Translations under genes and position numbers: made by a program | Shown: one piece after another, positions 1 through 64,000 of the stretch | Position numbering within the stretch: position 1 is the first letter of the stretch | How the letters are laid out: the number at the start of each line of letters is the position of its first letter | DNA from: Schmidtea polychroa | Lineage: Eukaryota | Length of the DNA stretch: 64,000 bases | NCBI GenBank assembly: GCA_044892525.1 | Contig: CM097887.1 | Coordinates: 70,742,001-70,806,000 of the forward strand | Direction of reading: 5' to 3' | Notes under the pieces: generated by a model | What the model was told of the DNA's origin: nothing | What the model saw: the letters and a program-made list of their open reading frames with translations, nothing else | Database searches by the model: none

Positions 1-162
1 TACGTTTCGAATGTGCTGGTAGTTGACTACCCATGCTAGGGTAATGGGTTGTGTGTGTAAAAAAAATATTTTAAGTTTTTGACTAGTATTTGCAATAATA
101 ATATTGATAATAATAATTGTTAATTGGTTGTGTGTGTTTTTATGTTTTTGACTAATATTTGC

Positions 163-238
<76 letters not shown>
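163..238. repeat. (AAT)n microsatellite
   Basis: Uninterrupted AAT triplets visible in the sequence. Confidence 0.95.
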
Positions 239-241
<3 letters not shown>

Positions 242-711
242 TGAAATTGTATTTGAAAATGTTATGAACTGTAGAGATGATGAATGTGAATGTGTTAATA
301 AATTTTAGTTTGAGTGTATATTTAAAGTATAATATTTAGAATTTCTTTGTTAAAGTTTTGTCTTGAATATTTTTAGTAGTAACTTTGTGAACAGTACCCC
401 TGTGACTTGTTGAGTGTGAGTAGTACTCTGGTGAGCAGTACCTTTGTGAGCAATACCCTTAGGGGGACAGAATATTTTGTCGGATAGATTATATATAATA
501 ATAACAACTTCCACGCGTGCGTTAATATTTTAAAAGAAAATATTGAAAATTAAAAAATAATAATATGTAATCAACGATTTAAACAAAATTATATTATTAC
601 GTATTCGATAATTAAAACAAAAAATTATATAATCAATGTTTTAAACAAAATTATATAATCAACGATTTAAACAAAATTAAATTATTATGTAATCGATAAT
701 TAAAACAAAAT

Positions 712-1525
712 TATTAGTTCTAAAAATAAGAGGCATCGTTCTAAAAATATGACGTAATCATTCTAAAAATATTAGGCATCGTTCTAAAAATATGACGTAA
801 TCATTCTAAAAATATTAGGCATCGTTCTAAAAATATTAGGCATCGATTATGTAATAGTTCTAAAAATATGTGGCATCGTTCTAAAAATATTAGGCATCGT
901 TCTAAAAATATTAGGCATCGTTCTAAAAATATTAGGCATCGTTCTAAAAATATTAGGCATCATTCTAAAAATATGATGAGTCATTGTCTTTGTTCTAAAA
1001 ATGTGATGAGTCATCGTATGATAAAAATCTATATCTCATTAGAAAGTTCTTGCACAGAGCTTTAAAATAAGCTATCGATCAATATAATATGTTGGCGGGA
1101 ACATTAATCTTTGGGATGAAAAAAAGTGTGAGCCCGCTGGGTCAATTAATAATATTTTGACAAATAATAATAATTTAACTTTGAAAAGATGGTGGTCATT
1201 AAATGTTAATAACATTAAAACTATTAAAGATATATAAAATACCTATAGCACATCTTAAAGGTCCTGCACTGGGCTTTAAGATGAGGTATCGTCCAATAAA
1301 ATCTGATGGCGGGAACATTAACTTTTGGGATGAAAAAAAGTGTGAGCCCGCTGGGCCACTAATAATATGGCATCGTTCTAAAAATATGTGGCATCGATTA
1401 CGCAATAGTTCTAAAAATATGTGGCATCGTTCTAAAAGTATGTGGCGTCGATTACGTAATAGTTCTAAAAATATTAGGCATCGATTACATAATAGTTCTA
1501 AAAATATGTTGCATCGTTCTAAAAA
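712..1525. repeat. 21-bp minisatellite in two clusters (about 712-1000 and 1365-1525)
   Basis: Unit GGCATCGTTCTAAAAATATTA with variants. It produces the RHRSKNI pseudo-ORFs. A ~50 bp direct repeat (GGCGGGAACATTAA...GTGAGCCCGCTGG) occurs near 1093 and 1308. Confidence 0.9.
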
Positions 1526-2749
1526 ATTTTTTTCCGGGGGGGGGGGGGGGAGGGGGTATATGTGGCCGGGGGAGCTCCTGGCCGGGGGAGCCCCAATCCT
1601 ACTACTCTTATATAATTAATACTGACGGTTTTTTGTAAATGTGAAATATGTTTTTCTATTCCAACCAAGAAAATAAAACCCTACAGACGAGTCGCTCAAA
1701 AGCACATCTGATGTCCTGATTTGGACAGCCCTAATATAATATGTTTCTAGTTACATATTAATAAAATAATGTTGCGCAACGATATTATCAAATATTTCAT
1801 TCAGATCTATCGGTGAATTTGTTTATTTGCAGTTAAATATAAATTTGACAAATTTCATCTGCAACACAACTGATGTCCAGTTTCTTATTTTTACGTATCA
1901 TTCTAACATTTATTACTCGGTGATTATTGTCGAAAATAAAGGTAACCTTTTTGAGATTCTCTTTAAACCGAATGTTAAGAAATAATTTATTTCAGGGGAC
2001 GCATTAACAAAAGTTCAATCAATGTCAAATGCAATTTCCAATGATTTGGTCATTTTAGATATCCAACCCTTTTATATCAGTTTTATAATTTGTCCGATCA
2101 ATTTCATTAACTGTCCATATAAAAGCGTTGATCAAAAAGAAATTATTGGTAAAATGAACTTAGTAAGCAATAATTATTTTTGTCAAAATGAGATATAAAT
2201 ATTATCACTGAATGTGACACATTCTTATGCAACATCATGAAACGGACAAAATAACTATAACTATAACTATATTTCGAAGAATGTTATGACATACGGAATC
2301 TAATAATAATAATAATAATAAAGAAAATTATTGTTATTATTATTATTATTACCGTATTTCCCGGACAATATGACAGTCTTATTTTTAATTTAGAAGAAAG
2401 AATCAAATTAGCTCTTATTTTAAGGTCCATATTTTCTAAATAAATATAATTTCATTCCAAGTTGTCATTTATTCCAATATAGTCATGTCATCTGACTCTC
2501 CCACATCGTCCCCATCATTATTCTCTCTTGTCACTGGTTGAATTATCTGGGGGTCTAATGCTTGTAACACTATTGGCCCAAATTTCTCATGTTTGGCAAT
2601 GTGACTATCTCTGAATGAATAATTTTTATCCAGATATCCCACTCGTATTGCATTACCCATCCCAGGCTTTTTAACCCAAATTAGTTTCTTTTCTTTATTG
2701 TATCTTATTATTATTATTAACTATGGCATAAATAAAACAGAATATAATC

Positions 2750-3710
2750 ATTGATTTGTTACTGATGTTTACTATGTATAAATTATATATTAAACTATAT
2801 TTCACAATTCTCTATAGTAAATTATTACTATTGAGAATTGTCAATTTAAAAAAATTAATATTAAATAACTATTCCTGCTATATGAAAACTTTGCCGACAT
2901 TTTCAATTCCACATTTTACTAATGCCTATCCATTGCATGAGTGCAACTCAGTTCATTATTTGCGGATTAAAGCCTAAAAATTAATTTTTAACCTCGTCAG
3001 CAATTATCAACAACAAACAATAAGTCAAATGTCTAATAGGATTATACGGTGGAATTATTTTCAAAATATGTAAATGTAGAGCAAACATCAACAGTTGCAA
3101 GATATATTAACGGAAGCAACCCAAAGTTCGTTTCTAAAAACAATGACTCCATTCTTTACTCGCGATACAATTTGGAACTTGCGTTCAATTGTGATATTCT
3201 TCCTTTTCGATGACATGGTTGTATTAAAATAAAATGTTAAATAAAAAAGAAAATTTCAAAACACTAAAAGACACCTACATATACTGTGATATGCCAAAAA
3301 TATTGAACGAATATATTTTTAAACTTTTTCGATAAACTTTTTCGATTTTTTTAATTGAGATCAGATTTTAGATTTTTTTTGTTTTAGTTGTCAAATGAGA
3401 ATTTGTTTATAATATTCAAAAATCGTTATATTTTCGGCCTCCTTGTCTATATACACACTTGTCAAAATGATGTTTAACAAATATAAATGGATTTATTAAT
3501 GGATGAAGTTTTAGACCATTTTCATAATGGTTTTAGTAGTAGATAGAATAAAACTAGCATGAAACATAAATCCAACAAAAAGTTCGAAATTTATTTCCAA
3601 AAAAATTCCAATTACTTTACCCGGGGTACTGTATTTGGACAAATGTTACTATTAGTGTATCTGGGGTACTCTATTCGAAGGAGGGGTACTATATTCAGAA
3701 CTTTACGGTA
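2750..3710 (-). mobile_element. Degenerate pogo/Tigger-like DNA transposon remnant
   Basis: Minus strand MSSKRKNITIERKFQIVSRVKNG (ATG near 3216) resembles the pogo N-terminal HTH. A C-terminal-like ALMQW...W...SFHIAG fragment lies near 2870-2950. The end reads TACCGTA on the minus strand at 3710. No matching second TIR was found. Confidence 0.5.
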
Positions 3711-4452
3711 ATAATTTTTTGCCAATAAATTGTTCAATAAGGGCTTCTAGGTTTCCACTTGTTCGTCTTGTATCTTTTGTATCATCCGACTTCACGAAAA
3801 TTGCATGCCTTAGATAACGTCAATTATTCTTTTGTGTAGTAAAAATTCTACAATAAATTTACTAATGTTTACGGGACTTGCTTAGTTCGATGATTTGCAC
3901 TGTATTAAATAATTGATGTTATGGAAGTACAAGGAAAATCTTTATAATTTTATTTTAAAATTTGAGTACTATTCATGTTCCAACTATATTTGTTATTATG
4001 GAAATAGTGTTTACTTTTCTTGCGTATGAATTCATTTTTCTTGTCTCAATATATTTTAATATCCTTTTTAATGTATGGTGGCCAATAGTATGATTACATG
4101 CTAATTTTGGTGATTAGGCGCTTATTATGAGCCAGTTTTAGGATAAATAAATAATGTTAATTAGTTAATTTTACAACCTGCTATTACCACCCTCACCATA
4201 TATCCCCACACCGTTACATAATACATCAAAGCGCATTTGATTATCATAAATGAGACATGCATTTAGCAATGTCAATTGAGCTTTGTTTTGAATTTTAGTT
4301 ATATTTTAAGTTTTTTTGTTAAAATAATGAATAATGAAGTAAGACATTTACTTATTTATTTAAATATACATAACATTTTTCAGAATTCACCTAAAATATC
4401 ATGTTTTTTCAAGCATTTAGGGAAGACTTTTTAATGTGATTATAGTAATTTT

Positions 4453-4959
4453 TCAAATTACTATAATCTGGTTTGCTAAATTCTTCGATAATCTGTCATT
4501 GAAAGTCATCCTGCTAAATCCATTAGCTGAAGAAACTTTAGTCCTTACCCCATTTTTAACTTTGCTGAACACACTTTCGATAGAGTTCAAAAATGGACGA
4601 TATGGAGGCAACTTTTCAATGATATTGTTCAAAGATAATACATTATTGTGGAAGGATGCATTGTCGTGTATCAAAATGAATGTAAAGCCATTCAGTTTCT
4701 CAGTTGATTCGGTTATAAATGACAGGTGTGATCCCTTTCTAAAAGATCCAATGATGATTTGTGAATGGATTAGCCCATCTTTGGATATTGCCCAAACAAA
4801 TGAAATATTGGGACCTATATTTGTTGGCATATTGCTGTAAATTCGATTGCCTACTCGAGATCTACCGAATCTCTTGTTTGTCCATGTATTGAAAGCGCAT
4901 TCATCTATATAAATAGATTTACTGCTCCTTCCAACCTTCTTCAAGGAGACGTGTAACAT
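4453..4959 (-). pseudogene. IS630/Tc1-family DDE transposase fragment
   Basis: Motifs IYIDECAFN, ILIHDNASFH and LPPYRPFLNSIESVFSKVK match the D, D and E regions of IS630/Tc1 transposases. The N-terminus is broken. Confidence 0.85.
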
Positions 4960-5944
4960 ATTTCTACCGAATTTCCAATATTCTATCTAAATTTCTTCCA
5001 CACAAGGCCTGATCCTTTTGAAAGTTATTAATTGATTTTTCAGGTACCTGGATATTGACTTTGTTGAAATAAATTTAAACAAAATTTGTCTCAATCACTG
5101 CTTCGAAATGTCATGGCATAATATCCTCCATCAACTAAACTCATTGTACAGAGCTTTACTCGTTCTCGGGAATGAAGTTCCTTCAGCAACAACTACTTTT
5201 TCCTACTATAGAACCTAAATTTACATCAATAAAAATCCAAAGCGATCGCTTCGTAGTTGCTCTACTCTAATACCTAAAAGGGCCTTGACCTATTGAAAAT
5301 TTAAGTTTTAATTTATAAATTCAAATAAATAAAATGATAAGATTTATTAGCTTATGATTAGTAAAATTATAAGTTAATTCATAGAAAAATTATTATTAAT
5401 TGGAAATACTAGTGGAAGTGTTGGATGACAGGAGCAGAAGTATCGAGCATTAATTAAATTTTAAACAAATAAATGATAATTTAAGCTTTTTACTGCAAAT
5501 AATATAATAGATGGATTGATACCACTGGAGCAGGTCCAATCCTCGAAAAAAACNNNNNNNNNNNNNNNNNNNNNNNNNNNNNNNNNNNNNNNNNNNNNNN
5601 NNNNNNNNNNNNNNNNNNNNNNNNNNNNNNNNNNNNNNNNNNNNNNNNNNNNNNNNNNNNNNNNNNNNNNNNNNNNNNNNNNNNNNNNNNNNNNNNNNNN
5701 NNNNNNNNNNNNNNNNNNNNNNNNNTAGGTCATATAGATTTAATAAATAAATAAGTAGGTCTAATAGTTTTAATAAATAAATAAAAAACATCTCTAAAAC
5801 ATAGTCCCCGCTGACACATTATTGAAATAATTCATTGTGAAACAATAAATAACATTTCTATATAAATATCTACTTTAAAACTGGAACATTCTATATACCG
5901 GGAATGTCATAGAAATTAAGAGGCTCAAAACAATTGTATGCAAT

Positions 5945-6075
5945 GGTACAATCAAAGAAATAATTTTTTCTGTAGTTGTTGGAATGATGTTTAATTCCCA
6001 AGATGAGAAGTCATTGAGACCATGTTTCAAAATGTGATGCAAATCATACCCCTACAAATTATGAAAGACGACCGA
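5945..6075 (-). pseudogene. Polinton/Maverick-type protein-primed PolB fragment (exonuclease region)
   Basis: VFHNL, then a +1 frameshift, then GYDLHHILKH...LNIIPTTTEKIISL. This matches the FHNLxGYDxH and IPxTxEKxISF pattern of pPolB. Confidence 0.6.
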
Positions 6076-7547
6076 TAATAGTTTGAGAATTCTTCGAGAA
6101 TTTACCTGAAAAATGATTATGATCTCAAACAGGGTTTAGAATGTTTATTACATAGGTAACAAGTTTTACATGATAAAAATTTTCGCTCCTCAGCAAAAAA
6201 CAAAGTTGATATAGGTTTATTGCCCTCAAGTTCATAATATATTAAGACAATTGAAACAACAATATCTTACACTTTTTCGCAAAAAGTCAAAAATACAGTC
6301 ATGTCCAAGGAAATTAAAATATGAATTTGAATTATTTAATAATAAAAACCTTACTGATATAGGCATATGTATTTCACTGTGAATTGTCTTCGGGCAAAAC
6401 CGATTCGAAATCGGTATAAATTACAAAGGGTGGCATAACTGTTTTTGAAAAGTGGGTGAATTTTAATTTTATTTTTCGGTAATGTATAAAGCGTATTACT
6501 AATCTGATTTTTATAGCACAGAGCAACATGTTGGTCAGACGCTATCTTATATTTGAAACCATTAAGGCAATGTGGACACCAGTTACACTTTATTTACACA
6601 TTACATTCTTCGCATTGTTTTGAAAATTAGTAGTCAGTGAATTCCTCGTATTGGTTGTAGCTTTCCAAGTTTTTCAGTCTGTGTTTCTCTTTTTGTTTGT
6701 TCTTTTTCGTTTGGAGTTTTGTTTTTCCTTCGGGGTTTTTTTTGTTTTAGTTATCGATACTTGTTCTGCCGGATAGAGTTTCCGTTGTTTCTTTTTCCTT
6801 GATTGCTTTAGCAGGATCTCCTTCTGTTGGCTTTTCGTTTGCTTTTGGTGTTGTTAATTTTCCTTATAGTTCACTTTAATTTTCTTTCTGCTGATTTGTT
6901 TGGTTTTTGTTTATTTTTAAATTGAGTTATTGCTAGAGTAGTGAGTGTGTTTTTGTATTTGTTTCTTCGGTTATTTCAACTCAGGTAGGACCCCACGCTG
7001 CCTGAGTTTATTCAAAACTTTTTTGCGAGTGATCACTGTCATATCCGATCGGTTGTTGAATGAGTTCAGGTACCTACTTACTCATTCACCTACCTTTTTA
7101 ATGTTGCTAAAAAATTGTAAATTGTCAAAGTCCAAATTTGAAAATGATAATATATAATTTTTAACTGTTTTTTCTGGCCATATTTTTTTTTATCTTTTGC
7201 TCCTAATCTCTTCCTTTATACTGTCTTTTCCTTATCCCTTTCTTCTTCTGTAGTTTCTTTTCTGGGAATTTTCAGACGAATTTTGAATTTTTGAATGTGC
7301 TCACAGTTCCCTTTTATATATTATGAATAAAATATATGATCTCCATGAAGCCAAATTTATATAAATATAACGGTGAATTAATACAAAAAAATACCTGTTG
7401 ATTTAAATATTAAATTATGTTAAAAAAATTAATTTAAATTAACAGGGTATAAATCTTTACATACGACAAACCTACTAGAAATTCAAAATAAAACATATCA
7501 ATGGTGATCAAAAATTTCAAAGATTATACTCAATTTATAAATAAGGT

Positions 7548-10541
7548 CAGTGGTGATATTCAGCCGGTACGGGGCGGTACGCTCGTACCGGTTGTTAACA
7601 TTTTTAAAATTTTCCGTACCGGTTGTTGTATATTAAAAAAAAAGTATGTTTTTAAGTAAAAGTATGTAAAAGTAAAAGTATTGATAAAAACATTCTAAAT
7701 TACTAAAAAAATATAAATATTTACCTGCCATTATCGATCAAATACAAAAAATCTTACAATAAAATAAAAATTTGGGATTTAAAATTTTTTTCGGTTTTAG
7801 TAAAAAAAAATCTACTTAAAACTGTCTAATTTGAATTTTAGTACTTTTAATTTCCACTACAATCCAAGAGATGGCATTGAATTATAGAACAAAATTTATG
7901 GAATTGAAAAATTCCTACTGAGCATGTGTAAAGTTGCATTTTAATAGGTGGTTTCACCGCGTAACCACTAAGCTTGAAAGGGTTAACGGAAAATTCTGTA
8001 AAAAAAAATATTTTTCTTTTAATAAAAAGGGAATTTCCCTTTTTGAATACATTTTTATTTTGATATATTTACTCTAAATAAAAAGTTTAGTAGTATAAAT
8101 ATTTTTATGGTGAATGGTTATCCCTTACTTTTAATCTCTATTAAATTCAGTTTTAACGTGCAAGTATGAAGATTTTAAATTGATTTAACTTTCTAATTAA
8201 TTATTAATTAATTATTAAATATTTTCTTTGTTTCAACCTAAGAATGAAAAGGCAAGGTAATTTGGATGACTTTTTTAGCAAATCTATAAAAATAACCAAA
8301 ATCCCTGAACAGCAAGCTGAGAATATTACTAATTCTAATCAAACAAAACAGGTAAAAGAAAAAAATGATACTTCTGAAGTTCAACACCAATCGGAAAAAG
8401 CTGGAACGTCTCGTGATGCTGCGTTATTACATTTTTGGAATGATAAACAACTAAATTATTTTAAAACTAAATACGAGTGGCTTATTGTTGTTAGCGATGA
8501 AAATGTGGGATGTCAGTGGTGTTCAAAAGTAGAATCGTTAAATTTAGAAACTGCTAAACATTTACACATTTCTGTGGAGTGGAAATCATGTTCTGTCAAA
8601 GCTTATGTCTTGAACAAAGAAAATTTACAATCATCAATGAGAAAAAAATTGAAGGAACACAATGAATCAGCTTCACATAAAAAAGCTGGGGAAATAATAA
8701 AAATTGGTGAAACAAATGTAATTTCCAAATCTTTCGATGTGGCTAATGAAAAGTATTTAAACAGCACAGTAAACATTTTTAATACTATCTATTTCATAAT
8801 TAAAAACAATTACCCATTCAGTGATTTTAAAAAATTAATTGATTTACAGAAAAAAAATAATGTAGATTTTGGATTTTCATTACATTCCAGATTTATAGTT
8901 CCACTTGTCGCAAAGCTTATATCTACAGAAATAAGAAGAATTATTTTTGGAAAACTGATAAATACAGGTTGTAAAATTTCAATTATTATTGATGAAGCCT
9001 CAACTGTTTCACACAAAAGCGTTTTAGTAGTTTATTTGAAATCTGAAATTCAAGATTCCGATGATAGTGTAACAGTTTTTATTGATCTTGTCTAATTAGA
9101 AGGAACAACTTCAGAAATAATTTTTAAAACCTTAATATCAGTTCTTGAAAAACATGGTTTTAATGAAAAATATTTACATGAAAATCTTATTGGATTTTGC
9201 TCAGACGGTGCTAGTGTAATGTTAGGAAAAAAGGCTGGAGTTTCTGCAAGAATTTTAGAACATTTTCCAGGTATTAGCATCTGTCACTGTTTAGCTCATC
9301 GTATTCAGTTAACTCTAGATGATGTTATCAAAGAAGTAAATGAAGTAAATAACTTTAGATATTTTCTCGATAAACTTTATTCGTATTATCATACTTCAAA
9401 TAAACATCAACGAGAATTAAATAATGTTTCTAAAGAACTTGGCACTGAAGTACACAAAATAGGTAGAATATTTGGTCCTCGATGGGCAGCCTGTAGCGCT
9501 AGGACCGCCAAAGCAGTTTGGAAATCATATCAGGCCTTAGTCAAAATAAAGAAATTGGAATAATGTCATATTTCAAAAATGAAAACTTTTTAAAAGATTT
9601 AGGTTTAATAAACGACATATTAGAAGAAATTTCTGTACTGTCTACAGCTTTACAAGAAAGAGATATTTCATAAATTAGAGCTGATAGATAAGGCGAACGA
9701 TAAATCTATTCCAACATTTAAAATTAAATAAAGGAACATATGAAAAAGAAGCAGATGATATTATTAAAACGAAAAAATACAATATTCCATTTGAAATTAA
9801 TAGAAAAAAAACATCAATTGTTGTTTCGAGAGATACATTTTTTGATTGTTTAGAAAAACATATGAAAACGCGTTTGCTATTAGACGATAAAAATGAAAAC
9901 TATAATAATCTCTTAAATTGCTTTAATTTATTAAATCCAGAAACATGGCCGGGTGATATTTTTGAAGCACCATGGATTGAAGGTGAAAATAGGTTAGAGC
10001 AGTTAAATAAAATAATCAAATATATCATTCCAGTAAATGATTTTCGAGATTTTGTTGATGTGCGAGATAGAGAATCTAAAAATATTAATACTATTTTGAG
10101 AGCAAAAAGAATTTTAAATGTAATTGCTGTTAATTCCGCAGAAGCTGAAAGAGGACTCAGCACAATGAACAATATCATTTATGATAAGAGAAATTCGTTG
10201 TTAATTGAAACAACAAGTCATTTAATGACAATAAATTTAATGGGAAAATCGATTGAGGATTTTGATGCAACACCATATGTTAAATTATGGTTGCGAGAAG
10301 GGCATCATATGGCAAGTGACAAACGTGTCAAAGCAGCCGCACCTAATTTGCCGTCCCAAAACCAAAATTTAATTTGGAAATTATTTAATTAATTTTATAT
10401 ACTATTTTTTATACTATTATATATAATATATGTATTTCTTATGTAAATATGTAAATAAATAACTATTATGAAGTAAATATAACCTACAATAGATTTTTTT
10501 CCATGCGTACCGGTTGTTAAAAAATTCGAATATCACCACTG
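7548..10541 (+). mobile_element. hAT DNA transposon, full-length but non-functional
   Basis: 14-bp TIRs CAGTGGTGATATTC / GAATATCACCACTG. 8-bp TSD AATAAGGT at 7540-7547 and 10542-10549. Subterminal GTACCGGTTGTT repeats. Confidence 0.95.
8244..10392 (+). pseudogene. hAT transposase (ZNF862-like subgroup), interrupted by stops and frameshifts
   Basis: IIIDEAST, FCSDGASVMLGKKAGV, CHCLAHRIQL, PRW and a C-terminal dimerisation motif VNSAEAERGLSTMN. In-frame TAA at 9093-9095, with further breaks between 9560 and 9860. Confidence 0.9.
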
Positions 10542-10543
10542 AA

Positions 10544-11145
10544 TAAGGTGACCATATTTTTAGATGGGCAAAGCGGGACAACTTTGAAGGAGGGGAGGTA
10601 TCAACAAAATTTTTCATATAGAATAAAAATAATATGGTAATATTTTTTTGATTTTTAACATAAGTACAATTTATAAATATAAAAAATTGTATAACATTTT
10701 ATTCCTTGACATATTATTAGTTTGATTAACTTAAAATATTTGCAAAATTTTATTTTTATATTTCTTTCTAAAATTTTTTTTAAGATTAGGGTCAGTGATA
10801 TACTTTTTGTTATCAATATAAAATTGAAGACTAAGAGTATTTTAAGCTAAGTTAAGGAGAATTTATGTATTTATGAAATATAGAAATAAATTACTTACCT
10901 TAATTTTCTATGGTAAGTAGCAGATTTGAATATTTATTTGTTTAATTCATTGTAACTGGGTAAGAAAAGCGATATGTTAGTCGTAGTAGTCTGTAGGATT
11001 TTTAGAATCCAAAACAATGATTTTCATAAATATAAAATTTTACCTCATTCTAAAAGTCGGGACTTTTGTAAAACGTTGCGGTACGCAGAACAAATCGTGA
11101 ATAATCGGGACTGTCATGCCTAAAGCGGGACGTCTGGTCACCTTA
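10544..11145. mobile_element. Non-autonomous hAT-type MITE whose left TIR was hit by the 7548-10541 hAT
   Basis: Ends TAAGGTGACCA / TGGTCACCTTA. Flanks TTTATAAA (7534-7541) and GTTATAAA (11146-11153) form a 7/8 TSD. Repeated CGGGAC subterminal motifs. Confidence 0.65.
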
Positions 11146-14100
11146 GTTATAAAATTACAATTCTTTATCATTATTCAAAAATGAAGGAGTTAGATATCTG
11201 TTTGTTTAAATAATTTGGAATTGGCGGTTTTGCGAATTAATTAAAACTTGTTATTTAGAAATTCTTTGATTAAATATATATTGTTAGTTTCGAGATTTTT
11301 GCTGCAAATTTAAAGATGAATCTAAAGATGGATTTAACTGAAGGTATTTAATTTAATTTGATATGAATAATTTATATATATTTCTTTCTTGAGTCTTTTA
11401 ATAAAATTGTGAGTTCATTAACTTTTTGTTCATTTGCTTTGTTCATATTAATACCATCTTCCAGTTCTTTTTCTCGATCTTTATACTTTTTTAATTTCTG
11501 TTCAATTATAAAGGTAATTTTTAAATAAATTTGAAAAATTTCATAACTTCTTCTAATTCAGCGCCTTTTAAAAGTTGTTCTTTTGATTCAAATTGTAAAA
11601 TGTCAATAGTTTTGCGAAGACCTTCCAATTGTGTTTTGTATTACTGATATAATTCATAGTAAATTTTTATTTTTCGCTCATCTAATGATGAATTAAAATC
11701 ACTAATATTCATTACTATATTGTTTTAGTCTTATGTTAAATTTAAAATATTACTTCCGATTTTTCCTTTAATGTTGCATATTGATTAGATAAACTGATAA
11801 ATTTCATTAACTGGTCCTGGAATTGTTTTCTATATTAAGTTTTAATTTAAGTTTAATCAAAGAATATGTAATACTTCATTGATTGTAAATTTGATTTTAA
11901 AATTTTCTCTTCCACTAACAATTGATTTACTGAAATTTAAAAATATATAAATTCATTAAAAAAATTCGTCAAACAAATTCGATTTGTTGTTTTAAATTAA
12001 TCAAAAACATTAAAGTTTTAAAATGCAAATATTTCAAATAATTAAATTTTATCCTTTTAGTCTTAAACACAATTATTCGAATTTTATTATTATTTTATGA
12101 AAATTATAAATGATTTATTTTAAAAATATTTCATACTTACTTTTGTCAGTATTTATTTTATTATTCTGTAATTCCAATGTTTCTTTGGCATCCATCTTCG
12201 TTTAATTTACCTTATCAAGTATTTAAAATTATTTCTCTTTATTAGAATAATCAAACTATGATAAATTTGAAGTAATTGTTATATTTGTGCTTAATCACAT
12301 CTTGAGATGTTTCTGTTAATTGGACCGTGTGTGATCTGTAATCTTTAATTCACAAGCTAATAAATTTTTTGCACTAACTAATTATTAATTTTAAATTTTG
12401 CATTTTAGGATCAACTTTACGGAATTCTGTTAGGATTTTCGGGTGAGATTTATAATTAATTGATATATTAATTTTTATTGATACTTAATTAACTGGAAAA
12501 CTCTTTGTCTTAATTTAATAAATAAGACATCAATTGTACAATTGTTGTTATGTAGAAGAAAATTTATTTTTATGGATCTTTAGTAGATAATTGGTTATTG
12601 CATTAAATTTCATGACAATTCATAATCATTTATAATGTGTTTATGAAAACAATAAATAATGTAGGTATAAAAACACTGAAATGTTTTCCCATTGTAAAAT
12701 TGCAAATACCAAGTATATTTTGTTATTAAAATATCTATGATGGTCCCTAAAATTAATCATCATTTTTACAATTCCTAAAAACTGCAAATAGAAATCAATT
12801 ACACGAATTAAATAATTTCGCCGGTAAAGAAATTGTAATTTGACCTAACATATAGCGGTGGTTAACTTTCCCCCATTTGATTTTCATGTAAAAATATTTG
12901 TCGACGTCAAGTACCTAAAAGATCATCCACCTTAATAAGAAAAAAACAATACACTTTTTTCCTTTATATTATTTACTGTAAAGGTAATACTATGACATCT
13001 GTCTGTACTCTCTAGTCTGTATTCTCAGTATATCGTAATTATTGATGATTGACCATAACATTAATAAATATTTCTCAACTCCAACCTCCCCTCTTCATAA
13101 ATTCCTGGCTACGCCACTGACATGTAGTTATATTAAAACAAGACTCAACATAAATGTGCTTTTTCAAACAGCGATTTTTAAAGTTCAATTGTCAATAATT
13201 ACAAACTCACGTTGATTCTACTCTTTCTGTGGCTCTTTTTTATTTTAATATGATTTGTGAGTTCAATAAACTATCGATAAAATCAGTAAATGTTTAGGGG
13301 CCCGCTAAATCACATACCCCTCAAGAAATTCTTTTTAAAAAATTATGTATGTCAACTCAAAAATAGATAAAATCATTTAAGTTCTAGAATATTGATCTGT
13401 TATTTTCAATTTCCTGTATTCATGTGTTTAATTTTATAAGAATTTATTATTAAATAAAACTTATATTTTTTGCGAACTCTAATTAATTTCAAAAACAGAA
13501 GTCATGGATAGTAGGGTAACATATGGACCCGGGAACAACGAACTATTGTGTAACCGATGGCATCGCAAAGGACATTACGTCATACCCCACCCCCTACTCC
13601 GGGGAAGGGGGTGGATTTTTAATTATATATATTTTTTAAATTATGTAATAAAGAACTATTGCATAACAATGAACTAATAAAACAATAAAATGATAATTTA
13701 AGCCTTTTGCTGCAAATAATGTATTTAATGAAAAAAATTTTGACTATAAGACAAGGACTATCTTATAGTCGAAATTTTTTTCATTATTTTTGCGGATTTC
13801 TATCATTTGTGTGAATATCTGTAATTTTTGTGGATATCTATCATTTTCGTGAATTTCTATCATTTTTGAGAAATTTTATCATTTTTGTGAATTTCATGTT
13901 TATTGAAAGAATATTTAAAAATTTAAAGTTAGTTCTAAGATAAATTTAATTAATTTCTTGATAATTGGATGTATTTTTATTGACTTGTTTTTAAATTGTA
14001 AATAAAAATTTATTTTTAATGAGGTTAATAATTAAAGTTTGTACAATAATTAAGTGATAGGATAAATTTTGATGAGGATATTGAATAATTTTCTAAGAAT

Positions 14101-15689
14101 TTCATGTTGACTAATTAAAAATTTAAAGTTTTAATGGTGATAAATTTAATTGATAAATTAGTTGTATTTTATTGAATAGTTTTTAAATTTTAAATTAATT
14201 TCATTGACAATTAGGTTAACAATTAAGTGATAAAATAAATTTTTGATCATATCTTTGTAATATATTTGACTAAATAATGTTTTCAATAATTTTCTAAGAT
14301 TATTTCCATTTATATTTGATGAACTTTAAAAAACATAAGCTAAGAAACCAGTTAACTTTATCAAGGACTTTAAATTTTCTTGATAATTATTGTAGGATAT
14401 ACAGAAATTTAGTTTGCTGTTATTGCTTGAAAATGATTGGTTGAATAGCTGAAGAATTATGATCAAACAATATATATCATCTCCAGTTAGGTATTTGATG
14501 GTAAATATTTGTAGAAAATTTTAGCGAATTTTGATCTTTTAGTGGGCTCTTATTATTTATCTTCTAAATTATTTCAATGGAAGAATGTCTGGTTCTATAA
14601 CAATTAATTAAAAGTCATATTTTTGAAGTTCTCTGAGGATTTTAAGAGGATTGATATATATTAAAGGGCTCAAGTGGGTGGAATCTTTAGGGAAATTAAG
14701 GGATATAATCGGATAGATGTTTAAAAGGGTAGAAATATTTGCTGAGAGATCGGATAAGATGGGATATTGTCGGTTAGATTTAATGAGAAATCGGTTAAGA
14801 TGGGAAAATATGATCTTTTGAGGGGATATAGTCGGTTAAATTTAATGAAGGATGGGTTAAGATGTGTTGGGCTGAAACCGAGAACTGAGAGTTTGTTTTA
14901 ATCGATCGAAAATACCTAACACAAAAACCGCAAAGTTGAAAAATTTATGATCAAGGTTTAATATAAAATAAATAAAATAAGTTACATCATTACACATATC
15001 AATAAATCCCGTATAATAGAATAAAGAGATAAATAAATTTAACAAAAAAAAATTCAACACTTAAAAATGTCGATAGAAAATTAATAATTTTTTTGTATTG
15101 AAATTCCCAGGACCATCGAGACCCCCTCACTATAGTGTGATAAAAAAAAATTTGTACTAAAAATCCCTGAAAGCAAAAAAATATGAGTTGGAACAATTGC
15201 GTAATAAAAAGTTGGAATAATTGTTCCAGCGGGCCACTAACTACCTACTATCTCTATTATTCGACATTTGTTGTTACTTCATCTTCTGTCAATTCATTAA
15301 ATAATCTTTTTTTTCTAATTTTTAATCTCAGGAAAATTGAAATATTCTTCGCCTTATTCAAGAAATCATCAAATTGGGACCATGTTTCATTTTTAATTTT
15401 ATTTATTAAATTGAAGGATGAATCAAGTACAATTATTTTTTGCAATAAATTGTTAATATAAAATCTTTTTAATTAATTTGCGATTTTATATCTACTTTAA
15501 TTTTTTAAGCACTTCATTACCTAATGTGATAACAAATTCTTCCTGAGATCTATGTGACAAATGATGAACGAATTTTTTTCTACATTTTTTATTCTATATA
15601 TGTTAAGCGCTCAAAACCTTTCCGGCCTACTCCAGTTAAAAAAAATGCATACTAACAGACAACAATTTTTTTCATTAGTATAACATCAC

Positions 15690-15870
15690 TACTTGTCAAA
15701 CCAATTGCCATTTGAGTCCAAATATTTTCCCCAGCGTATATGTAGGGTCTCAAATGCAACATGGTAAAATGAGGGTGGAAACTTTTCAAAAATATTTTGG
15801 ATATCCTCCTGTAAACTGTCCTCATCCACGAATTTTTTTCCTATGAGCCTCTTTTGTGTGTGTTTTGTAT
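15690..15870 (-). pseudogene. mariner transposase C-terminal fragment
   Basis: Minus strand LIGKKFVDEDSLQEDIQNIFEKFPPSFYHVAFETLHIRWGKYLDSNGNWFDK* fits the mariner C-terminal pattern L.GKRF...FY..GI..L..RW.K.I...G.YF. Confidence 0.65.
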
Positions 15871-16713
15871 CTGTGATATATATAATCTAATTTTTTACGG
15901 TTAACGTTTTGAAGAAATAGACTAGAACTGAGTTTGAACAATAATTTTGGTCAATGGGATTCGCATCAGGGTAACACTGACAGGGTGTGCAATACAATAA
16001 TTTGCAAGGAAAATGGTTTATTAGTACTTACCGTTTGAATTGGTACAATGAATTTCTCTAAATATCATTGCCCATCATGTCTTCAAACCTAGATATCTGA
16101 GGTTCCGATTATTAATTTATTTTCATCACTGAAAATAGTGTTACTGCAATCATCTGCAGCCACAATTAAATCAATGACGTTTATAGCATCTTTTACAGTT
16201 CGGATGATATAATTATAATTCAATTCATTGTTTATGGAGGTAGTAATTTTAAGAGGTTGTTGGCTGTTGATATATTAATGTGTCACATCACGATAATTCT
16301 AGTGTTTCTTACAAGGATATTTGGCTTTTTGTCACTGATCGAAGTTTTTTTTATCAACAAAAGAGTTTAACCATAGTATATGGACGAAACATTCAGCCCT
16401 AAATGTAGTTTTTCATTCGAAATCAGTAAATAACGTATCCAGTCCTTATCTAAAAGGACTACAAATTTTCTAAAAATTATAATTTGGATATTTTACGTTA
16501 GAATTTGTATGAAGGGGATCATTACATATTTAATAGCGCATCTTTATAATAGAATGAAACCGGAAACTGATTATTACTTTTTATTTCAATTGGAAGGATC
16601 AATTTGAGATTTCCTCTTATCATTTTCCAATTATTGTAATAAAAATTATATTGTTTTTTTCCATCCATTACTAATTTTGATTTTATTTGGTAATATCCGG
16701 TGATTATTTCTAG

Positions 16714-18667
16714 GAATTTTGGGTGCAAAACTTTACTATGATTTACGCAATACCTTGCAAAACAATCAGATCGGCGAAGAATGCCGGAAAATTCACCGTC
16801 ATTTCATGTATTCTAGCTTAGGAGTTGTCCTCGGGGCTATTCTTGCTGCTCCTTCTCGGTTCGCTGGAAGGTAATAACATTTGATTTGCTTATTTGTATT
16901 TTTTGCAGTATTTTAAAATTTAAACTATCCTGATTCAATCTCGATGATGTAATAATGGTAATACTCGTGCTTTAGAGTAATTAAATATTACGCAATAATT
17001 GAGTGTCGTTTTAAGATGGCTTTTCGGAGATTTCCTATGCCAATTTTATGCCTTTGAAGGCTTTGTTTTCGGTATTTCGAATATTAATATTATCGTTGCA
17101 ATTGCTATAGAACGATACTACTCTACAAGAAAGAGTAAAAAATTTTCAATAAATTTGTATTTATAAATTTATTTTATTAGTTCAATTACCGTGGAATATT
17201 AATCACATTCTTTATGTTTGCTGGATAGTGGGACTTTTCTGGTCATTACTGCCATTATTTGGATTTGGCAGGTTATNNNNNNNNNNNNNNNNNNNNNNNN
17301 NNNNNNNNNNNNNNNNNNNNNNNNNNNNNNNNNNNNNNNNNNNNNNNNNNNNNNNNNNNNNNNNNNNNNNNNNNNNNNNNNNNNNNNNNNNNNNNNNNNN
17401 NNNNNNNNNNNNNNNNNNNNNNNNNNNNNNNNNNNNNNNNNNNNNNNNNNNNNNNNNNNNNNNNNNNNNNNNNNNNNNNNNNNNNNNNNNNNNNNNNNNN
17501 NNNNNNNNNNNNNNNNNNNNNNNNNNNNNNNNNNNNNNNNNNNNNNNNNNNNNNNNNNNNNNNNNNNNNNNNNNNNNNNNNNNNNNNNNNNNNNNNNNNN
17601 NNNNNNNNNNNNNNNNNNNNNNNNNNNNNNNNNNNNNNNNNNNNNNNNNNNNNNNNNNNNNNNNNNNNNNNNNNNNNNNNNNNNNNNNNNNNNNNNNNNN
17701 NNNNNNNNNNNNNNNNNNNNNNNNNNNNNNNNNNNNNNNNNNNNNNNNNNNNNNNNNNNNNNNNNNNNNNNNNNNNNNNNNNNNNNNNNNNNNNNNNNNN
17801 NNNNNNNNNNNNNNNNNNNNNNNNNNNNNNNNNNNNNNNNNNNNNNNNNNNNNNNNNNNNNNNNNNNNNNNNNNNNNNNNNNNNNNNNNNNNNNNNNNNN
17901 NNNNNNNNNNNNNNNNNNNNNNNNNNNNNNNNNNNNNNNNNNNNNNNNNNNNNNNNNNNNNNNNNNNNNNNNNNNNNNNNNNNNNNNNNNNNNNNNNNNN
18001 NNNNNNNNNNNNNNNNNNNNNNNNNNNNNNNNNNNNNNNNNNNNNNNNNNNNNNNNNNNNNNNNNNNNNNNNNNNNNNNNNNNNNNNNNNNNNNNNNNNN
18101 NNNNNNNNNNNNNNNNNNNNNNNNNNNNNNNNNNNNNNNNNNNNNNNNNNNNNNNNNNNNNNNNNNNNNNNNNNNNNNNNNNNNNNNNNNNNNNNNNNNN
18201 NNNNNNNNNNNNNNNNNNNNNNNNNNNNNNNNNNNNNNNNNNNNNNNNNGTTGGAACTCCATCAAACGTCTTGCACGATAAAGATATTTGACTTGTCACA
18301 TAATCATCAATTGTATATGGGGGGTCTCATTATTGTCGGATTTTTATTGCCGGTTTCTATTGGTATAATGTTTCATTTGTTTACACTGAGTCTAGAAAAT
18401 AGGAAAACTGAGAAAATCAATTCGTTCGAAAAAATAATGAATAATGTAATGAAAATTTCAACTATTTATTTATTTATTTATTGTTAGGTTTCACGTAAAC
18501 TATTTTTGGCCGATCTATTTTCCTGGTGTGGATATTTGATATTGTGTTTGATAGGATTGGTTTCTAATCAAGATTCTCACTGGGCAATAATACTTTCCTC
18601 TCTGTCACCTTTACTTACAAAATTCGGAATCGCCCTTTTACCAATGCTTTATTGGTCTGTGAAATAA
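16714..18667 (+). CDS. Retinochrome-type opsin (photoisomerase), multi-exon; first exon not located
   Basis: Exons 16714-16870, 17016-17134, 17181-17271, (gap)18250-18445 and 18488-18667 have GT-AG borders, and phases are compatible wherever both borders are visible. Translation includes SRFAGRWLFGDFLCQFYAFEGFVFG, AIERY, WSLLPLFGFG, LELHQTSCTI, FSWCGY and SPLLTKFGIALLPMLY. The Schiff-base Lys codon is at 18620-18622. These match squid retinochrome motifs as recalled (LEVHGTSCTI, SWSGF, PPIMSKTGCALFP). Confidence 0.88.
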
Positions 18668-19659
18668 TGAAAATTCATTGAATTATCAATTTGTACACAA
18701 ATCTATGATTACTGCACTTCATTGAATTAATTACTAATATAATGCATGTTTTTAATTGAGATTTTTGGATTTATTGTTTCATATTGGTCATTATATCTGG
18801 GTACAGTCTTTGTAATAAGTGGATGGATATGTCCCATCCACACCACTACCCCTCCCCACAAGGCCAACTCGGAATTTTTTAACGGTCACGAAAATATATA
18901 GTCTTTATAAAGAAAAAAATGTATAGTTTCCATGGGAATGAGCTCTAAAGTCTCTAAATTTACGCCATAATTTAACAACTTCTATATATTATGATAACCA
19001 CACAGTCTTATATTATATAATTAAAATGGTATACTTCAACACACGACGAGACAGTGAATAACATCAACATCACATGCCTTAATTTAACATCATTCATATA
19101 TTATCAAACATAGAAAATCTTATATTATAGAAACAAAATCATATTTTTCAACACATGGTGGGACAATGAACAAATGCTTTAACAAAATACTTAGAAAATT
19201 TTCTTTTTAATATGAAAGTACTTTAAAGTGAAGGTCACACCACTTGACTTAGAAAAATTTGGGGAAAAAATGCCTGGATAAATTTTGAAAAGTTTCAACT
19301 CACATCACTTAGAAATTTGTATGTGAAAATACTTGGAAAAAATCAACAAATTACTAGAAAAAATCACACAAGTATAGGATATTTACAAAATATTTCCAAC
19401 TCAAAAAATCCCCAAAATAAATTTCCCTAATCAAAATTTTCCCAAATTTTAAAAAGGTCCAAGTCTAAATTTTAAATTTAATTTTTTAAATCAAACACAA
19501 AACATACATGTCTAAGTTATTCAAATATAAAGATTAAAATCACCAACCAACACATACGCACGCCGGGGCCGGTGCGGTAGTTTGTAAATTAAAATAATAA
19601 ATAAAAATTAAAGATTGAAAAATATTTTTTAAAAATAAATTAAACAAATGTTCTAATGC

Positions 19660-22600
19660 AGTGATTTCCCAGATAGCATGGTATCAAAATCTAACACGCT
19701 TAAACCGTGTTATTCATGCGCAGACAAAAATGCGGCCAACTGCAAATTGAGAAAGGAGAATCGTCTACTCGGGGAGAAGATCAACCGTTTGGAGGGTACG
19801 TGGTCCTCCCCCCCCACGATGAAAGAGAAGAACATGCAATTATTCCGATTTGAGCACGGTAGAGACAGTCTTATAACCGAAAATCAGGCGCAGTGAACTC
19901 TGGTACAGGAGCTGTCTCTGGCCCTATACCAGGTATATACGGCCAAGGAGTTGGCTACTCGAGTCTCCGGGCATAGGTCCGGGAATGGAGACACTGTCAT
20001 TCCCGCACATTATTTGATGACAGGACCTCTAATTTCACCTTAGTGTAGTGGGTATTCCTCTTCGATGGCCGCTACTCTCGCTCCAACCTTAGGCCTGGCG
20101 AACCCACTACCGGTAGCTGCTTAGTTAAATGATCTCAGCGCTCCTACTCCCGTTCAAATCGTCACTAAGCCAAAAAATATATCGGAGGCAGAACGAAATC
20201 CCAAGAAAGGAGCCAGGAAGGTAGCCGCTCTGACCCAGGTGTAATCAGTTGGTGAGCCTCCTCAACTCATAGTGGAGATGTCCGAGGAGGCGGAACCTCT
20301 CCTTCTGAAGAATGAATTGGAAATCGACGCTCTTTTAGCTTTTATTGAGAGGAATGGGTGGTAGGTACTGGCCATTCTTAGTTTTTAGAGGAGACCTCTA
20401 TTTTATACTCATTAATGTTTTGTTGTTCGTCATTGTATGACGTAATTTACTAAATTGATGTTGTTGTTTTTCGTGTTTTTATCTCTTTATTGTGGATGCG
20501 ATGTTGCCATCCGGGGTATGCCGAGAAAATAGAAGGGGAACAAAGAGCGCCTTCCCCACCGATACCGAGAAAGGCAGTGAAACCGGATAAAGTTCTTGGG
20601 GATAAACGATAGTGATCTACAAACGTAAGCCCTTTTAACGACAGTTCAGAACCTGCACGAAACATAAAGGGGAATAGTCATAAGGCAGTAGCTCACCTGC
20701 CCATTATTTTCACCGACAATATGATAATCGTCAAGGGCAATTGATCAGATTTTTCAAATCATGAGCATTCAAACACTGAAGCCACAACCGCCATTTCTGT
20801 TTCACATCGACCTAAAAGTCAACATGATTTTTGGGGACTCAGTCGGGATTTCATTTATTATTGACGGAAAACCCGGTTCACAGAGATCTGGAATTTTATT
20901 ATTTTTTTCGATAATTAATTTAAATTAATATACAACATTATAATAACAGTAATGAAAAAGAAAAATAATTAAGTAATTAAAGTAATTATGGGTTATTTAT
21001 AATATGTGATTGGGGTATGGGATGTATGGTAAAGAGTAATTAATTAAAACAATCAATATTAGAGTATTAATACTGTATGAGACAATAAGGAGAATTGAGG
21101 AGAATAATATATAGGATATATAAGTAAATAAAATATATAGAAGTAAAACAATGTATTAAAATAAAACAAACACAACAAAAACTGAAAATAGAAATATTGT
21201 GGAAGTAATAAAAGTGAATTGAGTAATAATCTGCCAAAACACATTAAAGATAGATATTTAAAAGTCATTAAACTTTATAGATAAGATGCAAGATTTCAAA
21301 GAGAAACTTCAAAGAATACGATAAATCGCAGAAATAGACAACGACTGACTACCAACATTAATAGAGAAATACAAAATAATCGAAAGTATCAAGAAACAAT
21401 TACTCGCTGACCCACCACAAATCCCGATGCGCACTCGACTCACAATAGGCATTAGTCAAGATAAACCCGACATAGACATCGCTACAGTATATCTGTTTCG
21501 GCCGATTTCGTTTTTTGTCGTGTCTGTATGCGCGTGGATGTTGGAATTGTTTTCGTGTTGGTGTGGCACACAGACGCGAGGAATTGGTACGTTTTATTTT
21601 TATTGTAATTGATTTTGATTGTTGTTTTTTCTTGAAAATTGTAGAATTAGTTTTTTTGTTTAAAAGAGTTGCTTTATCATGGAATTTTGAAATTGGAATC
21701 GTCAAAAGGAAATGGAACATTTGGGCTTGAATTCGATCGAATCACTTATACAGATTGCAATCAACCCAATCTATCCAAACAGTCTTCTTTCTGCATAAAG
21801 GGATAAATGAATGATTATTTCGGATGAATTTGAAAGTGATGTTGTTATGTCAAGTGATGATCAATTTGCATTGTCTGGATGATCGGACGGGACTTTAATG
21901 TTATGGAATTTATCTGAAGGAAGAATTTATGTGCGTTAGAAATATATGAGATTATTAAAAAAATTATCTTCACGCCAAACGTATATTGGCTATGTGTTGC
22001 AACTGGATCGTCTATCCATATTTGGGAGTCGGAAAATAAAGTTTCGGTTGGAGATTTGAATTATAAACAATTATTCAACGATTCTGTTATTGGAATACAG
22101 TTTTCTATAGATGATTTGATTGAAATTAAAGTTTCCAACGTTTTTCGTTCTTGTAACTCTTTTCAATATCAATGGTACCGAGAACGACTGCATAACTCAG
22201 AAACGAACATCAAATACGCAAATATCGAAAATCTGATAGACCTGCTACCAGACGCAGTAATAACAAACTTAAATCAAAGAGCAAAAACAGTAAAAACCTG
22301 CAACCCCTGCAAAATATAAACAGTAAAAATATTACTTTAGCCACGTGGGCAAATCAGCTTCTGTGGAGACTGCGCCAAAGAATAAAAGAACTGTCTGATA
22401 TGTAAATGTAGAATTGAGGAGAGACGCGTTGTCTATTTCGATTAATGAACTTTTAATAAACAATACGAGCAAAGACTCGGTTTATGTCGAACTTTTAGTA
22501 AAATTATATAAAGTAGTAATTGTCTTATTGTTGAATTTCAATTTTGTTTAGATACTGGCATTTAATTTATATAAATTTTATTTTTGATTTTATTTTTGTT

Positions 22601-22900
22601 TTTATCAAATGAGAAGAACGTACAAAATAATAAAATGAAATAGTCACAATATAAAAATAAATAGGAAAAATTGTATTAAATGAGCCACCTTCCGGGGTAC
22701 GTGGTATTAAAAACCCAATTGGGAGGGGATAACTGATCAACCCGAACGAGAAATGGAGTACGGGTACCATCGCAGATGCTGAAAATTTACTGTGGTATGC
22801 GGCAATGGATCAGCGCGATCGTTGTGCATTTTGAACAAGAGGGGAAAGAGGAAACACTCCCAAGCGGAAAGGAAAATGCATGTCAAAGTGCACTAAGGTA
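19660..22900 (+). mobile_element. Decayed, diverged relative of the giant LTR element (3' part of LTR, PBS, 5' leader)
   Basis: ORF 19678-19896 aligns with LTR ORF 27254 (PCxSCxDKNA, LEGTW). LTR end CAACA at 20824 is followed by TGATTTT and PBS TGGGGACTCAGTCGGGAT. RING-ORF remnants lie at 21286-21430 and 22170-22445. A conserved leader block lies at 22680-22870. Confidence 0.85.
21745..22060 (+). pseudogene. RACK1: RACK1 (GNB2L1) gene fragments
   Basis: IQIAINPIYPNSLLSA*RDK, SDVVMSSDDQFALSG*SDGTLMLWNLSEG and FTPNVYWLCVATGSSIHIWE correspond to RACK1 segments [36 protein letters not shown] / MLWDLNEG and [20 protein letters not shown]. Stops and large deletions are present. Confidence 0.85.
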
Positions 22901-23049
22901 AAAGAGAATTAAAGACAGCAGAAGTGTAAACACCAAAAATATTAACGATAGATATATATGATAAAGTATAAAGATTAGATAGGTTCAGTTCAAAAGTTTA
23001 AAACCGAGTAATTTCCGCTAGTTAAGAAAATAAAGGTTGAGATAGCGAA

Positions 23050-23483
23050 AGTGCCATCCAAGCATGCACCGCCAGGAATACTGGCGACTAGTATTAAAGA
23101 TTGAGATAGGAAAAGCGCCGTCCAATCATGTAAACCTAAGAAAGCCAGATAGAAATTCAAGACCATTGTAAACTGTCCTATCCGTCCTTTCCGTCCTATC
23201 ATCAATATCCCTCTTGCAGTTAACCAATTGTGCGCCCATGGCACTTCCTTTGCTTCTTTTAGACCCCTGTCGTCTAACATACATATAGGGCCATAGCAGT
23301 GGCTTCATAAAATTCCTTCTTGGTGGTGATTGGCGTCTTGTAAGTGAAACGGTTTGTCTCTGTGCCTTTACAGCTTCGTTCTCGGCCAATGATCTTATCC
23401 CCTCATTGCTGCACTCTTCAATTTTACTTAATCTATCACGTTTCGCAAATATTACCTCTGTCAACAGGACTGGCACTCCCAGC
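23050..23483 (-). mobile_element. R2/NeSL-like non-LTR retrotransposon fragment, downstream part
   Basis: Continues the 55573-55695 fragment across the hAT TSD: GLGVPVLLTEVIFAKRDRL, then LDDRGLKEAKEVPWAHNWL, resembling the R2 post-RT region. Confidence 0.65.
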
Positions 23484-23779
23484 TAGTGTTGGGAAAGCCG
23501 GGATCCCGGTATTTGGAACAATATATAGTTGCCGAAATACCGGTATTGAAAAGGTCGGATACCGGTATTTCGGTATTCGAAATAATTTCACCATTCGAAA
23601 TAATTTCACCAATATTATGTGATATAATTTCACCAATATAATGTTTTTTATGGTTTTTTACTACAAAAAAAATATTTGCATTATTATTTTTTAATGCGAA
23701 AAAACAGCAATCTAGTATTATATGAAAAGTTTAAAAGTTTAACTGTTTAAAAATATTTGCATTATTATTTCTTCGCCTA

Positions 23780-24381
23780 CAAAAAATGTCAAAGTCCTAC
23801 AAAAATATATAAAAGAAGAGTTCGGGAAAGAATTTTCTCTGGTTTTAGACTCAAGAACACGATGGAATAGTTTGGTGTCTATGATAGAACATTTCATCAA
23901 ATTAAAAAATTGCATCAAAAAGAGTCTAATAGATTTAAAATCACCTATTTTGTTTTCAGATGCCGAGTTTGAAATGTTGTCGGATATCCTTTCAGTTTTA
24001 CTTCCCATTAAGCTTACAGTTGAAGCAATCTGTCGACAGGATGCAACTTTGTTATCTGCAGATACTGCTATTCAATTTATGATGAAATCAATAACTGACC
24101 ATCCATGTTCATTAGGTTATGAATTGAAAGCAGCTTTAAAAGTACGTATTCTTGAAAGACGAACAGAAATTTCAAGTATTTTGCAATATTTACATGATGC
24201 AAACTGCAATAAAAATCCAAGCGATGATGAAGCCGATAAAGATTATGAATTATTTCCGATCATTACCAAAGCTGCAATCGCAAAAATTATTGTTCTACAG
24301 ATACAACGTCTGGGTGTGGCCAACTTGCATTATGAAACTGCACCTGTAGCAACAACATCTACTTCAGCCAATGTTTCAAAT
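23780..24381 (+). pseudogene. hAT transposase, left fragment
   Basis: LDSRTRWNSLVSMIEHF...LLPIKLTVEAICRQDATL. The frame resumes at 54926 when the LTR element and one TSD copy are removed (ANVSN-SDINIIF). Confidence 0.85.
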
Positions 24382-27300
24382 TGTTGGGCTGAGTCGGAAA
24401 TTTAATCGTTGAAAAATAAGAAAGTAGGGAAGTAGAACATTAAGAAAAATAATAATAAAATAAATAAAATCAGAAATAAAATAGAATAAGATATAAGGAA
24501 GATAATAATTAAGACATAAGAATTAAAACAAAAAATAAAATTAAGAAAAGATTAAAATAGAACAAGTTGACAAATAAATAAAGAGGAATTCAAGAAATAA
24601 TAAGGAAATTAAGGAAATAAATAGAAAAACATATTAAAAATAAAGAAAATAAGGAAAAAACAACCTAAAAACAAGAAAATTATATTAAATTAATAGAAAT
24701 AAGCGGTACTCAACTCTGATTGGTCCGCACGAATAAGAATTTGATATATATACAACTACCAAAAACATTAAATTTACTGTTAACCCCGAGCATTTCATAG
24801 GTAAGAAAAATGTTTACTGTTTTTACTGTTAACCCCGAGCATTTCATAGACATCTACAACTCACGGAGACTTATTTCAAGGATCAGCAATACAAGTAGAG
24901 CAACAGTTAATTCGAAAAACTTCACAGCAATTCGAACTCAGTCACAGCAATCGACATTCGACGAACTATCATCAGACTAATTTGGAACGACTAACGTTAA
25001 TTTTCCGATTCAGCCTAATTCCATAGTAAGGGATTTTTATTTATGATATTGTTTTTCGAAGTTAATAGTAAATATGTATATTTAATGAGCAATTAAACTT
25101 TTAAATTTAACCAGACTCTCTTTTCATTTGATCCTGAATAACGATTTTGATAAAGTAAATAATTTAAATGTTTAAAAGTATTTATTGGTAACAGGTGAAC
25201 TCTTACATAATTTTTATGGATATTTATTTTGAAGTGATAGTTTTATGATTTCTAATATTAACGAGAAACGTGGCGTTGAGATACTCCATGTCATGGTGTG
25301 AGGTGCCTTCGGGAGCTCAGCCGGTGGACATGGAGTATTTCAATCACGCAGCTAGATTGGGCCGAAATGTGAAGGCTTCTTCACGGGTCCAATTGCTGAA
25401 GGACTTAAAATCTGTCAGAGTACCGAAATATAGACCGAAAGGAAACCTTCTGAAATTTTCGAAAATAGGATATGTGCTTCACAGCGACTGAGGGAGTTCT
25501 CATATTAACTCTGTATTGTCCAGAGTCGTCTTACAAGACATTCATGCCACTTCTGTCTATAAATCCGAACTTACCATGTGGGGGAAAATACCATTAAACA
25601 TCCATCGCTGGTTTTCTAACATATCGAGAAGTTGAAATTGCATTCGGTAGATTTTTGAAAAAGTAACTCTAATTTAGGTCATCTCTTTCAGATGCGACAT
25701 CCAAATCCTAGCATATGATGAGGAATTTACAATAAGGGAAAAATAAAACATAAAACCACAATAATACTGTATTCAATCACATATATTAACAAAATCTGGT
25801 AATACCCATCGAATAATGTTCATGCTGTTGCGTCGAAATATCCACTACTGAAATATGCTTCATAGAGTCTAGTTGGCTGGTTCGTAGAGATCTCCCATCG
25901 TTCAAAAACATCCAATATTGAGGAAATTACGAGTCGTAGTAAATAAATCCAACATCATAAGCTCAGATGGGAATCGACACGCGATGTAACATTTGCAGTT
26001 CGCTCAGTACGGTTGATAGTTACAGCTAGAATTTCCATCGAACAGGCACCCATACATACAGACATACTGCTAACATAACTATGAGTAGCGTCATCCGGTC
26101 AGAAATATGCATGAGAAACAGCAGAATCATTCCGAATGCCTCTCACCGCAGGGAATGCCGCCATGTGTCACCCTCTCTAGGATTCTTAGTGTGTGAGTAG
26201 TAATCAGTGGTCATATTAGATAATGCTGACATGAGATGTGACTTCCAGATGACTGACTCTTAAATTTCACTACTGATAAAGGTCATTCGTACCACTAAAA
26301 AGATAAGCCAAAATAACCAGTAACCGACTACTAAGATAAGAGACTCTCTAAAGTGCACTCATTAAAGATAATTTTGCTTAAATTAAATATTCTAAATAAA
26401 AATCGAAATTGTTGAAGGGGTATTTTAATTAATAACCGAAAATTCAAACCAAACTTTATAACTAAACCATAGGAAGTTTCACCTAAGTGTTGTAGAGGTT
26501 TATCGTAATTCTGATTAGATGTTACAAATAATAGTAGTAGCCTTTGAGCCAAATGTAAATTAACTAAAGCATCCACAGGAATTTTTGGGTTATAAAATAG
26601 CTAGTAATATTGTATTTAAATTTCTCATATTCCATGTAAACTACGTATCGCAATAGAAAACTAAATCCGATAACAAATTATTATGTAATTACAATGTTTT
26701 TACGATGCCATATTTCTACGACGATATCACCGTATGGTATGGATAAGGGGTGATCATAAAATAGTGACGTATAGTTTATACGAAGTTACGAGTTGTTACT
26801 TATTCCGCTACTTGAGGTAAGGGTGCAAGTTTTTACTAGTTGCATTTGGTCCAAAAACCTTATTTTGCATTAGAATAACAACAAATAATCAGCGAAATTT
26901 AAACGAAGTGTAGTATAGGGTATTTGTAATGAAATAGGTTTATTCACTCCGGCATGAACAAATCCGTAAATTGCCTTTATGTGCGATAGATAGAAATCCA
27001 ACTCGAACGCGATAGACGAAAATTAAAATTTTTACAAATAATTTGCATTCGTCAGGGAAGCAATCAGGGCGTTGAGGAATAATTTTTGTAAAGGATACGT
27101 AAAATATTAGTAATCAAGGGTGAAGGGAGGGATCCTGTTTCATCGACTCGTCTTGTTTTCTTCCAGCACTAAGTATCCAATAGCGAATAAACCGTATATC
27201 TGATCCGAAATTTTTGGATATAGTCATCATAGTTTTCTTCTTTAGCCATCCATATGTTATCAAACCACAAATCAGCTCTACGTCCCTGCTTCTCCTGCTC

Positions 27301-28540
27301 AGATAAAAATGCAGTGATTAAAGATCTTCAAGCCCAGATCGGTCGATATAAACGAAAAATCGACGAACTGGAAGGGACATGGTTTAGTCCCGCTCGGATG
27401 AAGGAGATCCAAAAGAAGCTCGATCGTAGCGAGCATTGCCGGGACGCGCTAATATCTGAGAGCCGTGCCCAAAGAAGTCTAATCAGAGAACAATCCGAGG
27501 CACTGCATAAGGTTTACGTGCAGGCGGCTACAACCCGAAAAATAGTGCAGATTCCCATCCGAGAGGCCGATGACATCTTTCCGCCTCATCACAACCTTTC
27601 CTCGAATCCATCTCCACCGTTCAAGAGACCGTGCCAAGACTGCGTCGAAAACGAATTGTCCCCCAAGCGACCAGATGTTGTCGTCACGGGTACCAGTAAG
27701 CCCCCCACTGCTAGTCCATCTGTATCAGTCACCCCTCTGCAAGTGGCATCTTCAAGCAAACCCAAGCGCAAACAACTCTCTCGTGCAGAGCGCAAGAAGA
27801 GACAGCGCGAACGCGCCACTACCAAGCCAAACATCCCATCAATAGAGGACTCAACCAACGGTGGCAACTCTCACGTGTCCATCGACCTAACAACGGGACC
27901 CTCAGCACGAATCATATCAGCCGCTGGCGTAACGTGGGAAGAGAACGCTTCCGAGTTTTTTAACCTCGACGAATTATTCGCCGACGCTGAATGGGAGAAA
28001 CAATAGAACCCCAGTGGCGGTCAGGACGAAGAACAAGGATCCGATCTATGTTGATTATGATGTTTTCTCTTCTTTCGACAAACATTAGTAAAGTGTACAG
28101 CTGAATCCCTGTGTCATAACGTTGAAATTAATAAATCTTGTTGTCTTACACGTTTTCGTTCATGAATAATTAGACTTTAATTAAGTGGGTTGAGTAGAGA
28201 ACCCGCCAGATCTAGTGAGAAATTCCCAATTTGTATTCAGCGAATCCTGATAAGTGGTTGTGTAAGGAAAAGGACGTAAGCCCTTCTAACGGCAGTCGTG
28301 AATGGGAAGTCGAGGCCTCAGCAAGGAGTAGTTTTAAGGCAGAAGCTCACCTGCTTGCTGGCGTCTCGCCTGCATAGTGCAGTACCAACGTGAAGTGATT
28401 CACGGGCACTATGTTGGAAGAAAGTTATGTGGGGTTTCACTCCAGGTTGACAAATCGGTGGCACCTTTTATTCGAGATGGACAATCAACCCTTAGACCCG
28501 TCAACATGGTAGAGTGGTCAGCCGAGGTGCAACCCCAACA
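24382..28540 (+). repeat. 5' LTR (4,159 bp)
   Basis: Starts TGTTGGG and ends CCCAACA (7-bp terminal inverted repeat). Matches 50767-54925 wherever compared. Confidence 0.96.
27254..28006 (+). CDS. LTR-encoded 250-aa protein of unknown function (5' copy)
   Basis: Intact ORF, identical in both LTRs. CxxC plus coiled coil, basic tract KPKRKQLSRAERKKRQRER, and acidic-aromatic C-terminus. A homolog exists at 19678. Confidence 0.75.
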   Translation: MLSNHKSALRPCFSCSDKNAVIKDLQAQIGRYKRKIDELEGTWFSPARMKEIQKKLDRSEHCRDALISESRAQRSLIREQSEALHKVYVQAATTRKIVQIPIREADDIFPPHHNLSSNPSPPFKRPCQDCVENELSPKRPDVVVTGTSKPPTASPSVSVTPLQVASSSKPKRKQLSRAERKKRQRERATTKPNIPSIEDSTNGGNSHVSIDLTTGPSARIISAAGVTWEENASEFFNLDELFADAEWEKQ

Positions 28541-28547
28541 TGATTTT

Positions 28548-28565
28548 TGGGGGCTCAGCCGGGAT
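28548..28565 (+). promoter_or_regulatory. Primer binding site, tRNA-Pro type
   Basis: TGGGGGCTCAGCCGGGAT matches the MLV tRNA-Pro PBS TGGGGGCTCGTCCGGGAT at 16/18 positions. It lies 7 nt after the LTR end. Confidence 0.85.
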
Positions 28566-28882
28566 CTACAATCGATCGAAATTTCTATTAACGAATGCGA
28601 AATTCACCGGGATTTTCATACAAAATTAAAGGGATTTATCACATCGATTTTCTGTTTTCAACCGACCATTGCTTGACGAATGCAAATTGACTATTGATTA
28701 TTAAATTATATTAGGAACTAAGTAGAGAAAATCAAAATGTAGATAATAGGAAAATTGAGGATATATATAAATAAAGGAGATAAAGTAGTCAAATTAAATA
28801 ATTAACAATGGTTAAAGAAACCAATTAACGAATTAACTATTAATTTACTACATATTATTAAAACATTACTTTTCCAACAGCT

Positions 28883-29368
28883 ATGACAGAATTCGCGAAC
28901 CAAATGCAACAACTGCTCAAGTTTATCGATATAGAAAACGACTCCCTAACAACACTGACGCATAAAAGAGAAAAAATCAACGCGATATTACTACAAGCAA
29001 TCGGACAAACACCAGTCGTACCTAATCATATGATATTAGCCACAGGCCTAAGTCGCCCAGATGGAAAAATAAACCCCGAAACCGTATATCAGTGGTATCA
29101 AGAGAGATTGAACCACCCAACATTAAATCTAGATTATCAGCGTCTAAAAGACTCACTAAATACAATACCAGATGCAATCGAACAAAAAATACAGGAAAAA
29201 GTTAACCAATTACGAACTTGTATAGCCTGCAAACTCCGTCCTATTCGCGTATTATTCTTGCCGTGTGGACACCTCAGTCACTGTGAAGAGTGTGTAAAAG
29301 ACCTAAAAAGATGCACGATGTGCAAATATGAAATAAAAGAGACCCATATGGTCTATTATGGCGAATGA
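28883..29368 (+). CDS. 161-aa protein with C-terminal C3HC4 RING of IAP/MDM2 type (putative E3 ligase)
   Basis: CIACKLRPIRVLFLPCGHLSHCEECVKDLKRCTMC. Acceptor TTTTCCAACAG lies 2 nt before the ATG. A decayed homolog lies at 21286-22445. Confidence 0.88.
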   Translation: MTEFANQMQQLLKFIDIENDSLTTLTHKREKINAILLQAIGQTPVVPNHMILATGLSRPDGKINPETVYQWYQERLNHPTLNLDYQRLKDSLNTIPDAIEQKIQEKVNQLRTCIACKLRPIRVLFLPCGHLSHCEECVKDLKRCTMCKYEIKETHMVYYGE

Positions 29369-29959
29369 AACGGCCGGCGATGTAACAGCAAGTATACGAT
29401 GTTTGAACAAGAATGCATGAAATTGTTGAGGTAACACGTACTGTTAATGATTCAATCTTTATGTTTATGATAAATAAATTCGTCTTTAAAAAGTTTTGAT
29501 GATTAGGACTAATAAAATTTGCATGACGAATGAATATTTGCGTGTTTGTTTTGTTTTATTTTTTTTTCGGAATCAAATGAAGAGAGGGTTGAATAACGTG
29601 GAATTAGTCCCAATATAGACTGCAGGGGTACAAACCGAGCCACCTTCGGGCGGTACGTCTTATTGTAAGAACCCGTTGGGAGGGGATAACTGATCAACCC
29701 AAGTAAGAAGCGTAGGGCGGGGTACCATCGCATATGATGAGAAGTTTTTGCGACATGACTGATCACCATGCAAATGTAGAAATGGATCATCGCGATCGTC
29801 GTGCGTTTTGAGCAAGGGGGGAAAGGGGAAACACTCCCAAGCGGTAAAGATTAAGTCGACAAATTAAAAGTAGATAGAGAAAATGGTAAACTAGAGTAAA
29901 AGAAGAAAAGAGAAATAGAAGCATGCAGAGCGAGGAATATTAAAGCCGAGCTGTCGAAT

Positions 29960-30610
29960 AATCCAGCCGGTCAAGGAGGAAGATTGAGCTGTTGAATAGT
30001 GCCAGCCAGTCGTAAGGTCGAGTTGTGAAAAGTCCAACCGATCAGGAAGGAGGAAGATTGAGCTGTTGAATAGTGCCAGCCAGTCGTAAGGTCGAGTTGT
30101 GAAAAAGTCCAACCGATCAGGAAGGAGGAAGATTGAGCTGTTGAATAGTGCCAGCCAGTCGTAAGGTCGAGTTGTGAAAAGTCCAACCGATCAGGAAGGA
30201 GGAAGATTGAGCTGTTGAATAGTGCCAGCCAGTCGTAAGGTCGAGTTGTGAAAAGTCCAACCGATCAGGAAGGAGGAAGATTGAGCTGTTGAATAGTGCC
30301 AGCCAGTCGTAAGGTCGAGTTGTGAAAAAGTCCAACCGATCAGGAAGGAGGAAGATCGAGCTGTTGAATAGTGCCAGCCAGTCGTAAGGTCGAGTTGTGA
30401 AAAGTCCAACCGATCAGGAAGGAGGAAGACTGAGCTGTTGAATAGTGCCAGCCAGTCGTAAGGTCGAGTTCTGAAAAGTCCAACCGATCAGGAAGGAGGA
30501 AGATTGAGCTGTTGAATAGTGCCAGCCAGTCGTAAGATTGAGTTGTTGAATAGTCCAACCGATCAGAAGGAAGAAGATTGAGCTGTTGAATAGTGCCAGC
30601 CAGTCGTAAA
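29960..30610. repeat. Tandem array of about 9 copies of a 74-75 bp unit in the 5' leader
   Basis: Anchor AGTCCAACCGATCAG at 30031, 30106, 30180, 30254, 30329, 30403, 30477 and 30552, plus a degenerate first copy. Confidence 0.95.
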
Positions 30611-31865
30611 GGCCTAGAAAAGCGAGAGATAGCAGTTAAGCTACAATGAGATAATATTTAAATTACTAGTGATATGGAATATTAAAGCTAGCTAGAACAA
30701 ATTGAATGTAATTTTGAAAATTCGAGTTTAGAGAGGAAATAAACGAGCTCGTGGAAAAGAAAATAGGATTATAATGAAAAAGGAAAGGGAAGAAGGAAAC
30801 GAATTAAAGAGATAATAGAAAATAAAGAATAGATGAAACGATGATAATGAGTAAAGAGGAAAGTAACTAACTAACTAAAGGGATCCCAGTGAAGTAGAGA
30901 AACTCTACGGAATATTTTTTTTGGTTAAACCGGGAAAATGCATTTTATTGGTTCCAGAGTAGAACCGAGCGTAATAATAGTGAATATGAAAAGTAAAATA
31001 GCGATAACAGCGCAAAAGGATTAGGAAAATGAAAGGGGGGTAATAAGCAGAGACCGACAACGACCTATTTTTACTATAATTGATAACGAATAGATAATTA
31101 TTACGACTTTATAGATAATTGTTACTACCCCATATAGATAATTTAAAATCGACGGAAAATACGGGCTGATGGGATATTATAACCCGCAGAAAGGATTTCA
31201 CAAAAGATAGGGGAAGCACAAACAGAAACCTAAAAGGTGTCTGTTTTTGAACGTTGTAGAAAGAATGATGAAGTCGTGTAAGCAAATGCAACACGAGATC
31301 ATTTTTTCATTTTAGATATCAAGCCAATCCAGCCAACCAAGACAATCCAGAACCTGCACAAAAGGAATTCGAAGAAATCGACAATCAACCAAGGATAAAT
31401 CCATTCAGAACCCGCACCGAGAGACACAGCAACCGGAAGACTCCCGAACGGAAGAAGTATTAGCAGCCATCTGCCAAGGATTAGAAACACAATCAGAACC
31501 GAACGCGACCAATTCAATAGCCGCTAATTACCAAGAAGCGTAAGAAAGGAATCACGGATAAACCCAATCTTAGATCTTCAAGTAAGCCAGGAGACGTATT
31601 ATTTTCAGGAGACGAATTACAACAACTCAAAAGAGGACGATCCATTAAACATCAAAGAGGAATATCACAAGGATCCAGAAGAACCAATCAAGTACCCATA
31701 TTTGACCAAGAAAATCTCGGATATACCCCTAGTCGATCTCGAAGTAGAGAAAGTCTGTCCGATATCACTAATAGTTTAGCAACGTCAACCGAAGAATTAT
31801 CAGCCCAAAGTTTAGTCACATCGTTAGACAATTTAAAAGAAACAGACGAACCTAGAACACCAATC

Positions 31866-34800
31866 ATGACGAATGTCGTAAAAACCGACGAGTATAAAGA
31901 GAAGTTCAGAGGAGAACCGTTCAACGGAAATGCAAACAAGCTAGCAACGTTCATAACTAATTTTGAAGTTTATATCACTGTGTGTGGATGGACACCCGAA
32001 GCAATTAGTAAAAGGATGCCGTTGTTTTTGTGCGATAGTGCATTAGAGGTATATTTAGAAGCTAAAGAGAGAGACACGAAATTAGAAAAGTGGGAAGATA
32101 TTAAAACATTCCTGAAGAAAACCTTCGGAGCCAGTAAGCCAATCAACCAGGCGTTGGGCGAACTAGCAAATAGGAAACAAAGAGCAAACGAATCGATAAC
32201 ATTATATGCCAGTGAATTGCGGAGATTAGCGAAGAAAGCAATGAATGGAAAATTACCCGAAGAAAATCTGATCGGTTATTTCATAGAGGGATTACGCCGA
32301 GAAGAAGTAAGAGCCTCAGTAGGTTGTCAAATGTGCAAAACATTAGAGGAAGCCATAGATTGGGCTACAAGATGCGAGCTCCACCTTCCAGCTCAAATGA
32401 ATATTATGCAAGAGGAGGGAAGGATAGCGACAGCAATAGCGAAAGCGGATAACGGAGATAACAACAATCAAGAACCGAAAATGAATCAATTTATACCAGG
32501 AGCGCACCAAATTTTCAAACCACCACAAGGACGATCAAACGGGAATAATGGTAATCGTAACAACCCGAATAATGAGAACAATTTCAATAATCGGCGAAAT
32601 ATGAACGATAACAAGCAGTGCCGAACATGCGGTAAACCAGGACACTGGGACAGAGATTGTTATAGAAATTCAAATTGTAATCGTTGCGGACGGCGTGGAC
32701 ATACCGAAAATGTATGCCAATTGCGAGGCTGTTTTAACTGTGGTCAGCCAGGTCACATCTCCAGAGATTGCCGAGAAAGGGGCCAACAACAACGACCACC
32801 ACAGCGAAATAATAATTGTATAGCGAATCCGCAACGACAAAGTAACCCTAACGAAGGAAAACAAATGAACGTTATGCAGGAAATTTCGCAGATGAAACAG
32901 ATGATGCAACAAATGATGAGACCAAGACAAGAATCAGCACCACAACAAACCCAGAATATACGTATGATGAGGAGTACCGAAAATCTCAACAATTATGAAG
33001 TGCATCAACATGTACAAGAATGGCAAAGGCTACAGGCCGAGGAAGAGAGGATAAAACAAGAACGCAACCAACAACGACAAGAACAACCATTGCGAATAAA
33101 TATGATGAAGTTAGTAAAAGACATGAAGAGCCAGTATTGCTACAATTACGGGAAAAGCCCAAGGGTAGTACCCACGACTGAACCAGAAAAGGTAAAAGAA
33201 ATAACAACGGAAATGGAAACAGAGAATTCAACCACGATTTTAAAAGGAAACCAGAGAATTCAGAAAATATTCTGGAAAAAGATAAAGGATAAAATCGAAA
33301 AAGAACATAATAAAGCGAAAACCGAGACAGAAGATGAAAATAACAAGAGCAAGGAACAAACCAGTCAACTAAACCACCAAATGCTACAAGAATCAGAATC
33401 AGAAGAAACAACAATATTCGAAAGAAAGAAACTAAAGAGAGTACCAAGGATGAGAAACTTGCAAATCAATATGATGAAAAGGACAAAAGATGTAGCATCG
33501 TCAGACGAAGAAGAAGATTATGTAAGTAGTTTGGGTGGAGAAATACTACAGCCGAATGAAATAAGCGAACCCCCAAAAGGGGAAATCAAAGAGGAAGAAA
33601 GCGGAAACGAGATAACCAGTGAAAGTGAAAACGAAGATATCGAAATAAAGTTGAGAAAAGCAAGGGAGGAAGCGATAAAACAGGTAGCCGAAATACTCCC
33701 AGTAGTAGTGAGAAACCAAGAGTTCATCGACGTAATACCATTCAGGCGATTCGTGCAAAAAGTGATGAAATTGGAAAGAAACGAGAAAGATCTAATACCA
33801 AATGAGGAAAAATCAATTATAAAAAATTATATGGAAAAAATGAAGCAGGCCGATACCACGCGGTATGTAATAAAAATTGGAACGAGTAGAGGACTTGAAA
33901 GAATGTGGATAAAAAATACAGTCACCGACGAACTTTTCGATTGGATACGAGAGCATTTGGGAAGTTCGAGAAAGAAAGAATATCTGTATCAATACCAAGG
34001 AGAACAGATCAAACCAGATATGCACTTAGTAGATGCACTAATATGGCCAGGAGAAACGCAAATACTGAAGTTGCATAAAGAAAAACAACCAGCCAACCTT
34101 TACGATTGGGCTAAAGATGCCAAGGCAGAATATGATTTTAATATCAAATTGAAATTAGAACAAATAAAACAATGTACTCTGAGACGAAACCTGGATAAGC
34201 TGATCAAACAAATTCAAGAACAAGTAGAAGACAACTGGGATTTACTCATCACCAGACGAGCCCCAGCCATGTACGAACTAATGAGCCGGTTGCGAGATAC
34301 AGAAATGCTCCGAATGAGTGATTGGAGAACCATAAATTTGATCCACAAATATGGAAGGTTAAAAGAAACCCAGCCACAGAGGTTAGAAATAACCATATGG
34401 TTACCGAACGAAGAAAAACGACGAATAAAAATGAGCAATCAGAGTACAGTAGATGACTTGGTATCAAAAATAAACCAAGAGATAACGGAAAAGGTACGTA
34501 GCGAAAGTAGTGATGGTATGGTGGATGATGTAGTCATGATGTACGATAAGATAATATTACGAGCGGAGGACGACACCTCGTTAAGCGAAATGGGTATGTG
34601 GGACAATCACCAGATAATCAGGATAGTACCAATGGATGAATTTCGAACAAGAGATGTAACCTATCAAAAAGAAATACGAGACCGGATGAAAACGTTATAT
34701 CAAAAATCTACGGAAATAATTAAAATCCACCAACAATGGTTAAAAGAAAAAGAACTACAAGGAAAAATCACGAAATTAAGCACCAGATCCTGCAGACGAA

Positions 34801-36893
34801 CCCCATGGGAAAGAGTGTGGAATGCAGAAAGTAAGGAATGGGAAATCCGGAAAGGAACCTTCGTGGAAACAGACATTGGTGAGACAGAAAGTGAATCGGA
34901 GGAAGAAGAAGAGGAACCTCCAAAATATGAAGAGGAAGCAAGGGAACAGACATCAGATGACGAAGGCGAGACGGATGTCACATCAGAAAGCGAAAATGAA
35001 GCGAGACATATTCATGCAATGAGGAAAAAGGAACGTGAATATGCTGATATGGACGGCGAGGAAGCGACGGAAGCAAGAGAACGAGAAGAGAAAGAAAGAT
35101 ATAAACAATTAGGCGATATCTTAGCAATGGGAGCGAAAAATCAAAAACGCCAAGTAGTAGCGTTGGCTAACATCATCTTAAAGACATCAGAGAATATCCA
35201 CAATCTGAGAGGAATGGCAAAGGCAATAGAGGAATACCGGCAATATAATGAATGGTATCCAGAACAGCTAGAACAAATTATTCGAAAATGGAGAAATCAG
35301 GAATGGGCACAAGACACCCAGGAGAGGTATCACATCCGAATCAAGTATCCGGACAAGAGCATCGAGGAACTAGAGGTGCATCCAACAACAAAAATTAGAG
35401 AATTAAAAAAGAAATTAGCATATGAAACTCCATTCCATCTGCAACTGTTCGGAAAATCACTAGACGATAATGCAGACGTCGGGATAACACCCATGAGATT
35501 GGAAGAGACAAATGTATTAACAATGGCAGAAACGTTGGGAAAACCGTTAAAAAGGAAAAGTAAAATTATTAAACCAACAAAAGGCAGTTTGAGTACTCCA
35601 AGTCCGAACAAAGCACCAAGTAAATCTAATGAAACTGAAGAAGTTGAAGAGATAATCCTGGAAGATAGTGACGATGAACCAGGAGAAAGATCACCGCTAT
35701 TAGTGAGATGGCCGACAGGAGCCGAAATGTGGACTAATAACCAGCCATCAACGAGTTATCAACAACCAACGAAACTGAACATCAAAGAAATCATCGACAA
35801 TACTACGGAAACCGAAACGGATGAACAATTCCAGAAGCAAAGAGAACCAACGAAAGTAACACCAGAAAGTCAAACCGACAAAATAATAGACGAATGGAAT
35901 GAGTGGCTAAGAAATAACGATAGCTCATTACCCAGAACGGATAACGAAAGAAATCCGAATTACGAAAATACCAGAGAAGCCGGAACGATGATGGAAAAAC
36001 GGGCAAAAGGAAGACCCAAGAAACAAGGAGAAAAGTCTGAGTTCAAAACCAAAGAACAATTAAAGCAAGAACAAGGGCAAGTTCGATTAGAAAAATTGGA
36101 TAAAATAGTATGGGATCTAAAGGAAGCCCAACCAACGATCGAAAGAGGAGAAAAATGGATACGAGAATTGTTAAAAGATATGTTAATAATAACAAACCCA
36201 CAACTTAGACGTTTGTGGCAACGGAAAGTAGCCAGTACGGAAGCTAGACAATTATGGCACACCATTTCGGGGATAATCCCAAAGTTAATCAAAGAGAAAA
36301 CGAAAACCACCAAAACGGATTGGGACGAAACAAAGAAAGTGATTGAGCAGCTCACGACAAATGCAAACGATGACGAACATCACCTAGTGGTAATCACGTA
36401 TTTGATGTATAATTTGATGGGACTAGCTGCGAGGAAAATACCAAATAAACAATTTGCAAATCATGTGGAAATGACCGTTTCAATCATAGAGAATACTATT
36501 GAACCACATATTATTCGTGCCGGAGGATGGAAAAGACTGATACAAGCGCCACGGAAAAATGAGCAAGAAAGGTCGATGCAAGTTAGATTGAAAAAACTGT
36601 TAAATGAACTAGAATGGGAACTACCGATGAAAGATCCCGCAAGCAGAAAAGCATCAATAAATTCGTTAATGATGACTATGATGATATGGATGTTGTGCAC
36701 AAGTGGAGCAACGGGTTTCACCATCTACGATTGTGATAACATGATAATGAGAGATAAATACTCATTGAGAGACATAGAAGAATGCAGACAAGCCTCACCC
36801 AACAAATTGGACATCGTGAGAACAAAAGTTACTTACCATGTATATCAAGAATCAGATTTCATCAGAACGCAAGCAAGGGAATGCGTAGTATAA
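31866..36893 (+). CDS. gag: Polyprotein part 1: Gag with 3 CCHC knuckles, ubiquitin-like domains, Bcl-2-like domain, signal peptide and start of the glycoprotein
   Basis: Retrotransposon Gag pattern (RKQRANESITLYASELRRLA...YFIEGL) and knuckles CRTCGKPGHWDRDC, CNRCGRRGHTENVC, CFNCGQPGHISRDC. It ends at a TAA (36891-36893) that is in frame with the next ORF. Confidence 0.93.
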   Translation: MTNVVKTDEYKEKFRGEPFNGNANKLATFITNFEVYITVCGWTPEAISKRMPLFLCDSALEVYLEAKERDTKLEKWEDIKTFLKKTFGASKPINQALGELANRKQRANESITLYASELRRLAKKAMNGKLPEENLIGYFIEGLRREEVRASVGCQMCKTLEEAIDWATRCELHLPAQMNIMQEEGRIATAIAKADNGDNNNQEPKMNQFIPGAHQIFKPPQGRSNGNNGNRNNPNNENNFNNRRNMNDNKQCRTCGKPGHWDRDCYRNSNCNRCGRRGHTENVCQLRGCFNCGQPGHISRDCRERGQQQRPPQRNNNCIANPQRQSNPNEGKQMNVMQEISQMKQMMQQMMRPRQESAPQQTQNIRMMRSTENLNNYEVHQHVQEWQRLQAEEERIKQERNQQRQEQPLRINMMKLVKDMKSQYCYNYGKSPRVVPTTEPEKVKEITTEMETENSTTILKGNQRIQKIFWKKIKDKIEKEHNKAKTETEDENNKSKEQTSQLNHQMLQESESEETTIFERKKLKRVPRMRNLQINMMKRTKDVASSDEEEDYVSSLGGEILQPNEISEPPKGEIKEEESGNEITSESENEDIEIKLRKAREEAIKQVAEILPVVVRNQEFIDVIPFRRFVQKVMKLERNEKDLIPNEEKSIIKNYMEKMKQADTTRYVIKIGTSRGLERMWIKNTVTDELFDWIREHLGSSRKKEYLYQYQGEQIKPDMHLVDALIWPGETQILKLHKEKQPANLYDWAKDAKAEYDFNIKLKLEQIKQCTLRRNLDKLIKQIQEQVEDNWDLLITRRAPAMYELMSRLRDTEMLRMSDWRTINLIHKYGRLKETQPQRLEITIWLPNEEKRRIKMSNQSTVDDLVSKINQEITEKVRSESSDGMVDDVVMMYDKIILRAEDDTSLSEMGMWDNHQIIRIVPMDEFRTRDVTYQKEIRDRMKTLYQKSTEIIKIHQQWLKEKELQGKITKLSTRSCRRTPWERVWNAESKEWEIRKGTFVETDIGETESESEEEEEEPPKYEEEAREQTSDDEGETDVTSESENEARHIHAMRKKEREYADMDGEEATEAREREEKERYKQLGDILAMGAKNQKRQVVALANIILKTSENIHNLRGMAKAIEEYRQYNEWYPEQLEQIIRKWRNQEWAQDTQERYHIRIKYPDKSIEELEVHPTTKIRELKKKLAYETPFHLQLFGKSLDDNADVGITPMRLEETNVLTMAETLGKPLKRKSKIIKPTKGSLSTPSPNKAPSKSNETEEVEEIILEDSDDEPGERSPLLVRWPTGAEMWTNNQPSTSYQQPTKLNIKEIIDNTTETETDEQFQKQREPTKVTPESQTDKIIDEWNEWLRNNDSSLPRTDNERNPNYENTREAGTMMEKRAKGRPKKQGEKSEFKTKEQLKQEQGQVRLEKLDKIVWDLKEAQPTIERGEKWIRELLKDMLIITNPQLRRLWQRKVASTEARQLWHTISGIIPKLIKEKTKTTKTDWDETKKVIEQLTTNANDDEHHLVVITYLMYNLMGLAARKIPNKQFANHVEMTVSIIENTIEPHIIRAGGWKRLIQAPRKNEQERSMQVRLKKLLNELEWELPMKDPASRKASINSLMMTMMIWMLCTSGATGFTIYDCDNMIMRDKYSLRDIEECRQASPNKLDIVRTKVTYHVYQESDFIRTQARECVV

Positions 36894-38475
36894 AAAAAGG
36901 TACTCGCATATTACTGTGGACAATATTCGTATTCGACTCTTATACTACCCGGTCTGGATAAAGAAATCGTATCAATACAACGAGAGGATTGTAAAGAGCT
37001 ATTTAGAACCGGAGCGCTAAAAATGCATAACGGAGTGACAATTCACGGACAAACTGGAATGATTAAAACCGAAAGTGTTTACGTATCCGGAAAAGTAAAA
37101 TCATCAGATGGGTCATGTAACGGGGGGACGTATACGATCCGAGGCGAGGTAATATCGGGAGTTGTAGTGATCGAGTCTTACACGGTCGAATTAAAAGAAT
37201 ACGAAGCGCAATTTGACGCAAATAATTACCAAATGAAGACCAACCCAGCGTGTAAAGCTACAGAAAACGTATGCAGGACAGGAGTATCAACTATAATCTA
37301 TGAAGCTAATACCCAAAAATGCCGACTCCAACTGTTAAAAAGTGCTTTGTTCAATGAAGTAAAAGGAGAAATATATGAGAACGAGAACGACGAGGATGGA
37401 AACGACAGAGTGAGAATGCGAAATGGAAAACCAATGCCACCATCTCCCAGAGAAAAGAGACTTTCAACGCAGAAGACACCAACAGCATTAATCACAGACG
37501 ATCCAGATCTAGGTATGAGATTTATCAAAGAGAAAGAAACCACCAAATGTGACAGTATAGTATATAAAACCAATTACGCAGGTATCTACATGTCGAGACA
37601 AATAATCGATAGAGCAGTGGGAAAGATAGCAACGGAGGACGTAAAACTATACTTATATGCAAATAATAAAATGGATTTTCTATTTCATCGTGGACAAACG
37701 ACCTTGCAAAAAGTATATTACGATCTGATACAAAACGATTGTTCATTGAATAAAGAAATATTGAAAACAAAGCTAGCTATTGCGATAACGCACCCCGATA
37801 ACACGATGCCATCACTCCCATTACCAGATGGACACTTTGGTAGAATGGTAGGAGAAGTGATGTACACATACCAGTGTACCAAGACGTATGCACGAATGCC
37901 AGAAAAATCCATACTACCCGAAAAGAGATGTGCAAATGAATTAGAAATTCGTTATAAAGGACAAAATCGATTCGTCCAACCAGTCACTAGAATTATGAAT
38001 CCAGTGGGTTTCTACCCAAATCTCTTTAACTGTTCTAATGCATACGGACCTTTGTATGAAAGACCCGATGGGAAATGGATGATGTTACCGGGAAAAACCA
38101 TATCCGAGGAACCCAAGAAATTTGGATTAATAGAACTCGCCACAGAGCTGGATTTCAAACCTATAGACGTGTCAAACGGTGGTATGTATTCCCCAGAAGA
38201 TCTAGAAACAGCACGACTTAACGTACTCTTCCCAGCCAGACGAGAATCCATTTTGTCTAATATGGTCACAATAACTGGGGGCACAAACTATCAATCAGGC
38301 CCGAATTACGAGCTGCTATTATCGCCAGACCATTTTCAACAAGCTACGTCAAACATGATGAAAGCAATGTGGGGAAGATTCTTAGTTTTTGGACAAATGA
38401 TGGCCGGGATATTAGGGATCATACTCATAATTCAGATAGTCAGAGTAATACTAACACAAATGTTAGCTTGTTTCG
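36717..38475 (+). other. Chuvirus-like viral envelope glycoprotein domain (ectodomain plus TM), spanning the in-frame TAA
   Basis: FTIYDC after a hydrophobic segment, then ECVV..YYCG..SYS, DGSCNGGTY, CDSIVYKTN, KLYLYANNKMDFL, GEVMYTYQC, CANELEIRY...FVQPVTRI, GGMYSPEDL...LFP and WGRFLVFG followed by a TM helix. This is the Cys and motif order recalled for Chuviridae glycoproteins. Confidence 0.8.
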
Positions 38476-41400
38476 ATATATACAAGCGGGAAAAGAAAGT
38501 TAATTGGAAAATGATAGTAGGTTTCTTACCATTTTTAGCTAAGACCATGGTATTACATGGCCACTCAAAAGACATCCATCGGATAAAGCGATTGATAAAA
38601 ATATTAACAAAGATTAAAGGAACCGACGAAGAAGTAGGCAGACGATTCCGGAAAGTAATGTACGATGAAGCAACAAGACGACAATTGAAAAAGAATAAGC
38701 CAAAATTCTTGGACCGATTTAGAAGCCAATCATCTAACAGCGATAGTGACGACGATGATAACGGGAACGATAAATGTCTTTATCCAAACAGAAACCCAAA
38801 CGAAAAACCAATGGAAACGGCACCATATTGGGAAAAGGAAAAGACAAACACCTGGATCGCCAATGGAAGCTATATACCACCGGATATCGTGGGACCACAA
38901 ACAGCTTTGACCATGACACAAAATATGTATCCGCAATTACCGAGTCAACCCGGTATGCATTATATGCCAACACGACGTACCAAAAGTGTAGATCAAGCAG
39001 ATGACGTAAGAACAATAGCAGCGATGAGTTTACCTGGAGGTCCAGCAGTGACAGTCATGATCCAAATCAATGGTCAAGAAACCAATGCTATGATAGACAC
39101 AGGAGCTAATGTATCAGCGATAGCGATTAATCAAATTCCCAGTAAACACTGGAAAGATATCGAATCAACAACAATTCACATCATAGCATGTAGTAAAGAA
39201 ACAGTGGACGTGGTCGGAAGATGGTGGACTACATTGAGATACCAGGACAACGAAATTGAAACGTATTTGGCAGTAATACCAAAACTTAGCGTACCATGCA
39301 TAATCGGAACGGATTTGATGCCAGAATTGTTAAAAGAAGTCGTAATTGACTTAACAACCATGTGTTTAAAAGACAAAACCGGTAGAATATGCAAAATGAA
39401 TGCAGTCATCAGATGTCCAGAAAAAATAATAGTACCAGCAAAATCGCAGATGATTTGTCAGATAAAAGTGGATACGGGTATGGAAGGAGAAGTTATCTTT
39501 GAACCAAGCAAGTCATTCGAAAAGCGACGAGAATTACCACTCGCAAGAGAAATAATCACAATAAACCAAGAAGGAGTGATACCGCTCAACATCACGAATT
39601 TCGAAGAGGAAGACAAAATCATTTATGAGAACGAAAAATTGGGAAGATTGACCCCAATGATGGACATAGAATTACCGAAAGTGACCAACGAGATGATCAA
39701 AGATGATGAATTATGGACAATAGATAGTATGTTGTTGACGAATGATGAAAAGAAAAAATTACACCGATTGTTGGTAGAATATAAAGATATATTCGCCATC
39801 TCAGACTTAGACTTGGGTACATGCGATGTTACCCTACATGCAATACCCCTCATAGATGAAACTCCAATTGCATTAAGACCATACAAGCTAGCAGAAATGC
39901 AAAAAGAAATAGCCGAAGCAGAAGTACAAAAGATGCTAGACGCAAAAGTAATCGAACCAAGTTGCTCACCCTGGCAATTCCCAGTGGTCATGGTAAAAAA
40001 GAAAGATGGCACCCAACGATTCTGTATCGATTATCGGAAGTTAAACGCAGTGACCAAGAGAGATACCTATCCATTGCCGGACATCAATGAGATGTTATTG
40101 ATGTTGCAAGGGGCAGCATATTTTACTTCTCTAGATCTAAAAAGTGGATACTGGCAGGTTAAAGTCAAAGATGAGGACAAAGAGAAAACAGCTTTCACGT
40201 TGGGACGAGATCTATATCAATTCAGGAAAATGCCATTTGGACTGACTAACGCACCAGCATCATTTCAACGGTGTATGAACTTTGTCACCCATGGAATCAA
40301 ACAATGTATGGTATATATTGATGATTTACTAATCTATTCAGCGACATTTGAACAACATCTGGAAGATATCCGAAACGTATTTATTAGATTAAGACAGTGG
40401 AAACTCAAACTCAAACCATCAAAATGCGATTGGGCAAAGGAAAAAGTCACGTTTTTAGGACACATAGTGTCAGCTAAAGGAAAGGAGCCAGATCCAAGAA
40501 ACATTGAGAAAATAAAAACATGTCCAGCACCGAAAACTGTCACCCAAGTTCAGGAATTTCTAGGATTATGCGGATACTATCGCAAATTTATCAAAAATTA
40601 TGCAGGAATTGCAAAACCAATCCAGGAACTAGTAAAGAAGGACATTTCGTTCTTATGGGGGAAGGAACAACAAGAGGCGTTTGAAACGCTGAGAGACAAA
40701 CTAATCGAAGCACCTATCCTCGTACACCCAGATTTTAAGAAGCCATTTCTATTGGCAACGGATGCAAGCGGGTACGCGGCAGGCGCGATTCTGGGACAAT
40801 TGGACGATGAGGGAAAAGAGAGAGTAATCGGGTATTACAGTCGAACATTCAAAAAGCACGAAAAGAACTATTCGGTAACAGAACGAGAAGCATTGGCTAT
40901 AATACAAGCTATCAAACACTTCCGATATTTACTATGGGGACATGAGATATGCATAACCACAGACCATCAACCATTAGTGTGGTTAGGGCAACATAAAGAA
41001 GCGTCCAGTAGACTGATGAGATGGGCCATGCAATTGCAAGAATACTCCCCATTTATAAAATTTAAAGCGGGAAGAGCAAATGCCAACGCCGATTGTATGT
41101 CAAGATTTATTTTCCCAGATTTGGTGGATTCAGAAATGCAACGCATATGCTTAATAGTAGCGGAAGATTTGGATTTCTGTCAATTGCGAAAGGACCAACA
41201 AGAGGACGCGGAATTAAAACAAATTATCGATTATATAAAAACCGGACAGACAGATGTATATGCGAAAGACCAAAAATTAAAAGAACATATGGATAAACAC
41301 CGACACCGATATATTATAGAGAAAGATTGGTTGCTGATAATGGATGGGGAAAAACGATTAATGTGTATACCGGAAAACCGACGAAAAGAGTTACTAACGC

Positions 41401-44400
41401 AATATCACGATGGGAGATTGGGAGGACATATGTCATCGAAAAAGACGTTAGCAAGAATGAAACAGAAATATTTTTGGCCTACGTTAACGGAAGATGTAAC
41501 CGAATGGGTAAAAAATTGTCTAACTTGTGCAACCAGGAAGAATACGGGATCGAAATGGAAAGCACCTTTAACGCCAATGCCAGTACCAATAGAACCAATG
41601 ACAATGATATCCATGGACGTAGTTGGTCCACTACCAGAGTCAGATAAAGGAAACGTTTACATTCTAGTGATCACAGACTTTCTTACGAAATTCCCAGAAG
41701 CATTCGCGATGCCAGACCAAAAAGCTAAAACAATCGCAAAAATTTTGGTAGAAGAGATATGTTGCCGATATGGAACACCAAAACAAATCTTAACCGATCA
41801 GGGAACAAATTTTATGAGTGAGATAATGAGCGAAGTAACAAATTACTTCAAAATAGCAAAACTAAGAACATCTCCATACCACCCTCAAACCAATGGGATG
41901 ACGGAAAGATTTAATGGAACACTTATACAAATGTTATCAAACTACGTTGACCGTCACCAACGAGATTGGGACGAATATATAAACCTATGTCTTATGGCGT
42001 ACAGAATGTCGATTCACGCATCAACGAAAATGAGCCCATTCAAATTAATGTACGGAAGAGAATGTAATATGCCAATGGACCTGGAATACCAACCACCGAT
42101 ATCGCAGTATATGGAGATCGATGATTATGTTACGAAATTCAAGGAAAGAATGCAAGAAATTTGGGAAACTGCGGGATTAAATATCAAGTTCTACCAGGAA
42201 AGTTATAAAGATTTACACGATCGAAAGAAAAACGTGAAGCAACATACGTTCCAAACAGGTGATTGGGTAATGATAGAAACCCCGGAATTAATTCCAGGAA
42301 CCACAAAAAAGTTACAACGCAACGGAAAAGGACCATATGAGATCTTATTCGTAGGCGAAACTAATGTAAGAGTGAAATTGGTAAATAACCCCTTTACCAG
42401 ACCAATATACGTAAACGTGGCACGATGCAAATCAATTCCAAAAACAGCCACTAGTCAACCAGAAGGCCGTACATTAACCACACGTTCGCAAACCTACCGA
42501 ATGAACATGATGCAACAACTCGCAGAACCGATCACTGGACGATTAGGTATCCAACCATCAGAAGCGGAAAAGATTGTAAAGGAGGTAAAAATTAAAATAC
42601 CTGGATGGGCAAAAGATCGATTAGATTTCGAAATATTAGGAGGATTATTGACGATGATCGAGAACTATGCAAATAGAGAAAGGACACACCCATTATTGCG
42701 AGTAGTCAAAAGCCAATGGCCAATATTATTTACAATAACAGATCATTACGGAGACACACCATTACACAAACTCATGAAAGTAGGTAACAACGAGCAAATA
42801 CTAGAAACAATAGAAGCATTTCACGACTGCAAGCGATCAACAGAACAAACAAACAACCAAGGTTACACCCCATTAATGATAGCCGCAAACAGAGGCAAAA
42901 CAAAAGACATTATAACCGCATTACTCGATACCGGATCGAAAATAACTACACAAGACCACGAGCGGAAAAACGCTCTACATCATGCTATCAGAGGGAGAAG
43001 TACCGAGGCGTTCACGTCATTGATGGAACTACTATCATATGAGGACAATCGGGAAGTCGGAAACATGTATGATGGATTGCTAACAGCGATCAAAGAAAAA
43101 CTGACGACAATTACCGGAATATTAATTACATGGAGAAATCCAATTCGAAACGATTATATGATCAACGTAAACGAAGCGTTCACGAGAGGAGAGAACACGC
43201 TGATGAGAGAAGCTATGAAAGGACATCAGTTATTCGAAATCCCGAATCAATTACTAGAACGAGGGATAAAATTCACAAATCATAAAGACGAACAGTTAGC
43301 AAAAAAGCGAATCGACACATTCGAAAAATCCCTATTCCAATTTACTAACCAAGTACGAAATAAATATTGGGAAACGGTAAGTGTGTTATATATGATGGAC
43401 ACAATGAATAACATCCGCGAGAATTACCTGGATATTATCCAAATACTTACAGCAGAGGAACGAATCAATAATCCAAACGGAAAGAAAATGAAAATAAAGT
43501 ATGAGAAATCCAGGGAATCAAAGTCAACAACGAACCAAACGGTCACAAACAACGTCATCGAAACCAAATCAATGAGTATAGATCAAGAGGCAATAATACG
43601 CAAAGCAAAAGAAGTGTTCTTTGAGGAAATGCTAGAGCTGCCAGACGAAATAATATTGTCCAAAATAATAAAAGCCGTACACACATACGCAAGAGATCAA
43701 ACCACGGATTTAGATATCGGGAAAATCAAAACCTTCTTGCCTCGAGCATTTACGATGGTAACGAAGGATTCCAGAACACCCCTACAACAAGCAATACTAG
43801 CGGCGAAAGAAAATAGAGCAATAACGATCGTGAGAATCCTTGGAGAGATGGGCGAGGAAACCAACACGAAAAATGAACAAGGTGAAACCGCCATGATGTA
43901 TGCAGCTATAACGAAAATACACCCAAAAACACTCCACATCCTACATCAATCAGGATCGAAACTAGACGAAAAGTCCAATGAAGGAAATTCCACCTTGGAC
44001 TGGGCAACCATACAGCCAAACTTAGAAATGATCAGATTTATTTGCAAAAATGCGACAAAAGAAGAAGTTGAAAATATGTGCAAAAACACATCTCAGTTTC
44101 AATGGAATACGGTACGGAAAAATCTAGAAGCAATGAAATTATTATTAACCTGGAGAGTACCACAAAATAATAAATATGCGATAAATGTAAACGAATTCTA
44201 CGAAAACGGAGAAAATGCGATGGTAAAGAATACCCTAACTAAGGGGGGGACGCCTAAAATAATTTTAATAGTATTAAATAGAGAAGACCTAAAATTCACG
44301 CAAAATCAGAACGAGCAACAACGAATTGGGAAACATCGTCGTATGCAATTGAGAGAGTTAGTTAAAGAATGGAATAGAAAGAGACATGCTGCAACGGGTA

Positions 44401-45719
44401 GAAAAGAGTTTGAATTCGAAGCAAAATTAGCAAGAAACAGAGTGCTAACAGCATATCGCAGATTATTGAACGATATAAATGTCGAGGACGACATTTTAAA
44501 CGACAGCGGGGGAGATAAACACGATGACAATAACGGAAAAGGCCGAAAGGAGGATAAAGAGAAAAGAGAACAGGAGGAGGGTAAACCGGAAAACAAGGAT
44601 TCGGATACGAAAAGAGAGGGAAACAGCCCGGGAACTAAGACCAAAGAGGAGGAAAAATCGAATAATGGAAAACAGAGGGTATGCCTACCTTTCACTAACA
44701 AAGAAATAGAGACAAATATGATATTAATGATAATTATGCTTACCATGATAGAGTTAGTAACAGCTCATGGAGGGACGAGGACGATAAAAGAAACCAAAGA
44801 AGCGGAGAATCAAGATAGCAAAGAGGACGAACTAAAACAAGAAAAGAAAAAGCAAGCACAAGAGCAGCAGTGGGATTTAAAGGAAGAATGGGACTTAAAG
44901 GAAAGGTGCATACTAGGAAGATGCATGTCTAGAGCGTATCAGAAACTAGTACTGATAAATGAGGACACAGAACCAATAACAGAAGTAAGAATACAAGAAG
45001 CATACCGAAACCGAGACGGGAAAAGAATAACGAACGTTAAAGGAAAAGAGGTACACCTAGGAAAAGGTGGCGAAGTAGTAATAACGCAGCTCCAACCAAG
45101 AAAAGAGCACAAAGTCTGTATTTCAAGATTGGGACCGGGTGAGAGATGCCATCAATATGTGACGCAGCAGCAGCCCCCGAAGGAATATACGGTTTGTATC
45201 TGGAGAAACGAATCAAAAAGAGAATGCCGACGATACCCGGGGAAAAGAGGAAAGAAAAGGAAAAACCACGACGAAAAGGACGAAGGAGGAAAGCACAAGA
45301 AAACCGGCGAGGAAGCTCAGGACAACTATGTTTCGGAGGAAGAGATGGAAAAAATACAAAAGATGGCAAAGGAGGGTATGAACGAGGAAATAGCAAGAAT
45401 ACGGGAAATGATGAAAGGAAATGGCAAAAGAGGGAACGAGAAAAGTACAGAAGCAATATCAACATTAACAAACCAGGAAAAACCAGAGAGTATAAGCGTG
45501 AAGCAGATGATGTGGATCAGTGGGATAATAATAACAGGGGCATTCCTAATCATAACGGGGGGAACAATAAAAATAATTAAGGATAAACGACATCGCGGAG
45601 AACTAGAGATGACTCGAATCAGAAATTTCCAACATCGAGTGAAACGACCAAGTGATATCAAACAAGAACAGTGGGTGGAGGCCTGGAACGCTCAGCGCCC
45701 TCCAAACTCACGTATATAG
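36894..45719 (+). CDS. pol: Polyprotein part 2: rest of glycoprotein, protease, RT, RNase H, integrase, ankyrin repeats and membrane-anchored C-terminal unit
   Basis: Open frame from 36894 (the ORF track starts at ATG 37023). Motifs MIDTGANVS, YIDDLLI, LATDASG, H..RLGGH...C..C, MDVVGP / TDQG / ERFN and GPYEI. Confidence 0.95.
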   Translation, partial: KKVLAYYCGQYSYSTLILPGLDKEIVSIQREDCKELFRTGALKMHNGVTIHGQTGMIKTESVYVSGKVKSSDGSCNGGTYTIRGEVISGVVVIESYTVELKEYEAQFDANNYQMKTNPACKATENVCRTGVSTIIYEANTQKCRLQLLKSALFNEVKGEIYENENDEDGNDRVRMRNGKPMPPSPREKRLSTQKTPTALITDDPDLGMRFIKEKETTKCDSIVYKTNYAGIYMSRQIIDRAVGKIATEDVKLYLYANNKMDFLFHRGQTTLQKVYYDLIQNDCSLNKEILKTKLAIAITHPDNTMPSLPLPDGHFGRMVGEVMYTYQCTKTYARMPEKSILPEKRCANELEIRYKGQNRFVQPVTRIMNPVGFYPNLFNCSNAYGPLYERPDGKWMMLPGKTISEEPKKFGLIELATELDFKPIDVSNGGMYSPEDLETARLNVLFPARRESILSNMVTITGGTNYQSGPNYELLLSPDHFQQATSNMMKAMWGRFLVFGQMMAGILGIILIIQIVRVILTQMLACFDIYKREKKVNWKMIVGFLPFLAKTMVLHGHSKDIHRIKRLIKILTKIKGTDEEVGRRFRKVMYDEATRRQLKKNKPKFLDRFRSQSSNSDSDDDDNGNDKCLYPNRNPNEKPMETAPYWEKEKTNTWIANGSYIPPDIVGPQTALTMTQNMYPQLPSQPGMHYMPTRRTKSVDQADDVRTIAAMSLPGGPAVTVMIQINGQETNAMIDTGANVSAIAINQIPSKHWKDIESTTIHIIACSKETVDVVGRWWTTLRYQDNEIETYLAVIPKLSVPCIIGTDLMPELLKEVVIDLTTMCLKDKTGRICKMNAVIRCPEKIIVPAKSQMICQIKVDTGMEGEVIFEPSKSFEKRRELPLAREIITINQEGVIPLNITNFEEEDKIIYENEKLGRLTPMMDIELPKVTNEMIKDDELWTIDSMLLTNDEKKKLHRLLVEYKDIFAISDLDLGTCDVTLHAIPLIDETPIALRPYKLAEMQKEIAEAEVQKMLDAKVIEPSCSPWQFPVVMVKKKDGTQRFCIDYRKLNAVTKRDTYPLPDINEMLLMLQGAAYFTSLDLKSGYWQVKVKDEDKEKTAFTLGRDLYQFRKMPFGLTNAPASFQRCMNFVTHGIKQCMVYIDDLLIYSATFEQHLEDIRNVFIRLRQWKLKLKPSKCDWAKEKVTFLGHIVSAKGKEPDPRNIEKIKTCPAPKTVTQVQEFLGLCGYYRKFIKNYAGIAKPIQELVKKDISFLWGKEQQEAFETLRDKLIEAPILVHPDFKKPFLLATDASGYAAGAILGQLDDEGKERVIGYYSRTFKKHEKNYSVTEREALAIIQAIKHFRYLLWGHEICITTDHQPLVWLGQHKEASSRLMRWAMQLQEYSPFIKFKAGRANANADCMSRFIFPDLVDSEMQRICLIVAEDLDFCQLRKDQQEDAELKQIIDYIKTGQTDVYAKDQKLKEHMDKHRHRYIIEKDWLLIMDGEKRLMCIPENRRKELLTQYHDGRLGGHMSSKKTLARMKQKYFWPTLTEDVTEWVKNCLTCATRKNTGSKWKAPLTPMPVPIEPMTMISMDVVGPLPESDKGNVYILVITDFLTKFPEAFAMPDQKAKTIAKILVEEICCRYGTPKQILTDQGTNFMSEIMSEVTNYFKIAKLRTSPYHPQTNGMTERFNGTLIQMLSNYVDRHQRDWDEYINLCLMAYRMSIHASTKMSPFKLMYGRECNMPMDLEYQPPISQYMEIDDYVTKFKERMQEIWETAGLNIKFYQESYKDLHDRKKNVKQHTFQTGDWVMIETPELIPGTTKKLQRNGKGPYEILFVGETNVRVKLVNNPFTRPIYVNVARCKSIPKTATSQPEGRTLTTRSQTYRMNMMQQLAEPITGRLGIQPSEAEKIVKEVKIKIPGWAKDRLDFEILGGLLTMIENYANRERTHPLLRVVKSQWPILFTITDHYGDTPLHKLMKVGNNEQILETIEAFHDCKRSTEQTNNQGYTPLMIAANRGKTKDIITALLDTGSKITTQDHERKNALHHAIRGRSTEAFTSLMELLSYEDNREVGNMYDGLLTAIKEKLTTITGILITWRNPIRNDYMINVNEAFTRGENTLMREAMKGHQLFEIPNQLLERGIKFTNHKDEQLAKKRIDTFEKSLFQFTNQVRNKYWETVSVLYMMDTMNNIRENYLDIIQILTAEERINNPNGKKMKIKYEKSRESKSTTNQTVTNNVIETKSMSIDQEAIIRKAKEVFFEEMLELPDEIILSKIIKAVHTYARDQTTDLDIGKIKTFLPRAFTMVTKDSRTPLQQAILAAKENRAITIVRILGEMGEETNTKNEQGETAMMYAAITKIHPKTLHILHQSGSKLDEKSNEGNSTLDWATIQPNLEMIRFICKNATKEEVENMCKNTSQFQWNTVRKNLEAMKLLLTWRVPQNNKYAINVNEFYENGENAMVKNTLTKGGTPKIILIVLNREDLKFTQNQNEQQRIGKHRRMQLRELVKEWNRKRHAATGRKEFEFEAKLARNRVLTAYRRLLNDINVEDDILNDSGGDKHDDNNGKGRKEDKEKREQEEGKPENKDSDTKREGNSPGTKTKEEEKSNNGKQRVCLPFTNKEIETNMILMIIMLTMIELVTAHGGTRTIKETKEAENQDSKEDELKQEKKKQAQEQQWDLKEEWDLKERCILGRCMSRAYQKLVLINEDTEPITEVRIQEAYRNRDGKRITNVKGKEVHLGKGGEVVITQLQPRKEHKVCISRLGPGERCHQYVTQQQPPKEYTVCIWRNESKRECRRYPGKRGKKRKNHDEKDEGGKHKKTGEEAQDNYVSEEEMEKIQKMAKEGMNEEIARIREMMKGNGKRGNEKSTEAISTLTNQEKPESISVKQMMWISGIIITGAFLIITGGTIKIIKDKRHRGELEMTRIRNFQHRVKRPSDIKQEQWVEAWNAQRPPNSRI
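39027..42500 (+). other. pol: Pol core: aspartic protease (DTG at 39096), RT (YIDD near 40313), RNase H, integrase
   Basis: Catalytic residues appear intact. Order and motifs (FCIDYRKLN, FTSLDLKSGYWQV, MPFGLTNAPASFQR) are typical of Ty3/Gypsy. Confidence 0.96.
42745..44260 (+). other. Two ankyrin-repeat modules fused downstream of integrase
   Basis: YGDTPLHKL, QGYTPLMIAA, ERKNALHHAI; then SRTPLQQAI, QGETAMMYAA, EGNSTLDWA. Each block is followed by a similar L.TWR....Y.INVNE...GEN segment. Confidence 0.9.
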
Positions 45720-45879
45720 AAAGGAATATGACTGTATATAATTGTAAAAAGTAAGTATATCTTATGTATATAACAGTATTATATCTTTATATAAGCGCGG
45801 TATCAATATTATACAATAACGGGAATCATAAAATAAAATTAAATTTACATAAGAGTTGAAAAGAGTATATAAATTAGGA

Positions 45880-46239
45880 ATGGATCAAGGAAATAACGAA
45901 ATGAACCACAATACAGTAACTGAAGAATTATGGAAGCAACAATGTGCCGTATTAGCACAATTAGTGTCCAATTTGCAAGAACAAGGACTGACGATGCACA
46001 GAAACCTGATCGAGAGTATGAACAGAGGATTTAGTTATTTGAAGATAATTGAAGACCAGAGGTTAAAAATCGAACAAATGCAAAGAGAGATAGAGAGGAT
46101 AACCCAATATAGCCGTCGACAGGAAATTGAAATAGACAGAATGATGGAGGAAGCAGAACAGACAGAAATAGAAGACTGGTCGGAATGGCTAATGAATAGA
46201 GAGGAGAGCGGACACGAAGCCGACTCTTCCGAACCCTAA
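45880..46239 (+). CDS. Accessory coiled-coil protein (~119 aa), unknown function
   Basis: Intact ORF with TTAG 2 nt before the ATG and a heptad-like, Q/E/R-rich sequence. Confidence 0.6.
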   Translation: MDQGNNEMNHNTVTEELWKQQCAVLAQLVSNLQEQGLTMHRNLIESMNRGFSYLKIIEDQRLKIEQMQREIERITQYSRRQEIEIDRMMEEAEQTEIEDWSEWLMNREESGHEADSSEP

Positions 46240-46324
46240 ACCAAACCTAGCTCAAAATGTAAATAATTGTAAATAAAATATCGAACCTGTATCGATAAGA
46301 ACTATTTGTACATATAATTATAGA

Positions 46325-47713
46325 ATGGATAAACGACAAAGAGAAGAGTTCAGAGAGATTGTCGAGCAAGTCCGAAAATCTACAACGATCAGAATACACA
46401 AACATGTTATGTGCGGAATATGTGAAAAGTTGTTAAAGGAACCTCACCAAACGCAATGTGGATGCAGAGTATGTAAAGAATGTATCAGTGAAGCAATAAA
46501 GAATAGACCACAAAGGTGCCCGGTGTGTAAAGAGACACTAATATCGAGTTTAGAAGACACTAACGAGGATAAAGCCGCAGTGAAAGACATGTTAAACACC
46601 AACCTGGGATGCAAAAATGCCCCATGCGAATGGAAAGGAGTAATATGGAAGGTAGTACAACATATGGGAGAATGTATGTACAGAATTGGCCAGTGTGAAA
46701 GGTGCCATAAAACCATTCGAGCAAGCGAAGAAAAAGAGCATCAAAGGCAGTGTGAGGAGAGATTGGAAAGATGTGAACACTGTGGAGAAATAGATACGTG
46801 GATAAATCTCACCCTCAAACATCACAATGTCCAAGAGGAGAGAGTATGTGCGGAGTTCAGTGGGGAATGCCCAAACGGATGTAACCAAGGGGAAACAATG
46901 AAGGTGGCACAGCATCTAAGGGAATGCGAAAAGAAAAGAATGACATGTGTACTAGGTAGATGGGGTTGTCAGAAATTACTACACCGAGGTGAGTTACCAC
47001 ATCATTTAGTAGAAAATGCTTCAACTCACGCAGAAATGTGGTCGACTGCGTTACAAGAAAGCGAAGAGAAAGTAAAACAAATGGAGATAGAGATAACATC
47101 GTTGAAAGTGTTAGTCAAAGAACTACTAGAAGAAAGGAAAGCGTTCGAAGAAGCCCGAGCAAACATAAAGATGCAAATAAACCGAACAGAAATTAGTAAT
47201 AATCAGGCCAAGGAGCTACATCAGAAAATACGGGAAATAAATCTAAATGAGATAACCCCAACAGCACCCTACATATGGAAAATAACGGGAGTAAAAGAAA
47301 GAATACGAAAAGCAAAAACCGGAGAAGAGACAAGAATAACAAGTCCTACATTCCATTCTTGGAAAAATGGGTACAAAATGAAAATGAAGATATATCCCAA
47401 CGGGGACGGAACCGGATTAGATACGCACTTTTCGATTTTCTTTCTGTTATGTAAAGGAGAATACGACGAAATATTAGAATGGCCGTTCCAGGCAAAAATC
47501 GATATTACTCTGATGAGCAACCAAAGTATACATGAGCAAAGCTTCAAAACAACGGGGAATCAAATAGCTTACCAGAGGCCCCTCAACGAAGAAGGATCAG
47601 CAACAGGAGCACCTACGTTCATCTCACAACAAAGAGTAGAAGATATGGCGAGAAATGATACCATATATATCAAGATGACCGTGAGGAAAGAGGAGAAGGG
47701 TAGAACGGAATAA
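46325..47713 (+). CDS. Intronless TRAF-family protein (RING, TRAF zinc fingers, coiled coil, MATH/TRAF-C)
   Basis: CGICEKLLKEPHQTQCGCRVCKEC...CPVC; CKNAPCEWKG, CPNGC and C.LGRWGC fingers; YIWKI...SPTF...GYKMKMKIYPNGDG.G..THFSIFF.LCKGEYD..LEWPF...QRP...G.PTFI. Confidence 0.95.
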   Translation: MDKRQREEFREIVEQVRKSTTIRIHKHVMCGICEKLLKEPHQTQCGCRVCKECISEAIKNRPQRCPVCKETLISSLEDTNEDKAAVKDMLNTNLGCKNAPCEWKGVIWKVVQHMGECMYRIGQCERCHKTIRASEEKEHQRQCEERLERCEHCGEIDTWINLTLKHHNVQEERVCAEFSGECPNGCNQGETMKVAQHLRECEKKRMTCVLGRWGCQKLLHRGELPHHLVENASTHAEMWSTALQESEEKVKQMEIEITSLKVLVKELLEERKAFEEARANIKMQINRTEISNNQAKELHQKIREINLNEITPTAPYIWKITGVKERIRKAKTGEETRITSPTFHSWKNGYKMKMKIYPNGDGTGLDTHFSIFFLLCKGEYDEILEWPFQAKIDITLMSNQSIHEQSFKTTGNQIAYQRPLNEEGSATGAPTFISQQRVEDMARNDTIYIKMTVRKEEKGRTE

Positions 47714-47906
47714 CCAATCGAATAATGTTGTATATAATAATCTGTATATATCGGTGTATATAACTAATAAAATATTATATAATAATAGTATGAAAACCCT
47801 AAATACGAAAACCCAAAAATGATGCGAAAATTTCCCAAGAAACAGTAAATAATGAATAAATTCCTTTTTCATAATAAAAAGATTAATCGATGTCTATGAT
47901 TTAGAG

Positions 47907-48962
47907 ATGACACAAGAGAAAATAACCGAAACTGCGATAGACCCAACCAATGTCAACAAGACACAAATTCCCCGAGAACATAACAAAAAATGGAACAAAG
48001 TAATGTTCCAACTAACTAATCTCACCCGAAATCACATCGAAGAAACTAGAGAAGATGAGAATAGTCAATACCAATGGTTAATACACAACTTAAGAGCGGA
48101 AGCAGAAGCATGCAAAAGAGCATCAAAATGGGCGTCACTAGAAAATACCCGCCAAGAAGCACACAGCCACTACTTAAAGCAGCTAGTGCAGGAAGCGAGA
48201 AAGAGACTTACCGATGAGAACACCAAGCGCGAAGCGGAAAAGCAAATAGAAGACAGGAAAATGATGCACTTAGTGGCAGAAGCGAGAAAATGGAAAAGAC
48301 AAAACAGAGACATGAAAAAAGAGATGAAAGAATTGCCCAGGAGACTCGGATATGAAAGCGAACAAGGTAAATGGGAGGAGAATTTAATAATAAAGGAAGA
48401 ATTGAAAAGGTTGAGAAAGGTCGCCGCCCGAAGCCAAACCTGGCAAACAAAGGCTATGGAGTTTGAGCGACATTTGGCAATGAAGTGCGACATAAGAGAG
48501 CACGAGAATGCCGCAATGGAAGAGATGATAACCCAACAAGCGGGACGGGTTGTGGAATTAGTAAATCAGGTAGAAGAGATGAAAAGAGACCTTAATGGAT
48601 TACAAGGATCGCTGGAACAAAGAAACATGGTCCTAGCGGGAAAAAACAGAAAATTAGAAAACGAAAGGAAAATGTACACCGAAAATATTAAAAACTTAGA
48701 AATAGAAATTGAAAAATGGAAGGGCGACGAGAAAATCAAGGCCCTAGACAAACAGATAGAGGCGAAAGATGAAGAGACTAGGTATCTCACCTATCTGCTC
48801 GACGAGGAATTGAATATCACTCGAGCTCTAAGAGACGAAGTTAGTGAATTGAGAGCTCAAATTCCCCAATATTACCTACCATACGACCCTATTGCGATAC
48901 AGTTACATTCCGCGGTCGATAGTGATGAAGGTTATGTAGGCCAGGAGGAAACCTTCGTATAA
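47907..48962 (+). CDS. Accessory coiled-coil protein (351 aa), unknown function
   Basis: Long intact E/K/R-rich heptad ORF in the same orientation, with TTAG just before the ATG. Confidence 0.75.
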   Translation: MTQEKITETAIDPTNVNKTQIPREHNKKWNKVMFQLTNLTRNHIEETREDENSQYQWLIHNLRAEAEACKRASKWASLENTRQEAHSHYLKQLVQEARKRLTDENTKREAEKQIEDRKMMHLVAEARKWKRQNRDMKKEMKELPRRLGYESEQGKWEENLIIKEELKRLRKVAARSQTWQTKAMEFERHLAMKCDIREHENAAMEEMITQQAGRVVELVNQVEEMKRDLNGLQGSLEQRNMVLAGKNRKLENERKMYTENIKNLEIEIEKWKGDEKIKALDKQIEAKDEETRYLTYLLDEELNITRALRDEVSELRAQIPQYYLPYDPIAIQLHSAVDSDEGYVGQEETFV

Positions 48963-49130
48963 GGGTGGATGAAAAGATGAAAAACTAAAAACCGGGACGT
49001 ATATCCCAAACAAAAAAATTAAAGTATTGTAAAAGTATTCAAGGGACTGTAACCCAAACTATTAAATTTTATATCAATGTATACGTATAAGTCGCACTAT
49101 AGCGCACCATTAACTGTACATATTATAGAT

Positions 49131-49829
49131 ATGAAAATCGAGGAAATGATAGAAATTATGAGCGACGTAGAAGAGGGAGAGATTGAGGCAGAAACAACAG
49201 AAACACAAACGCTAAAGGCCGAGTTACGGGAAGAGAAATACGAAAACGGGAGATTAATAAACAAATACCTGGAGGACCGGAAAATGATAAAGGTGTTAAA
49301 GAAAGAGTGCGAAGCGTTGGGGGAAATAAAAAGAGAAACGGAAGAGGAAAATGAATGGCTACACGAACAAAGGAAGCGAGGGAAAAACTGGGAAAAGATA
49401 GCGGAAGAGCTATGGAAAGAGAGGGCAAGCTTCAAAGCAAAGGAGGTAATCCAAGACTACTGGAAAACTGAGGCGAAGGAGCGCCAAACAGCTATAAATA
49501 AATTAAAACGACAACTAGAAGAAAACCAACGGGAAAGTAAAGAAATGAAGAAGTGGGTCCGCAAATATAGAGAAATAGAAAGAAAACATCAACAACAAAA
49601 TTACCTGCAAGAAAACGAACAAGATCTCCTACAAATCGAGCTAAAAAGAAACCTTGAAAAGAAAAGGGAAGAAATTAGACGCTTGGAAAAAGAAATTAGA
49701 CATCTAAAGAGAGAAGCCCGTGAAAAAGACCGACAATTGGAAATGCTGCCCGAGTTAAGACACAGGGTAATTAAAGCAGAGTCCACCTTGATGAGAATCG
49801 GTGAAAATAATCCAAATCAGAACCATTAA
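49131..49829 (+). CDS. Accessory coiled-coil protein (~232 aa), unknown function
   Basis: Intact E/K/R-rich ORF. The likely start is the ATG at 49131 after ATTATAG (the ORF track starts at 49077). Confidence 0.7.
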   Translation: MKIEEMIEIMSDVEEGEIEAETTETQTLKAELREEKYENGRLINKYLEDRKMIKVLKKECEALGEIKRETEEENEWLHEQRKRGKNWEKIAEELWKERASFKAKEVIQDYWKTEAKERQTAINKLKRQLEENQRESKEMKKWVRKYREIERKHQQQNYLQENEQDLLQIELKRNLEKKREEIRRLEKEIRHLKREAREKDRQLEMLPELRHRVIKAESTLMRIGENNPNQNH

Positions 49830-49884
49830 ATTAAGGGTCATTAAAACCAATTGTAAATAAACATAATGAATGTATAATAGTATC

Positions 49885-50538
49885 ATGCGAGGCGAGATGA
49901 TGATAACAATGATGGTATTGATGATTCTGATGGAGAACAAACAATTAAACGCCCAACCGAAAATCGTACGAGATTACCGCAATCAAAATCAAGAACCTAA
50001 ACAAGAATCCGGCAAATGCACATACCCTATGACCGTAAAAACCCATATCATCCAAACCATTCAATCAACCCGATCCCACATCAACAACATCCAAACAATG
50101 TGTAAAAAGAACCCCATTTGTAAAATGATAAACAAACAAATCTTCGAACAAAGCCAACAGATCGACCAGTTGGAACAACAAATGCAACAAGAGGATTTTG
50201 AAAATCTTGTAGAAAAGCCAAAAACACCTCCCGAGATCAATGACACCCATTATCTCATATATGTGGTGATCGCAGAGACCCTCCTCCTATGTCTACCAAT
50301 ATTCATGAAAATTTACGAAATTCGAAATAGATGTAGAGTCTCGACATCAATAAGAGTAACCTCGAACCAAAATCCTCAAGAAGTGCCCCTGACAAATCTT
50401 AACCCATCCCCATTCCGACCTCGAACCCCGAGTAATCAACCAATCCAGCCGAAATCTAATAGTCAGACCTATCTCAACATTAATACCCAAACCAACCAAC
50501 AGCCGCCAGCAGAAGCATCAATGGTTAACAGTTCATAA
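49885..50538 (+). CDS. Orphan type I membrane protein
   Basis: Signal-like MMITMMVLMILM, a small helical ectodomain with 3 Cys, a TM helix YLIYVVIAETLLLCLPIFM and a P/N/Q-rich tail. Confidence 0.7.
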   Translation: MRGEMMITMMVLMILMENKQLNAQPKIVRDYRNQNQEPKQESGKCTYPMTVKTHIIQTIQSTRSHINNIQTMCKKNPICKMINKQIFEQSQQIDQLEQQMQQEDFENLVEKPKTPPEINDTHYLIYVVIAETLLLCLPIFMKIYEIRNRCRVSTSIRVTSNQNPQEVPLTNLNPSPFRPRTPSNQPIQPKSNSQTYLNINTQTNQQPPAEASMVNSS

Positions 50539-50766
50539 ACTCTAACTCAAACATTTGTGTTATTATATGTGGAAACTTTTATTGTATGTACAAACTATCA
50601 CCTTAAGTGATACTTGCTTGATCTTGCTTTGACCTTGATCTTACAATAAAATTTTTATCATTGTTGTATAATTTTTCGTGTTCGTGTTATATTTTTTTTT
50701 TCGAATGAATGAATTAAGTTAATTATGCAATTGCGGGACGCAATTTTGATGGGTCCCCGAGTGATT

Positions 50767-53700
50767 TGTTGGGCTGAGTCGGAAATTTAATCGTTGAAAA
50801 ATAAGAAAGTAGGGAAGTAGAACATTAAGAAAAATAATAATAAAATAAATAAAATCAGAAATAAAATAGAATAAGATATAAGGAAGATAATAATTAAGAC
50901 ATAAGAATTAAAACAAAAAATAAAATTAAGAAAAGATTAAAATAGAACAAGTTGACAAATAAATAAAGAGGAATTCAAGAAATAATAAGGAAATTAAGGA
51001 AATAAATAGAAAAACATATTAAAAATAAAGAAAATAAGGAAAAAACAACCTAAAAACAAGAAAATTATATTAAATTAATAGAAATAAGCGGTACTCAACT
51101 CTGATTGGTCCGCACGAATAAGAATTTGATATATATACAACTACCAAAAACATTAAATTTACTGTTAACCCCGAGCATTTCATAGGTAAGAAAAATGTTT
51201 ACTGTTTTTACTGTTAACCCCGAGCATTTCATAGACATCTACAACTCACGGAGACTTATTTCAAGGATCAGCAATACAAGTAGAGCAACAGTTAATTCGA
51301 AAAACTTCACAGCAATTCGAACTCAGTCACAGCAATCGACATTCGACGAACTATCATCAGACTAATTTGGAACGACTAACGTTAATTTTCCGATTCAGCC
51401 TAATTCCATAGTAAGGGATTTTTATTTATGATATTGTTTTTCGAAGTTAATAGTAAATATGTATATTTAATGAGCAATTAAACTTTTAAATTTAACCAGA
51501 CTCTCTTTTCATTTGATCCTGAATAACGATTTTGATAAAGTAAATAATTTAAATGTTTAAAAGTATTTATTGGTAACAGGTGAACTCTTACATAATTTTT
51601 ATGGATATTTATTTTGAAGTGATAGTTTTATGATTTCTAATATTAACGAGAAACGTGGCGTTGAGATACTCCATGTCATGGTGTGAGGTGCCTTCGGGAG
51701 CTCAGCCGGTGGACATGGAGTATTTCAATCACGCAGCTAGATTGGGCCGAAATGTGAAGGCTTCTTCACGGGTCCAATTGCTGAAGGACTTAAAATCTGT
51801 CAGAGTACCGAAATATAGACCGAAAGGAAACCTTCTGAAATTTTCGAAAATAGGATATGTGCTTCACAGCGACTGAGGGAGTTCTCATATTAACTCTGTA
51901 TTGTCCAGAGTCGTCTTACAAGACATTCATGCCACTTCTGTCTATAAATCCGAACTTACCATGTGGGGGAAAATACCATTAAACATCCATCGCTGGTTTT
52001 CTAACATATCGAGAAGTTGAAATTGCATTCGGTAGATTTTTGAAAAAGTAACTCTAATTTAGGTCATCTCTTTCAGATGCGACATCCAAATCCTAGCATA
52101 TGATGAGGAATTTACAATAAGGGAAAAATAAAACATAAAACCACAATAATACTGTATTCAATCACATATATTAACAAAATCTGGTAATACCCATCGAATA
52201 ATGTTCATGCTGTTGCGTCGAAATATCCACTACTGAAATATGCTTCATAGAGTCTAGTTGGCTGGTTCGTAGAGATCTCCCATCGTTCAAAAACATCCAA
52301 TATTGAGGAAATTACGAGTCGTAGTAAATAAATCCAACATCATAAGCTCAGATGGGAATCGACACGCGATGTAACATTTGCAGTTCGCTCAGTACGGTTG
52401 ATAGTTACAGCTAGAATTTCCATCGAACAGGCACCCATACATACAGACATACTGCTAACATAACTATGAGTAGCGTCATCCGGTCAGAAATATGCATGAG
52501 AAACAGCAGAATCATTCCGAATGCCTCTCACCGCAGGGAATGCCGCCATGTGTCACCCTCTCTAGGATTCTTAGTGTGTGAGTAGTAATCAGTGGTCATA
52601 TTAGATAATGCTGACATGAGATGTGACTTCCAGATGACTGACTCTTAAATTTCACTACTGATAAAGGTCATTCGTACCACTAAAAAGATAAGCCAAAATA
52701 ACCAGTAACCGACTACTAAGATAAGAGACTCTCTAAAGTGCACTCATTAAAGATAATTTTGCTTAAATTAAATATTCTAAATAAAAATCGAAATTGTTGA
52801 AGGGGTATTTTAATTAATAACCGAAAATTCAAACCAAACTTTATAACTAAACCATAGGAAGTTTCACCTAAGTGTTGTAGAGGTTTATCGTAATTCTGAT
52901 TAGATGTTACAAATAATAGTAGTAGCCTTTGAGCCAAATGTAAATTAACTAAAGCATCCACAGGAATTTTTGGGTTATAAAATAGCTAGTAATATTGTAT
53001 TTAAATTTCTCATATTCCATGTAAACTACGTATCGCAATAGAAAACTAAATCCGATAACAAATTATTATGTAATTACAATGTTTTTACGATGCCATATTT
53101 CTACGACGATATCACCGTATGGTATGGATAAGGGGTGATCATAAAATAGTGACGTATAGTTTATACGAAGTTACGAGTTGTTACTTATTCCGCTACTTGA
53201 GGTAAGGGTGCAAGTTTTTACTAGTTGCATTTGGTCCAAAAACCTTATTTTGCATTAGAATAACAACAAATAATCAGCGAAATTTAAACGAAGTGTAGTA
53301 TAGGGTATTTGTAATGAAATAGGTTTATTCACTCCGGCATGAACAAATCCGTAAATTGCCTTTATGTGCGATAGATAGAAATCCAACTCGAACGCGATAG
53401 ACGAAAATTAAAATTTTTACAAATAATTTGCATTCGTCAGGGAAGCAATCAGGGCGTTGAGGAATAATTTTTGTAAAGGATACGTAAAATATTAGTAATC
53501 AAGGGTGAAGGGAGGGATCCTGTTTCATCGACTCGTCTTGTTTTCTTCCAGCACTAAGTATCCAATAGCGAATAAACCGTATATCTGATCCGAAATTTTT
53601 GGATATAGTCATCATAGTTTTCTTCTTTAGCCATCCATATGTTATCAAACCACAAATCAGCTCTACGTCCCTGCTTCTCCTGCTCAGATAAAAATGCAGT

Positions 53701-54925
53701 GATTAAAGATCTTCAAGCCCAGATCGGTCGATATAAACGAAAAATCGACGAACTGGAAGGGACATGGTTTAGTCCCGCTCGGATGAAGGAGATCCAAAAG
53801 AAGCTCGATCGTAGCGAGCATTGCCGGGACGCGCTAATATCTGAGAGCCGTGCCCAAAGAAGTCTAATCAGAGAACAATCCGAGGCACTGCATAAGGTTT
53901 ACGTGCAGGCGGCTACAACCCGAAAAATAGTGCAGATTCCCATCCGAGAGGCCGATGACATCTTTCCGCCTCATCACAACCTTTCCTCGAATCCATCTCC
54001 ACCGTTCAAGAGACCGTGCCAAGACTGCGTCGAAAACGAATTGTCCCCCAAGCGACCAGATGTTGTCGTCACGGGTACCAGTAAGCCCCCCACTGCTAGT
54101 CCATCTGTATCAGTCACCCCTCTGCAAGTGGCATCTTCAAGCAAACCCAAGCGCAAACAACTCTCTCGTGCAGAGCGCAAGAAGAGACAGCGCGAACGCG
54201 CCACTACCAAGCCAAACATCCCATCAATAGAGGACTCAACCAACGGTGGCAACTCTCACGTGTCCATCGACCTAACAACGGGACCCTCAGCACGAATCAT
54301 ATCAGCCGCTGGCGTAACGTGGGAAGAGAACGCTTCCGAGTTTTTTAACCTCGACGAATTATTCGCCGACGCTGAATGGGAGAAACAATAGAACCCCAGT
54401 GGCGGTCAGGACGAAGAACAAGGATCCGATCTATGTTGATTATGATGTTTTCTCTTCTTTCGACAAACATTAGTAAAGTGTACAGCTGAATCCCTGTGTC
54501 ATAACGTTGAAATTAATAAATCTTGTTGTCTTACACGTTTTCGTTCATGAATAATTAGACTTTAATTAAGTGGGTTGAGTAGAGAACCCGCCAGATCTAG
54601 TGAGAAATTCCCAATTTGTATTCAGCGAATCCTGATAAGTGGTTGTGTAAGGAAAAGGACGTAAGCCCTTCTAACGGCAGTCGTGAATGGGAAGTCGAGG
54701 CCTCAGCAAGGAGTAGTTTTAAGGCAGAAGCTCACCTGCTTGCTGGCGTCTCGCCTGCATAGTGCAGTACCAACGTGAAGTGATTCACGGGCACTATGTT
54801 GGAAGAAAGTTATGTGGGGTTTCACTCCAGGTTGACAAATCGGTGGCACCTTTTATTCGAGATGGACAATCAACCCTTAGACCCGTCAACATGGTAGAGT
54901 GGTCAGCCGAGGTGCAACCCCAACA
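50767..54925 (+). repeat. 3' LTR (4,159 bp)
   Basis: Direct repeat of 24382-28540, followed by TSD AAAT and the resumed hAT sequence. Confidence 0.96.
53639..54391 (+). CDS. LTR-encoded 250-aa protein (3' copy)
   Basis: Translation identical to 27254-28006. Confidence 0.75.
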   Translation: MLSNHKSALRPCFSCSDKNAVIKDLQAQIGRYKRKIDELEGTWFSPARMKEIQKKLDRSEHCRDALISESRAQRSLIREQSEALHKVYVQAATTRKIVQIPIREADDIFPPHHNLSSNPSPPFKRPCQDCVENELSPKRPDVVVTGTSKPPTASPSVSVTPLQVASSSKPKRKQLSRAERKKRQRERATTKPNIPSIEDSTNGGNSHVSIDLTTGPSARIISAAGVTWEENASEFFNLDELFADAEWEKQ

Positions 54926-55307
54926 AAATTCAGATATAAATATAATATTCAATGTCTATGATGATGAATATGATCAAAGAAATGAAATATCTCTGACTTT
55001 ACAAGAAAAGTTGGAGAGGGCAATATCAAAATAAATTTGCATCAGATTACCTGAAAGTGGAATAGACCAAAACAAAAATGATCTCACACGCTCAATAAAA
55101 AAAGAAATGTCATTTTTTGAGACAAATGGCTTAAGAGGCAAATACTTAACTTTATTATATAATTATTTGCTAAGTATTCAACCGACCAGAGCTTTTTCGG
55201 CAGCTGGCTTAATCTGCACCAGAATTCGGTCAAGGATGGGAGATAATTCGCTCAACAATCTATGTTTTCTGAGGTCTTATATCAACAACCAACTACAGGA
55301 AAAGTAG
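54926..55307 (+). pseudogene. hAT transposase, right fragment with dimerisation domain
   Basis: IKKEMSFFE...LLSIQPT-RAFSAAGLICTRIRSRMGDNSLNNLCFLRSY, with one in-frame stop at 55032-55034 and a short deletion in the PTS..ER motif. Confidence 0.85.
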
Positions 55308-55572
55308 AACCTTAAATTTTTATGTCTTCTTCCTTTTCTTATAATTAATATATATAACTAACATTTTACTGAATTTTGTTTTTCCATTTTTTATTCTTTA
55401 AATAAATAAATTTAGTTTTTTTTAATTGACAAATTTTTAATTAAATTATTTATTCATTCGTATTATTATAGGAAAAATAATAATACCGGTATTAATACCG
55501 GGATCCCGGGATTACAAATTTTCAATACCGAAATACCGGTATCGGATTTTTGGTCCGGTATTCCCAACCCTA

Positions 55573-55695
55573 CTCCCAGCCCCACATTTTTAATTTTGCT
55601 ATTAATGAATGAAGAACAAGTATCGGTTGGCAGATGTAACCAATTGCGAACCGCGGCTCTAGCCGATTTATCAAATACCCACAATTCCTTGGTAT
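55573..55695 (-). mobile_element. R2/NeSL-like non-LTR retrotransposon fragment, upstream part
   Basis: FDKSARAAVRNWLHLPTDTCSSFINSKIKNVGLG fits the R2 pattern D..IR.AVR.WL.LP.D....F.......GGLG. Confidence 0.7.
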
Positions 55696-56520
55696 CAGTT
55701 TTGGAAATAATCAGCCAAGAGAAATACATCTAATTTAAGAAAAGTTAACATGTAATCCAAAAGATTATTAAAATTATGCCGAGTCCAAATTTGTTGGCGA
55801 GTAGCATAATCATCTGAGGTAATACCTTCCCATATTGGTGGCAATTCAAGGGTAGATTCAAGAATTTCTAAAGAAGTATCAAAATTATAAGGAAAAATAC
55901 CTTTACAATTCATAATAGAACCTTCAAAAGCAGATGATGTCAAAGGAAGATCCGACAGTTTTAACAGCCCTTGCCAAAGAACAATTAACAAATTGCATAA
56001 TATCAATAAAACGAATCATTCAATTCTACAGACCGTATTTTAAGCATTTTTTCAATTGCTCAAAGTTTCAACCTCTATTACCTGTTGGGACATACTATAA
56101 AACAAAGATATGAATTTTTTTAATTTGATGAAATGATTGTCCCACTGTAACTTTTTACATATTGACTGTCTATTATGTTGCTTCTGCTTTGTCACTTTTA
56201 CTTGACTTTTACGAACGATATTTCTGTCGATGTTTAATTTGCTTTTAGAAATTGTGTATAAACAAATATGAGCAATTAGCAAATGAAAAAAGTATCACGA
56301 ATAGAAGGATTTTAAGTGAACTGGATCCCTAGGCAATATTATTAAAGAAATACACACTAACGAATTAAATAATTGAAATTCACTTATCAATTTAATAGGC
56401 AACCAATATCCCATAGTTTGATAGTCATGGTAGTAGCCTCTGAAGCTAGGATAAAAACAACTTTTTTTACTTTCATGCTTAATAATTAAATTACAAGAGA
56501 AATCGGTGAAATTCAAACCA
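55695..56520 (-). pseudogene. Polinton/Maverick-type PolB fragment
   Basis: KGIFPYNFDTSLEILESTLELPP...DDYATRQQIW...NLLDYMLTFLKLDVFLLADYF matches the pPolB pattern KG.FPY...LPP...DY...W...YLK.DV.LLAD.F. The upstream part is degraded. Confidence 0.7.
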
Positions 56521-59500
56521 TTAAAAGCAGCAAGAACTTTTCAAAAAATGTTCTCTATTGCCAAAGAAATTGCTTGCGAGAATTATGTTCAAGAATAAGG
56601 ATTTTGTGGTGAGAATGCTTGACAAAGTTATAAAAGGAATATTATTAGTGCATTATTGTGCCAGATCCGATTCATAATAATTATTATAAGGTGGTAACTT
56701 GCCTTTAGACAATTTAATACCTGTGTTCATTTTATTTACAATAAAAACTTATTGTGTAAAGGAAAAATATAAAGCAAATAAAATGTTACAAAAAGTGAAT
56801 TAAGATTAAAAATGACAAAATCTGCGTGTATTCATAAATTATGTTTCAAAACAATGTCAAAAATGCTGTAAACGTTTTAACAATTTACATTAGTCATTAC
56901 TTAAAAATTAATGCAGAATTAAATTTAATCAATCTGAAGCTTACAAGGCTACAAATGATGCAATGCAGATATCCAAATTCCAGAAGGGCCCGAGCCAACG
57001 ACGACCTTGTAGAGAAAAATTATAAATTAATTTTCAACCGAAACAATTATAATAATGTAAATGAATAGTGCAATTTAGGATTGAGATATTAATACCGATT
57101 TTTCATTTGAGAAAATATAAATTACTAGAACCAGATAAAAATAATTATTAATAAGGAGATATTTTAATAATAATATAAAATTTCTATTTTTAGAATTAAA
57201 ATATTATTAGTTATTTTAAAAATTAATAATTTAGGAAAATAATAATTAATAATTTAGGATAAAAATTAAAATATTATTTAATTATATTTAATACAGATAG
57301 ACAACTGAAAATATTCCAGCAAATTTCAAATGAGATATTTGACAGGATTTCTCGGCAATAAGACTTTTAACATTTGAAGGTATTGAAATTAATACTACTT
57401 TTAGTTCCTCCTCTTTAGGGTAGGTTTAATGATGGCTTTTATGTTTCAATTTTGAAAACGTGTGAAAATGAGTCCTTCGAAAAATTAATTATCTAAATGG
57501 AAACTTTAAAACTTTAGTGACACCTATATATGCTACTAAAACTACTAAAAGTTGTGATTTTTTGTGTCTATCATGGGAATCTGTAGAGGCTTTGTAGAAT
57601 GAAATATTTGTTAAATTAATTTTGTTAAACGTTTAAAAATGTGCAAAATAATCAAAACAAATTGAAGAAAAATCATTTCCATAATTTCATGATTGAAGGT
57701 TACCAAGTTTTAGAACTTCATAGAGAGTAAAGTCTCTCTGCTGATGTTGGGTTTTATTAAATCGGAACTCTGATATTGAGTAAATGAAGAAATTATTAAT
57801 CATTGGCCGAATTTAACATTTTGGGTTCATGTTTACGTTTAAAAATTTTAAAAAGTTAACAATTGAAAAAATATACAAAATATTTAAGGATTATCATGTG
57901 TTCAATATTTTATTTTATCGCATTTAAACAAAATAAATATAATTTATTAAAATTATTGAAACCTTAATATTTTGATTACAATTATCAGTAGACGTTAAAT
58001 TCAGTTTTTAAATTCAAATTAAATAATTTCTTCAAATTGATATTTTTTCTGTTTGATTCTTTTAAAAAATTTTTGGAAATCAATTTCTAAAAGATCTAAG
58101 AACAATCAGTGTTAAAAATAAAATTCCTAAAAATCATAATTAAAAATTTTTTGCAAAATCTGTATATTGAACACATGGAAAGTAATTGATGAATATATAT
58201 TTTAATATTTTGTCATTTGCAGAAATAAAATTAAAAGTATTGTTGAAACTCGAATTGATAAATCTATGTATTGAAGCACACTCGGAGAGAGGCACTTGTT
58301 ATCATGTTTGAGCTGGGAATGAAGTTCGGCTCCAAGACCGGAATAACAGAGCAATTATCCGCGAATGTTAACCAAAAATTGGCCTCTTCCTACCCGCACA
58401 ATCCCCGATCATGAACTTTCTTATCTGACTGATAGACTGAATAGCGAAGAATATCAGACACGGGGTGTATTGCTCCTCTCTCTATTCTGATTATCCGACG
58501 ATGTAGTACATAGAGAGGAATGCGGTAGAAATTTTTTATCTGGCTGCTTCGAATACAGCATTCATGAAATAGGAGCAATTAACATTTTGAAACTTGCCTC
58601 TTTTGGTGGATAATTATCATTGTACAGGATGTCGATGGATGCTCGGGATAATTATCTACTGAGCAATTTTCTCTTCAGCTCTCGGTCCTGACCAACTCTA
58701 TCAGTTGCTGATAGACGACCACGCATTGATATATTTGTGTAAATGAATTTTGTTCTATTTGTACTGAACATATTATCTTTGCTAATTATAATAGAATTAT
58801 TATGATTATTAATAATATTTATTGATTTTGATAGTAAACTTGTTTACATTTCTTAATTGCTGTTATGAGAAATAAAAAGATTACTGGAATATTTGTTGTG
58901 AATTTATTTCAAATAAATAAACATTTTATGATATTGTCAATTTTTAGAACATTTTTTAGAAAAATCAATTCAATAAAAATTTGAATTTATAATAGATCAA
59001 TAAAAAGAAAATAAAATCAATAGAAAAATTAATAATTTTGATAATATATTTAAAATTTTCGATTTTATAAGTTAAAACAAAAGTTTTGTAAAAAATATTA
59101 TAGTTACATTTTGTTTTGAAGTAAATATTTATTTAAAAAAAATATTATTTAAAAAAATCATTCATATTTATTTAGATCTGTCATTGATTTAAGAATTATT
59201 TAATCGATTGTGATTGGTTAAAATTAAAAATTTTCTTCTTAGATTTATTGGCACCATACAAAAAATCTAATAATTATAGTAAATATCTAATTTTTTCCTT
59301 TATTTTTATCTATTAATTATTGACTTGGAACCAAAGGGGATCTATGAATAAATCATGATAAGAGCATTAAATAATTGCTAAAAATGCATTTTTCACAAAG
59401 CATTTATTTAATAAAGGTTCGTTTTTATTAAAATTCGAGTATTAAAAATTTAGTGAACAATCACATATTATAAGTGCCATATTTTAATAAACGGATCTAC

Positions 59501-60961
59501 AACATTAAAATTAGATAATTACATGAAGGATTACAATAGATCAGGGTTGTTCAGTTTTTGAGGGGATCCTGGAACATTATGTGCATCGCCAACCTGCCTC
59601 ACTTTGTTTAAACTGACATAGAAATGTTTTTGTAAGTGTGACATAAATTGTGAATTGAATCTTCCAAATTTTAATGGAAGTTTGGCCATAAAGTGTTAAA
59701 ATTATGCTTTAATCATGAAAGGTCCTGTGGTGAAAAAAAATTGCTTTAGTGTATCCATTACTAAAAAAAGTTTAGAAGAGAATTGTTAATTTTAAAATAA
59801 TTTATTATTTTTTATGTAAATATTGAATAAATGTTTTAATCATTATTTTTTTATAAGAATTAATAAAAGAGGTAGTAGGTATCGGTTGTGGTAAGTGGTC
59901 ACTTGCCATTCAGGAATTGCTTTGCTTCATGAAATCAACTTTCGTTTAATTGGAAATATTCACAAAATACTTTTTAACTGCAAGTTATTTCCTGTTAATT
60001 GGCACGATATATGGTAAGCCCAAACCTCTTTCATAATTAATTAAATTTTGTCATTAATCCCTTAATGAACTCAACCAAGTTAACACTGGCATAAGAAAAT
60101 AAAATTTTCCGAAAATCGAAGTTATGTTTGAAATTTGATTTCACGTATAATTACAACCGAATATATCCACTAGACAGCTTTGGACCAATTTCCTTTCAGT
60201 CGAGAAAAGTTACCGTCGGCATGTAACAGCAAGTTTCGACATGTGCTTTTACAAAATTTTCTTAATGTTTTTCTGTGTATGAATAAAATAACGAATGAAA
60301 AAATTGACGAAAAAACTATTGCCTCCTGATATTTTATTGGTGCGGTAAAAGGATAAATTTTGTAACTTTTATTTATTTGTTAGCATTATATGTTGAATGC
60401 TTATACTAGCATACGTAGATAAGTAATTCTTTATTATTGATATATTTTGTGAAAAATGTTCTTTTTTTCCTTTTTAATAACCCTTTTGTTGGGTCATTGT
60501 TTCGTAATGTGCTAATTTGTGAGGAAATATGCACTCGAATAAATCCTAGGACTAAATTACTGGGCATATTCTGTAAAAAATATAAAAATTTCCACAGCAA
60601 AGAAGTGTAAAGTATGTTATGTAACACTTTTAAGATGTATTAAATTACTTAAAATTTTATTATGTGACATTTAATATATTTGTTATTATAATTCGATAGG
60701 CCTCTCAGAAATCACATTTGTGATATAACTGTAATTATAATTNNNNNNNNNNNNNNNNNNNNNNNNNNNNNNNNNNNNNNNNNNNNNNNNNNNNNNNNNN
60801 NNNNNNNNNNNNNNNNNNNNNNNNNNNNNNNNNNNNNNNNNNNNNNNNNNNNNNNNNNNNNNNNNNNNNNNNNNNNNNNNNNNNNNNNNNNNNNNNNNNN
60901 NNNNNNNNNNNNNNNNNNNNNNNNNNNNNNNNNNNNNNNNNNNNNNNNNNNNNNNNNNNNN

Positions 60962-61088
60962 TTAAGCCTTTTGCTGCAAATAATGTATTTAATGAAAGAA
61001 TTTTCGACTATAAGATAGTCCTTGACAAGGACTATCTTATAGTCGAAAATTCTTTCATTAAATACATTATTTGCAGCAAAAGGCTTAA
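60962..61088. repeat. Perfect palindrome, 63-bp arms with a 1-nt centre
   Basis: TTAAGCCTTTTGCTGC...TAGTCCTTG A CAAGGACTA...GCAGCAAAAGGCTTAA. A related, centrally shortened copy lies near 13700-13790. Confidence 0.85.
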
Positions 61089-64000
61089 ATTATCATTTTA
61101 TTGTTTTAAATAATAAATGCTGCTACCAANNNNNNNNNNNNNNNNNNNNNNNNNNNNNNNNNNNNNNNNNNNNNNNNNNNNNNNNNNNNNNNNNNNNNNN
61201 NNNNNNNNNNNNNNNNNNNNNNNNNNNNNNNNNNNNNNNNNNNNNNNNNNNNNNNNNNNNNNNNNNNNNNNNNNNNNNNNNNNNNNNNNNNNNNNNNNNN
61301 NNNNNNNNNNNCTCGAACATCACTTATACAATATATTTCGACATATTCACTGCCATAATCCGGTAGAAACGAAAAAGCTATAGATTTGAAATTGCTTATT
61401 CGAACTTGCTTTTCAAAATCAAAGACATCAGAAAGTTTTTATAGAATAATGATTGTAGTCTCATTGTAGCAATTGAAATGCTTCTTAAGGTTAATAGAAA
61501 AGTAAAATTGTAAATTAAAAATGTAGATATCAACTTTTTTAAAATTTCTCATTTTTATTTAAAATTTATACATTTTATTTTATTTATAATTAAAATTTTA
61601 TTTAATCAAATTTAAACAAATAAAAATGCCAAAGATTAATATAAAAACGGAAGAGTAAAGAAGAAGTTGTTACACCTATTGCCTACAAGCTTTTATTGAC
61701 CAAAATATTTTCCATATAATATTGTAAAGCAAACTATAAAAAGTACAAAAAGCGAAAAATATGTTAAATTGTTAAACAATGCATGAATTTTTAATGTTTA
61801 CTTTTAAATATTTCTAAGGACAAACCCCAAAATGATCTCTTTAAATTTCAAGTGTCGCATAACATCTCAGTCAAATGAAACCAATGTAGGGGGCGACAAT
61901 TTTCTGTCCCATTGCTGATGAAATCCAAAATTTTACTAATTTTAGCTTTGAAAATCAACATTTTCATTATTTATAGCCCAATAAAAAGACATATATCCCA
62001 AATTCGTTATATACTGCTGACCAATGAAAATATTTTTCTGTTCTGGAAAGTAACATTCCTAAAGCTGTGGTTGTTCTATGAAAAAACAAAAATAAATTTC
62101 ATTAAAATGTTTAAAATTTCAAACAAATGTGGGGGTCACTGAACAGAAAATTGCTTATTATCTACTAAGGTTTTAAAAAATCTTCATTAGAAGTCAATCA
62201 TCCCAGTTCAGTTCCAATAGGGGTAAAAAGTAAACAAAAAAAGTTATAACGCTTTAAATGCACAATTAAATCCTCATCTCAATGCTATGATATAAAATAA
62301 GTATTTATATCCCCCATCCTGGAGCATTTGATTTGGTCGTCAATGAATAAATCACCGAGAATCGTTGGGGGAAAATGAAACGATATTTGCACAATTATAT
62401 TCTAAAACATATCCTAAATGTTGAGAAAACTTAATAAAGTGTTTCAAATATTATAAGAATATTTTTTATATTATTATCAATAATTTATAAATATTTTCGA
62501 TTCCGCAATGGGAACATTAAAAAATTTCAAGAGTCTTCATCAATTAATAACACCGGTTTATTAAGCATGAATTAATTAAAACAAATTATATTACCAATTA
62601 GTGTATCAAGTGGAGAGAAAATGTTCCTTCCATTCAAGAGTCGAGAATCTTTTAGGTAATTAATAGATATGAACCCAATTAGTGATTGTTTTATTCTAGT
62701 CTTGATGATCCGTTATAAGCCAACCTGTCCAATCATTTTACTCTTAAAAATATATATTTTAGAAATTTAGCGTAAATAAATTCCTTTTTCTTTTATAATC
62801 TTTTATATTAAGAAATCTGATCTTTATCCTTCCAATTATTTGAAATTTCTAACTCACAAGTTCCTTCAAATAATCTTTTTTAATTTTTTTTCTTTGCCTT
62901 TAATTTTTTTAAGTTTACAATTACATCGATCTTTATTTAGTTTTAGAATACAGGTCCTATGATTTTCGGCACTACCTTTTTCAAATGTAGAAGTGTTGAA
63001 AACAATGATGTATAGTCGATAAGTAAATGAAGATAAATGTCATGCATCTAGGCTTGACAACTCCACTCTCAAATATTTCAATGATGCCTTAAGGGTTACG
63101 GTAATATTAATATAGAAAACGCTGCAAATATTAAGGACTCATTAAGCTTCTTCTTCGTAGCTGATGGGTAGTGTAAGTCTGCCAGTCTGTCATACATTTG
63201 AATGAAAAAGTATTGGTTCAAAAAAGTTGCATTACGGATGCGGTTAAAAATTCCGTTTAATAATAAAGAATTTCGAAAAGATTTGGTTTGATTTTAATTT
63301 TGCTATGAAAAATATATTAACCCTGCCGATTATCATCACCGAATTGTTATTTAGAAAAGGGTTTCAATACAGCTTAATGTGAGCCTCAAAAGCCCTGAAT
63401 TTAAATGAAATAATTTTTTGAAAAAAAATGAACGTCTTTATTTTGAAAATTTTTGGACTTACGAGTTGAATATTTTTTAATGTATGTTAAATTAAATATT
63501 TTTATAATTTATGCTAATGTTTCACTACTAAGGTGCCACAAGTAAAGGATTTCTGTGAATTCTATAAGATACAGATAGTTTCTGATTAGTATTATGAAGT
63601 CGCATGCCAAACATTGTAATTTTGTTGCGCTTCCTGAGACTACTGCACACAGAGCCGGCTCAGGTCGGGACTTCGAAGATTTTTCCCAAGGTCCCGCGCT
63701 TTCATATTTTTTACAATTATTAGTACCTAGGATTTTATTTTATTTCATGAGTTAAAATGTTTGTCACAAATTATTAAAGAGAATACAACTTCATTAAATT
63801 GCCTAAAATAAATTTACAAAGATAATATAAACGATTTGTATCCCAATACATATATAACAGACAAGCTCAAACTGCGGCTCTTTGACATTTTTTATGGCTC
63901 AATAAATTATTAAGTTATAACTGAAATTTTTTTAATGTAACTGAAATTTTTCCTTATTTCACTTAGCAACTTTTTAAGTACAGTTAAATTGTAAAATTAT

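Follow-up and report, generated by a model that had tools for sequence, protein, structure and literature searches.

The giant Gypsy-like LTR retrotransposons of dugesiid planarians, Burro1 and GYPSM1 (Jurka 2007 and Grohme et al. 2018, as cited in PMC6431247), exceed 30 kb and carry long LTRs, tandem repeats, accessory ORFs and a TRAF, together with a giant polyprotein that holds Gag, zinc knuckles, ubiquitin- or SUMO-like and BCL2-like domains, an env between gag and pol, protease, reverse transcriptase (RT), RNase H and integrase, and ankyrins. Both this cargo list and the hypothesis that Burro elements tinker with apoptosis have been in print since 2019 (PMC6431247). The central idea, that such an element promotes the survival of its host cell, is moreover reported as tested for Burro1: in the accessible part of a recent account, the Burro1 BIR and RING protein (B-IAP) is said to shield planarian stem cells from caspase-mediated death (Lee et al. 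2026, via PMC13465017). To this picture the 64,000-nt stretch of Schmidtea polychroa DNA analysed here (the window) adds a second abundant, recently active family that has no BIR, and in which every remaining cargo gene is under purifying selection. Our preferred reading, to which we give a probability of about 0.55, is that the selected cargo of this Burro-type element keeps the cell alive during replication through a Bcl-2 fold and ubiquitin-ligase signalling, and not through a BIR inhibitor.

Positions 24382-54925 are filled exactly by a single LTR element of 30,544 bp (30.5 kb), all of whose features lie on the forward strand. The 5' LTR (24382-28540; 4,159 bp, with TG...CA ends and a short terminal inverted repeat) and the 3' LTR (50767-54925) are 100% identical, and a 4-bp target-site duplication (24378-24381 and 54926-54929) flanks the insertion, which sits in a hAT-like DNA transposon on the same strand (23550-55551; inverted repeats 23550-23583 and 55518-55551; ORF pieces 23743-24381 and 55035-55304, Dimer_Tnp_hAT E 0.0085, below cut-off). 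The genome holds at least 150 near-identical matches; the element is a young copy, inserted recently, of an env-bearing Gypsy retroelement of the Burro type. Each LTR contains a 250-aa ORF of no known family (27254-28006 and 53639-54391), open in all 14 of the mid and far copies in which it was found. Seven bases past the LTR lies a candidate primer-binding site (28548-28565), perhaps of the tRNA-Pro type, and the leader carries a 74-bp tandem array of 8.6 copies (29973-30609). No tRNA gene was found in the window. A single polyprotein frame (31866-45719; ~4,600 aa from the first Met) includes Gag (32019-32774; Retrotrans_gag domain and CCHC zinc knuckles), a Monjiviricetes-type fusion glycoprotein, Env (36663-38486; membrane segment 38397-38453), in frame between gag and pol, and protease, spacer, RT, RNase H and integrase (39054-41885). 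The spacer, which gave no Pfam match here, is dUTPase-like in the Burro literature (PMC6431247). One in-frame stop (36891-36893), inside env, interrupts the window's copy and is found at that locus alone among 30; programmed readthrough at 36891 was considered and is ruled out, since the frame is open at the other 29. An open frame of 4,732 codons encloses about 59 of the 150 matches scored, by a count made by eye.

In size (over 30 kb, with multi-kb LTRs), in its polyprotein of ~4,600-5,100 aa running from Gag to integrase with env in frame, and in its BCL2-like, ankyrin, TRAF/MATH and (weakly) ubiquitin-like cargo, the element resembles Burro1 and GYPSM1. Unlike Burro1, however, the window's family (family A) has no MATH in the polyprotein and no BIR anywhere, its TRAF is a full-length downstream ORF and its ankyrins form two clusters. 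Neither a BIR nor a second MATH was detected in any of 19 family-A elements, whereas the control, sister family B (L183-L188), has both, the MATH inside the polyprotein and the BIR in a BIR-RING ORF, a layout closer to that of Burro1. Family C is the third family examined. Judged by sequence, and with the Burro families compared by their descriptions, family A is probably not Burro1/GYPSM1 proper. Protein searches with the RING ORF, the Bcl-2 domain and the TRAF returned no named Burro protein, and a Burro family lacking the BIR did not come up in our literature searches, although Grohme et al. 2018 and Lee et al. 2026, with their supplements, may describe one.

The IAP-type RING ORF encodes 161 aa (28883-29368), comprising a helical N-terminus and a cIAP/XIAP-type RING. 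Its best PDB matches are the RINGs of cIAP2, cIAP1, livin and XIAP (E 2.4e-10), neither the RING cysteines nor the histidine vary among all 8 aligned proteins, and a count by eye over 150 scored matches, reaching down to 71% identity, finds 143 without an internal stop; a protein database search with it returned no match. What it shares with IAPs is the C-terminal RING; the BIR, the caspase-binding domain of which an IAP has at least one, is absent. Family B encodes a true IAP in its BIR-RING ORF, plus a separate RING-only ORF upstream, and it is the latter, at the same position, that the window's ORF matches (27% identity), not the BIR-RING ORF. Set beside B-IAP as the accessible text describes it, the window's protein is also an IAP-type RING carried by an element of that kind, and the effect on survival proposed for it is the same, but it is RING only. 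With no BIR in family A, the sole experimentally supported route, that of the Burro1 IAP, is missing here. The initial annotation had proposed that the element manipulates host cell survival, possibly in stem cells; the domains, the selection acting on them and the Burro1 stem-cell report, as far as it was accessible, sustain that proposal, and the want of a BIR beside the RING in all 19 elements weakens it. After loss of SMEDWI-2, Burro1 transcripts are reported in differentiated (intestinal, epidermal) cells in the available portion of PMC8532177, so specificity for stem cells should not be taken for granted.

Selection was gauged from dN/dS between the window and 11 mid and 5 far copies, every pair including the window. 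Values (mid/far) were 0.07/0.02 for the Bcl-2 fold, 0.06/0.11 for the polyprotein tail and 0.05/0.01 for RT, and spanned 0.08-0.16 for the TRAF, 0.06-0.29 for the RING ORF, 0.05-0.16 for the ankyrins and 0.03-0.05 for env; the cargo overall gave 0.02-0.29 and the last ORF 0.39-0.45, against 0.60-0.93 in non-coding controls. When each shared variant was counted once, ratios were 0.00-0.11, and 0.48 for the last ORF. Copies were hand-picked from the top matches, many for their long open frames, which biases open-ORF counts upward. All cargo is under purifying selection, and as selection was measured among element lineages, the benefit demonstrated is one to the element. Most of the cargo recurs in family B at 24-43% identity, so the objection foreseen by the initial annotation, that the accessory ORFs might not be conserved between subfamilies, falls away. 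That the cargo is captured host sequence carried along neutrally, a reading for which nothing speaks beyond the weak sequence signals of two ubiquitin-like candidates, is refuted by these data and keeps a negligible probability: every segment is constrained, the RING ORF stays open in nearly all matches, and shifted frames of the same DNA contain 5-40 stops per ORF. After the TRAF come two charged coiled-coil-like ORFs (47907-49829; 351 aa at 47907-48962 and 250 aa at 49077-49829) and the fastest-evolving ORF, a predicted membrane protein of 222 aa (49870-50538) whose hydrophobic segment (50251-50307) is kept in diverged copies. Between polyprotein and TRAF lies a 119-aa ORF of no known family (45880-46239), with 32% identity in family B.

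Directly upstream of the env leader lies the Bcl-2-fold domain (36144-36554). By sequence it is weak (Pfam E 0.031, below cut-off; profile against Bcl-xL E 0.0056): a single-sequence PDB search gave no matches, the one protein database match is repetitive and probably spurious, and the ESM Atlas held no usable match for it or for the polyprotein tail. An AlphaFold model built with element sequences only as input (pLDDT 75.5) was compared with 48,161 chains, and the top 35 rows were all Bcl-2-fold proteins, the best at Z 13.9 (Hydra; rmsd 2.6 over 137 residues) and the first unrelated row at Z 5.7. On this predicted structure the presence of a Bcl-2 helical fold in the element is clear, and in each of the three families examined (RT identity down to 50%) it immediately precedes env. 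A BH2-like motif is kept; the position aligned with the canonical BH1 motif differs in families A and B, and the motif is partly kept in family C. The BH1 motif lines the BH3-binding groove, and its loss would count against a BH3-binding, survival role of the fold; several viral Bcl-2 proteins likewise have no BH1 motif. BAX, BAK, BOK and vaccinia A52 and A46 are also among the model's matches, and Bcl-2 folds can be pro-apoptotic or work outside apoptosis. The genome also encodes a host BOK-like protein with a BH3 region (L127).

The initial annotation likened the cargo to a DNA-virus toolkit against cell death and immunity. The same folds do ride on selfish replicons there: ASFV A179L (Z 12.0), EBV BHRF1 (Z 11.0), KSHV Bcl-2 and poxviral proteins all match the model, and baculoviral IAPs and poxviral and polydnaviral ankyrins are further large-DNA-virus counterparts. 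Here, however, the carrier is a retroelement with no BIR, and Bcl-2 proteins of cells match the model equally well or better, the Hydra protein best of all. Among the relatives found for the cargo, the nearest come from cells and not from DNA viruses, and the toolkit is an analogy. The TRAF leads to the same conclusion. This full-length, single-exon ORF of 462 aa (46325-47713) has a RING, zinc fingers, a coiled coil and a C-terminal MATH (Pfam MATH E 7e-27, RING E 1e-4; PDB TRAF3/TRAF2 E 1e-27; N-terminal half to the TRAF6 RING-zinc fingers, E 1.5e-14), and in the MATH tree it groups, on a long branch, with single-exon TRAF genes of the same genome (27-31% identity); its one protein database match is unnamed (35% identity). 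Planarian cellular TRAF2/3-like proteins have the same architecture, as far as the accessible parts of PMC6109357, PMC7586133 and PMC8807557 describe them, but the window's TRAF is element-borne and high-copy.

Two ankyrin clusters occupy 42591-44453 (42591-43493 and 43701-44453; Pfam Ank_2 E 1e-16 and 2e-9), against one in family B. Their best PDB matches are generic ankyrin proteins, with no IkB among the best 60 of 164, and Pfam and PDB comparisons detected no F-box, SOCS-box or IkB feature in the window's ankyrin cargo, so the earlier label "IkB-like" finds no support in these comparisons; in the available part of PMC13563047, moreover, clear NF-kB homologues are not reported from S. mediterranea. 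This last point also tells against a reading in which the cargo dampens innate-immune or stress signalling and not apoptosis, by means of an A46/A52-like Bcl-2 fold and a TRAF acting as decoy in the TBK1/TAK1 pathway. The lost BH1 motif, the model's matches to A52, N1 and A46 (Z 7.9, 7.8 and 6.2), and the faster divergence among copies of the RING ORF, the C-terminal half of the TRAF and the last ORFs relative to the core are all consistent with it, as is the statement, in the same partly accessible source, that TBK1 in planarians regulates how TRAFs are expressed and limits foreign nucleic acid (PMC13563047). Against it, Bcl-2 proteins that bind BH3 give better matches (Z 10-14), and no segment has the dN/dS above 1 that an arms race might give; we regard such a role as rather improbable.

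The ubiquitin-like part of the initial cargo list fared less well than the Bcl-2 fold, TRAF, IAP-type RING, ankyrins and two membrane proteins, all of which stand. Two candidates (33843-34085 and 34368-34640) are unconfirmed, the predicted fold of their region having a pLDDT of 39.5 and no Foldseek match; the third (35313-35540) is weakly suggested by Pfam ubiquitin (E 0.0033, below cut-off) and by 6 of 7 weak PDB rows (E 0.2-2.4) that are ubiquitin variants, ISG15 or a UBX protein. A di-glycine is absent from all three segments, which therefore are not conjugatable modifiers. A recurring motif at domain borders has 7 matches against shuffle means of 0.2 and 0.4, in a test biased by the motif having been defined after inspection of the sequence. 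The polyprotein ends in a tail (44718-45716) with a hydrophobic leader, a cysteine-containing middle and a membrane segment, predicted to be a type I membrane protein of no known family; its hydrophobic segments (44718-44774 and 45522-45578) are kept in diverged copies. Families A, B and C all place a membrane module after the integrase, at the same position and with no detectable homology between them (probability at most 1%), so the fibronectin-like hint in family C's module (E 0.084) is not transferred to the window.

Such modules invite the view that the cargo works for the cycle of the element's own particles and barely touches cell death; its ubiquitin-like domains, RING ligases, ankyrins and membrane proteins would aid polyprotein handling, trafficking, budding or cell entry. 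The Bcl-2 fold, ubiquitin-like segments, ankyrins and tail share one frame with Gag, Env and Pol, under constraint near that of RT, env is equally constrained, and the membrane module recurs in all three families. The TRAF and the IAP-type RING, on the other hand, are separate ORFs of signalling families, and family B adds a true IAP; in family C, moreover, gag, env and pol are open although no TRAF, RING or ankyrin was matched there, which makes these three dispensable for the core cycle. We consider this view unlikely.

Under the preferred reading, of protection through the Bcl-2 fold and ubiquitin-ligase signalling, the polyprotein would be processed by the element's own protease together with host signal peptidase. 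One product, holding the Bcl-2 fold and the third ubiquitin-like domain, would remain membrane-tethered by the env leader behind it, much as cellular Bcl-2 proteins are held by their tail anchor. The hydropathy of that leader falls below the 1.6 threshold, which makes the anchor idea weak. The TRAF and the RING protein, as adaptors and E3 ligases, would feed into the stress signalling of the host through TRAF/TAK1/TBK1-JNK/p38. In S. mediterranea, knockdown of a host TRAF is reported to increase cell death (PMC7586133), and TRAF2, XIAP, TAK1, JNK and p38 to act in the infection response (PMC4993586), both according to the accessible parts of these papers.

It is conceivable, and we offer it tentatively, that the kit is layered: an ancient Env-anchored Bcl-2 fold, to which TRAF, ankyrins and a RING-only ligase were added, with the BIR only in the Burro1 lineage, family A then either protecting in a caspase-independent (mitochondrial or ER) manner or riding free on its sister's IAP. 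If so, one genome would offer a natural test of mutualist versus cheater transposons. Should family A still protect cells, the Bcl-2-fold and TRAF/RING cargo would be the working parts and host-transposon mutualism would have more than one route; should it not, close relatives in one genome would differ as helper and parasite. Element-borne TRAFs, one per family-A copy and two MATH per family-B copy, may also inflate reported counts of the planarian TRAF expansion. Among four runs, whose RNA status is unproven, contigs over 30800-50760 covered none of the bins in one, 15 of 30 in another and all 30 in a run guessed to be RNA.

The span 24382..54925 of the window, which the initial annotation had read as a DNA-virus-like toolkit against cell death and immunity, is exactly one LTR element of a Burro-type Gypsy family (family A) that is abundant and recently active. 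An element of this type suggests that the host is a dugesiid planarian. Its two 4,159-bp LTRs, with TG...CA ends, are identical end to end, and it sits with a 4-bp target duplication in the interior of a hAT-like DNA transposon. A RING ORF of 161 aa (28883-29368) precedes the polyprotein frame (31866-45719), five ORFs follow it, and a tandem array with a 74-bp unit lies inside the element. The polyprotein runs through Gag, zinc knuckles, ubiquitin-like candidates, a Bcl-2-like domain, a Monjiviricetes-type fusion glycoprotein, protease, RT, RNase H, integrase, two ankyrin clusters and a membrane tail. Its in-frame stop (36891-36893) is private to the window copy, 29 of 30 loci being open at that position, and about 59 of the 150 matches scored among 875 candidates, counted by eye, lie within a 4,732-codon open frame. 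No obvious polypurine tract was seen before the 3' LTR (50741-50766). Each LTR contains a 250-aa ORF that belongs to no known family (27254-28006 and 53639-54391). Its frame stays open even at 65% and 36% identity, where synonymous sites are saturated, and a homologue is present in the LTR of a related family of this genome, family B. Left of the insertion, a fragment (22682-22871) 77% like the element leader (29637-29849) was probably left behind by an older, related element. Two broken DNA transposons, one a DDE_3 piece of Tc1/mariner type and the other hAT-like, lie at 4456-4986 and 8208-10389.

Both the element type and the survival hypothesis are already known and are rediscovered here: Burro elements carry TRAF/MATH, BIR, ankyrin, BCL2-like, Ubi2/SUMO-like and dUTPase-like domains with an in-frame env, and have been called possible proviruses proposed to meddle with apoptosis and ubiquitination (PMC6431247). 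According to PMC13465017, Lee et al. 2026 showed that the RING+BIR region of Burro1 safeguards stem cells against caspase-mediated death, and PMC8532177 shows BURRO1 to be repressed by SMEDWI-2 and to appear in differentiated cells once SMEDWI-2 is lost. What is new is fold-level confirmation of the Bcl-2 domain, selection data, and a family that has no BIR module while its sister in the same genome does.

Most of the annotated cargo stands. TRAF is present and complete, the ankyrin repeats are clear, though generic, and hydrophobic segments occur in both extra membrane proteins and are retained in diverged copies. The Bcl-2-like domain, weak by sequence, is borne out by its predicted fold: a model built from element sequences alone reached pLDDT 75.5, two of the five models exceeding 70, and against 48,161 chains its top 35 matches were all Bcl-2-fold (best Z 13.9; first unrelated match 5.7). 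Bcl-2 proteins also ranked top in Foldseek, none reaching E 0.001; a BH2-like motif is kept and the BH1 motif lost. Just ahead of this fold, at 36006-36020, is a core which we take to be AT-hook-like, found in families A and B and in a third related family, C. The RING is IAP-type in that its best matches are cIAP and XIAP RINGs, but BIR was absent by Pfam from the window element and from all 19 copies (the window element and 18 more) searched with the sister family's BIR domains, the positive control being recovered. Among three ubiquitin-like candidates the third is weakly supported whereas the first two are not, and di-glycine is absent from all three.

Selection was gauged on 18 copies, hand-picked from match lists to cover the divergence range, many with long open frames. 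Against the window, with the two nearest copies excluded and 11 mid and 5 far copies pooled, some far values being saturated, dN/dS took the following values: Bcl-2 fold 0.02-0.07, ubiquitin-like region 0.02-0.05, ankyrins 0.05-0.16, TRAF 0.08-0.16, RING ORF 0.06-0.29, tail plus three of the downstream ORFs 0.06-0.12, last ORF 0.39-0.45. Non-coding controls gave 0.60-0.93. Because these pairs all share the window, each variant was also counted once (13 copies plus the window), giving shared-variant ratios of 0.00-0.11, with the last ORF at 0.48. That the cargo is neutral is, beside these values, very improbable. Element ends diverge faster than the core; copies whose cores are 95-99% identical are much less alike in the RING ORF (28883-29368), the 3' ORFs (46500-50760) and the LTRs, a pattern suggestive of recombination among sublineages.

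Comparison with related families of the genome suggests which part of the cargo is oldest. A genome search for BIR returned 309 candidates, of which 150 were scored as matches, most of them within frames of 392-393 codons. Two of these BIR-bearing elements, which represent family B (RT-RNase H 89-90% identical), have MATH within their polyprotein together with an accessory TRAF, an IAP of BIR-RING type and one ankyrin cluster, the published layout of Burro1. They share 34% identity with the window element in the Bcl-2-like domain, 35-43% in the ubiquitin-like regions and 27% in the upstream RING-only ORF, which they also carry. Family C, represented by one copy, is a 13.6-kb env-bearing Gypsy element with 1.1-kb LTRs; the copy spans two genome stretches (L180:4371 to L181:7956; RT-RNase H 50%) and holds a Bcl-2-like domain (Pfam E 1.9e-6) immediately ahead of env, but nothing in it matched TRAF, RING or ankyrin. 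Its membrane tail is weakly fibronectin-like, and a downstream ORF of 718 aa belongs to no Pfam family. The RT tree, midpoint-rooted and with long branches, joins A and B (100/99) and leaves C outside, and since the Bcl-2/env junction occurs in C too, it looks to be the oldest part of the cargo. TRAF, RING and ankyrin are common to A and B, and BIR occurs only in B among the families examined, a distribution that fits gain in B or loss in A alike. That the cargo serves particle-cycle roles is an unlikely reading that keeps some weight.

Support of cell survival is the reading we favour, at a probability of roughly 0.55. The element protease would cut the polyprotein at a motif recurring at domain borders, a pattern chosen after the fact, and signal peptidase would presumably cut too. 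This would release a ubiquitin-like and Bcl-2-fold piece ending in the env leader, a putative tail anchor that scored below the hydropathy threshold, and a separate ankyrin piece, while TRAF and the RING-only protein may target the stress and ubiquitin signalling of the host. In S. mediterranea, TRAF knockdown increases cell death (PMC7586133, PMC8807557), and TRAF2, XIAP, TAK1, JNK and p38 shape the infection response (PMC4993586). Dampening of immune signals by the cargo is, in our judgement, improbable; the IkB/NF-kB component of the annotation is without support, clear NF-kB homologues not having been identified in S. mediterranea according to PMC13563047, which also records that divergent Rel-domain genes do exist there.

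Relatives of the cargo occur elsewhere in the genome. A MATH tree was built from 12 element loci and the 30 best of 150 scored MATH loci. A well-supported clade in it unites 21 split-exon TRAF loci and leaves out the element TRAFs, which group loosely with six single-exon TRAF genes outside Burro elements (loci L150, L153, L154, L158, L163 and L166). The flanks of these six have no Burro core of their own, and the genes are possible donors or escapees. Bcl-2 cargo is also carried by another kind of selfish element in this genome, Polinton/Maverick-like elements (L193:1730-2161 in stretches L192-L194; L134-L148; L189-L191) with protein-primed PolB, integrase, A32-type ATPase and terminal inverted repeats. 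Their Bcl-2 gene scores above the Pfam cut-off and is present in many copies, some of which seem to contain a short intron.

Follow-up and report, generated by a model that had tools for sequence, protein, structure and literature searches.

A Burro-like giant gypsy LTR element occupies positions 24382-54925 of the window, i.e. of the whole 64,000-nt stretch of Schmidtea polychroa DNA that was analysed; its class was assigned from length, LTR size, domain order and cargo. The element is 30,544 nt long and carries LTRs of 4159 nt each, which were identical in a self-BLAST (100% over 4160 nt). Pfam searches detected Gag CCHC knuckles followed by the order PR-RT-RH-IN, and a fusion-glycoprotein env (PF24664, E 2e-50) preceding RVP in the frame of gag. 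The polyprotein of this copy is broken by a single in-frame stop at 36891-36893, where the reading frame is open in E1, F1, F2 and B1. Ankyrin and MATH/TRAF cargo was also found by Pfam; in this element there was no BIR match and MATH was confined to the separate ORF at 46325, while in the B1 family of the same genome MATH lay within the polyprotein and an ORF with BIR was present. The 250-aa product of the LTR-encoded ORF had no Pfam match and no family in the Atlas. The features considered here are as follows.

24382-28540, forward strand: 5' LTR, 4159 nt, TG...CA, with an AAAT target-site duplication
24716-24752, forward strand: putative promoter from sequence comparison, with a CCAAT box in reverse orientation (CTGATTGG) and a TATA-like box at 24745
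24776-24800, forward strand: predicted exon 1 of 25 nt; it begins 31 nt past TATA and closes with a YAG that abuts donor D1
24801-24849, forward strand: putative intron 1, 49 nt, GTAAG...TAG, whose last 25 nt (24825-24849) are an exact repeat of exon 1
24850-25025, forward strand: predicted exon 2, free of ATG
25026-25031, forward strand: donor D2, GTAAGG, the likely major donor for all downstream acceptors
27243-28006, forward strand: LTR-encoded ORF, 250 aa, with a pyrimidine-rich acceptor TAG at 27243-27245
28878-29368, forward strand: RING-finger ORF, 161 aa, with an acceptor CAG at 28878-28880
31302-31865, forward strand: gag acceptor AG (31314-31315) and a 550-nt ATG-free run up to the gag ATG, from sequence comparison
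31866-45719, forward strand: polyprotein with Gag (CCHC), viral fusion glycoprotein, protease, RT, RNase H, integrase and ankyrin (Pfam)
45733-49859, forward strand: ten TGTAHATA motifs, at 45733, 45765, 46258, 46268, 46307, 47729, 47743, 47755, 49115 and 49852
45751-45756, forward strand: donor-like GTAAGT just past the pol stop, present in 6/6 elements examined and not seen in B1
45875-46239, forward strand: ORF A1, 119 aa, with an acceptor-like TAG that is AAG in four relatives
46321-47713, forward strand: TRAF-like ORF (RING, MATH), 462 aa, with an acceptor-like TAG
47902-48962, forward strand: ORF A3, 351 aa, with an acceptor-like TAG and YTRAY 19 nt upstream of it
49126-49829, forward strand: ORF A4 from ATG 49131, with an acceptor-like TAG (CAG in F3) and YTRAY 16 nt upstream
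49878-50538, forward strand: ORF A5 from ATG 49885, with an acceptor-like TAG; by eye, a hydrophobic N-terminus and one internal hydrophobic stretch
50645-50705, forward strand: AATAAA followed by a U-rich tract, before the start of the 3' LTR, the likely common 3' end of array mRNAs
50767-54925, forward strand: 3' LTR, in which the leader, intron 1 and the LTR ORF (here at 53639-54391) occur a second time

The initial annotation had pointed out a YAG shortly before the ATG of seven accessory ORFs. All seven pairs were found in place, with gaps of 8, 2, 2, 1, 2, 2 and 4 nt, as were two further sites in a decayed relative (ATG19678 and ATG21286). The count of 7/7 stands, with the caveat that the ORFs from 49131 and 49885 are taken from the second ATG of their frame; no YAG precedes the first ones, 49077 and 49870, and a score by first ATGs gave 5/7. 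ATG 49077 is missing in 4/6 relatives (E1, E3, F2 and F3b), which supports 49131 as the start of A4, and F1 too begins at the later site. The annotation had named a YAG frequency no higher than in shuffled sequence as an outcome that would speak against it. When the 40 nt upstream were shuffled and either ATG was allowed, 1.85 sites were expected compared with the 7/7 seen (P = 3.4e-5); within the element, a YAG precedes 163 of 663 ATGs by 0-8 nt. In a set of seven elements from the genome, among them one of the distant Burro1-like family, YAG was found within 9 nt at 44/50 accessory starts (8 of these 44 matches depending on the second ATG) and any AG at 49/50. This count left out F4 and F5 (two other env-bearing gypsy families with short LTRs and no comparable array), the broken or interrupted loci E4, E5, E6, G1 and F6, and the near-duplicates E3, B2, C1 and C2. 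The distant B1 family alone had YAG at 7/8 starts (P 6e-4), including that of an IAP-like ORF which the window element does not have. Flanking bases vary while the AG stays, as in A4 of F3, where CAG replaces TAG; the A1 site reads AAG in 4/7 elements. Among the seven window sites, a pyrimidine tract was present only at the LTR ORF (0.83 of 12 nt) and at RING (0.75 of 12 nt), the sites of the five 3' ORFs being AT-rich with pyrimidine fractions of 0.33-0.58, and YTRAY branch motifs were present at just two.

The CCAAT/TATA module was found in 36/50 LTR-upstream stretches examined, and 29 of these 36 promoters are followed by an ATG-poor leader closed by a GTAAG or GTAAA donor. In these 29 LTRs, the predicted leader contains 18 ATGs in 5751 nt, compared with 230 in equal stretches past the second donor. 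A non-coding leader with a major donor and an AG ahead of each accessory AUG are both present at the level of sequence. The GTAAG at 24801, proposed earlier as a possible LTR donor, was confirmed in place and is probably a real donor (D1), the likely major one being the second, at 25026. The gag acceptor is followed by 499-657 ATG-free nt in 7/7 elements, a pattern matched by 0-4 of 2000 shuffles, and the gag leader keeps a conserved GTAAG (31540) and TTTTCAG (31608), possibly delimiting a 69-nt intron inside it. In the B1 family an ATG precedes the first GTAAG, and there is no duplicated-exon intron.

The genome contains roughly 1,150 matches to the promoter. In a set of 60 LTR promoters, a GTA donor lies 50-60 nt past TATA in 48, and a copy of exon 1 closes the intron in 41 of these 48 donor-bearing LTRs (at most 3/24 mismatches; 32 exact). 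The 27 distinct exon units differ from each other at a mean of 12.1/24 positions, and the stretch shared by exon and intron end starts 28-31 nt after TATA in 33/41. The intron is missing in 9/60 LTRs, spread over several different units; in the sister copy L180/L211 it is exactly absent from both LTRs, and intron state agrees within 25/25 LTR pairs. The matched units together with exact loss point to a replicated RNA that is spliced and to an intron rebuilt at the first strand transfer, and from these genomic traces we strongly infer removal of intron 1 from the RNA 5' end. The base before the intron-end copy is A in 14, G in 13, C in 7 and T in 7 of the 41 LTRs, while G makes up 8% of intron bodies. 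Caps can be copied by reverse transcription, and G in 13/41 is what a copied cap would give, G being a minority and the LTR copies being related and not independent. Gain of the intron by tandem duplication was rejected, because the repeat covers the exon only and the donor side is unrepeated. Exact loss could alternatively arise without any splicing, if RT slips from one repeat to the other.

Four sequencing runs, three presumed to be RNA and one of unknown kind, were compared with 44300-50760, a span that excludes the LTR; the comparison was made with contigs only, mostly of relatives 85-95% identical. For presumed-RNA contigs of diverged relatives, 15 of 30 joints were listed together with 20 of 464 loose ends; none of them showed a spliced junction at the predicted acceptors, and none of these 20 loose ends was an SL-type one at the acceptors. 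Three RNA contigs were unspliced across predicted sites, the X1 contigs crossing the A4 and A5 acceptors and the GTAAGT at 45751. RNA contigs also started near ATG 46325 and ATG 47907, one of them 3 letters before ATG 47907, which is a weak indication. With no junction in the RNA contigs and some of them unspliced, use of the five 3' acceptors stands as a prediction from the genomic sequence. Searches of the genome for processed copies yielded none with donor D2 followed by a non-G base, none via the gag-leader donor and none for the TRAF start minus the A of its AG, results which concern genomic DNA and bear nothing on RNA. The TRAF start minus the G of its AG gave two matches, each an ordinary copy of a subfamily in which the gap is 2 nt, and not a processed copy.

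How the 3' array is expressed can be judged partly from its spacers, which measure 55-193 nt, short enough for the intercistronic regions of an SL operon. The initial annotation had left open complex splicing or SL trans-splicing, and an operon-like unit of the five 3' ORFs would be cut by poly(A) cleavage and resolved at the AGs by SL trans-splicing, with cis-splicing serving only the LTR leader, the LTR ORF, RING and gag. The spacers resemble flatworm intercistronic distances, with a median of 99 nt in S. mansoni (PMC12582326) and a peak near 100 nt in Macrostomum (PMC8629364); all papers given by PMC number are cited for the part of their text that was available. SL trans-splicing occurs in S. 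polychroa (PMC10899757), flatworms use one acceptor motif for both cis and trans splicing (PMC12582326), and the A1-TRAF spacer retains TGTAAATAAA, a stretch with AATAAA in it, in 6/6 elements and in B1. However, AATAAA was not enriched over shuffles in the spacers of the window (6 seen, 3.5 in shuffles, P 0.13), of F2 (P 0.59) or of B1 (P 0.49), and the internal spacers have no U-rich tract of the kind at 50645; AATAAA or ATTAAA with such a tract precedes the 3' LTR in 7/7 elements examined and was not seen in B1. Flatworm SLs end in AUG (PMC12582326), and this AUG would be out of frame at 7/7 window sites and at 31/44 YAG sites overall, about the chance level; also, a cis leader with donors is present upstream. 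An SL-resolved array is therefore considered unlikely, having found no positive evidence and not being needed, and cis-splicing fits better: the conserved acceptors, the ATG-free LTR leader with two donors and the genomic traces of intron-1 splicing all favour that half of the earlier proposal.

Small internal promoters in the spacers, one for each 3' ORF, with the AGs as by-products or minor sites, would account for the RNA contigs that start near ATG 46325 and 47907 and for the unspliced contigs spanning two acceptors. Candidate blocks exist, namely a GC-rich block preceded by TATATAAG in the pol-A1 spacer (6/6) and GTATAAG with a GC-rich block in the A3-A4 spacer (7/7, one with TATAAG only), but they are missing from B1, which keeps the AGs; moreover, the spacers are without the CCAAT/TATA module of the LTR kind, and an AG within 9 nt at 49/50 starts would be left unexplained. 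Such promoters seem a little more doubtful still than an SL operon. All ten TGTAHATA motifs of the element sit in the five 3' spacers (661 nt; shuffle mean 0.19, maximum 3), and they follow the stop codon by 14-23 nt in 4/5 window and 5/6 B1 spacers. UGUA was dismissed as a poly(A) element used by planarians in general, as none was reported upstream of planarian poly(A) signals (PMC5068929). The motifs might instead guide termination-reinitiation or internal entry on unspliced or singly spliced RNA, with which the unspliced contigs agree, and the YAGs would then form part of a translation signal. An AG before the ATG is, however, also found at the LTR ORF, RING and gag, where pyrimidine tracts occur and TGTAHATA does not, and folding of four regions, including spacers, revealed no structure beyond shuffles, so this reading appears very improbable.

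We thus favour cis-splicing, and consider it probable, on the genomic evidence above, that all genes including gag are expressed by joining one ATG-free LTR leader to the AGs, with intron 1 spliced from the replicated RNA and rebuilt in reverse transcription. Transcription would start at about 24776, 31 nt after TATA, and intron 1 would be taken out of the RNA 5' end. Donor 25026 would either stay unused, giving full-length RNA, or be spliced to any one of eight predicted acceptors (LTR ORF, RING, gag, A1, TRAF, A3, A4 or A5); each ORF would in this way be given the first AUG, and the weakness of the 3' acceptors is in line with a need for full-length RNA. Array mRNAs would end at a common poly(A) site near 50645. 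Strong-stop DNA made from the spliced 5' end would finish with exon 1, which could pair, at the 3' end of the RNA, with the copy of exon 1 closing the unspliced intron, so that the intron is copied back; pairing with the true exon 1 instead would give intron-less LTRs. We lean, with somewhat less confidence, towards an LTR retroelement in which the intron is rebuilt in each cycle and its exon-1 copy is rewritten from the RNA 5' end, a step that would be new to LTR replication.

Retroelements are expected to lose introns that are spliced from the RNA they copy. The LTR layout would escape this loss, and traces of both restoration and exact loss occur in one genome; if the model is correct, a cap-proximal intron is kept and eight or more spliced mRNAs are made in a virus-like programme. 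Planarian expression tools are scarce, and the predicted promoter with its 200-nt leader is a compact candidate expression module. The model also provides exact predicted junctions for the expression of the apoptosis- and ubiquitin-related cargo of Burro-like elements, of which a Burro1 IAP has been reported to aid planarian regeneration (cited in PMC13465017). A literature search, whose coverage did not extend to Grohme 2018 and Lee 2026 (Burro1), returned no account of splicing in Burro elements or of strand transfer that restores an intron in an LTR.

Burro/GYPSM1 of dugesiid planarians (PMC6431247) shares with the window element a length above 30 kb, multi-kb LTRs, an env-like fusion glycoprotein between gag and pol, ankyrin repeats, MATH/TRAF and accessory ORFs, whereas the window element has TRAF as a separate 3' ORF and no BIR domain; the available part of that paper contains nothing on accessory-ORF expression or an LTR intron. 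The B1 family, with MATH in the polyprotein and a BIR-RING ORF, is closer to Burro1. Same-strand tandem ORFs about 100 nt apart with YAG acceptors are also found in flatworm and nematode SL operons (PMC12582326, PMC8629364), but here per-gene poly(A) signals are not enriched over shuffles, the loose ends listed include no SL read at the acceptors, and there is a cis leader. The leader, donor and acceptor layout predicted here from sequence resembles that of complex retroviruses and of the adenovirus major late unit. Complex retroviruses (HIV-1, HTLV-1 and foamy viruses) and the adenovirus unit use one promoter, a short non-coding leader, a major donor and many weak acceptors just before accessory AUGs, and foamy viruses have a spliced gag-side mRNA. 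The packaged RNA of complex retroviruses is unspliced, whereas the window element is of the Ty3/gypsy type and appears to lose intron 1 by splicing from the RNA that it replicates, and then to regain it. The Drosophila errantiviruses gypsy, ZAM and Idefix express env from a spliced subgenomic mRNA, and an extra ORF of a gypsy element is likewise predicted to be expressed in this way here; in contrast to the single spliced ORF of errantiviruses, up to eight acceptors are predicted in the window element, and its env lies within the polyprotein.

A YAG 1-8 nt ahead of the start codon, as proposed in the initial annotation for the seven accessory ORFs (the LTR ORF, the RING ORF and A1, TRAF, A3, A4 and A5 of the 3' array), was present at all seven positions. 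Compared with a shuffled background, this 7/7 frequency gave P 3.4e-5 under a null allowing either ATG; two of the seven YAGs rely on the second in-frame ATG. Copies of other subfamilies from the same genome were added (E1, E2, F1-F3 and B1, the last from a distant Burro1-like family), giving seven elements and 50 starts together with the window. Their LTR ORFs were 64-80% (E1, E2) and 37-38% (F1-F3) identical to that of the window, while B1 shared 36% identity in gag and 29% in TRAF and also carried a BIR-RING ORF. Counting the first ATG alone, 36 of the 50 starts had a YAG within 9 nt; with the second ATG also admitted, 44 did. The exceptions were five AAG and one CAG 10 nt distant, and any AG was seen at 49. 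B1 by itself had a YAG at 7/8 starts (P 6e-4). Among homologues of the LTR ORF, 14/20 had, judged by eye, a YAG no more than 9 nt from an ATG, the misses being mostly decayed copies. Because the E to F elements have common ancestry, only the window and B1 count as roughly independent tests.

The predicted parts of the leader system in the window were as follows:

24776-24800, plus strand: exon 1, a 25-nt unit ending in YAG
24801-24849, plus strand: intron 1, opening with a GTAAG donor
24850-25025, plus strand: exon 2, 176 ATG-free nt
25026, plus strand: second donor
31315, plus strand: pyrimidine-rich gag acceptor

The unit lies downstream of a CCAAT box and a TATA-like box in the LTR and begins 31 nt past the TATA; after the donor at 24801, a 24-nt spacer leads to a second, exactly matching copy of it and on to exon 2. 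Predicted leaders of the 29 LTRs with both ends placeable (from 36 with the promoter, from 50 examined) contained 18 ATGs in 5751 nt, compared with 230 in equal stretches past the second donor. In 7/7 elements, including B1, a stretch of 499-657 nt without any ATG leads up to gag. With LTR donors, leader and gag acceptor present, the element therefore holds the components of a leader-plus-acceptors system, and we infer that these sites are used in expression. Within the ATG-free gag leader (31316-31865), the gag frame was the stop-poorest of the three in 7/7 elements (0-4 vs 6-15 stops), possibly as relic coding sequence or a non-AUG Gag extension. The same leader contains a possible 69-nt intron (31540-31617); a repeated 9-mer and another GTAAG stand at its end, and the arrangement is conserved in 6/6.

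Two promoter patterns yielded 579 and 571 matches, and the first 30 of each, from one contig and in some cases both LTRs of one element, were examined. A GTA donor was found 50-60 nt past the TATA in 48/60. In 41 of these 48, an intron of 44-52 nt closed with a copy of the exon at no more than 3/24 mismatches (32 exact); three others had 4-5 differences with small indels and four had no copy in the stretch inspected. The remaining 12 promoters comprised one GTGAG donor with a copy, one rearranged, one interrupted and nine intron-less cases. The 27 distinct units differed mutually by 12.1/24. The shared stretch began 27-34 nt past the TATA, and at 28-31 nt, the distance expected of a transcription start, in 33/41. 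A G, as a copied cap would leave, directly preceded the copy in 13/41, compared with 53/644 bases in intron bodies, but A was equally common ahead of the copy. All 25 LTR pairs examined were concordant in intron state, 24 of them intron-bearing. L180 and its partner L211, LTRs of the window's own subfamily, both lack exactly 24801-24849; since the intron is absent in both and pairs are concordant, it was lost at or before reverse transcription. The bases just ahead of the second copy took six forms among 12 window-subfamily elements and were identical between LTRs in 11/11 pairs; they may mark a transfer seam or merely T-run slippage. In several LTRs (L156, L161, L163-L167) a further GT follows the intron-end copy (AG/GT again), possibly a second round of the module or a recursive site. 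Three differing exon-2 starts occurred among copies that share promoter and exon 1 (L151-L234, window subfamily), a pattern that suggests the unit as a site of recombination in strand transfer. The module was not found in the B1 family and is therefore dispensable for some Burro-like elements.

We read these data as indicating that the intron end is repeatedly rewritten from the first 25 nt of the transcript. The simplest cause would be that the RNA under reverse transcription had been spliced for intron 1 at its 5' end and retained intron 1 in its 3' LTR part. Strong-stop DNA would then end in exon 1 joined to exon 2 and would pair without a break to the intron-end copy and exon 2 of the 3' LTR, after which synthesis would copy the intron, exon 1 and U3. 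Splicing at the 5' end is favoured because with an unspliced end nothing would couple the two unit copies, and because unspliced RNA would give no fixed borders at either the start site or the GT. Intron loss alone is no proof of splicing, since reverse transcriptase could slip between the repeats. In the literature consulted, which includes few subscription papers, no description was found of splicing in these elements or of strand transfer restoring an LTR intron; the Burro1 IAP ORF was reportedly studied by Lee in 2026.

The initial annotation had left open complex splicing or spliced-leader (SL) trans-splicing. The former fared better, cis-splicing from the LTR leader being the likely route; it is the natural reading for the LTR ORF, the RING ORF and gag. 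The predicted acceptors of the five 3' ORFs are weaker, AT-rich and with YTRAY at 2/5 in the window. An SL-resolved operon of these five would fit the spacer lengths (PMC12582326, PMC8629364) and a genus known to trans-splice (PMC10899757), but the spacers of the window, F2 and B1 showed no enrichment of AATAAA, a clear AATAAA/ATTAAA with a U-rich tract sits past the last ORF in 7/7 elements other than B1, where it was not seen, and at 7/7 window sites an SL-borne AUG would fall outside the reading frame. The 3' spacers could also hold internal promoters, as TATAAG and a GC-rich block occur in two of them; B1 lacks these blocks.

All 10 TGTAHATA motifs of the element fall within the five 3' spacers (0.19 expected), as do 7/10 in B1 and F2; one lies 14-23 nt past the stop codon in 4/5 window and 5/6 B1 spacers. 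The motif, which matches the Pumilio element, might at a guess be a 3' UTR element tuning mRNA stability in transcripts whose 3' tails are long. UGUA is reported absent from planarian poly(A) sites (PMC5068929).

Contigs of three runs guessed to be RNA (280, 69 and 2 records) were aligned to 44300-50760 at 85%. They derive mostly from diverged relatives, and those of one run (X1) cover 29/30 bins. At the predicted sites, no GT-AG joint was seen among the 15 of 30 joints listed for this interval; the 20 of 464 loose ends listed included no leader-like one. X1 contigs run unspliced over the predicted acceptors of A4 and A5 as well as GTAAGT 45751, and one begins 3 letters ahead of ATG 47907. Because full-length transcripts yield unspliced RNA anyway, such contigs neither support nor refute splicing. 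Genome searches found no processed copies.

Self-comparison placed two identical LTRs of 4159 nt each at 24382-28540 and 50767-54925, flanked by an AAAT target duplication (full length 30.5 kb). A transposase-like frame (23881-24381), resembling hAT by eye, is split by the element and resumes from 54926; 23881-24405 had no Pfam match. A primer-binding site, resembling that for tRNA-Pro, lies a few nt past the LTR (28546-28563), with the same motif in B1 and after a decayed LTR near 20830. A purine-rich polypurine tract is absent ahead of the 3' LTR (50720-50766); this stretch holds a block kept in all families including B1, a AATTGCGGG.CGCAATTTT inverted repeat followed by GGG.CCCC. Between RING and gag, a 74-75 nt unit is repeated nine times in tandem (29941-30609). 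A decayed relative with LTR ORF, primer-binding site and RING ORF occupies 19678-22900, its RING ORF divided by a ~700-nt insertion near 21500-22160, and a near-perfect 63-nt inverted repeat lies at 60962-61108, with a related copy at 13678-13786. Among 2028 candidate TRAF-ORF matches in the genome (781 Mb, four large contigs), 92 were scored, at 94-100% identity. Four identical LTR ORFs 33.2 kb apart (G000:C1:145063309-145163763) form a tandem array or segmental duplication, and one chromosome (G000 contig C2, e.g. 110-124 Mb) carries clustered TRAF/MATH genes, dozens in number, that look host-like.

Pfam searches of 31866-45719 identified Gag, a Monjiviricetes-type fusion glycoprotein, protease, reverse transcriptase, RNase H, integrase and ankyrin repeats, in a polyprotein broken by one in-frame stop in the window copy. 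A RING domain was found in the ORF at 28883 and RING-MATH (TRAF-like) domains in that at 46325. The layout matches that described for planarian Burro elements in PMC6431247, and such features suggest a dugesiid planarian as host. The element family is already known.

What the first reader, a model, noticed from the sequence alone, without database searches (positions are those of the whole stretch)
31866..45719. Envelope gene inside gag-pol: a chuvirus-like fusion glycoprotein between Gag and protease in one ~4,617-codon frame
Seen: one reading frame, apart from a single TAA, runs Gag, accessory domains, a hydrophobic segment (36652-36716), a ~550-aa Cys-rich ectodomain, a TM helix (~38379-38475), PR, RT, RH and IN. 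Established: env genes of retroviruses and errantiviruses lie 3' of pol in a separate ORF, and chuvirus-type glycoproteins are known to have been captured by BEL/Pao elements in mosquitoes. Inference: this is an independent capture by a Gypsy element with a flavivirus- or alphavirus-like topology. Gag would stay cytosolic ahead of an internal signal peptide, the glycoprotein would enter the ER lumen, and Pol would be made as the glycoprotein's cytoplasmic tail until the element's protease frees it. That would be an unusual, potentially infectious retrovirus-like system. Giant planarian Burro elements are described, but I cannot tell whether this arrangement has been reported for them.
Basis: partly seen in the sequence, partly recalled or inferred. 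Interest (0 to 1): 0.95.

Follow-up and report, generated by a model that had tools for sequence, protein, structure and literature searches.

The report
Burro retroelement with in-frame envelope gene
This is a young copy of a giant planarian-type "Burro" Gypsy retroelement whose single huge gag-pol reading frame carries a chuvirus/herpes-gB-like membrane fusion glycoprotein between Gag and protease; the feature is real and unusual, but it was already described for Burro elements in 2019.

Summary
One + strand frame (31866-45719, 4,617 codons) has a single internal TAA and no frameshift. It encodes, in order: Gag, three CCHC knuckles, about 1,300 aa of unassigned sequence, a signal-peptide-like segment, a glycoprotein ectodomain, a strong TM helix, PR, RT, RNase H, IN and ankyrin repeats.

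The frame lies in a 30.5-kb LTR element (24383-54925) with 4,158-bp identical LTRs and a 5-bp target duplication.

The glycoprotein matches Pfam Monjiviricetes_fusion (E=7.6e-60). Its AF2 model (pLDDT 84) hits chu-like virus glycoproteins (E=1.7e-29) and herpesvirus gB (class III).

At least seven relatives, 27-40% identical in Env, keep Env, PR, RT and RH in one protein, six of them also IN. All 14 long relatives keep the internal signal peptide next to the conserved YDC motif. Between two relatives, Env is as constrained as Pol.

Processing and infectivity remain inferred, and this copy's env is broken once.

Arkhipova and Yushenova 2019 (PMC6431247) already reported env in frame between gag and pol in Burro, with hits to mononegavirus glycoproteins. 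Novelty: already known. My additions are the class III fold, the retained signal peptide and the evidence of selection.

The parts
24378..24382 (.). Target-site duplication AAATT, 5' copy
   Evidence: The same pentamer flanks the element at 54926-54930.
24383..28540 (+). 5' LTR, 4,158 bp, TG...CA termini. It contains a 250-aa ORF (27254-28006) with no Pfam match.
   Evidence: Self-BLAST gives 100% identity over 4,160 bp with 50766-54925. Termini were read. ORF.
28548..28566 (+). Primer-binding-site-like sequence starting with TGG, 7 nt after the 5' LTR
   Evidence: Read directly. The assignment is inferred from its position; no tRNA gene in the window to compare with.
28883..29368 (+). Accessory ORF (161 aa) with a C3HC4 RING finger, upstream of gag
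   Evidence: Pfam zf-C3HC4_3, E=3.4e-11.
29941..30641 (+). Array of 74-75-bp tandem repeats in the leader
31866..45719 (+). Giant gag-env-pol gene: 4,617 codons in one frame. Broken once by a nonsense codon (TAA) inside the env part; no frameshifts.
32019..32771 (+). Gag: Retrotrans_gag domain (32019-32300) and three CCHC zinc knuckles (32619-32771)
   Evidence: Pfam E=9.6e-10 and 4.3e-11. Regex for the knuckles. Gag also aligns with the N-terminus of relative P0003.
32793..36650 (+). About 1,300 aa of Glu/Lys-rich accessory region. Only sub-threshold hints: ubiquitin-like 35334-35438 and Bcl-2-like 36312-36530.
   Evidence: The Bcl-2-like fold was not confirmed (AF2 pLDDT 49.7; no Foldseek hit).
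36651..36716 (+). Internal signal-peptide-like segment: basic n-region, Met-rich h-region, small residues. It lies directly before the conserved YDC motif of the mature glycoprotein.
   Evidence: Hydropathy. All 14 long relatives have the same layout, and stand-alone viral-type glycoproteins have it as their N-terminal signal peptide.
36717..38369 (+). Glycoprotein ectodomain (about 550 aa) with a class III, chuvirus-G/gB-like fold
   Evidence: PF24664 E=7.6e-60. AF2 pLDDT 84.2. Foldseek against PDB gives gB and against BFVD gives chu-like virus glycoproteins. 838 homologues at E<=1e-3. Conserved cysteines.
38370..38483 (+). Membrane-proximal region and the single TM anchor of the glycoprotein
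   Evidence: KD 2.53, the strongest in the frame. A continuous helix in the AF2 model. Conserved in relatives.
38484..39053 (+). Cytoplasmic tail or linker (190 aa) between the TM and the protease; no family match
   Evidence: The equivalent stretch is the least conserved part between relatives (35% identity).
39054..41936 (+). Pol: PR (39054-39329), RT (39993-40469), RNase H (40656-41045), IN (41367-41936). Catalytic motifs are present.
   Evidence: Best solved relative is Ty3 Gag-Pol 7q5b, E=1.5e-116.
42789..44039 (+). Ankyrin repeats fused after the integrase
   Evidence: Pfam Ank_2, E=1.4e-17.
44703..45581 (+). C-terminal stretch bounded by two moderately hydrophobic segments (44703-44777 and 45498-45581). 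It may correspond to the second membrane-protein module seen in relatives.
   Evidence: It has no sequence similarity to the relatives' C-termini. Inconclusive.
46325..47713 (+). Accessory ORF (462 aa), TRAF-like: RING finger plus MATH domain
   Evidence: Pfam TRAF-mep_MATH, E=6.7e-27; zf-C3HC4, E=1.3e-4.
47907..50538 (+). Three more same-strand ORFs (351, 250 and 222 aa) of unknown function between pol and the 3' LTR
   Evidence: no Pfam hit above threshold.
50768..54925 (+). 3' LTR, identical to the 5' LTR
54926..54930 (.). Target-site duplication AAATT, 3' copy

Best explanation
The region is the coding core of a recently inserted giant Ty3/Gypsy LTR retroelement of the planarian 'Burro' type (24383-54925). 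Its single gag-pol frame contains a captured class III viral fusion glycoprotein, of the chuvirus/Monjiviricetes G type and fold-related to herpesvirus gB. The glycoprotein lies between the Gag-plus-accessory part and the protease.

Proposed mechanism. Shown: the glycoprotein keeps its own signal peptide as an internal hydrophobic segment and keeps one TM anchor. Inferred: Gag and the accessory region are translated in the cytosol. The internal signal then targets the ribosome to the ER. The ectodomain is translocated into the lumen and cut from the upstream part by signal peptidase. The TM stops transfer, so PR-RT-RH-IN-Ank is made on the cytosolic face as the glycoprotein's tail until the element's aspartic protease releases it. 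The family would thus be an envelope-bearing, retrovirus-like agent with a flavivirus-style polyprotein topology.

This copy has one nonsense codon inside env. As it stands, it would make only the Gag-accessory product from this frame.
For: Element: identical 4.16-kb LTRs, TG..CA termini and a 5-bp TSD. G+C is 0.39 against flanks of 0.25-0.29.

Domains and motifs. Ty3 affinity.

Glycoprotein identity: PF24664 at 203 bits; 838 homologues; AF2 pLDDT 84.2; gB hits with probability 1.0; chu-like virus G at E=1.7e-29.

Conserved cysteines: all 11 Cys of the aligned part fall in columns at least 90% conserved.

Topology: a signal-peptide-like segment directly precedes the YDC motif in the window and in all 14 long relatives. 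This mirrors the N-terminal signal peptide of stand-alone glycoproteins. One strong TM lies before PR.

Conservation of the arrangement: seven polyproteins, each representing a different 50%-identity cluster, carry Env, PR, RT and RH in one protein, and six of them also IN (the seventh, P0013, is short).

Selection: between two relatives Env is 69% identical (pN 0.185, pS 0.78, saturated). That matches PR-RT-RH-IN (68%) and is far above the flanking accessory parts (35-44%).

Single capture: the embedded Envs form an exclusive clade against 94 stand-alone glycoproteins.

Literature: env in frame between gag and pol in Burro (PMC6431247). BURRO1 is transcribed and called active (PMC8532177).
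Against: No protein, RNA or particle data exist for this locus, so both cleavage steps and any infectivity are inferred.

The internal signal segment is only moderately hydrophobic. It follows about 1,600 residues of cytosolic protein, which is an unusual context for SRP targeting.

The ectodomain has a single N-glycosylation sequon.

Foldseek TM-scores to gB are low (0.22-0.27) even though the probability is 1.0. This is expected for a multidomain protein modelled in a different conformation, but it is not a rigid-body match.

This copy's env is interrupted once.

I could not test identity with the Burro reference sequences, and I could not confirm the host species.
Confidence: 0.8

Rival explanations
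1. The architecture is the same, but Env (or Env-Pol) is expressed mainly from a spliced subgenomic mRNA. That message would join a 5' exon to an acceptor just upstream of the signal peptide, as in Drosophila gypsy and retroviruses. Co-translational insertion of the full Gag-Env-Pol polyprotein would then not be the main route.
For: Retroviral and gypsy env genes are expressed from spliced mRNAs (established knowledge). In the window, Met codons lie at the start of the hydrophobic core.
Against: A Met before the hydrophobic core is not conserved; P0003, P0005 and P0006 lack it. No stop separates Env from PR in the window or in seven relatives, so Pol would still be fused behind Env. The 12.9-16.8-kb contigs of the relatives carry the uninterrupted frame.
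Confidence: 0.12
2. The internal TAA is a programmed, leaky stop that sets the ratio of the Gag-accessory product to Env-Pol, rather than a defect.
For: Gammaretroviruses regulate Gag:Gag-Pol by in-frame stop readthrough (established knowledge). The LTRs are identical, so the copy is very young.
Against: TAA is the least leaky stop codon. No known readthrough context follows it, and the downstream 90 nt have no unusual structure (z=0.29). The stop lies inside the ectodomain, not at a domain boundary. All 14 long relatives read straight through the homologous stretch.
Confidence: 0.04
3. The glycoprotein segment is a dead passenger: an endogenous viral fragment that landed in the element and is open here only because the copy is young.
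For: With 100% identical LTRs, an open frame in this copy says little by itself about selection.
Against: The same position and frame are kept in relatives only 27-40% identical. All aligned cysteines, the signal peptide and the TM are conserved. Constraint on Env equals that on Pol. The fold prediction is confident.
Confidence: 0.02

Closest known systems
Burro / GYPSM1 giant Gypsy-like LTR retrotransposons of Schmidtea mediterranea (Grohme et al. 2018; Jurka 2007; Arkhipova and Yushenova 2019, PMC6431247)
   Same: Size over 30 kb. One giant ORF starting with Gag and three CCHC knuckles. An env-like region in frame before PR, with hits to mononegavirus glycoproteins. Ankyrin repeats, and MATH/TRAF and RING motifs. 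An AT-rich host context.
   Different: The frame here has 4,617 codons against 4,873 aa reported for Burro1. MATH/TRAF and RING lie in separate ORFs rather than in the polyprotein. BIR and a dUTPase-like domain were not detected, and the Bcl-2-like match is sub-threshold. The 2019 paper linked the region to gypsy Env (class I-related); the fold evidence here points to class III (gB/chuvirus G). I could not measure sequence identity to the references.
Anakin: mosquito BEL/Pao elements with a captured chuvirus glycoprotein (Dezordi et al. 2020, PMC7642597)
   Same: A chuvirus-type glycoprotein recruited as the env of an LTR retroelement.
   Different: The Pol here is Ty3/Gypsy-type, not BEL/Pao. 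The known BEL/Pao envelope-like genes lie downstream of the polyprotein; this env lies in frame between Gag and PR.
Atlas virus of the hookworm Ancylostoma ceylanicum (belpaovirus; Merchant et al. 2022, PMC9094657)
   Same: An intact LTR element with identical LTRs. Its env, captured from a negative-strand RNA virus, is fused in frame into one polyprotein.
   Different: The order in Atlas is Gag-Pol-Env, with Env last. Its Env is a phlebovirus Gn-Gc with a class II fold, and it sits on a BEL/Pao backbone.
Flavivirus and alphavirus structural polyproteins
   Same: A cytosolic capsid part is followed by an internal signal sequence. This places the glycoprotein ectodomain in the ER lumen, and later parts return to the cytosol (a functional analogy).
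   Different: There is no sequence or fold relationship. Those glycoproteins are class II, and those are RNA viruses without reverse transcription.
Herpesvirus glycoprotein B and chuvirus/Jingchuvirales G (class III fusion proteins)
   Same: Fold-level match, a conserved cysteine framework, a long central helix, and a single C-terminal TM.
   Different: Sequence identity is only 9-12% to gB and 16-20% to chu-like virus G in the structural alignments. Here the cytoplasmic tail continues into a retroelement Pol.

Membership tests
Ty3/Gypsy (Metaviridae) LTR retroelement | Two LTRs with TG...CA termini flanked by a 4-6-bp target-site duplication | tested here: met
   4,158-bp LTRs 100% identical, TG..CA termini, TSD AAATT.
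Ty3/Gypsy (Metaviridae) LTR retroelement | Pol order PR-RT-RH-IN, with RT/RH/IN closest to Ty3-type enzymes | tested here: met
   Pfam domain order. Best PDB hit is Ty3 Gag-Pol 7q5b, E=1.5e-116, ahead of the retroviral enzymes.
Ty3/Gypsy (Metaviridae) LTR retroelement | Gag with a capsid domain and CCHC knuckles | tested here: met
   Retrotrans_gag E=9.6e-10; three CX2CX4HX4C knuckles.
Burro giant planarian retroelements | Total length over 30 kb with multi-kb LTRs | tested here: met
   30,543 bp between the target duplications; LTRs 4,158 bp.
Burro giant planarian retroelements | Env-like region in frame between the Gag/accessory part and PR | tested here: met
   described for Burro in PMC6431247.
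Burro giant planarian retroelements | Accessory motifs: ankyrin, MATH/TRAF, RING, Bcl-2-like, ubiquitin-like, BIR, dUTPase-like | tested here: inconclusive
   Ankyrin, MATH/TRAF and RING are found, the last two in separate ORFs. Ubiquitin-like (E=0.022) and Bcl-2-like (E=0.088) are below threshold. BIR and dUTPase were not detected.
Burro giant planarian retroelements | Nucleotide or protein identity to the Burro1-4/GYPSM1 reference sequences, and a planarian host | not testable with these tools
   No reference sequence or planarian genome is held by the tools. Flank G+C of 0.25-0.29 agrees with the over 70% A/T reported for S. mediterranea (PMC11410931).
Monjiviricetes/chuvirus-type class III fusion glycoprotein (Pfam PF24664) | Profile match above the curated threshold | tested here: met
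   203 bits against a cut-off of 27, E=7.6e-60.
Monjiviricetes/chuvirus-type class III fusion glycoprotein (Pfam PF24664) | Type I layout: signal peptide, ectodomain with the conserved cysteine framework, single C-terminal TM | tested here: met
Monjiviricetes/chuvirus-type class III fusion glycoprotein (Pfam PF24664) | Class III fold | tested here: met
   AF2 pLDDT 84.2. The top 50 PDB hits are all gB (probability 1.0, but TM only 0.22-0.27). BFVD chu-like virus G at E=1.7e-29, TM 0.38-0.41.
Monjiviricetes/chuvirus-type class III fusion glycoprotein (Pfam PF24664) | Trimer formation, fusion loops and membrane-fusion activity | not tested
Errantivirus/retrovirus-style env | Env as a separate ORF 3' of pol, with a class I fusion protein | tested here: not met
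   The ORFs 3' of pol are TRAF-like or of unknown function, not glycoproteins. The env is internal and class III.
Anakin (BEL/Pao plus chuvirus G) | BEL/Pao-type Pol | tested here: not met
   Pfam finds Ty3/Gypsy-type PR, RT/RH and IN domains and no BEL/Pao-specific family. The best solved relative is Ty3.

The most novel reading that the evidence does not exclude
The lineage to which this element belongs may encode two membrane-protein modules in one polyprotein. One is the class III fusogen between Gag and PR. The other is a type I glycoprotein-like module (signal-like segment, Cys- and sequon-rich ectodomain, TM, short basic tail) at the very C-terminus after the integrase. The second module is clear in relatives P0001 and P0003, and P0002, P0005 and P0011 carry a matching pair of C-terminal hydrophobic segments. 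It is only weakly recognisable in the window (44703-45581). If real, this would be a multi-pass, flavivirus-like polyprotein of a reverse-transcribing, enveloped agent that is still active in flatworms and perhaps other hosts. The 2019 description does not mention it.
Probability: 0.2. Interest if true: 0.65.

Novelty: already known. Interest (0 to 1): 0.35.

Why it matters
An envelope gene inside gag-pol breaks the usual retroviral layout. It implies a polyprotein that crosses the ER membrane, with the replication enzymes made as the cytoplasmic tail of the fusion protein. This shows another route by which a retrotransposon can take a fusogen from a negative-strand RNA virus and perhaps become infectious.

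For planarian biology it matters because Burro elements are abundant, transcribed and controlled by PIWI in a stem-cell-based animal.

The arrangement itself was published in 2019. The value added here is threefold. First, the fold is class III (gB/chuvirus G), not gypsy-Env-like. Second, the viral signal peptide is retained as an internal signal. Third, diverged relatives keep the arrangement, and between two of them Env is as constrained as Pol.

Tried and rejected
Searches that found nothing:
- Sequence search of the glycoprotein part against PDB.
- Word-indexed protein search with the glycoprotein part alone. The exhaustive phmmer search was needed to find relatives.
- tRNA scan of the window for a PBS partner.
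- Pfam on ORFs in the higher-GC flanks.

Bcl-2-like domain upstream of the signal peptide. Pfam gives only E=0.088 and PDB phmmer gives nothing relevant. The single-sequence AF2 model has pLDDT 49.7, and its Foldseek search gave no hit at E<=0.001. This is inconclusive, so I do not claim the domain.

dUTPase-like domain between PR and RT, reported for Burro1. It was not detected.

C-terminal post-integrase region. It has no BLAST similarity to six relatives.

LTR ORF and the 49077-49829 ORF. Both are 250 aa long, but they are not paralogues.

Programmed readthrough of the internal stop. I considered it and judged it unlikely.

Terminal repeats in the relatives' contigs. None were found, so those contigs are partial genomic pieces or transcripts.

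My first notebook entry records the bounds of the two query pieces I used. Several script outputs and alignment row names (for example) carry piece lengths, piece references or the sequence next to the break. Together these imply the place of the single break. At no point did I join the two pieces or replace the stop with a residue.
Full report
**Observation**

The + strand frame from 31866 to 45719 holds 4,617 codons plus the terminal TAG. It has one internal stop (TAA) and no frameshift.

Pfam and motif searches give this order:
- Retrotrans_gag (32019-32300)
- three CCHC knuckles (32619-32771)
- about 1,300 residues of Glu/Lys-rich sequence with no significant family
- a glycoprotein matching PF24664 Monjiviricetes_fusion (E=7.6e-60, 203 bits, cut-off 27)
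- RVP with DTGA (39054-39329)
- RVT_1 with YIDD (39993-40469)
- RNase H (40656-41045)
- integrase with HHCC and DD35E (41367-41936)
- ankyrin repeats (42789-44039)

The first is a Met-rich, moderately hydrophobic, signal-peptide-like segment. The second is the strongest hydrophobic stretch of the whole frame (38370-38483, KD 2.53). 'Cys-rich' is an overstatement (about 14 Cys in about 550 aa). However, every one of the 11 Cys I could align lies in a column at least 90% conserved across 70 family members.

**Context**

The frame is the core of an LTR element spanning 24383-54925. Its LTRs are 4,158 bp long and 100% identical, with TG...CA termini and a 5-bp target duplication AAATT. The element's G+C is about 0.39, against 0.25-0.29 in the outer flanks.

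Other features on the same strand:
- a RING-finger ORF (28883-29368)
- a 74-75-bp tandem array (29941-30641)
- a TRAF-like RING+MATH ORF (46325-47713)
- three ORFs of unknown function (47907-50538)
- a 250-aa ORF inside each LTR

The Pol region's best solved relative is Ty3 Gag-Pol (7q5b, E=1.5e-116). The element is therefore of the Ty3/Gypsy type.

**What the glycoprotein is**

A sequence search of PDB found nothing. An exhaustive phmmer search of 1.84 billion representatives found 838 homologues at E<=1e-3. The best roughly 20 are parts of long polyproteins. They are followed by a large set of stand-alone proteins of 640-700 aa at 21-28% identity. One of these clusters is named 'Glycoprotein' in a beetle genome.

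An AF2 model built on a 70-sequence alignment reached pLDDT 84.2. It shows beta-rich domains, a 48-residue central helix and a long TM helix.

Foldseek against PDB returned only herpesvirus gB among the top 50 hits (best E=1.7e-7, probability 1.0). TM-scores are 0.22-0.27, as expected for a flexible multidomain protein. Foldseek against BFVD returned chu-like, mivirus, qin-, xinmo- and rhabdo-like virus glycoproteins (best E=1.7e-29, TM 0.38-0.41), with gB further down the list.

The segment is therefore a class III fusion glycoprotein of the chuvirus/Monjiviricetes type.

**Is the arrangement selected?**

Seven polyproteins from ENA assemblies are 27-40% identical to the window in Env. Each represents a different 50%-identity cluster. 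All seven carry Env, PR, RT and RH in one uninterrupted protein, and six of them also carry IN; the seventh, P0013, is a short protein that ends in RH. One further relative has a Gag-Env ORF followed by a separate Pol ORF.

Between two relatives (L001 and L003), Env is 69% identical (pN 0.185, pS 0.78, saturated). That is as conserved as PR-RT-RH-IN (68%) and much more than the pre-Env (44%), tail (35%) and post-IN (40%) parts.

In a neighbour-joining tree, the window and the 14 embedded Envs form an exclusive clade against 94 stand-alone glycoproteins (no bootstrap). This is consistent with one capture at the base of this retroelement lineage.

**Topology**

Stand-alone glycoproteins begin with Met, then a hydrophobic signal peptide and a few small residues, then the conserved (A/T)YDC motif. 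The window and all 14 long relatives have the same hydrophobic segment and small residues directly before YDC, but deep inside the polyprotein. The captured signal peptide is thus retained as an internal signal.

In the window, one strong TM follows the ectodomain, and no further hydrophobic segment lies before PR.

This supports the following inferred picture. Gag and the accessory region are cytosolic. The ectodomain is luminal and is released from the upstream part by signal peptidase. Pol is cytosolic, made as the glycoprotein's tail until the element's protease cuts it. None of the cleavage steps is shown.

**State of this copy**

Only one gene is broken, the gag-env-pol gene. It is broken once, by a nonsense codon within the env part. 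There are no frameshifts, insertions or deletions relative to the relatives in the aligned stretches.

The stop is TAA. No known readthrough context follows it, and the downstream structure is unremarkable (z=0.29). All relatives read through the homologous stretch. A simple defect, or a sequencing error, is far more likely than programmed readthrough.

**Comparison with what is known**

Arkhipova and Yushenova (2019, PMC6431247) describe Burro/GYPSM1 of Schmidtea mediterranea:
- over 30 kb long
- a 4,873-aa ORF1 starting with Gag and three knuckles
- ankyrin, MATH_TRAF, RING, BIR, BCL2, SUMO-like and dUTPase-like motifs
[quoted passage not shown] The window element fits this description in size, Gag layout, env position, and ankyrin, MATH/TRAF and RING motifs. 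It differs in four details. The ORF is shorter. MATH/TRAF and RING lie in separate ORFs. BIR and dUTPase were not detected. Bcl-2-like and ubiquitin-like matches are sub-threshold only.

I could not test identity to the reference sequences or confirm the host. The AT-rich flanks agree with the over 70% A/T reported for S. mediterranea (PMC11410931). BURRO1 is transcribed, intestine-enriched, up-regulated on smedwi-2 knock-down and called active (PMC8532177).

Other precedents are:
- mosquito Anakin, a BEL/Pao element carrying a chuvirus G; the envelope-like genes of other BEL/Pao elements lie downstream of the polyprotein (PMC7642597)
- hookworm Atlas virus, with a single Gag-Pol-Env polyprotein and a class II Gc placed last (PMC9094657)

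**Verdict**

The arrangement is already published for Burro elements, so the novelty rating is 'already known'.

Increments from this work:
- The fold is class III (gB/chuvirus G), not gypsy-Env-like.
- The viral signal peptide is retained as an internal signal.
- Env is as constrained as Pol between two diverged relatives.
- Relatives at 27-40% identity, found in several public assemblies, share the arrangement.
- Relatives appear to carry a second type I membrane module after the integrase. It is only weakly mirrored in the window.

My first notebook entry and some script outputs and row names (for example) contain bounds, lengths or references of the two query pieces, or sequence adjacent to the break. 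These imply the place of the break.

Noticed in passing
L001 gene product P0001 aa ~3541-4029; P0003 aa ~3524-3865; P0002, P0005 and P0011 likewise; window 44703-45581: Relatives carry a second type I membrane-glycoprotein-like module at the extreme C-terminus of the polyprotein, after the integrase. It has a signal-like segment and a TM followed by a short basic tail. In P0001 the stretch from the signal-like segment to the C-terminus holds 14 Cys and 11 N-glycosylation sequons. The window has two weaker hydrophobic segments in the same relative position. Between them lies a Lys/Glu-rich stretch, and there is no sequence similarity to the relatives.
   Followed up: partly
P0001 aa 3354-3446; P0005 aa 848-940; P0003 aa 1821-1911: Relatives carry a second, DDI1-type aspartyl protease domain (PF09668/PF13975) in addition to the retroviral-type PR. 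Its position varies: after IN, or between Env and PR. Pfam does not detect it in the window element.
   Followed up: no
L001 15113-16390; L003 14249-15688: An ORF with an RNase_T (3'-5' exonuclease) domain lies downstream of pol in two related contigs.
   Followed up: no
window 28883-29368 and 46325-47713: Two accessory ORFs with RING fingers flank the giant frame. The downstream one is TRAF-like (RING plus MATH). In published Burro1 these motifs are reported inside the polyprotein.
   Followed up: partly
window 27254-28006 and 53639-54391: A 250-aa ORF lies inside each 4.16-kb LTR. It has no Pfam match and is not related to the equally long ORF at 49077-49829.
   Followed up: partly
window 29941-30641: An array of about nine 74-75-bp tandem repeats lies in the leader between the RING ORF and gag.
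   Followed up: no
window 47907-50538: Three same-strand ORFs (351, 250 and 222 aa) lie between the TRAF-like ORF and the 3' LTR. Only sub-threshold Pfam hints were found.
   Followed up: no
window ~20000-24380 and 54926-56000: DNA directly flanking the element has a higher G+C (0.33-0.39) than the outer flanks (0.25-0.29). The ORFs tested there have no Pfam hits. It may be an older repeat into which the element inserted.
   Followed up: partly
window 550-1527: Arrays of 21- and 33-bp tandem repeats (TTCTAAAAATAT... units) lie in the left flank.
   Followed up: no
window 5554-5725, 17277-18249, 60743-60961, 61130-61311: Runs of N. I left them untouched. The long 'ORFs' listed at 17199-18487 are artefacts of one such run.
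   Followed up: no
window, disordered loop of the ectodomain model (within 36717-38369): A furin-like R-x-K-R motif sits in the only long low-confidence loop of the AF2 model. It is not conserved in relative P0001. The ectodomain has only one N-glycosylation sequon.
   Followed up: partly
window 30000-50000: There is a very strong excess of A over T on the coding strand (AT skew 0.24-0.44) across the whole internal region of the element.
   Followed up: no

Follow-up and report, generated by a model that had tools for sequence, protein, structure and literature searches.

Can a single hydrophobic helix serve both a Bcl-2-like domain in front of it and a viral-type glycoprotein behind it? This question is raised by a locus in the window, by which we mean the whole stretch of 64,000 nucleotides of Schmidtea polychroa DNA analysed here. 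The initial annotation had described a divergent Bcl-2-like domain about 40 residues ahead of a hydrophobic segment, and had proposed that cleavage behind this segment leaves a tail-anchored Bcl-2 protein on one side and the glycoprotein on the other. Our analysis points to a modified answer: the region probably encodes a Bcl-2 fold within a Burro-type polyprotein, and the probable env signal helix would be left on Gag-Bcl-2 as an ER tether after the predicted cut.

The locus is a giant LTR retrotransposon of 30.5 kb (24382-54925, + strand) with a Gag-Env-Pol layout. Both LTRs are 4159 bp long and 99.9% identical to each other, and the target-site copy comprises 4 bp. The element contains the following features.

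24382..28540, + strand: 5' LTR (TG...CA, 4159 bp), preceded by an AAAT target-site copy at 24378-24381
28883..29368, + strand: accessory ORF with a RING finger at its C-terminal end (Pfam zf-C3HC4_3, E 3.4e-11)
31521..36893, + strand: first part of the polyprotein frame, with Gag, CCHC knuckles, a long spacer, the Bcl-2 domain, the predicted signal peptide and the first 58 residues of env (Pfam Retrotrans_gag, E 1e-9; zf-CCHC, E 5.5e-11)
36891..36893, + strand: in-frame TAA interrupting env 58 codons into env, present in one of the 30 close copies L001-L030
36894..45719, + strand: remainder of the polyprotein frame, with env, protease, RT, RNase H, integrase, ankyrin repeats and a predicted second membrane protein (Pfam)
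46325..47713, + strand: TRAF-like accessory ORF with RING and MATH domains (Pfam TRAF-mep_MATH, E 6.7e-27; zf-C3HC4)
50767..54925, + strand: 3' LTR, followed by an AAAT target-site copy at 54926-54929

The frame 31521-36893 spans 1790 codons and, beyond the one TAA, continues in phase over a further 2941 codons. From 1808 candidates in the genome, 136 scored matches with 93-100% identity were obtained, many of them with a 4732-aa open frame. The window copy is broken in env by a copy-specific stop, and programmed read-through at 36891 was rejected because just one of 30 copies carries this codon. An origin of the locus from a large DNA virus, a group that the initial annotation had named as carrying divergent viral Bcl-2 proteins, was likewise rejected in view of the LTRs, Gag, RT and integrase; the locus encodes the polyprotein of an LTR retrotransposon. 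No GT..AG joint was present among the 11 listed, and the element was covered by RNA contigs in four of 12 runs, observations that carry no weight either way.

Judged by its layout, the element is of the Burro type. It is a Ty3/gypsy element of ~30 kb with long LTRs, and one polyprotein, split in the window copy by one stop, carries Gag-BCL2-env-PR-RT-RH-IN followed by ankyrin repeats, with MATH/RING cargo in addition. According to the accessible part of PMC6431247, which cites Jurka 2007 and Grohme 2018, planarian Burro (GYPSM1) is a giant Ty3/gypsy element that shares the size of ~30 kb, the single polyprotein of 4,732 aa, Gag-CCHC, the ankyrin repeats and the MATH/TRAF cargo, the TRAF part being a downstream ORF in the window element. 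The same text already reports the BCL2-like motif and an env located in frame between BCL2 and protease. Transcription of BURRO1 upon smedwi-2 knockdown is described in the accessible part of PMC8532177. That Burro carries a Bcl-2 domain, and that this domain lies ahead of env, is thus already on record; the present analysis adds better support for the fold and a new topology that can be tested.

Within the first part of the frame, the region in question is organized as follows.

36000..36023, + strand: basic GRP motif, as read in the sequence
36120..36548, + strand: predicted Bcl-2-fold domain with seven predicted helices (model, VIA, Foldseek and profile)
36369..36380, + strand: BH1 position with DDEH opposite NWGR (alignment with the BH1 region of Bcl-xL)
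36522..36530, + strand: BH2 GGW, invariant in eight of eight members and in 30 of 30 close copies

The + strand frame reads IEPHIIRAGGWKRLI with GGW at 36522-36530, then 37 residues, then SINSLMMTMMIWMLCTSG-ATG up to 36716 and FTIYDC from 36717, which confirms the arrangement of a GGW-ending helical region and a hydrophobic segment. The GRP motif resembles an AT-hook; in family B, P0002, P0007 and P0014, too, it precedes the Bcl-2 domain.

Taken alone, the window protein is a borderline match to Pfam Bcl-2 (E 0.035-0.063), its 14-15 bits lying below the curated cut-off of PF00452 (31.4 bits), and single-sequence searches with the window domain retrieved no Bcl-2 protein from the PDB, no Atlas match and one relative only. 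Genome searches in which Pfam Bcl-2, the fusion family and a fragment from family D served as queries led to four more families (B-E), and a few family-B copies score 31-33 bits against PF00452. Once relatives at 18-20% identity were included, eight of eight members matched PF00452 at E<=1, the best with 3.4e-7. Profiles made of Burro-type sequences only and free of host Bcl-2 proteins, one of eight sequences and one of 17, had Bcl-xL/Bcl-2 in all 60 PDB rows listed, with best E values of 2.4e-5 and 3.4e-7, respectively. When the Burro profile was compared with 11 non-Burro Bcl-2 proteins, hhalign returned 97% across 73 columns. Out of 1.84 billion representatives, a profile search picked up 16 proteins, 11 of which are Burro-like and five ordinary Bcl-2 by sequence. 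In every relative that spans the junction, the Bcl-2 domain is followed by a linker, then by basic residues and a hydrophobic helix, and finally by xxx[YF]DC.

Conservation of the BH motifs is uneven. GGW, checked across related elements, is well kept (G, G and W in 17, 19 and 18 of 19 rows), and the first BH2 tryptophan, present in 15 of 19 rows, is H in the window family. The segment that had been assigned to the BH1 position indeed aligns with the BH1 region of Bcl-xL, and the reported absence of NWGR was borne out: W occurs in none of 20 rows, G is retained in one and replaced by D/E in 14, and the R position holds K/R in 13. An aromatic residue in alpha-5 (Y/F) is found in all 20 rows. 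Of the canonical pro-survival features, BH2 GGW is thus present and BH1 NWGR is missing.

Structure prediction agrees with the profiles. A first model, for which eight sequences including linker and helix were used (pLDDT 50.7), had no clear match in the fold search, Bcl-2 chains being mixed with generic bundles at a Z of about 7. With a second model of the domain alone, based on 17 sequences (pLDDT 72.1), a VIA search of 48,161 chains placed Bcl-2 family members at all ranks from 1 to 21, the best having Z 12.2, an rmsd of 3.2 and 131 of 143 residues aligned to Bcl-xL; the first unrelated chain followed at Z 8.8 with 74 residues aligned. Because these Z values fall in a range flagged by the tool for helical proteins, our assignment is based on the coverage of the full domain and the agreement with sequence profiles, not on Z alone. 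All chains listed by Foldseek belong to the Bcl-2 family (prob 1.00, best E 8.8e-3, TM 0.47-0.66), with zero matches for the second model at E<=0.001. The predicted model has the helical bundle (alpha1-alpha8) with a hydrophobic helix at its centre. Going by this model and the profiles, 36120-36548 almost certainly encodes a Bcl-2 fold, in line with the divergent Bcl-2 domain of the initial annotation. Cellular and viral Bcl-2 proteins (Bcl-xL, A179L, BHRF1, KsBcl-2, M11L) reach Z 8-12 against the model, and DPV022 reached Z 7.1 with the first one. Common to them and the Burro domain are the predicted helical bundle, the BH2 GGW and a hydrophobic helix C-terminal to the domain. By contrast, the Burro domain lies within a polyprotein, lacks NWGR and a stop past the helix, has a longer linker, and is followed by a helix that appears homologous to an env signal peptide.

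Could such a domain be a mere passenger, that is, a captured Bcl-2 gene kept only because it lies in frame within the polyprotein? Pooled over three sister pairs, dN/dS amounts to 0.19 for the Bcl-2 domain, 0.28 for the linker, 0.12 for the signal and 0.06 for the start of env. The domain value is not far under that of the linker, as a passenger would have it, and since the linker is constrained as well, 0.19 says little on the Bcl-2 domain alone. However, GGW, the alpha-5 aromatic and the fold are retained across families at 15-26% identity while linker length varies freely, and we regard a passenger as very improbable.

The region between the domain and env, and env itself, comprise the following features.

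36549..36644, + strand: hydrophilic linker of variable length, unalignable across families (alignment)
36645..36716, + strand: predicted internal signal peptide of env with a basic n-region, a Met-rich h-region (~36657-36698) and a c-region up to ATG, predicted cut at 36716/36717 (pattern analysis only)
36717..38555, + strand: env, a Monjiviricetes/gB-type fusion glycoprotein (PF24664, E 7.6e-60)
~38379-38474, + strand: predicted env transmembrane segment, with a weaker hydrophobic stretch at ~38505-38555 (hydropathy of a natural open copy)

The helix is very probably the internal signal peptide of env, as far as sequence comparison can tell. In five of five families PF24664 begins to match within the helix, at position 3-6 of the model, and the same holds for L139 and L141. 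The pattern around ATG|FTIYDC resembles a signal peptidase site, as had been suggested. Among 14 junction sequences (seven from this genome and seven from the profile search, fragments short of the junction being left out), position -1 is A/G/S/C/T in 13, position -3 is small in 12 and position -2 is small in just four, these counts being non-independent trials because the sequences are related. Basic residues near -25 to -21 precede the hydrophobic run. Basic n-region, h-region and small residues at -3/-1 together give the pattern of a cleavable ER signal. A second candidate cut lies three residues further on, with Ala at -1 in 12 of the 14 sequences; it is absent in the window family. Searches for stand-alone viral glycoproteins that bear an N-terminal signal themselves found none for the window env and none in viral_contigs; with the env of family C seven glycoproteins were obtained, and the three inspected are partial or Burro-like. 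As no stand-alone glycoprotein was retrieved, the comparison of the helix with env signals is based on the coordinates of the Pfam model.

A relative that may lack the Bcl-2 domain altogether bears on the age of this signal. L141, one of three loci from a metagenome scan, carries Gag-signal-env-PR-RT-IN in one 2693-aa frame and had no Bcl-2 match with three profiles, in contrast to the control L139, which matches strongly. The env helix thus appears to exist independently of Bcl-2, with the proviso that L141 is one locus, the tree is unrooted and a loss in L141 is possible. We judge the signal role to be older than the anchor role; Bcl-2 probably entered ahead of an existing signal, which it borrows as an anchor. 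A comparable arrangement is repeated behind the integrase, where a signal/TM pair was seen in four of four families scanned and in L141.

44718..44771, + strand: second internal signal-peptide-like segment, past integrase and ankyrin repeats (hydropathy; counterpart in families B, C, E and L141)
45507..45569, + strand: putative C-terminal transmembrane segment at the end of the second luminal domain

Alignment of the helix with the start of the glycoprotein model, its presence in L141, its repetition behind the integrase and its distance from GGW (20-56 residues in Burro, as compared to 13-25 in seven stop-terminated Bcl-2 tails) all speak against the earlier view that it is the tail anchor belonging to Bcl-2 itself. 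There is no stop past the helix, which would become C-terminal only through cleavage. Hydropathy is compatible with either role: KD19 ranges from 1.03 to 2.43 in the 14 Burro segments and from 1.03 to 2.32 in the seven tails, and because these ranges overlap fully, hydropathy cannot tell a signal peptide from a tail anchor. This overlap would also suit true dual use, in which the helix is a permanent tail anchor and the element protease frees Bcl-2 from Gag as a classical anti-apoptotic, BH3-binding viral Bcl-2. Family C, with 20 residues from GGW to a 17-residue core, has the spacing of an ordinary tail anchor, and Bcl-2 is the last domain ahead of the helix in 14 of 14 sequences measured. 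Against this, the hydrophobic core has just 8-13 residues in six of the 14, often with charged residues close behind, L141 possesses the helix without Bcl-2, and an anchor inserted co-translationally ends up in the ER, not in the mitochondrion. The eroded BH1 can be read both ways. Its Arg position is still K/R in 13 of 20 rows, and poxviral DPV022 binds Bak, Bax and Bim despite having no recognizable BH motifs (PMC11209288, accessible part). By contrast, its Trp is absent from all 20 rows and D/E stands in place of its Gly in 14, and Bax binding is lacking in the Bcl-xL mutant with the three changes G138E/R139L/I140N (PMC5348979, accessible part). On these grounds true dual use seems rather unlikely to us.

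Returning to the helix as env signal, we propose the following sequence of events. Gag through Bcl-2 would be made in the cytosol. The helix would then open the translocon, and env would pass into the lumen and be freed by the predicted cut at ATG|FTIYDC. The env transmembrane segment would bring the chain back to the cytosol for Pol, and the second signal/TM pair would give rise to a second membrane protein. From what is known of ER translocation, the cut should leave the helix on Gag-Bcl-2 with its C-terminus luminal, in tail-anchor orientation on the cytosolic face of the ER. The idea of one helix for two products holds insofar as the upstream product would keep the helix in this topology; it does not hold as a design specific to Bcl-2. 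Nor would the product be a free tail-anchored Bcl-2 protein, as it forms the end of a Gag fusion of ~1,700 residues.

The tether would persist unless and until it is cleaved off by the element protease or by signal peptide peptidase. The chance that the helix is a lasting anchor falls a little short of even. It is conceivable, with somewhat lower probability, that the anchor is an intermediate and Bcl-2 ends up soluble, because signal peptide peptidase removes the helix or the element protease cuts the linker. The long, hydrophilic and unalignable linker of 20-56 residues and the short, polar-flanked h-regions fit such a release, although no protease site was identified and a linker as short as that of family C offers hardly any space. 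A precedent is the HCV core protein, which is cut by signal peptidase before signal peptide peptidase removes its anchor (PMC6468556, accessible part).

What the tethered domain does is a separate matter. Apart from the core helix of Bcl-2, nothing in the 1790-aa Gag-side frame reached KD15 1.7, which leaves the signal helix as the only evident link of Gag to a membrane. This, together with a fold that is kept while BH1 is eroded, would suit a structural role in which the Bcl-2 fold and the signal remnant resemble a matrix or leader, tie Gag covalently to the env membrane and support assembly and budding at the ER. Foamy-virus budding, which requires binding of the cytoplasmic Env leader peptide to Gag (PMC3667135, accessible part), offers a parallel. 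However, in L141 Gag, signal and env are arranged in the same way although Bcl-2 is missing, so a Bcl-2 fold is not required for tethering, and the remaining cargo of the element (TRAF-like, RING) suggests host modulation; we deem a structural role unlikely. It is tempting to speculate further, at a similarly low level of probability, that the captured fold, fused between Gag and the env signal peptide, is a membrane-anchored matrix or leader coupling capsid assembly to an ER membrane that contains the fusogen and a second, FN3-like attachment protein, and that Burro is an enveloped virus whose entire particle arises by cleavage of a single membrane polyprotein with five segments. On balance we lean slightly towards the Bcl-2 domain being a host modulator, with about half of this expectation falling to classical BH3-groove binding. 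Most likely, it would act at the ER as a non-canonical modulator that dampens cell death or innate signalling of the host, which fits the TRAF-like and RING genes also carried by the element.

The domain list of Burro has been published, and our study proposes how a chain of ~4,700 residues might yield capsid, fusogen and enzymes. The topology put forward here would comprise a pair of internal signal peptides and a pair of luminal domains, with Gag-Bcl-2 and Pol in the cytosol, and predicts cut sites that can be tested. In addition, what had been a weak 'BCL2-like motif' can now be described as a complete predicted fold in which BH1 is systematically altered. The accessible part of PMC6431247 makes no mention of an internal signal peptide, membrane topology, an eroded BH1 or a post-integrase signal/TM pair in Burro, and no paper on Burro internal signal peptides, a tether or anchor role or a second membrane protein was found in the literature searched, subscription papers, supplements and Grohme 2018 lying outside its scope. 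GAG-ENV-POL elements with an HSV/gB-type env are known from flatworms, nematodes and bryozoans as errantiviruses (PMC13524379, accessible part). They have the gene order and env class seen here, and their ectodomain lies between a signal peptide and a TM or between two TMs; the words Burro and Bcl are absent from the main text of that paper, the supplements being outside the scope.

The closest functional parallels come from two unrelated viruses. In HCV, the internal signal sequence of E1 is left on an upstream cytosolic structural protein, the core (PMC6468556, accessible part), as we propose here for Gag-Bcl-2, and in foamy viruses a cytosolic extension of the env signal is tied to Gag (PMC3667135, accessible part). 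The Burro sequences are unrelated to both; in Burro it is a predicted Bcl-2 fold that precedes the signal, and the link to Gag is covalent. The likeness is one of analogy only. If the tether is removed, Burro would offer a further instance, in a different context, of what is familiar from the HCV core; if it lasts, a retroelement would be using the signal peptide of its envelope protein as the anchor of a cell-death regulator.

The polyprotein of the window element ends in a predicted second membrane protein, whose position is as follows.

44718-45569: second internal signal-peptide-like segment followed by a luminal domain and a transmembrane (TM) segment, at the polyprotein end, 3' of the integrase

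The same unit closes the polyprotein in families A, B, C and E and in L141, a locus from the metagenome scan (loci: window, L111, L108, L138 and L141). It is possibly an attachment protein. The luminal domain of family C matched FN3-family clusters (Atlas, score 0.88), which we regard as a lead only; Pfam gave no support for FN3 in this domain. The available part of the published account of planarian Burro elements (PMC6431247) does not mention a signal/TM unit after the integrase.

L139, a Bcl-2-positive metagenomic locus, carries an additional signal/TM pair between env and RT (frame residues 1582-1779); its frame also has a signal-like segment close to the distal terminus (residues 3017-3036). 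Because of this extra pair, the predicted signal/TM cassettes look modular. An additional hydrophobic stretch is present immediately upstream of the env signal peptide in L141, whose frame is located as follows.

L141:440-8518: Gag-env-pol element without Bcl-2

One metagenomic copy contains a stop (L140:3058-3060) within the linker separating the Bcl-2 domain from the signal peptide, which may reflect either a broken copy or separate genes.

Bcl-2-like sequences also occur elsewhere in the genome. One dispersed, multi-copy gene (L046-L051, L059 and L060) appears to be interrupted by a short in-frame intron, and its hydrophobic tail is terminated by a stop. Another dispersed family (L053-L058), comprising near-identical, intronless ORFs in 152-aa frames, looks element-borne. 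Seven near-identical Bcl-2 gene copies (L031-L037), in which both NWGR and GGW are intact, are clustered on one contig (G000:C4, about 89.9-90.8 Mb).

The window element contains further features.

29973-30641: tandem array with units of about 74-75 bp, between the RING ORF and gag
27254-28006 and 53639-54391: 250-aa ORF inside each LTR
47907-50538: three more accessory ORFs of 351, 250 and 222 aa

Pfam returned no match for the LTR ORFs and only weak, below-cut-off matches for the three accessory ORFs. Upstream of the Bcl-2 domain, the stretch at about 35330-35500 looks ubiquitin-like by eye; a Pfam scan found no match for it. At the corresponding place in Burro, a Ubi2/SUMO-like domain is reported in the part of the published account available (PMC6431247).

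Follow-up and report, generated by a model that had tools for sequence, protein, structure and literature searches.

A full-length TRAF gene under purifying selection in a giant Burro-type retrotransposon of Schmidtea polychroa

A complete TRAF gene lying inside a mobile element raises the question whether it is a passenger or a working part of that element, where it came from, and how far mobile genes of this kind contribute to the apparent expansion of TRAF genes in planarians. We addressed this question in a window of 64,000 nucleotides from Schmidtea polychroa, which is the whole stretch of DNA analysed and whose positions are used throughout; the TRAF gene and the annotated parts of its element all lie on the forward strand. 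The TRAF gene (46325–47713) sits inside a 30.5-kb env-bearing Gypsy element (24382–54925), between a 5′ LTR of 4159 bp (24382–28540, TG...CA) and a 3′ LTR (50767–54925) with 100% identity to it, and a 4-bp target-site duplication could be read off the sequence on the left (24378–24381) and on the right (54926–54929). The sequence-only reading had taken the TRAF gene for cargo of an LTR element, and the two identical LTRs on either side bear this out.

The element encodes its polyprotein in a single frame in the order gag, env, PR-RT-RH-IN and ankyrin. In the gag-side part (31866–36893), Pfam detected Retrotrans_gag and CCHC knuckles and no MATH domain, and in the remainder (36894–45719, first ATG at 37023) an Env resembling a mononegavirus fusion protein, protease, RT, RNase H, integrase and ankyrin. 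The stop codon between the two parts (36891–36893) occurs only in the copy in the window, where it coexists with identical LTRs; a 23-mer spanning it was found at 1 place in the genome. An accessory ORF upstream of the polyprotein (28883–29368) ends in an IAP-type RING (PF13920, E = 3e-11) without a BIR, and Pfam matched no BIR domain among the ORFs of the window. Near the end of the stretch 35001–36890 lies what we take to be a BH2-like motif, and a Pfam search of this stretch for a BCL2-like motif gave no match. Downstream of the polyprotein, five ORFs form a 3′ accessory row, in which TRAF is the second. It is preceded by ORF A (45880–46239, 119 aa) and followed by the coiled-coil-like ORF C (47907–48962, 351 aa), by ORF D (49131–49829, first ATG at 49077, with an acceptor-like AG ahead of the ATG at 49131) and by ORF E (49885–50538, first ATG at 49870), which has a hydrophobic N-terminus and one internal hydrophobic stretch.

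Planarians harbour giant LTR retrotransposons of the gypsy-like type, Burro1 (GYPSM1) and Burro2–4 (Jurka, 2007; Grohme et al., 2018; both via PMC6431247). In the relevant section of that review, MATH_TRAF_C, BIR, ankyrin and an in-frame env are listed for Burro, and MATH_TRAF_C lies in an upstream accessory ORF in D. tigrina (PMC6431247). The element in the window resembles these elements in its length of more than 30 kb, LTRs, giant Gag-Env-PR-RT-RH-IN-ankyrin polyprotein, tandem repeats, accessory ORFs and MATH_TRAF_C cargo. TRAF-type (MATH/TRAF-C) cargo in Burro is already published, which the sequence-only reading omitted. The same section of the review names only a MATH_TRAF_C domain, in the polyprotein or in an upstream ORF, whereas here a whole RING-finger-coiled-coil-MATH gene lies downstream of pol. 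Our literature search turned up no account of a full-length TRAF in Burro, nor of selection on it or of its acceptors, although the ORF may already be shown in Grohme et al. (2018) or Lee et al. (2026); two further papers mention Burro without TRAF in their accessible text (PMC8532177; PMC11410931). In contrast to Burro1, the family in the window has no MATH domain in the polyprotein and no BIR gene, and in contiguous alignments of its copies no BIR-RING gene followed the TRAF. The element is therefore a member of a Burro-type family other than Burro1.

The published description of Burro1 (4873 aa), compared as a description and in part, fits a second, distant family in the same genome, which has a 4791-aa frame, an internal MATH domain and a BIR-RING ORF. 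In the two elements of this family that were read, pol is 62–64% identical to that of the window. A full-length TRAF with 29% identity occupies the same place, after a homologue of ORF A and directly before the BIR-RING IAP, and ORF C has a homologue in this family as well. The shared position after ORF A supports orthology of the two families' TRAFs. A 24-mer of the distant TRAF was found at 224 places in the genome, corresponding to at least 224 loci, and its dN/dS was 0.12 in one pair. Among BIR domains, a peptide-binding type can be distinguished from the TRAF-binding BIR1 type, and the BIR of the distant family looks like the former. The second MATH domain of this family, carried by its polyprotein (L077:438–965 and L072:7078–7617), groups with the free element TRAF ORFs in the MATH tree and, unlike them, has a host-like groove segment; judged from these sequences, an internal MATH duplication with divided roles is possible.

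Some further features of the element and its surroundings were noted. Each LTR contains a 250-aa ORF (27254–28006 and 53639–54391) behind a pyrimidine-rich acceptor-like site, with homologues in the LTRs of other lineages and no match to a Pfam family. A few bases past the 5′ LTR, positions 28548–28565 resemble what is presumably a tRNA-Pro primer-binding site, and the leader ahead of gag (29941–30609) consists of approximately nine tandem repeats of 74–75 bp. The element is inserted in a decayed transposase frame (23743–24405, resuming past the 3′ LTR at 54926–55307), which had no Pfam match and which we take from its motifs to be hAT-like. A second, stop-broken transposase-like gene (8208–10392), without a Pfam match for the part scanned, presumably belongs to the hAT-like family too. 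Decayed pieces resembling the LTR ORF and the leader (19657–19896 and 22682–22871) are remains of an older related insertion. A single long frame at 17153–18487, mostly N, has hydrophobic ends like a seven-transmembrane receptor, and a near-perfect 127-bp palindrome (60962–61088; partial copies at 13678–13786 and 5458–5513) resembles a small inverted-repeat element.

The TRAF ORF is full-length (462 aa), stop-free and frameshift-free, and its earlier description as an intact RING, zinc finger, coiled coil and MATH protein was confirmed by the frame, Pfam, the ligand columns and AlphaFold2. Its spacers are AT-rich as described, with a GC content of 0.25 upstream (85 nt) and 0.23 downstream (193 nt) compared with 0.41 in the ORF. 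The RING domain (aa 30–68, 46412–46528) was recognized by Pfam at aa 29–68 (PF13923, E = 8.7e-5; PF00097 above the cut-off) and has Cys at the position of the customary His ligand, as do planarian host TRAFs. Four complete TRAF-type zinc fingers and a likely fifth (aa 96–235, 46610–47029) are evident from conserved Cys/His columns and PDB matches; the zf-TRAF profile of Pfam was unscored at E ≤ 0.01 in the TRAF of the window and scored in the orthologue of the distant family. In an alignment of 46 TRAFs, the Cys and His ligands of both RING and fingers show no or almost no variation, and residues 22–155 matched RING-finger structures of TRAF6, TRAF5 and TRAF2 in a PDB sequence search. The TRAF-N coiled coil (aa 232–305, 47018–47239), predicted by structure models to form a three-helix trimer stalk, is followed by the MATH/TRAF-C domain (aa 316–453, 47270–47683), identified by Pfam (PF22486, E = 1e-26; PF21355, E = 7e-27), PDB sequence match and fold match.

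The closest solved relatives by sequence (E ~1e-27 in the PDB), and also the closest PDB folds to the predicted model, are TRAF3, TRAF2 and TRAF1. AlphaFold2 with the alignment of 46 TRAFs gave a mean pLDDT of 91.9, with a helix at 232–305 and a MATH beta-sandwich; the single-sequence fold was uninformative (pLDDT 40). The TRAF is predicted to form a trimer: the model of residues 241–456 reached 0.76 compared with 0.01 for the best control (contact agreement at least 94%, pLDDT at least 81), a pass that may reflect likeness to solved TRAF trimers. In a microbial calibration, 21 of 30 pairs and 0 of 23 single chains came up to the mark applied, and in a eukaryotic one 17 of 29 pairs (7 of 16 from animals) and 0 of 30 single chains did so, both calibrations being unlike the TRAF job with its three copies. 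Core strand residues of the receptor-peptide groove are kept in the element TRAF. In every TRAF encoded by an element ORF, the segment 404–432, which we take to be the counterpart of the groove lining of TRAF2/3, departs from the sequence seen in host and other animal TRAFs of the alignment.

The TRAF is a fixed accessory gene of the element under purifying selection. An exact 23-mer of the integrase occurs at 130 places in the genome and an exact 22-mer of the TRAF at 135, so that the family in the window carries TRAF at no fewer than 135 loci; for both families together, at least 359 exact-pattern loci were counted. Copies were sampled as all 57 of the 130 integrase-motif matches that lie on one contig, each with 9 kb downstream, a sample biased to copies that retain the exact motif. 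One open frame covered at least 95% of the TRAF span in 50 of these 57 copies, and 49 were full-length, the other open one (L092) having a 231-bp in-frame deletion; of the remaining copies, 4 had a broken TRAF and 3 had no TRAF region within the stretch examined. Copy status was taken from each copy's own frames, as nucleotide alignment over-called compensated frameshifts (33 intact, 15 frameshifted with compensation). An earlier figure of 91 intact copies among 92 was rejected as an estimate, because it covered only the best 92 of 2028 candidates.

Nei-Gojobori counts, which took open copies only, gave a dN/dS for the TRAF of the window of 0.19 against 24 near copies and of 0.13 against 26 far copies (dS 0.30), compared with 0.01 for the integrase and 0.08–0.11 against far copies for ORFs A, C and D. 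In seven pairs the ratio was 0.12–0.18 with upper 95% limits not exceeding 0.30, and the five TRAF domains all had values of 0.13–0.23. Among seven loci from more distant lineages, with a TRAF identity of 68–69% in three and 83–86% in four, six had an open TRAF. Two outcomes that would speak against a selected gene, disruption of the ORF in most copies and a dN/dS near 1, did not occur (49 of 57 open; 0.12–0.19 across copies), and the earlier proposal that the gene was kept under selection holds.

Parts of the accessory row vary more than their neighbours. The last of the MATH region in the 3′ part of the TRAF (47360–47710) shows deep haplotypes with pS up to 0.78, diverged far beyond the neighbouring sequence, and ORF D shows deep haplotypes with a dS of 1.1, a pattern pointing to recombination among sub-lineages or to balancing selection. 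Internally deleted copies (L154–L155 and L157–L158), one without the cargo-env part and one without the region from env to integrase, keep the whole accessory row with an open TRAF. Pairs of TRAFs 26 kb apart raised the idea of a TRAF inside the LTR, which was dropped, as the one pair examined (L138–L140) consists of two tandem internal regions approximately 26 kb apart, probably with a common central LTR unlike that of the window; three such pairs are visible.

Homologues for the analysis of origin were collected by a full HMMER search, and quick trees including host TRAFs were calculated from 52 full-length rows and from 49 MATH rows after 14 long-branch or distant rows had been dropped from the latter. 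The element TRAFs formed a separate, single clade (SH-aLRT 98 in the full-length and 95 in the MATH-only tree), into which their odd residue make-up may have helped to pull them. The clade takes in three unnamed database proteins in the full-length tree and one in the MATH tree, and no host gene fell inside it in either tree. The nearest named proteins are TRAFs of Dendrocoelum lacteum, and AU tests on the sister group rejected neither the host cluster on contig C2 (p = 0.31) nor a single-exon group (p = 0.35). A CGC variant of the RING was present in 5 of 5 element-type rows, in 6 of 6 host rows from the same genome and in both Dendrocoelum TRAFs, compared with CGH in most other animal TRAF rows. 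In third-position composition the element TRAF resembles pol (T3 0.17 and 0.19), as opposed to a T3 of 0.30–0.44 in host TRAFs. The element clade and the shared RING variant point to one old capture from the planarian host TRAF radiation, in the direction from host to element, and the host origin assumed by the sequence-only reading is thereby supported.

The route that had been proposed for this capture, through mRNA because the gene is intronless, found no such support. Nine host TRAF loci likewise have RING and MATH in one continuous frame; an in-frame Met precedes the RING in 6 of them, and 3 require a 5′ exon. Since host TRAFs without an intron between RING and MATH exist, lack of introns does not imply mRNA capture, and the host gene of the window, to which the sequence-only reading ascribed several introns, is the wrong comparison. 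LTR elements can acquire host sequences by template switching, and capture of the TRAF by template switching on a host mRNA is plausible.

Expansion of the TRAF family in planarians has been reported, with 121 to 282 TRAF/MATH transcripts in the accessible parts of the publications (PMC6109357; PMC7586133; PMC8807557), one of which contains in these parts no mention of transposons, introns or Burro (PMC7586133). Our analysis agrees that a real host core is present. Among the best 150 of 1551 MATH candidates, classified by place and frame length, 56 were host-like, of which 33 were read, and 94 were element-borne; 49 of the 56 host-like matches lie on contig C2. The RING frame ended before the MATH exon in 14 of 14 cluster loci in which both domains were found, and 11 of 11 host cluster rows fell in a clade of their own (support 99, MATH tree). 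The 10-kb surroundings of 10 host loci contained neither the Burro gene order nor an A-rich skew, with unrelated or partial element fragments nearby in 4 of the 10. Host expansion thus took place in a separate, apparently intron-bearing cluster, as far as sequence can tell. The suggestion that mobile copies contribute to the apparent host expansion stands only in part: the at least 359 element loci outnumber the 56 host-like matches among the best 150 and can inflate counts, all the more as element-type TRAFs are present in protein collections, but there is a real host cluster with its own clade and an interrupted RING-MATH frame that lies outside such LTRs.

To be translated, an ORF in the 3′ part of a long element RNA, such as the TRAF, needs a separate mRNA. 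A TAG one base ahead of its ATG (46321–46323) is a candidate splice acceptor, whose AG does not vary among those sampled copies that extend over the site. Of the 13 accessory ORFs of both families, which include orthologous pairs and are not independent, 9 (4 of 6 and 5 of 7) have a YAG 0–4 nt ahead of their first ATG and 3 more have it ahead of the second ATG, compared with 76 of 544 internal-region ATGs as background. The offset of the YAG varies, so an in-frame stop does not account for it. Near 24801, the LTR contains a donor-like GTAAG site. The spacers between accessory ORFs (55–193 nt), most with AATAAA-type signals, resemble flatworm operons, for which a spacing of approximately 100 bp and spliced-leader trans-splicing are described in Macrostomum (PMC8629364, accessible part). 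These signals suggest that the accessory ORFs may be made from spliced subgenomic RNAs, and the TRAF is likely translated from such an RNA, which could arise by cis-splicing from the LTR donor or by spliced-leader trans-splicing. Contigs from two runs of unrecorded type, presumably RNA, cover the TRAF in a stretch without the LTR, and 0 of 10 joints listed for them end at a candidate acceptor. Joints from the LTR to an acceptor could not appear in this stretch, and contigs show neither ends nor levels, so that these data weigh neither for nor against expression.

Taken together, we assign a probability of about one half to the reading that the intact, selected TRAF of these Burro-type elements goes back to one old host capture, is expressed from a spliced subgenomic RNA and acts as a trimer on host death and immune signalling in favour of cell survival. 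Constraint on RING, fingers, stalk and MATH alike argues for a working trimeric scaffold. In this reading, a gene taken once, long ago, from the planarian host TRAF family would provide a predicted trimeric adaptor and ligase scaffold that intervenes in the host's signalling for death and immunity and thereby keeps a cell with an active element alive. TRAF2-cIAP signalling is a precedent for a pro-survival function, which by analogy with it and with the reported Burro1 B-IAP is likely also for the element TRAF. The adjacency of TRAF and IAP in the distant family, the increase of cell death after RNAi of planarian host TRAFs (PMC7586133) and the reported anti-apoptotic protection of stem cells by Burro1 B-IAP (Lee et al., 2026, via PMC13465017), the latter two taken from partial texts, all favour survival. 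The studied viral TRAF promotes apoptosis, which counts against such a role (PMC3352826, in part). Because the family in the window lacks a BIR-RING gene, TRAF and IAP cannot generally be partners within the element, and the BIR of the distant family resembles a type other than the TRAF-binding one. With its altered groove segment, moreover, the element TRAF may not bind host receptors.

The altered groove also fits a retargeted ubiquitin-ligase adaptor, in which MATH would recognize a restriction factor of the host, such as a silencing or antiviral protein, and RING would mark it for degradation, the TNF/TLR job having been lost. Viral accessory proteins degrade restriction factors in this manner. 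The change is confined to the free ORFs, with a host-like segment in the distant polyprotein MATH, the RING ligands are invariant in 51 of 51 aligned copies, and, when the ORF is divided into 58-codon blocks, its final two contain the deepest haplotypes (pS up to 0.78, pN up to 0.15). Residues 395–430, however, show no amino-acid excess (pN 0.14–0.17 compared with pS 0.58–0.80) and hence no sign of an arms race, and we know of no substrate for an element TRAF; we regard this alternative as unlikely, if worth keeping in mind. A predicted intact trimer surface next to an altered groove could alternatively indicate a dominant-negative decoy that forms mixed trimers with host TRAFs or competes for their partners and so blunts innate signalling against element RNA or particles, signalling that an element with an env gene may well meet. 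Such a decoy would need neither RING nor fingers, yet these are as constrained as MATH (0.13–0.17 compared with 0.18), and the identity to any host TRAF is only about 30%, making this rather improbable.

Selection could also act mainly on the worm, with element TRAFs adding to stem-cell survival and regeneration as reported for Burro1 B-IAP. The reported mutualism of Burro1 (PMC13465017), the requirement of host TRAFs for survival (PMC7586133), both from partial texts, and the position of TRAF next to an IAP in the Burro1-like family would be in line with this. TRAF is broken about as often as other ORFs (4 of 54 copies holding the region, compared with 7 of 53 for ORF C), as expected under selection at the level of transposition, and none of the individual copies gave evidence of fixation or preservation, so that we give host-serving cargo a low probability as well. 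A neutral passenger, meaning a recently retroposed host mRNA without function, might be suspected because the copy in the window is very young, as seen from its identical LTRs, and its intact frame alone is uninformative. This is extremely improbable given that dN/dS stays far under 1 even where dS reaches 0.44, that other lineages have intact TRAFs with 69% and 29% protein identity, that the composition is fully element-like and that no host gene is closer than about 31%.

Among known systems, the B-IAP carried by Burro1 (Lee et al., 2026, Dev Cell; via PMC13465017, in part) is a close parallel to the element TRAF, being likewise a host-derived, intronless accessory gene for a death regulator. 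Its counterpart lies directly 3′ of the TRAF in the distant family and is absent from that of the window; B-IAP belongs to a different protein family and its function comes from data, whereas that of the element TRAF is deduced. Host TRAFs such as TRAF-2 and TRAF-4 of Dendrocoelum lacteum (UniRef) and Smed-TRAF-2A/B (PMC7586133, in part) have 448–487 aa and the same domain order. Planarian host TRAFs share with the element TRAF the CGC RING variant and an uninterrupted RING-to-MATH frame; the element TRAF differs by its approximately 30% identity, altered groove segment, A-rich codons and hundreds of dispersed copies. Viruses carry TRAF-like proteins as well, as seen from fold matches to the element TRAF model. 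ORF111L of ISKNV and related megalocytiviruses likewise stems from a host TRAF that entered a virus-like genome and acts on death signalling, but, according to the accessible part of the source, it is a pro-apoptotic protein of a large fish DNA virus and goes back to an independent capture (PMC3352826); a related iridovirus entry among the fold matches is shorter (296 aa).

On a wider and clearly speculative view, Burro elements could be regarded as flatworm endogenous retroviruses of the complex kind, in which a 3′ cassette would yield single-gene mRNAs through conserved acceptors, possibly with a spliced leader and operon-like, and a captured TRAF-IAP module would rewire host death signalling, with the full-length TRAF, retained also in the family without an IAP, as the most lasting part and hundreds of working genes added. 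Part of the open point in planarian TRAF/MATH counting is settled: published counts can lump the real host cluster together with element copies in their hundreds, and host and element TRAFs are separable by tree position, codon use and neighbours. For RNAi or expression data on TRAFs, it needs to be checked which class, host or element, was hit. What had been a domain label on Burro maps becomes a defined gene that is under selection and whose job can be tested, next to an IAP that is reported to support regeneration.
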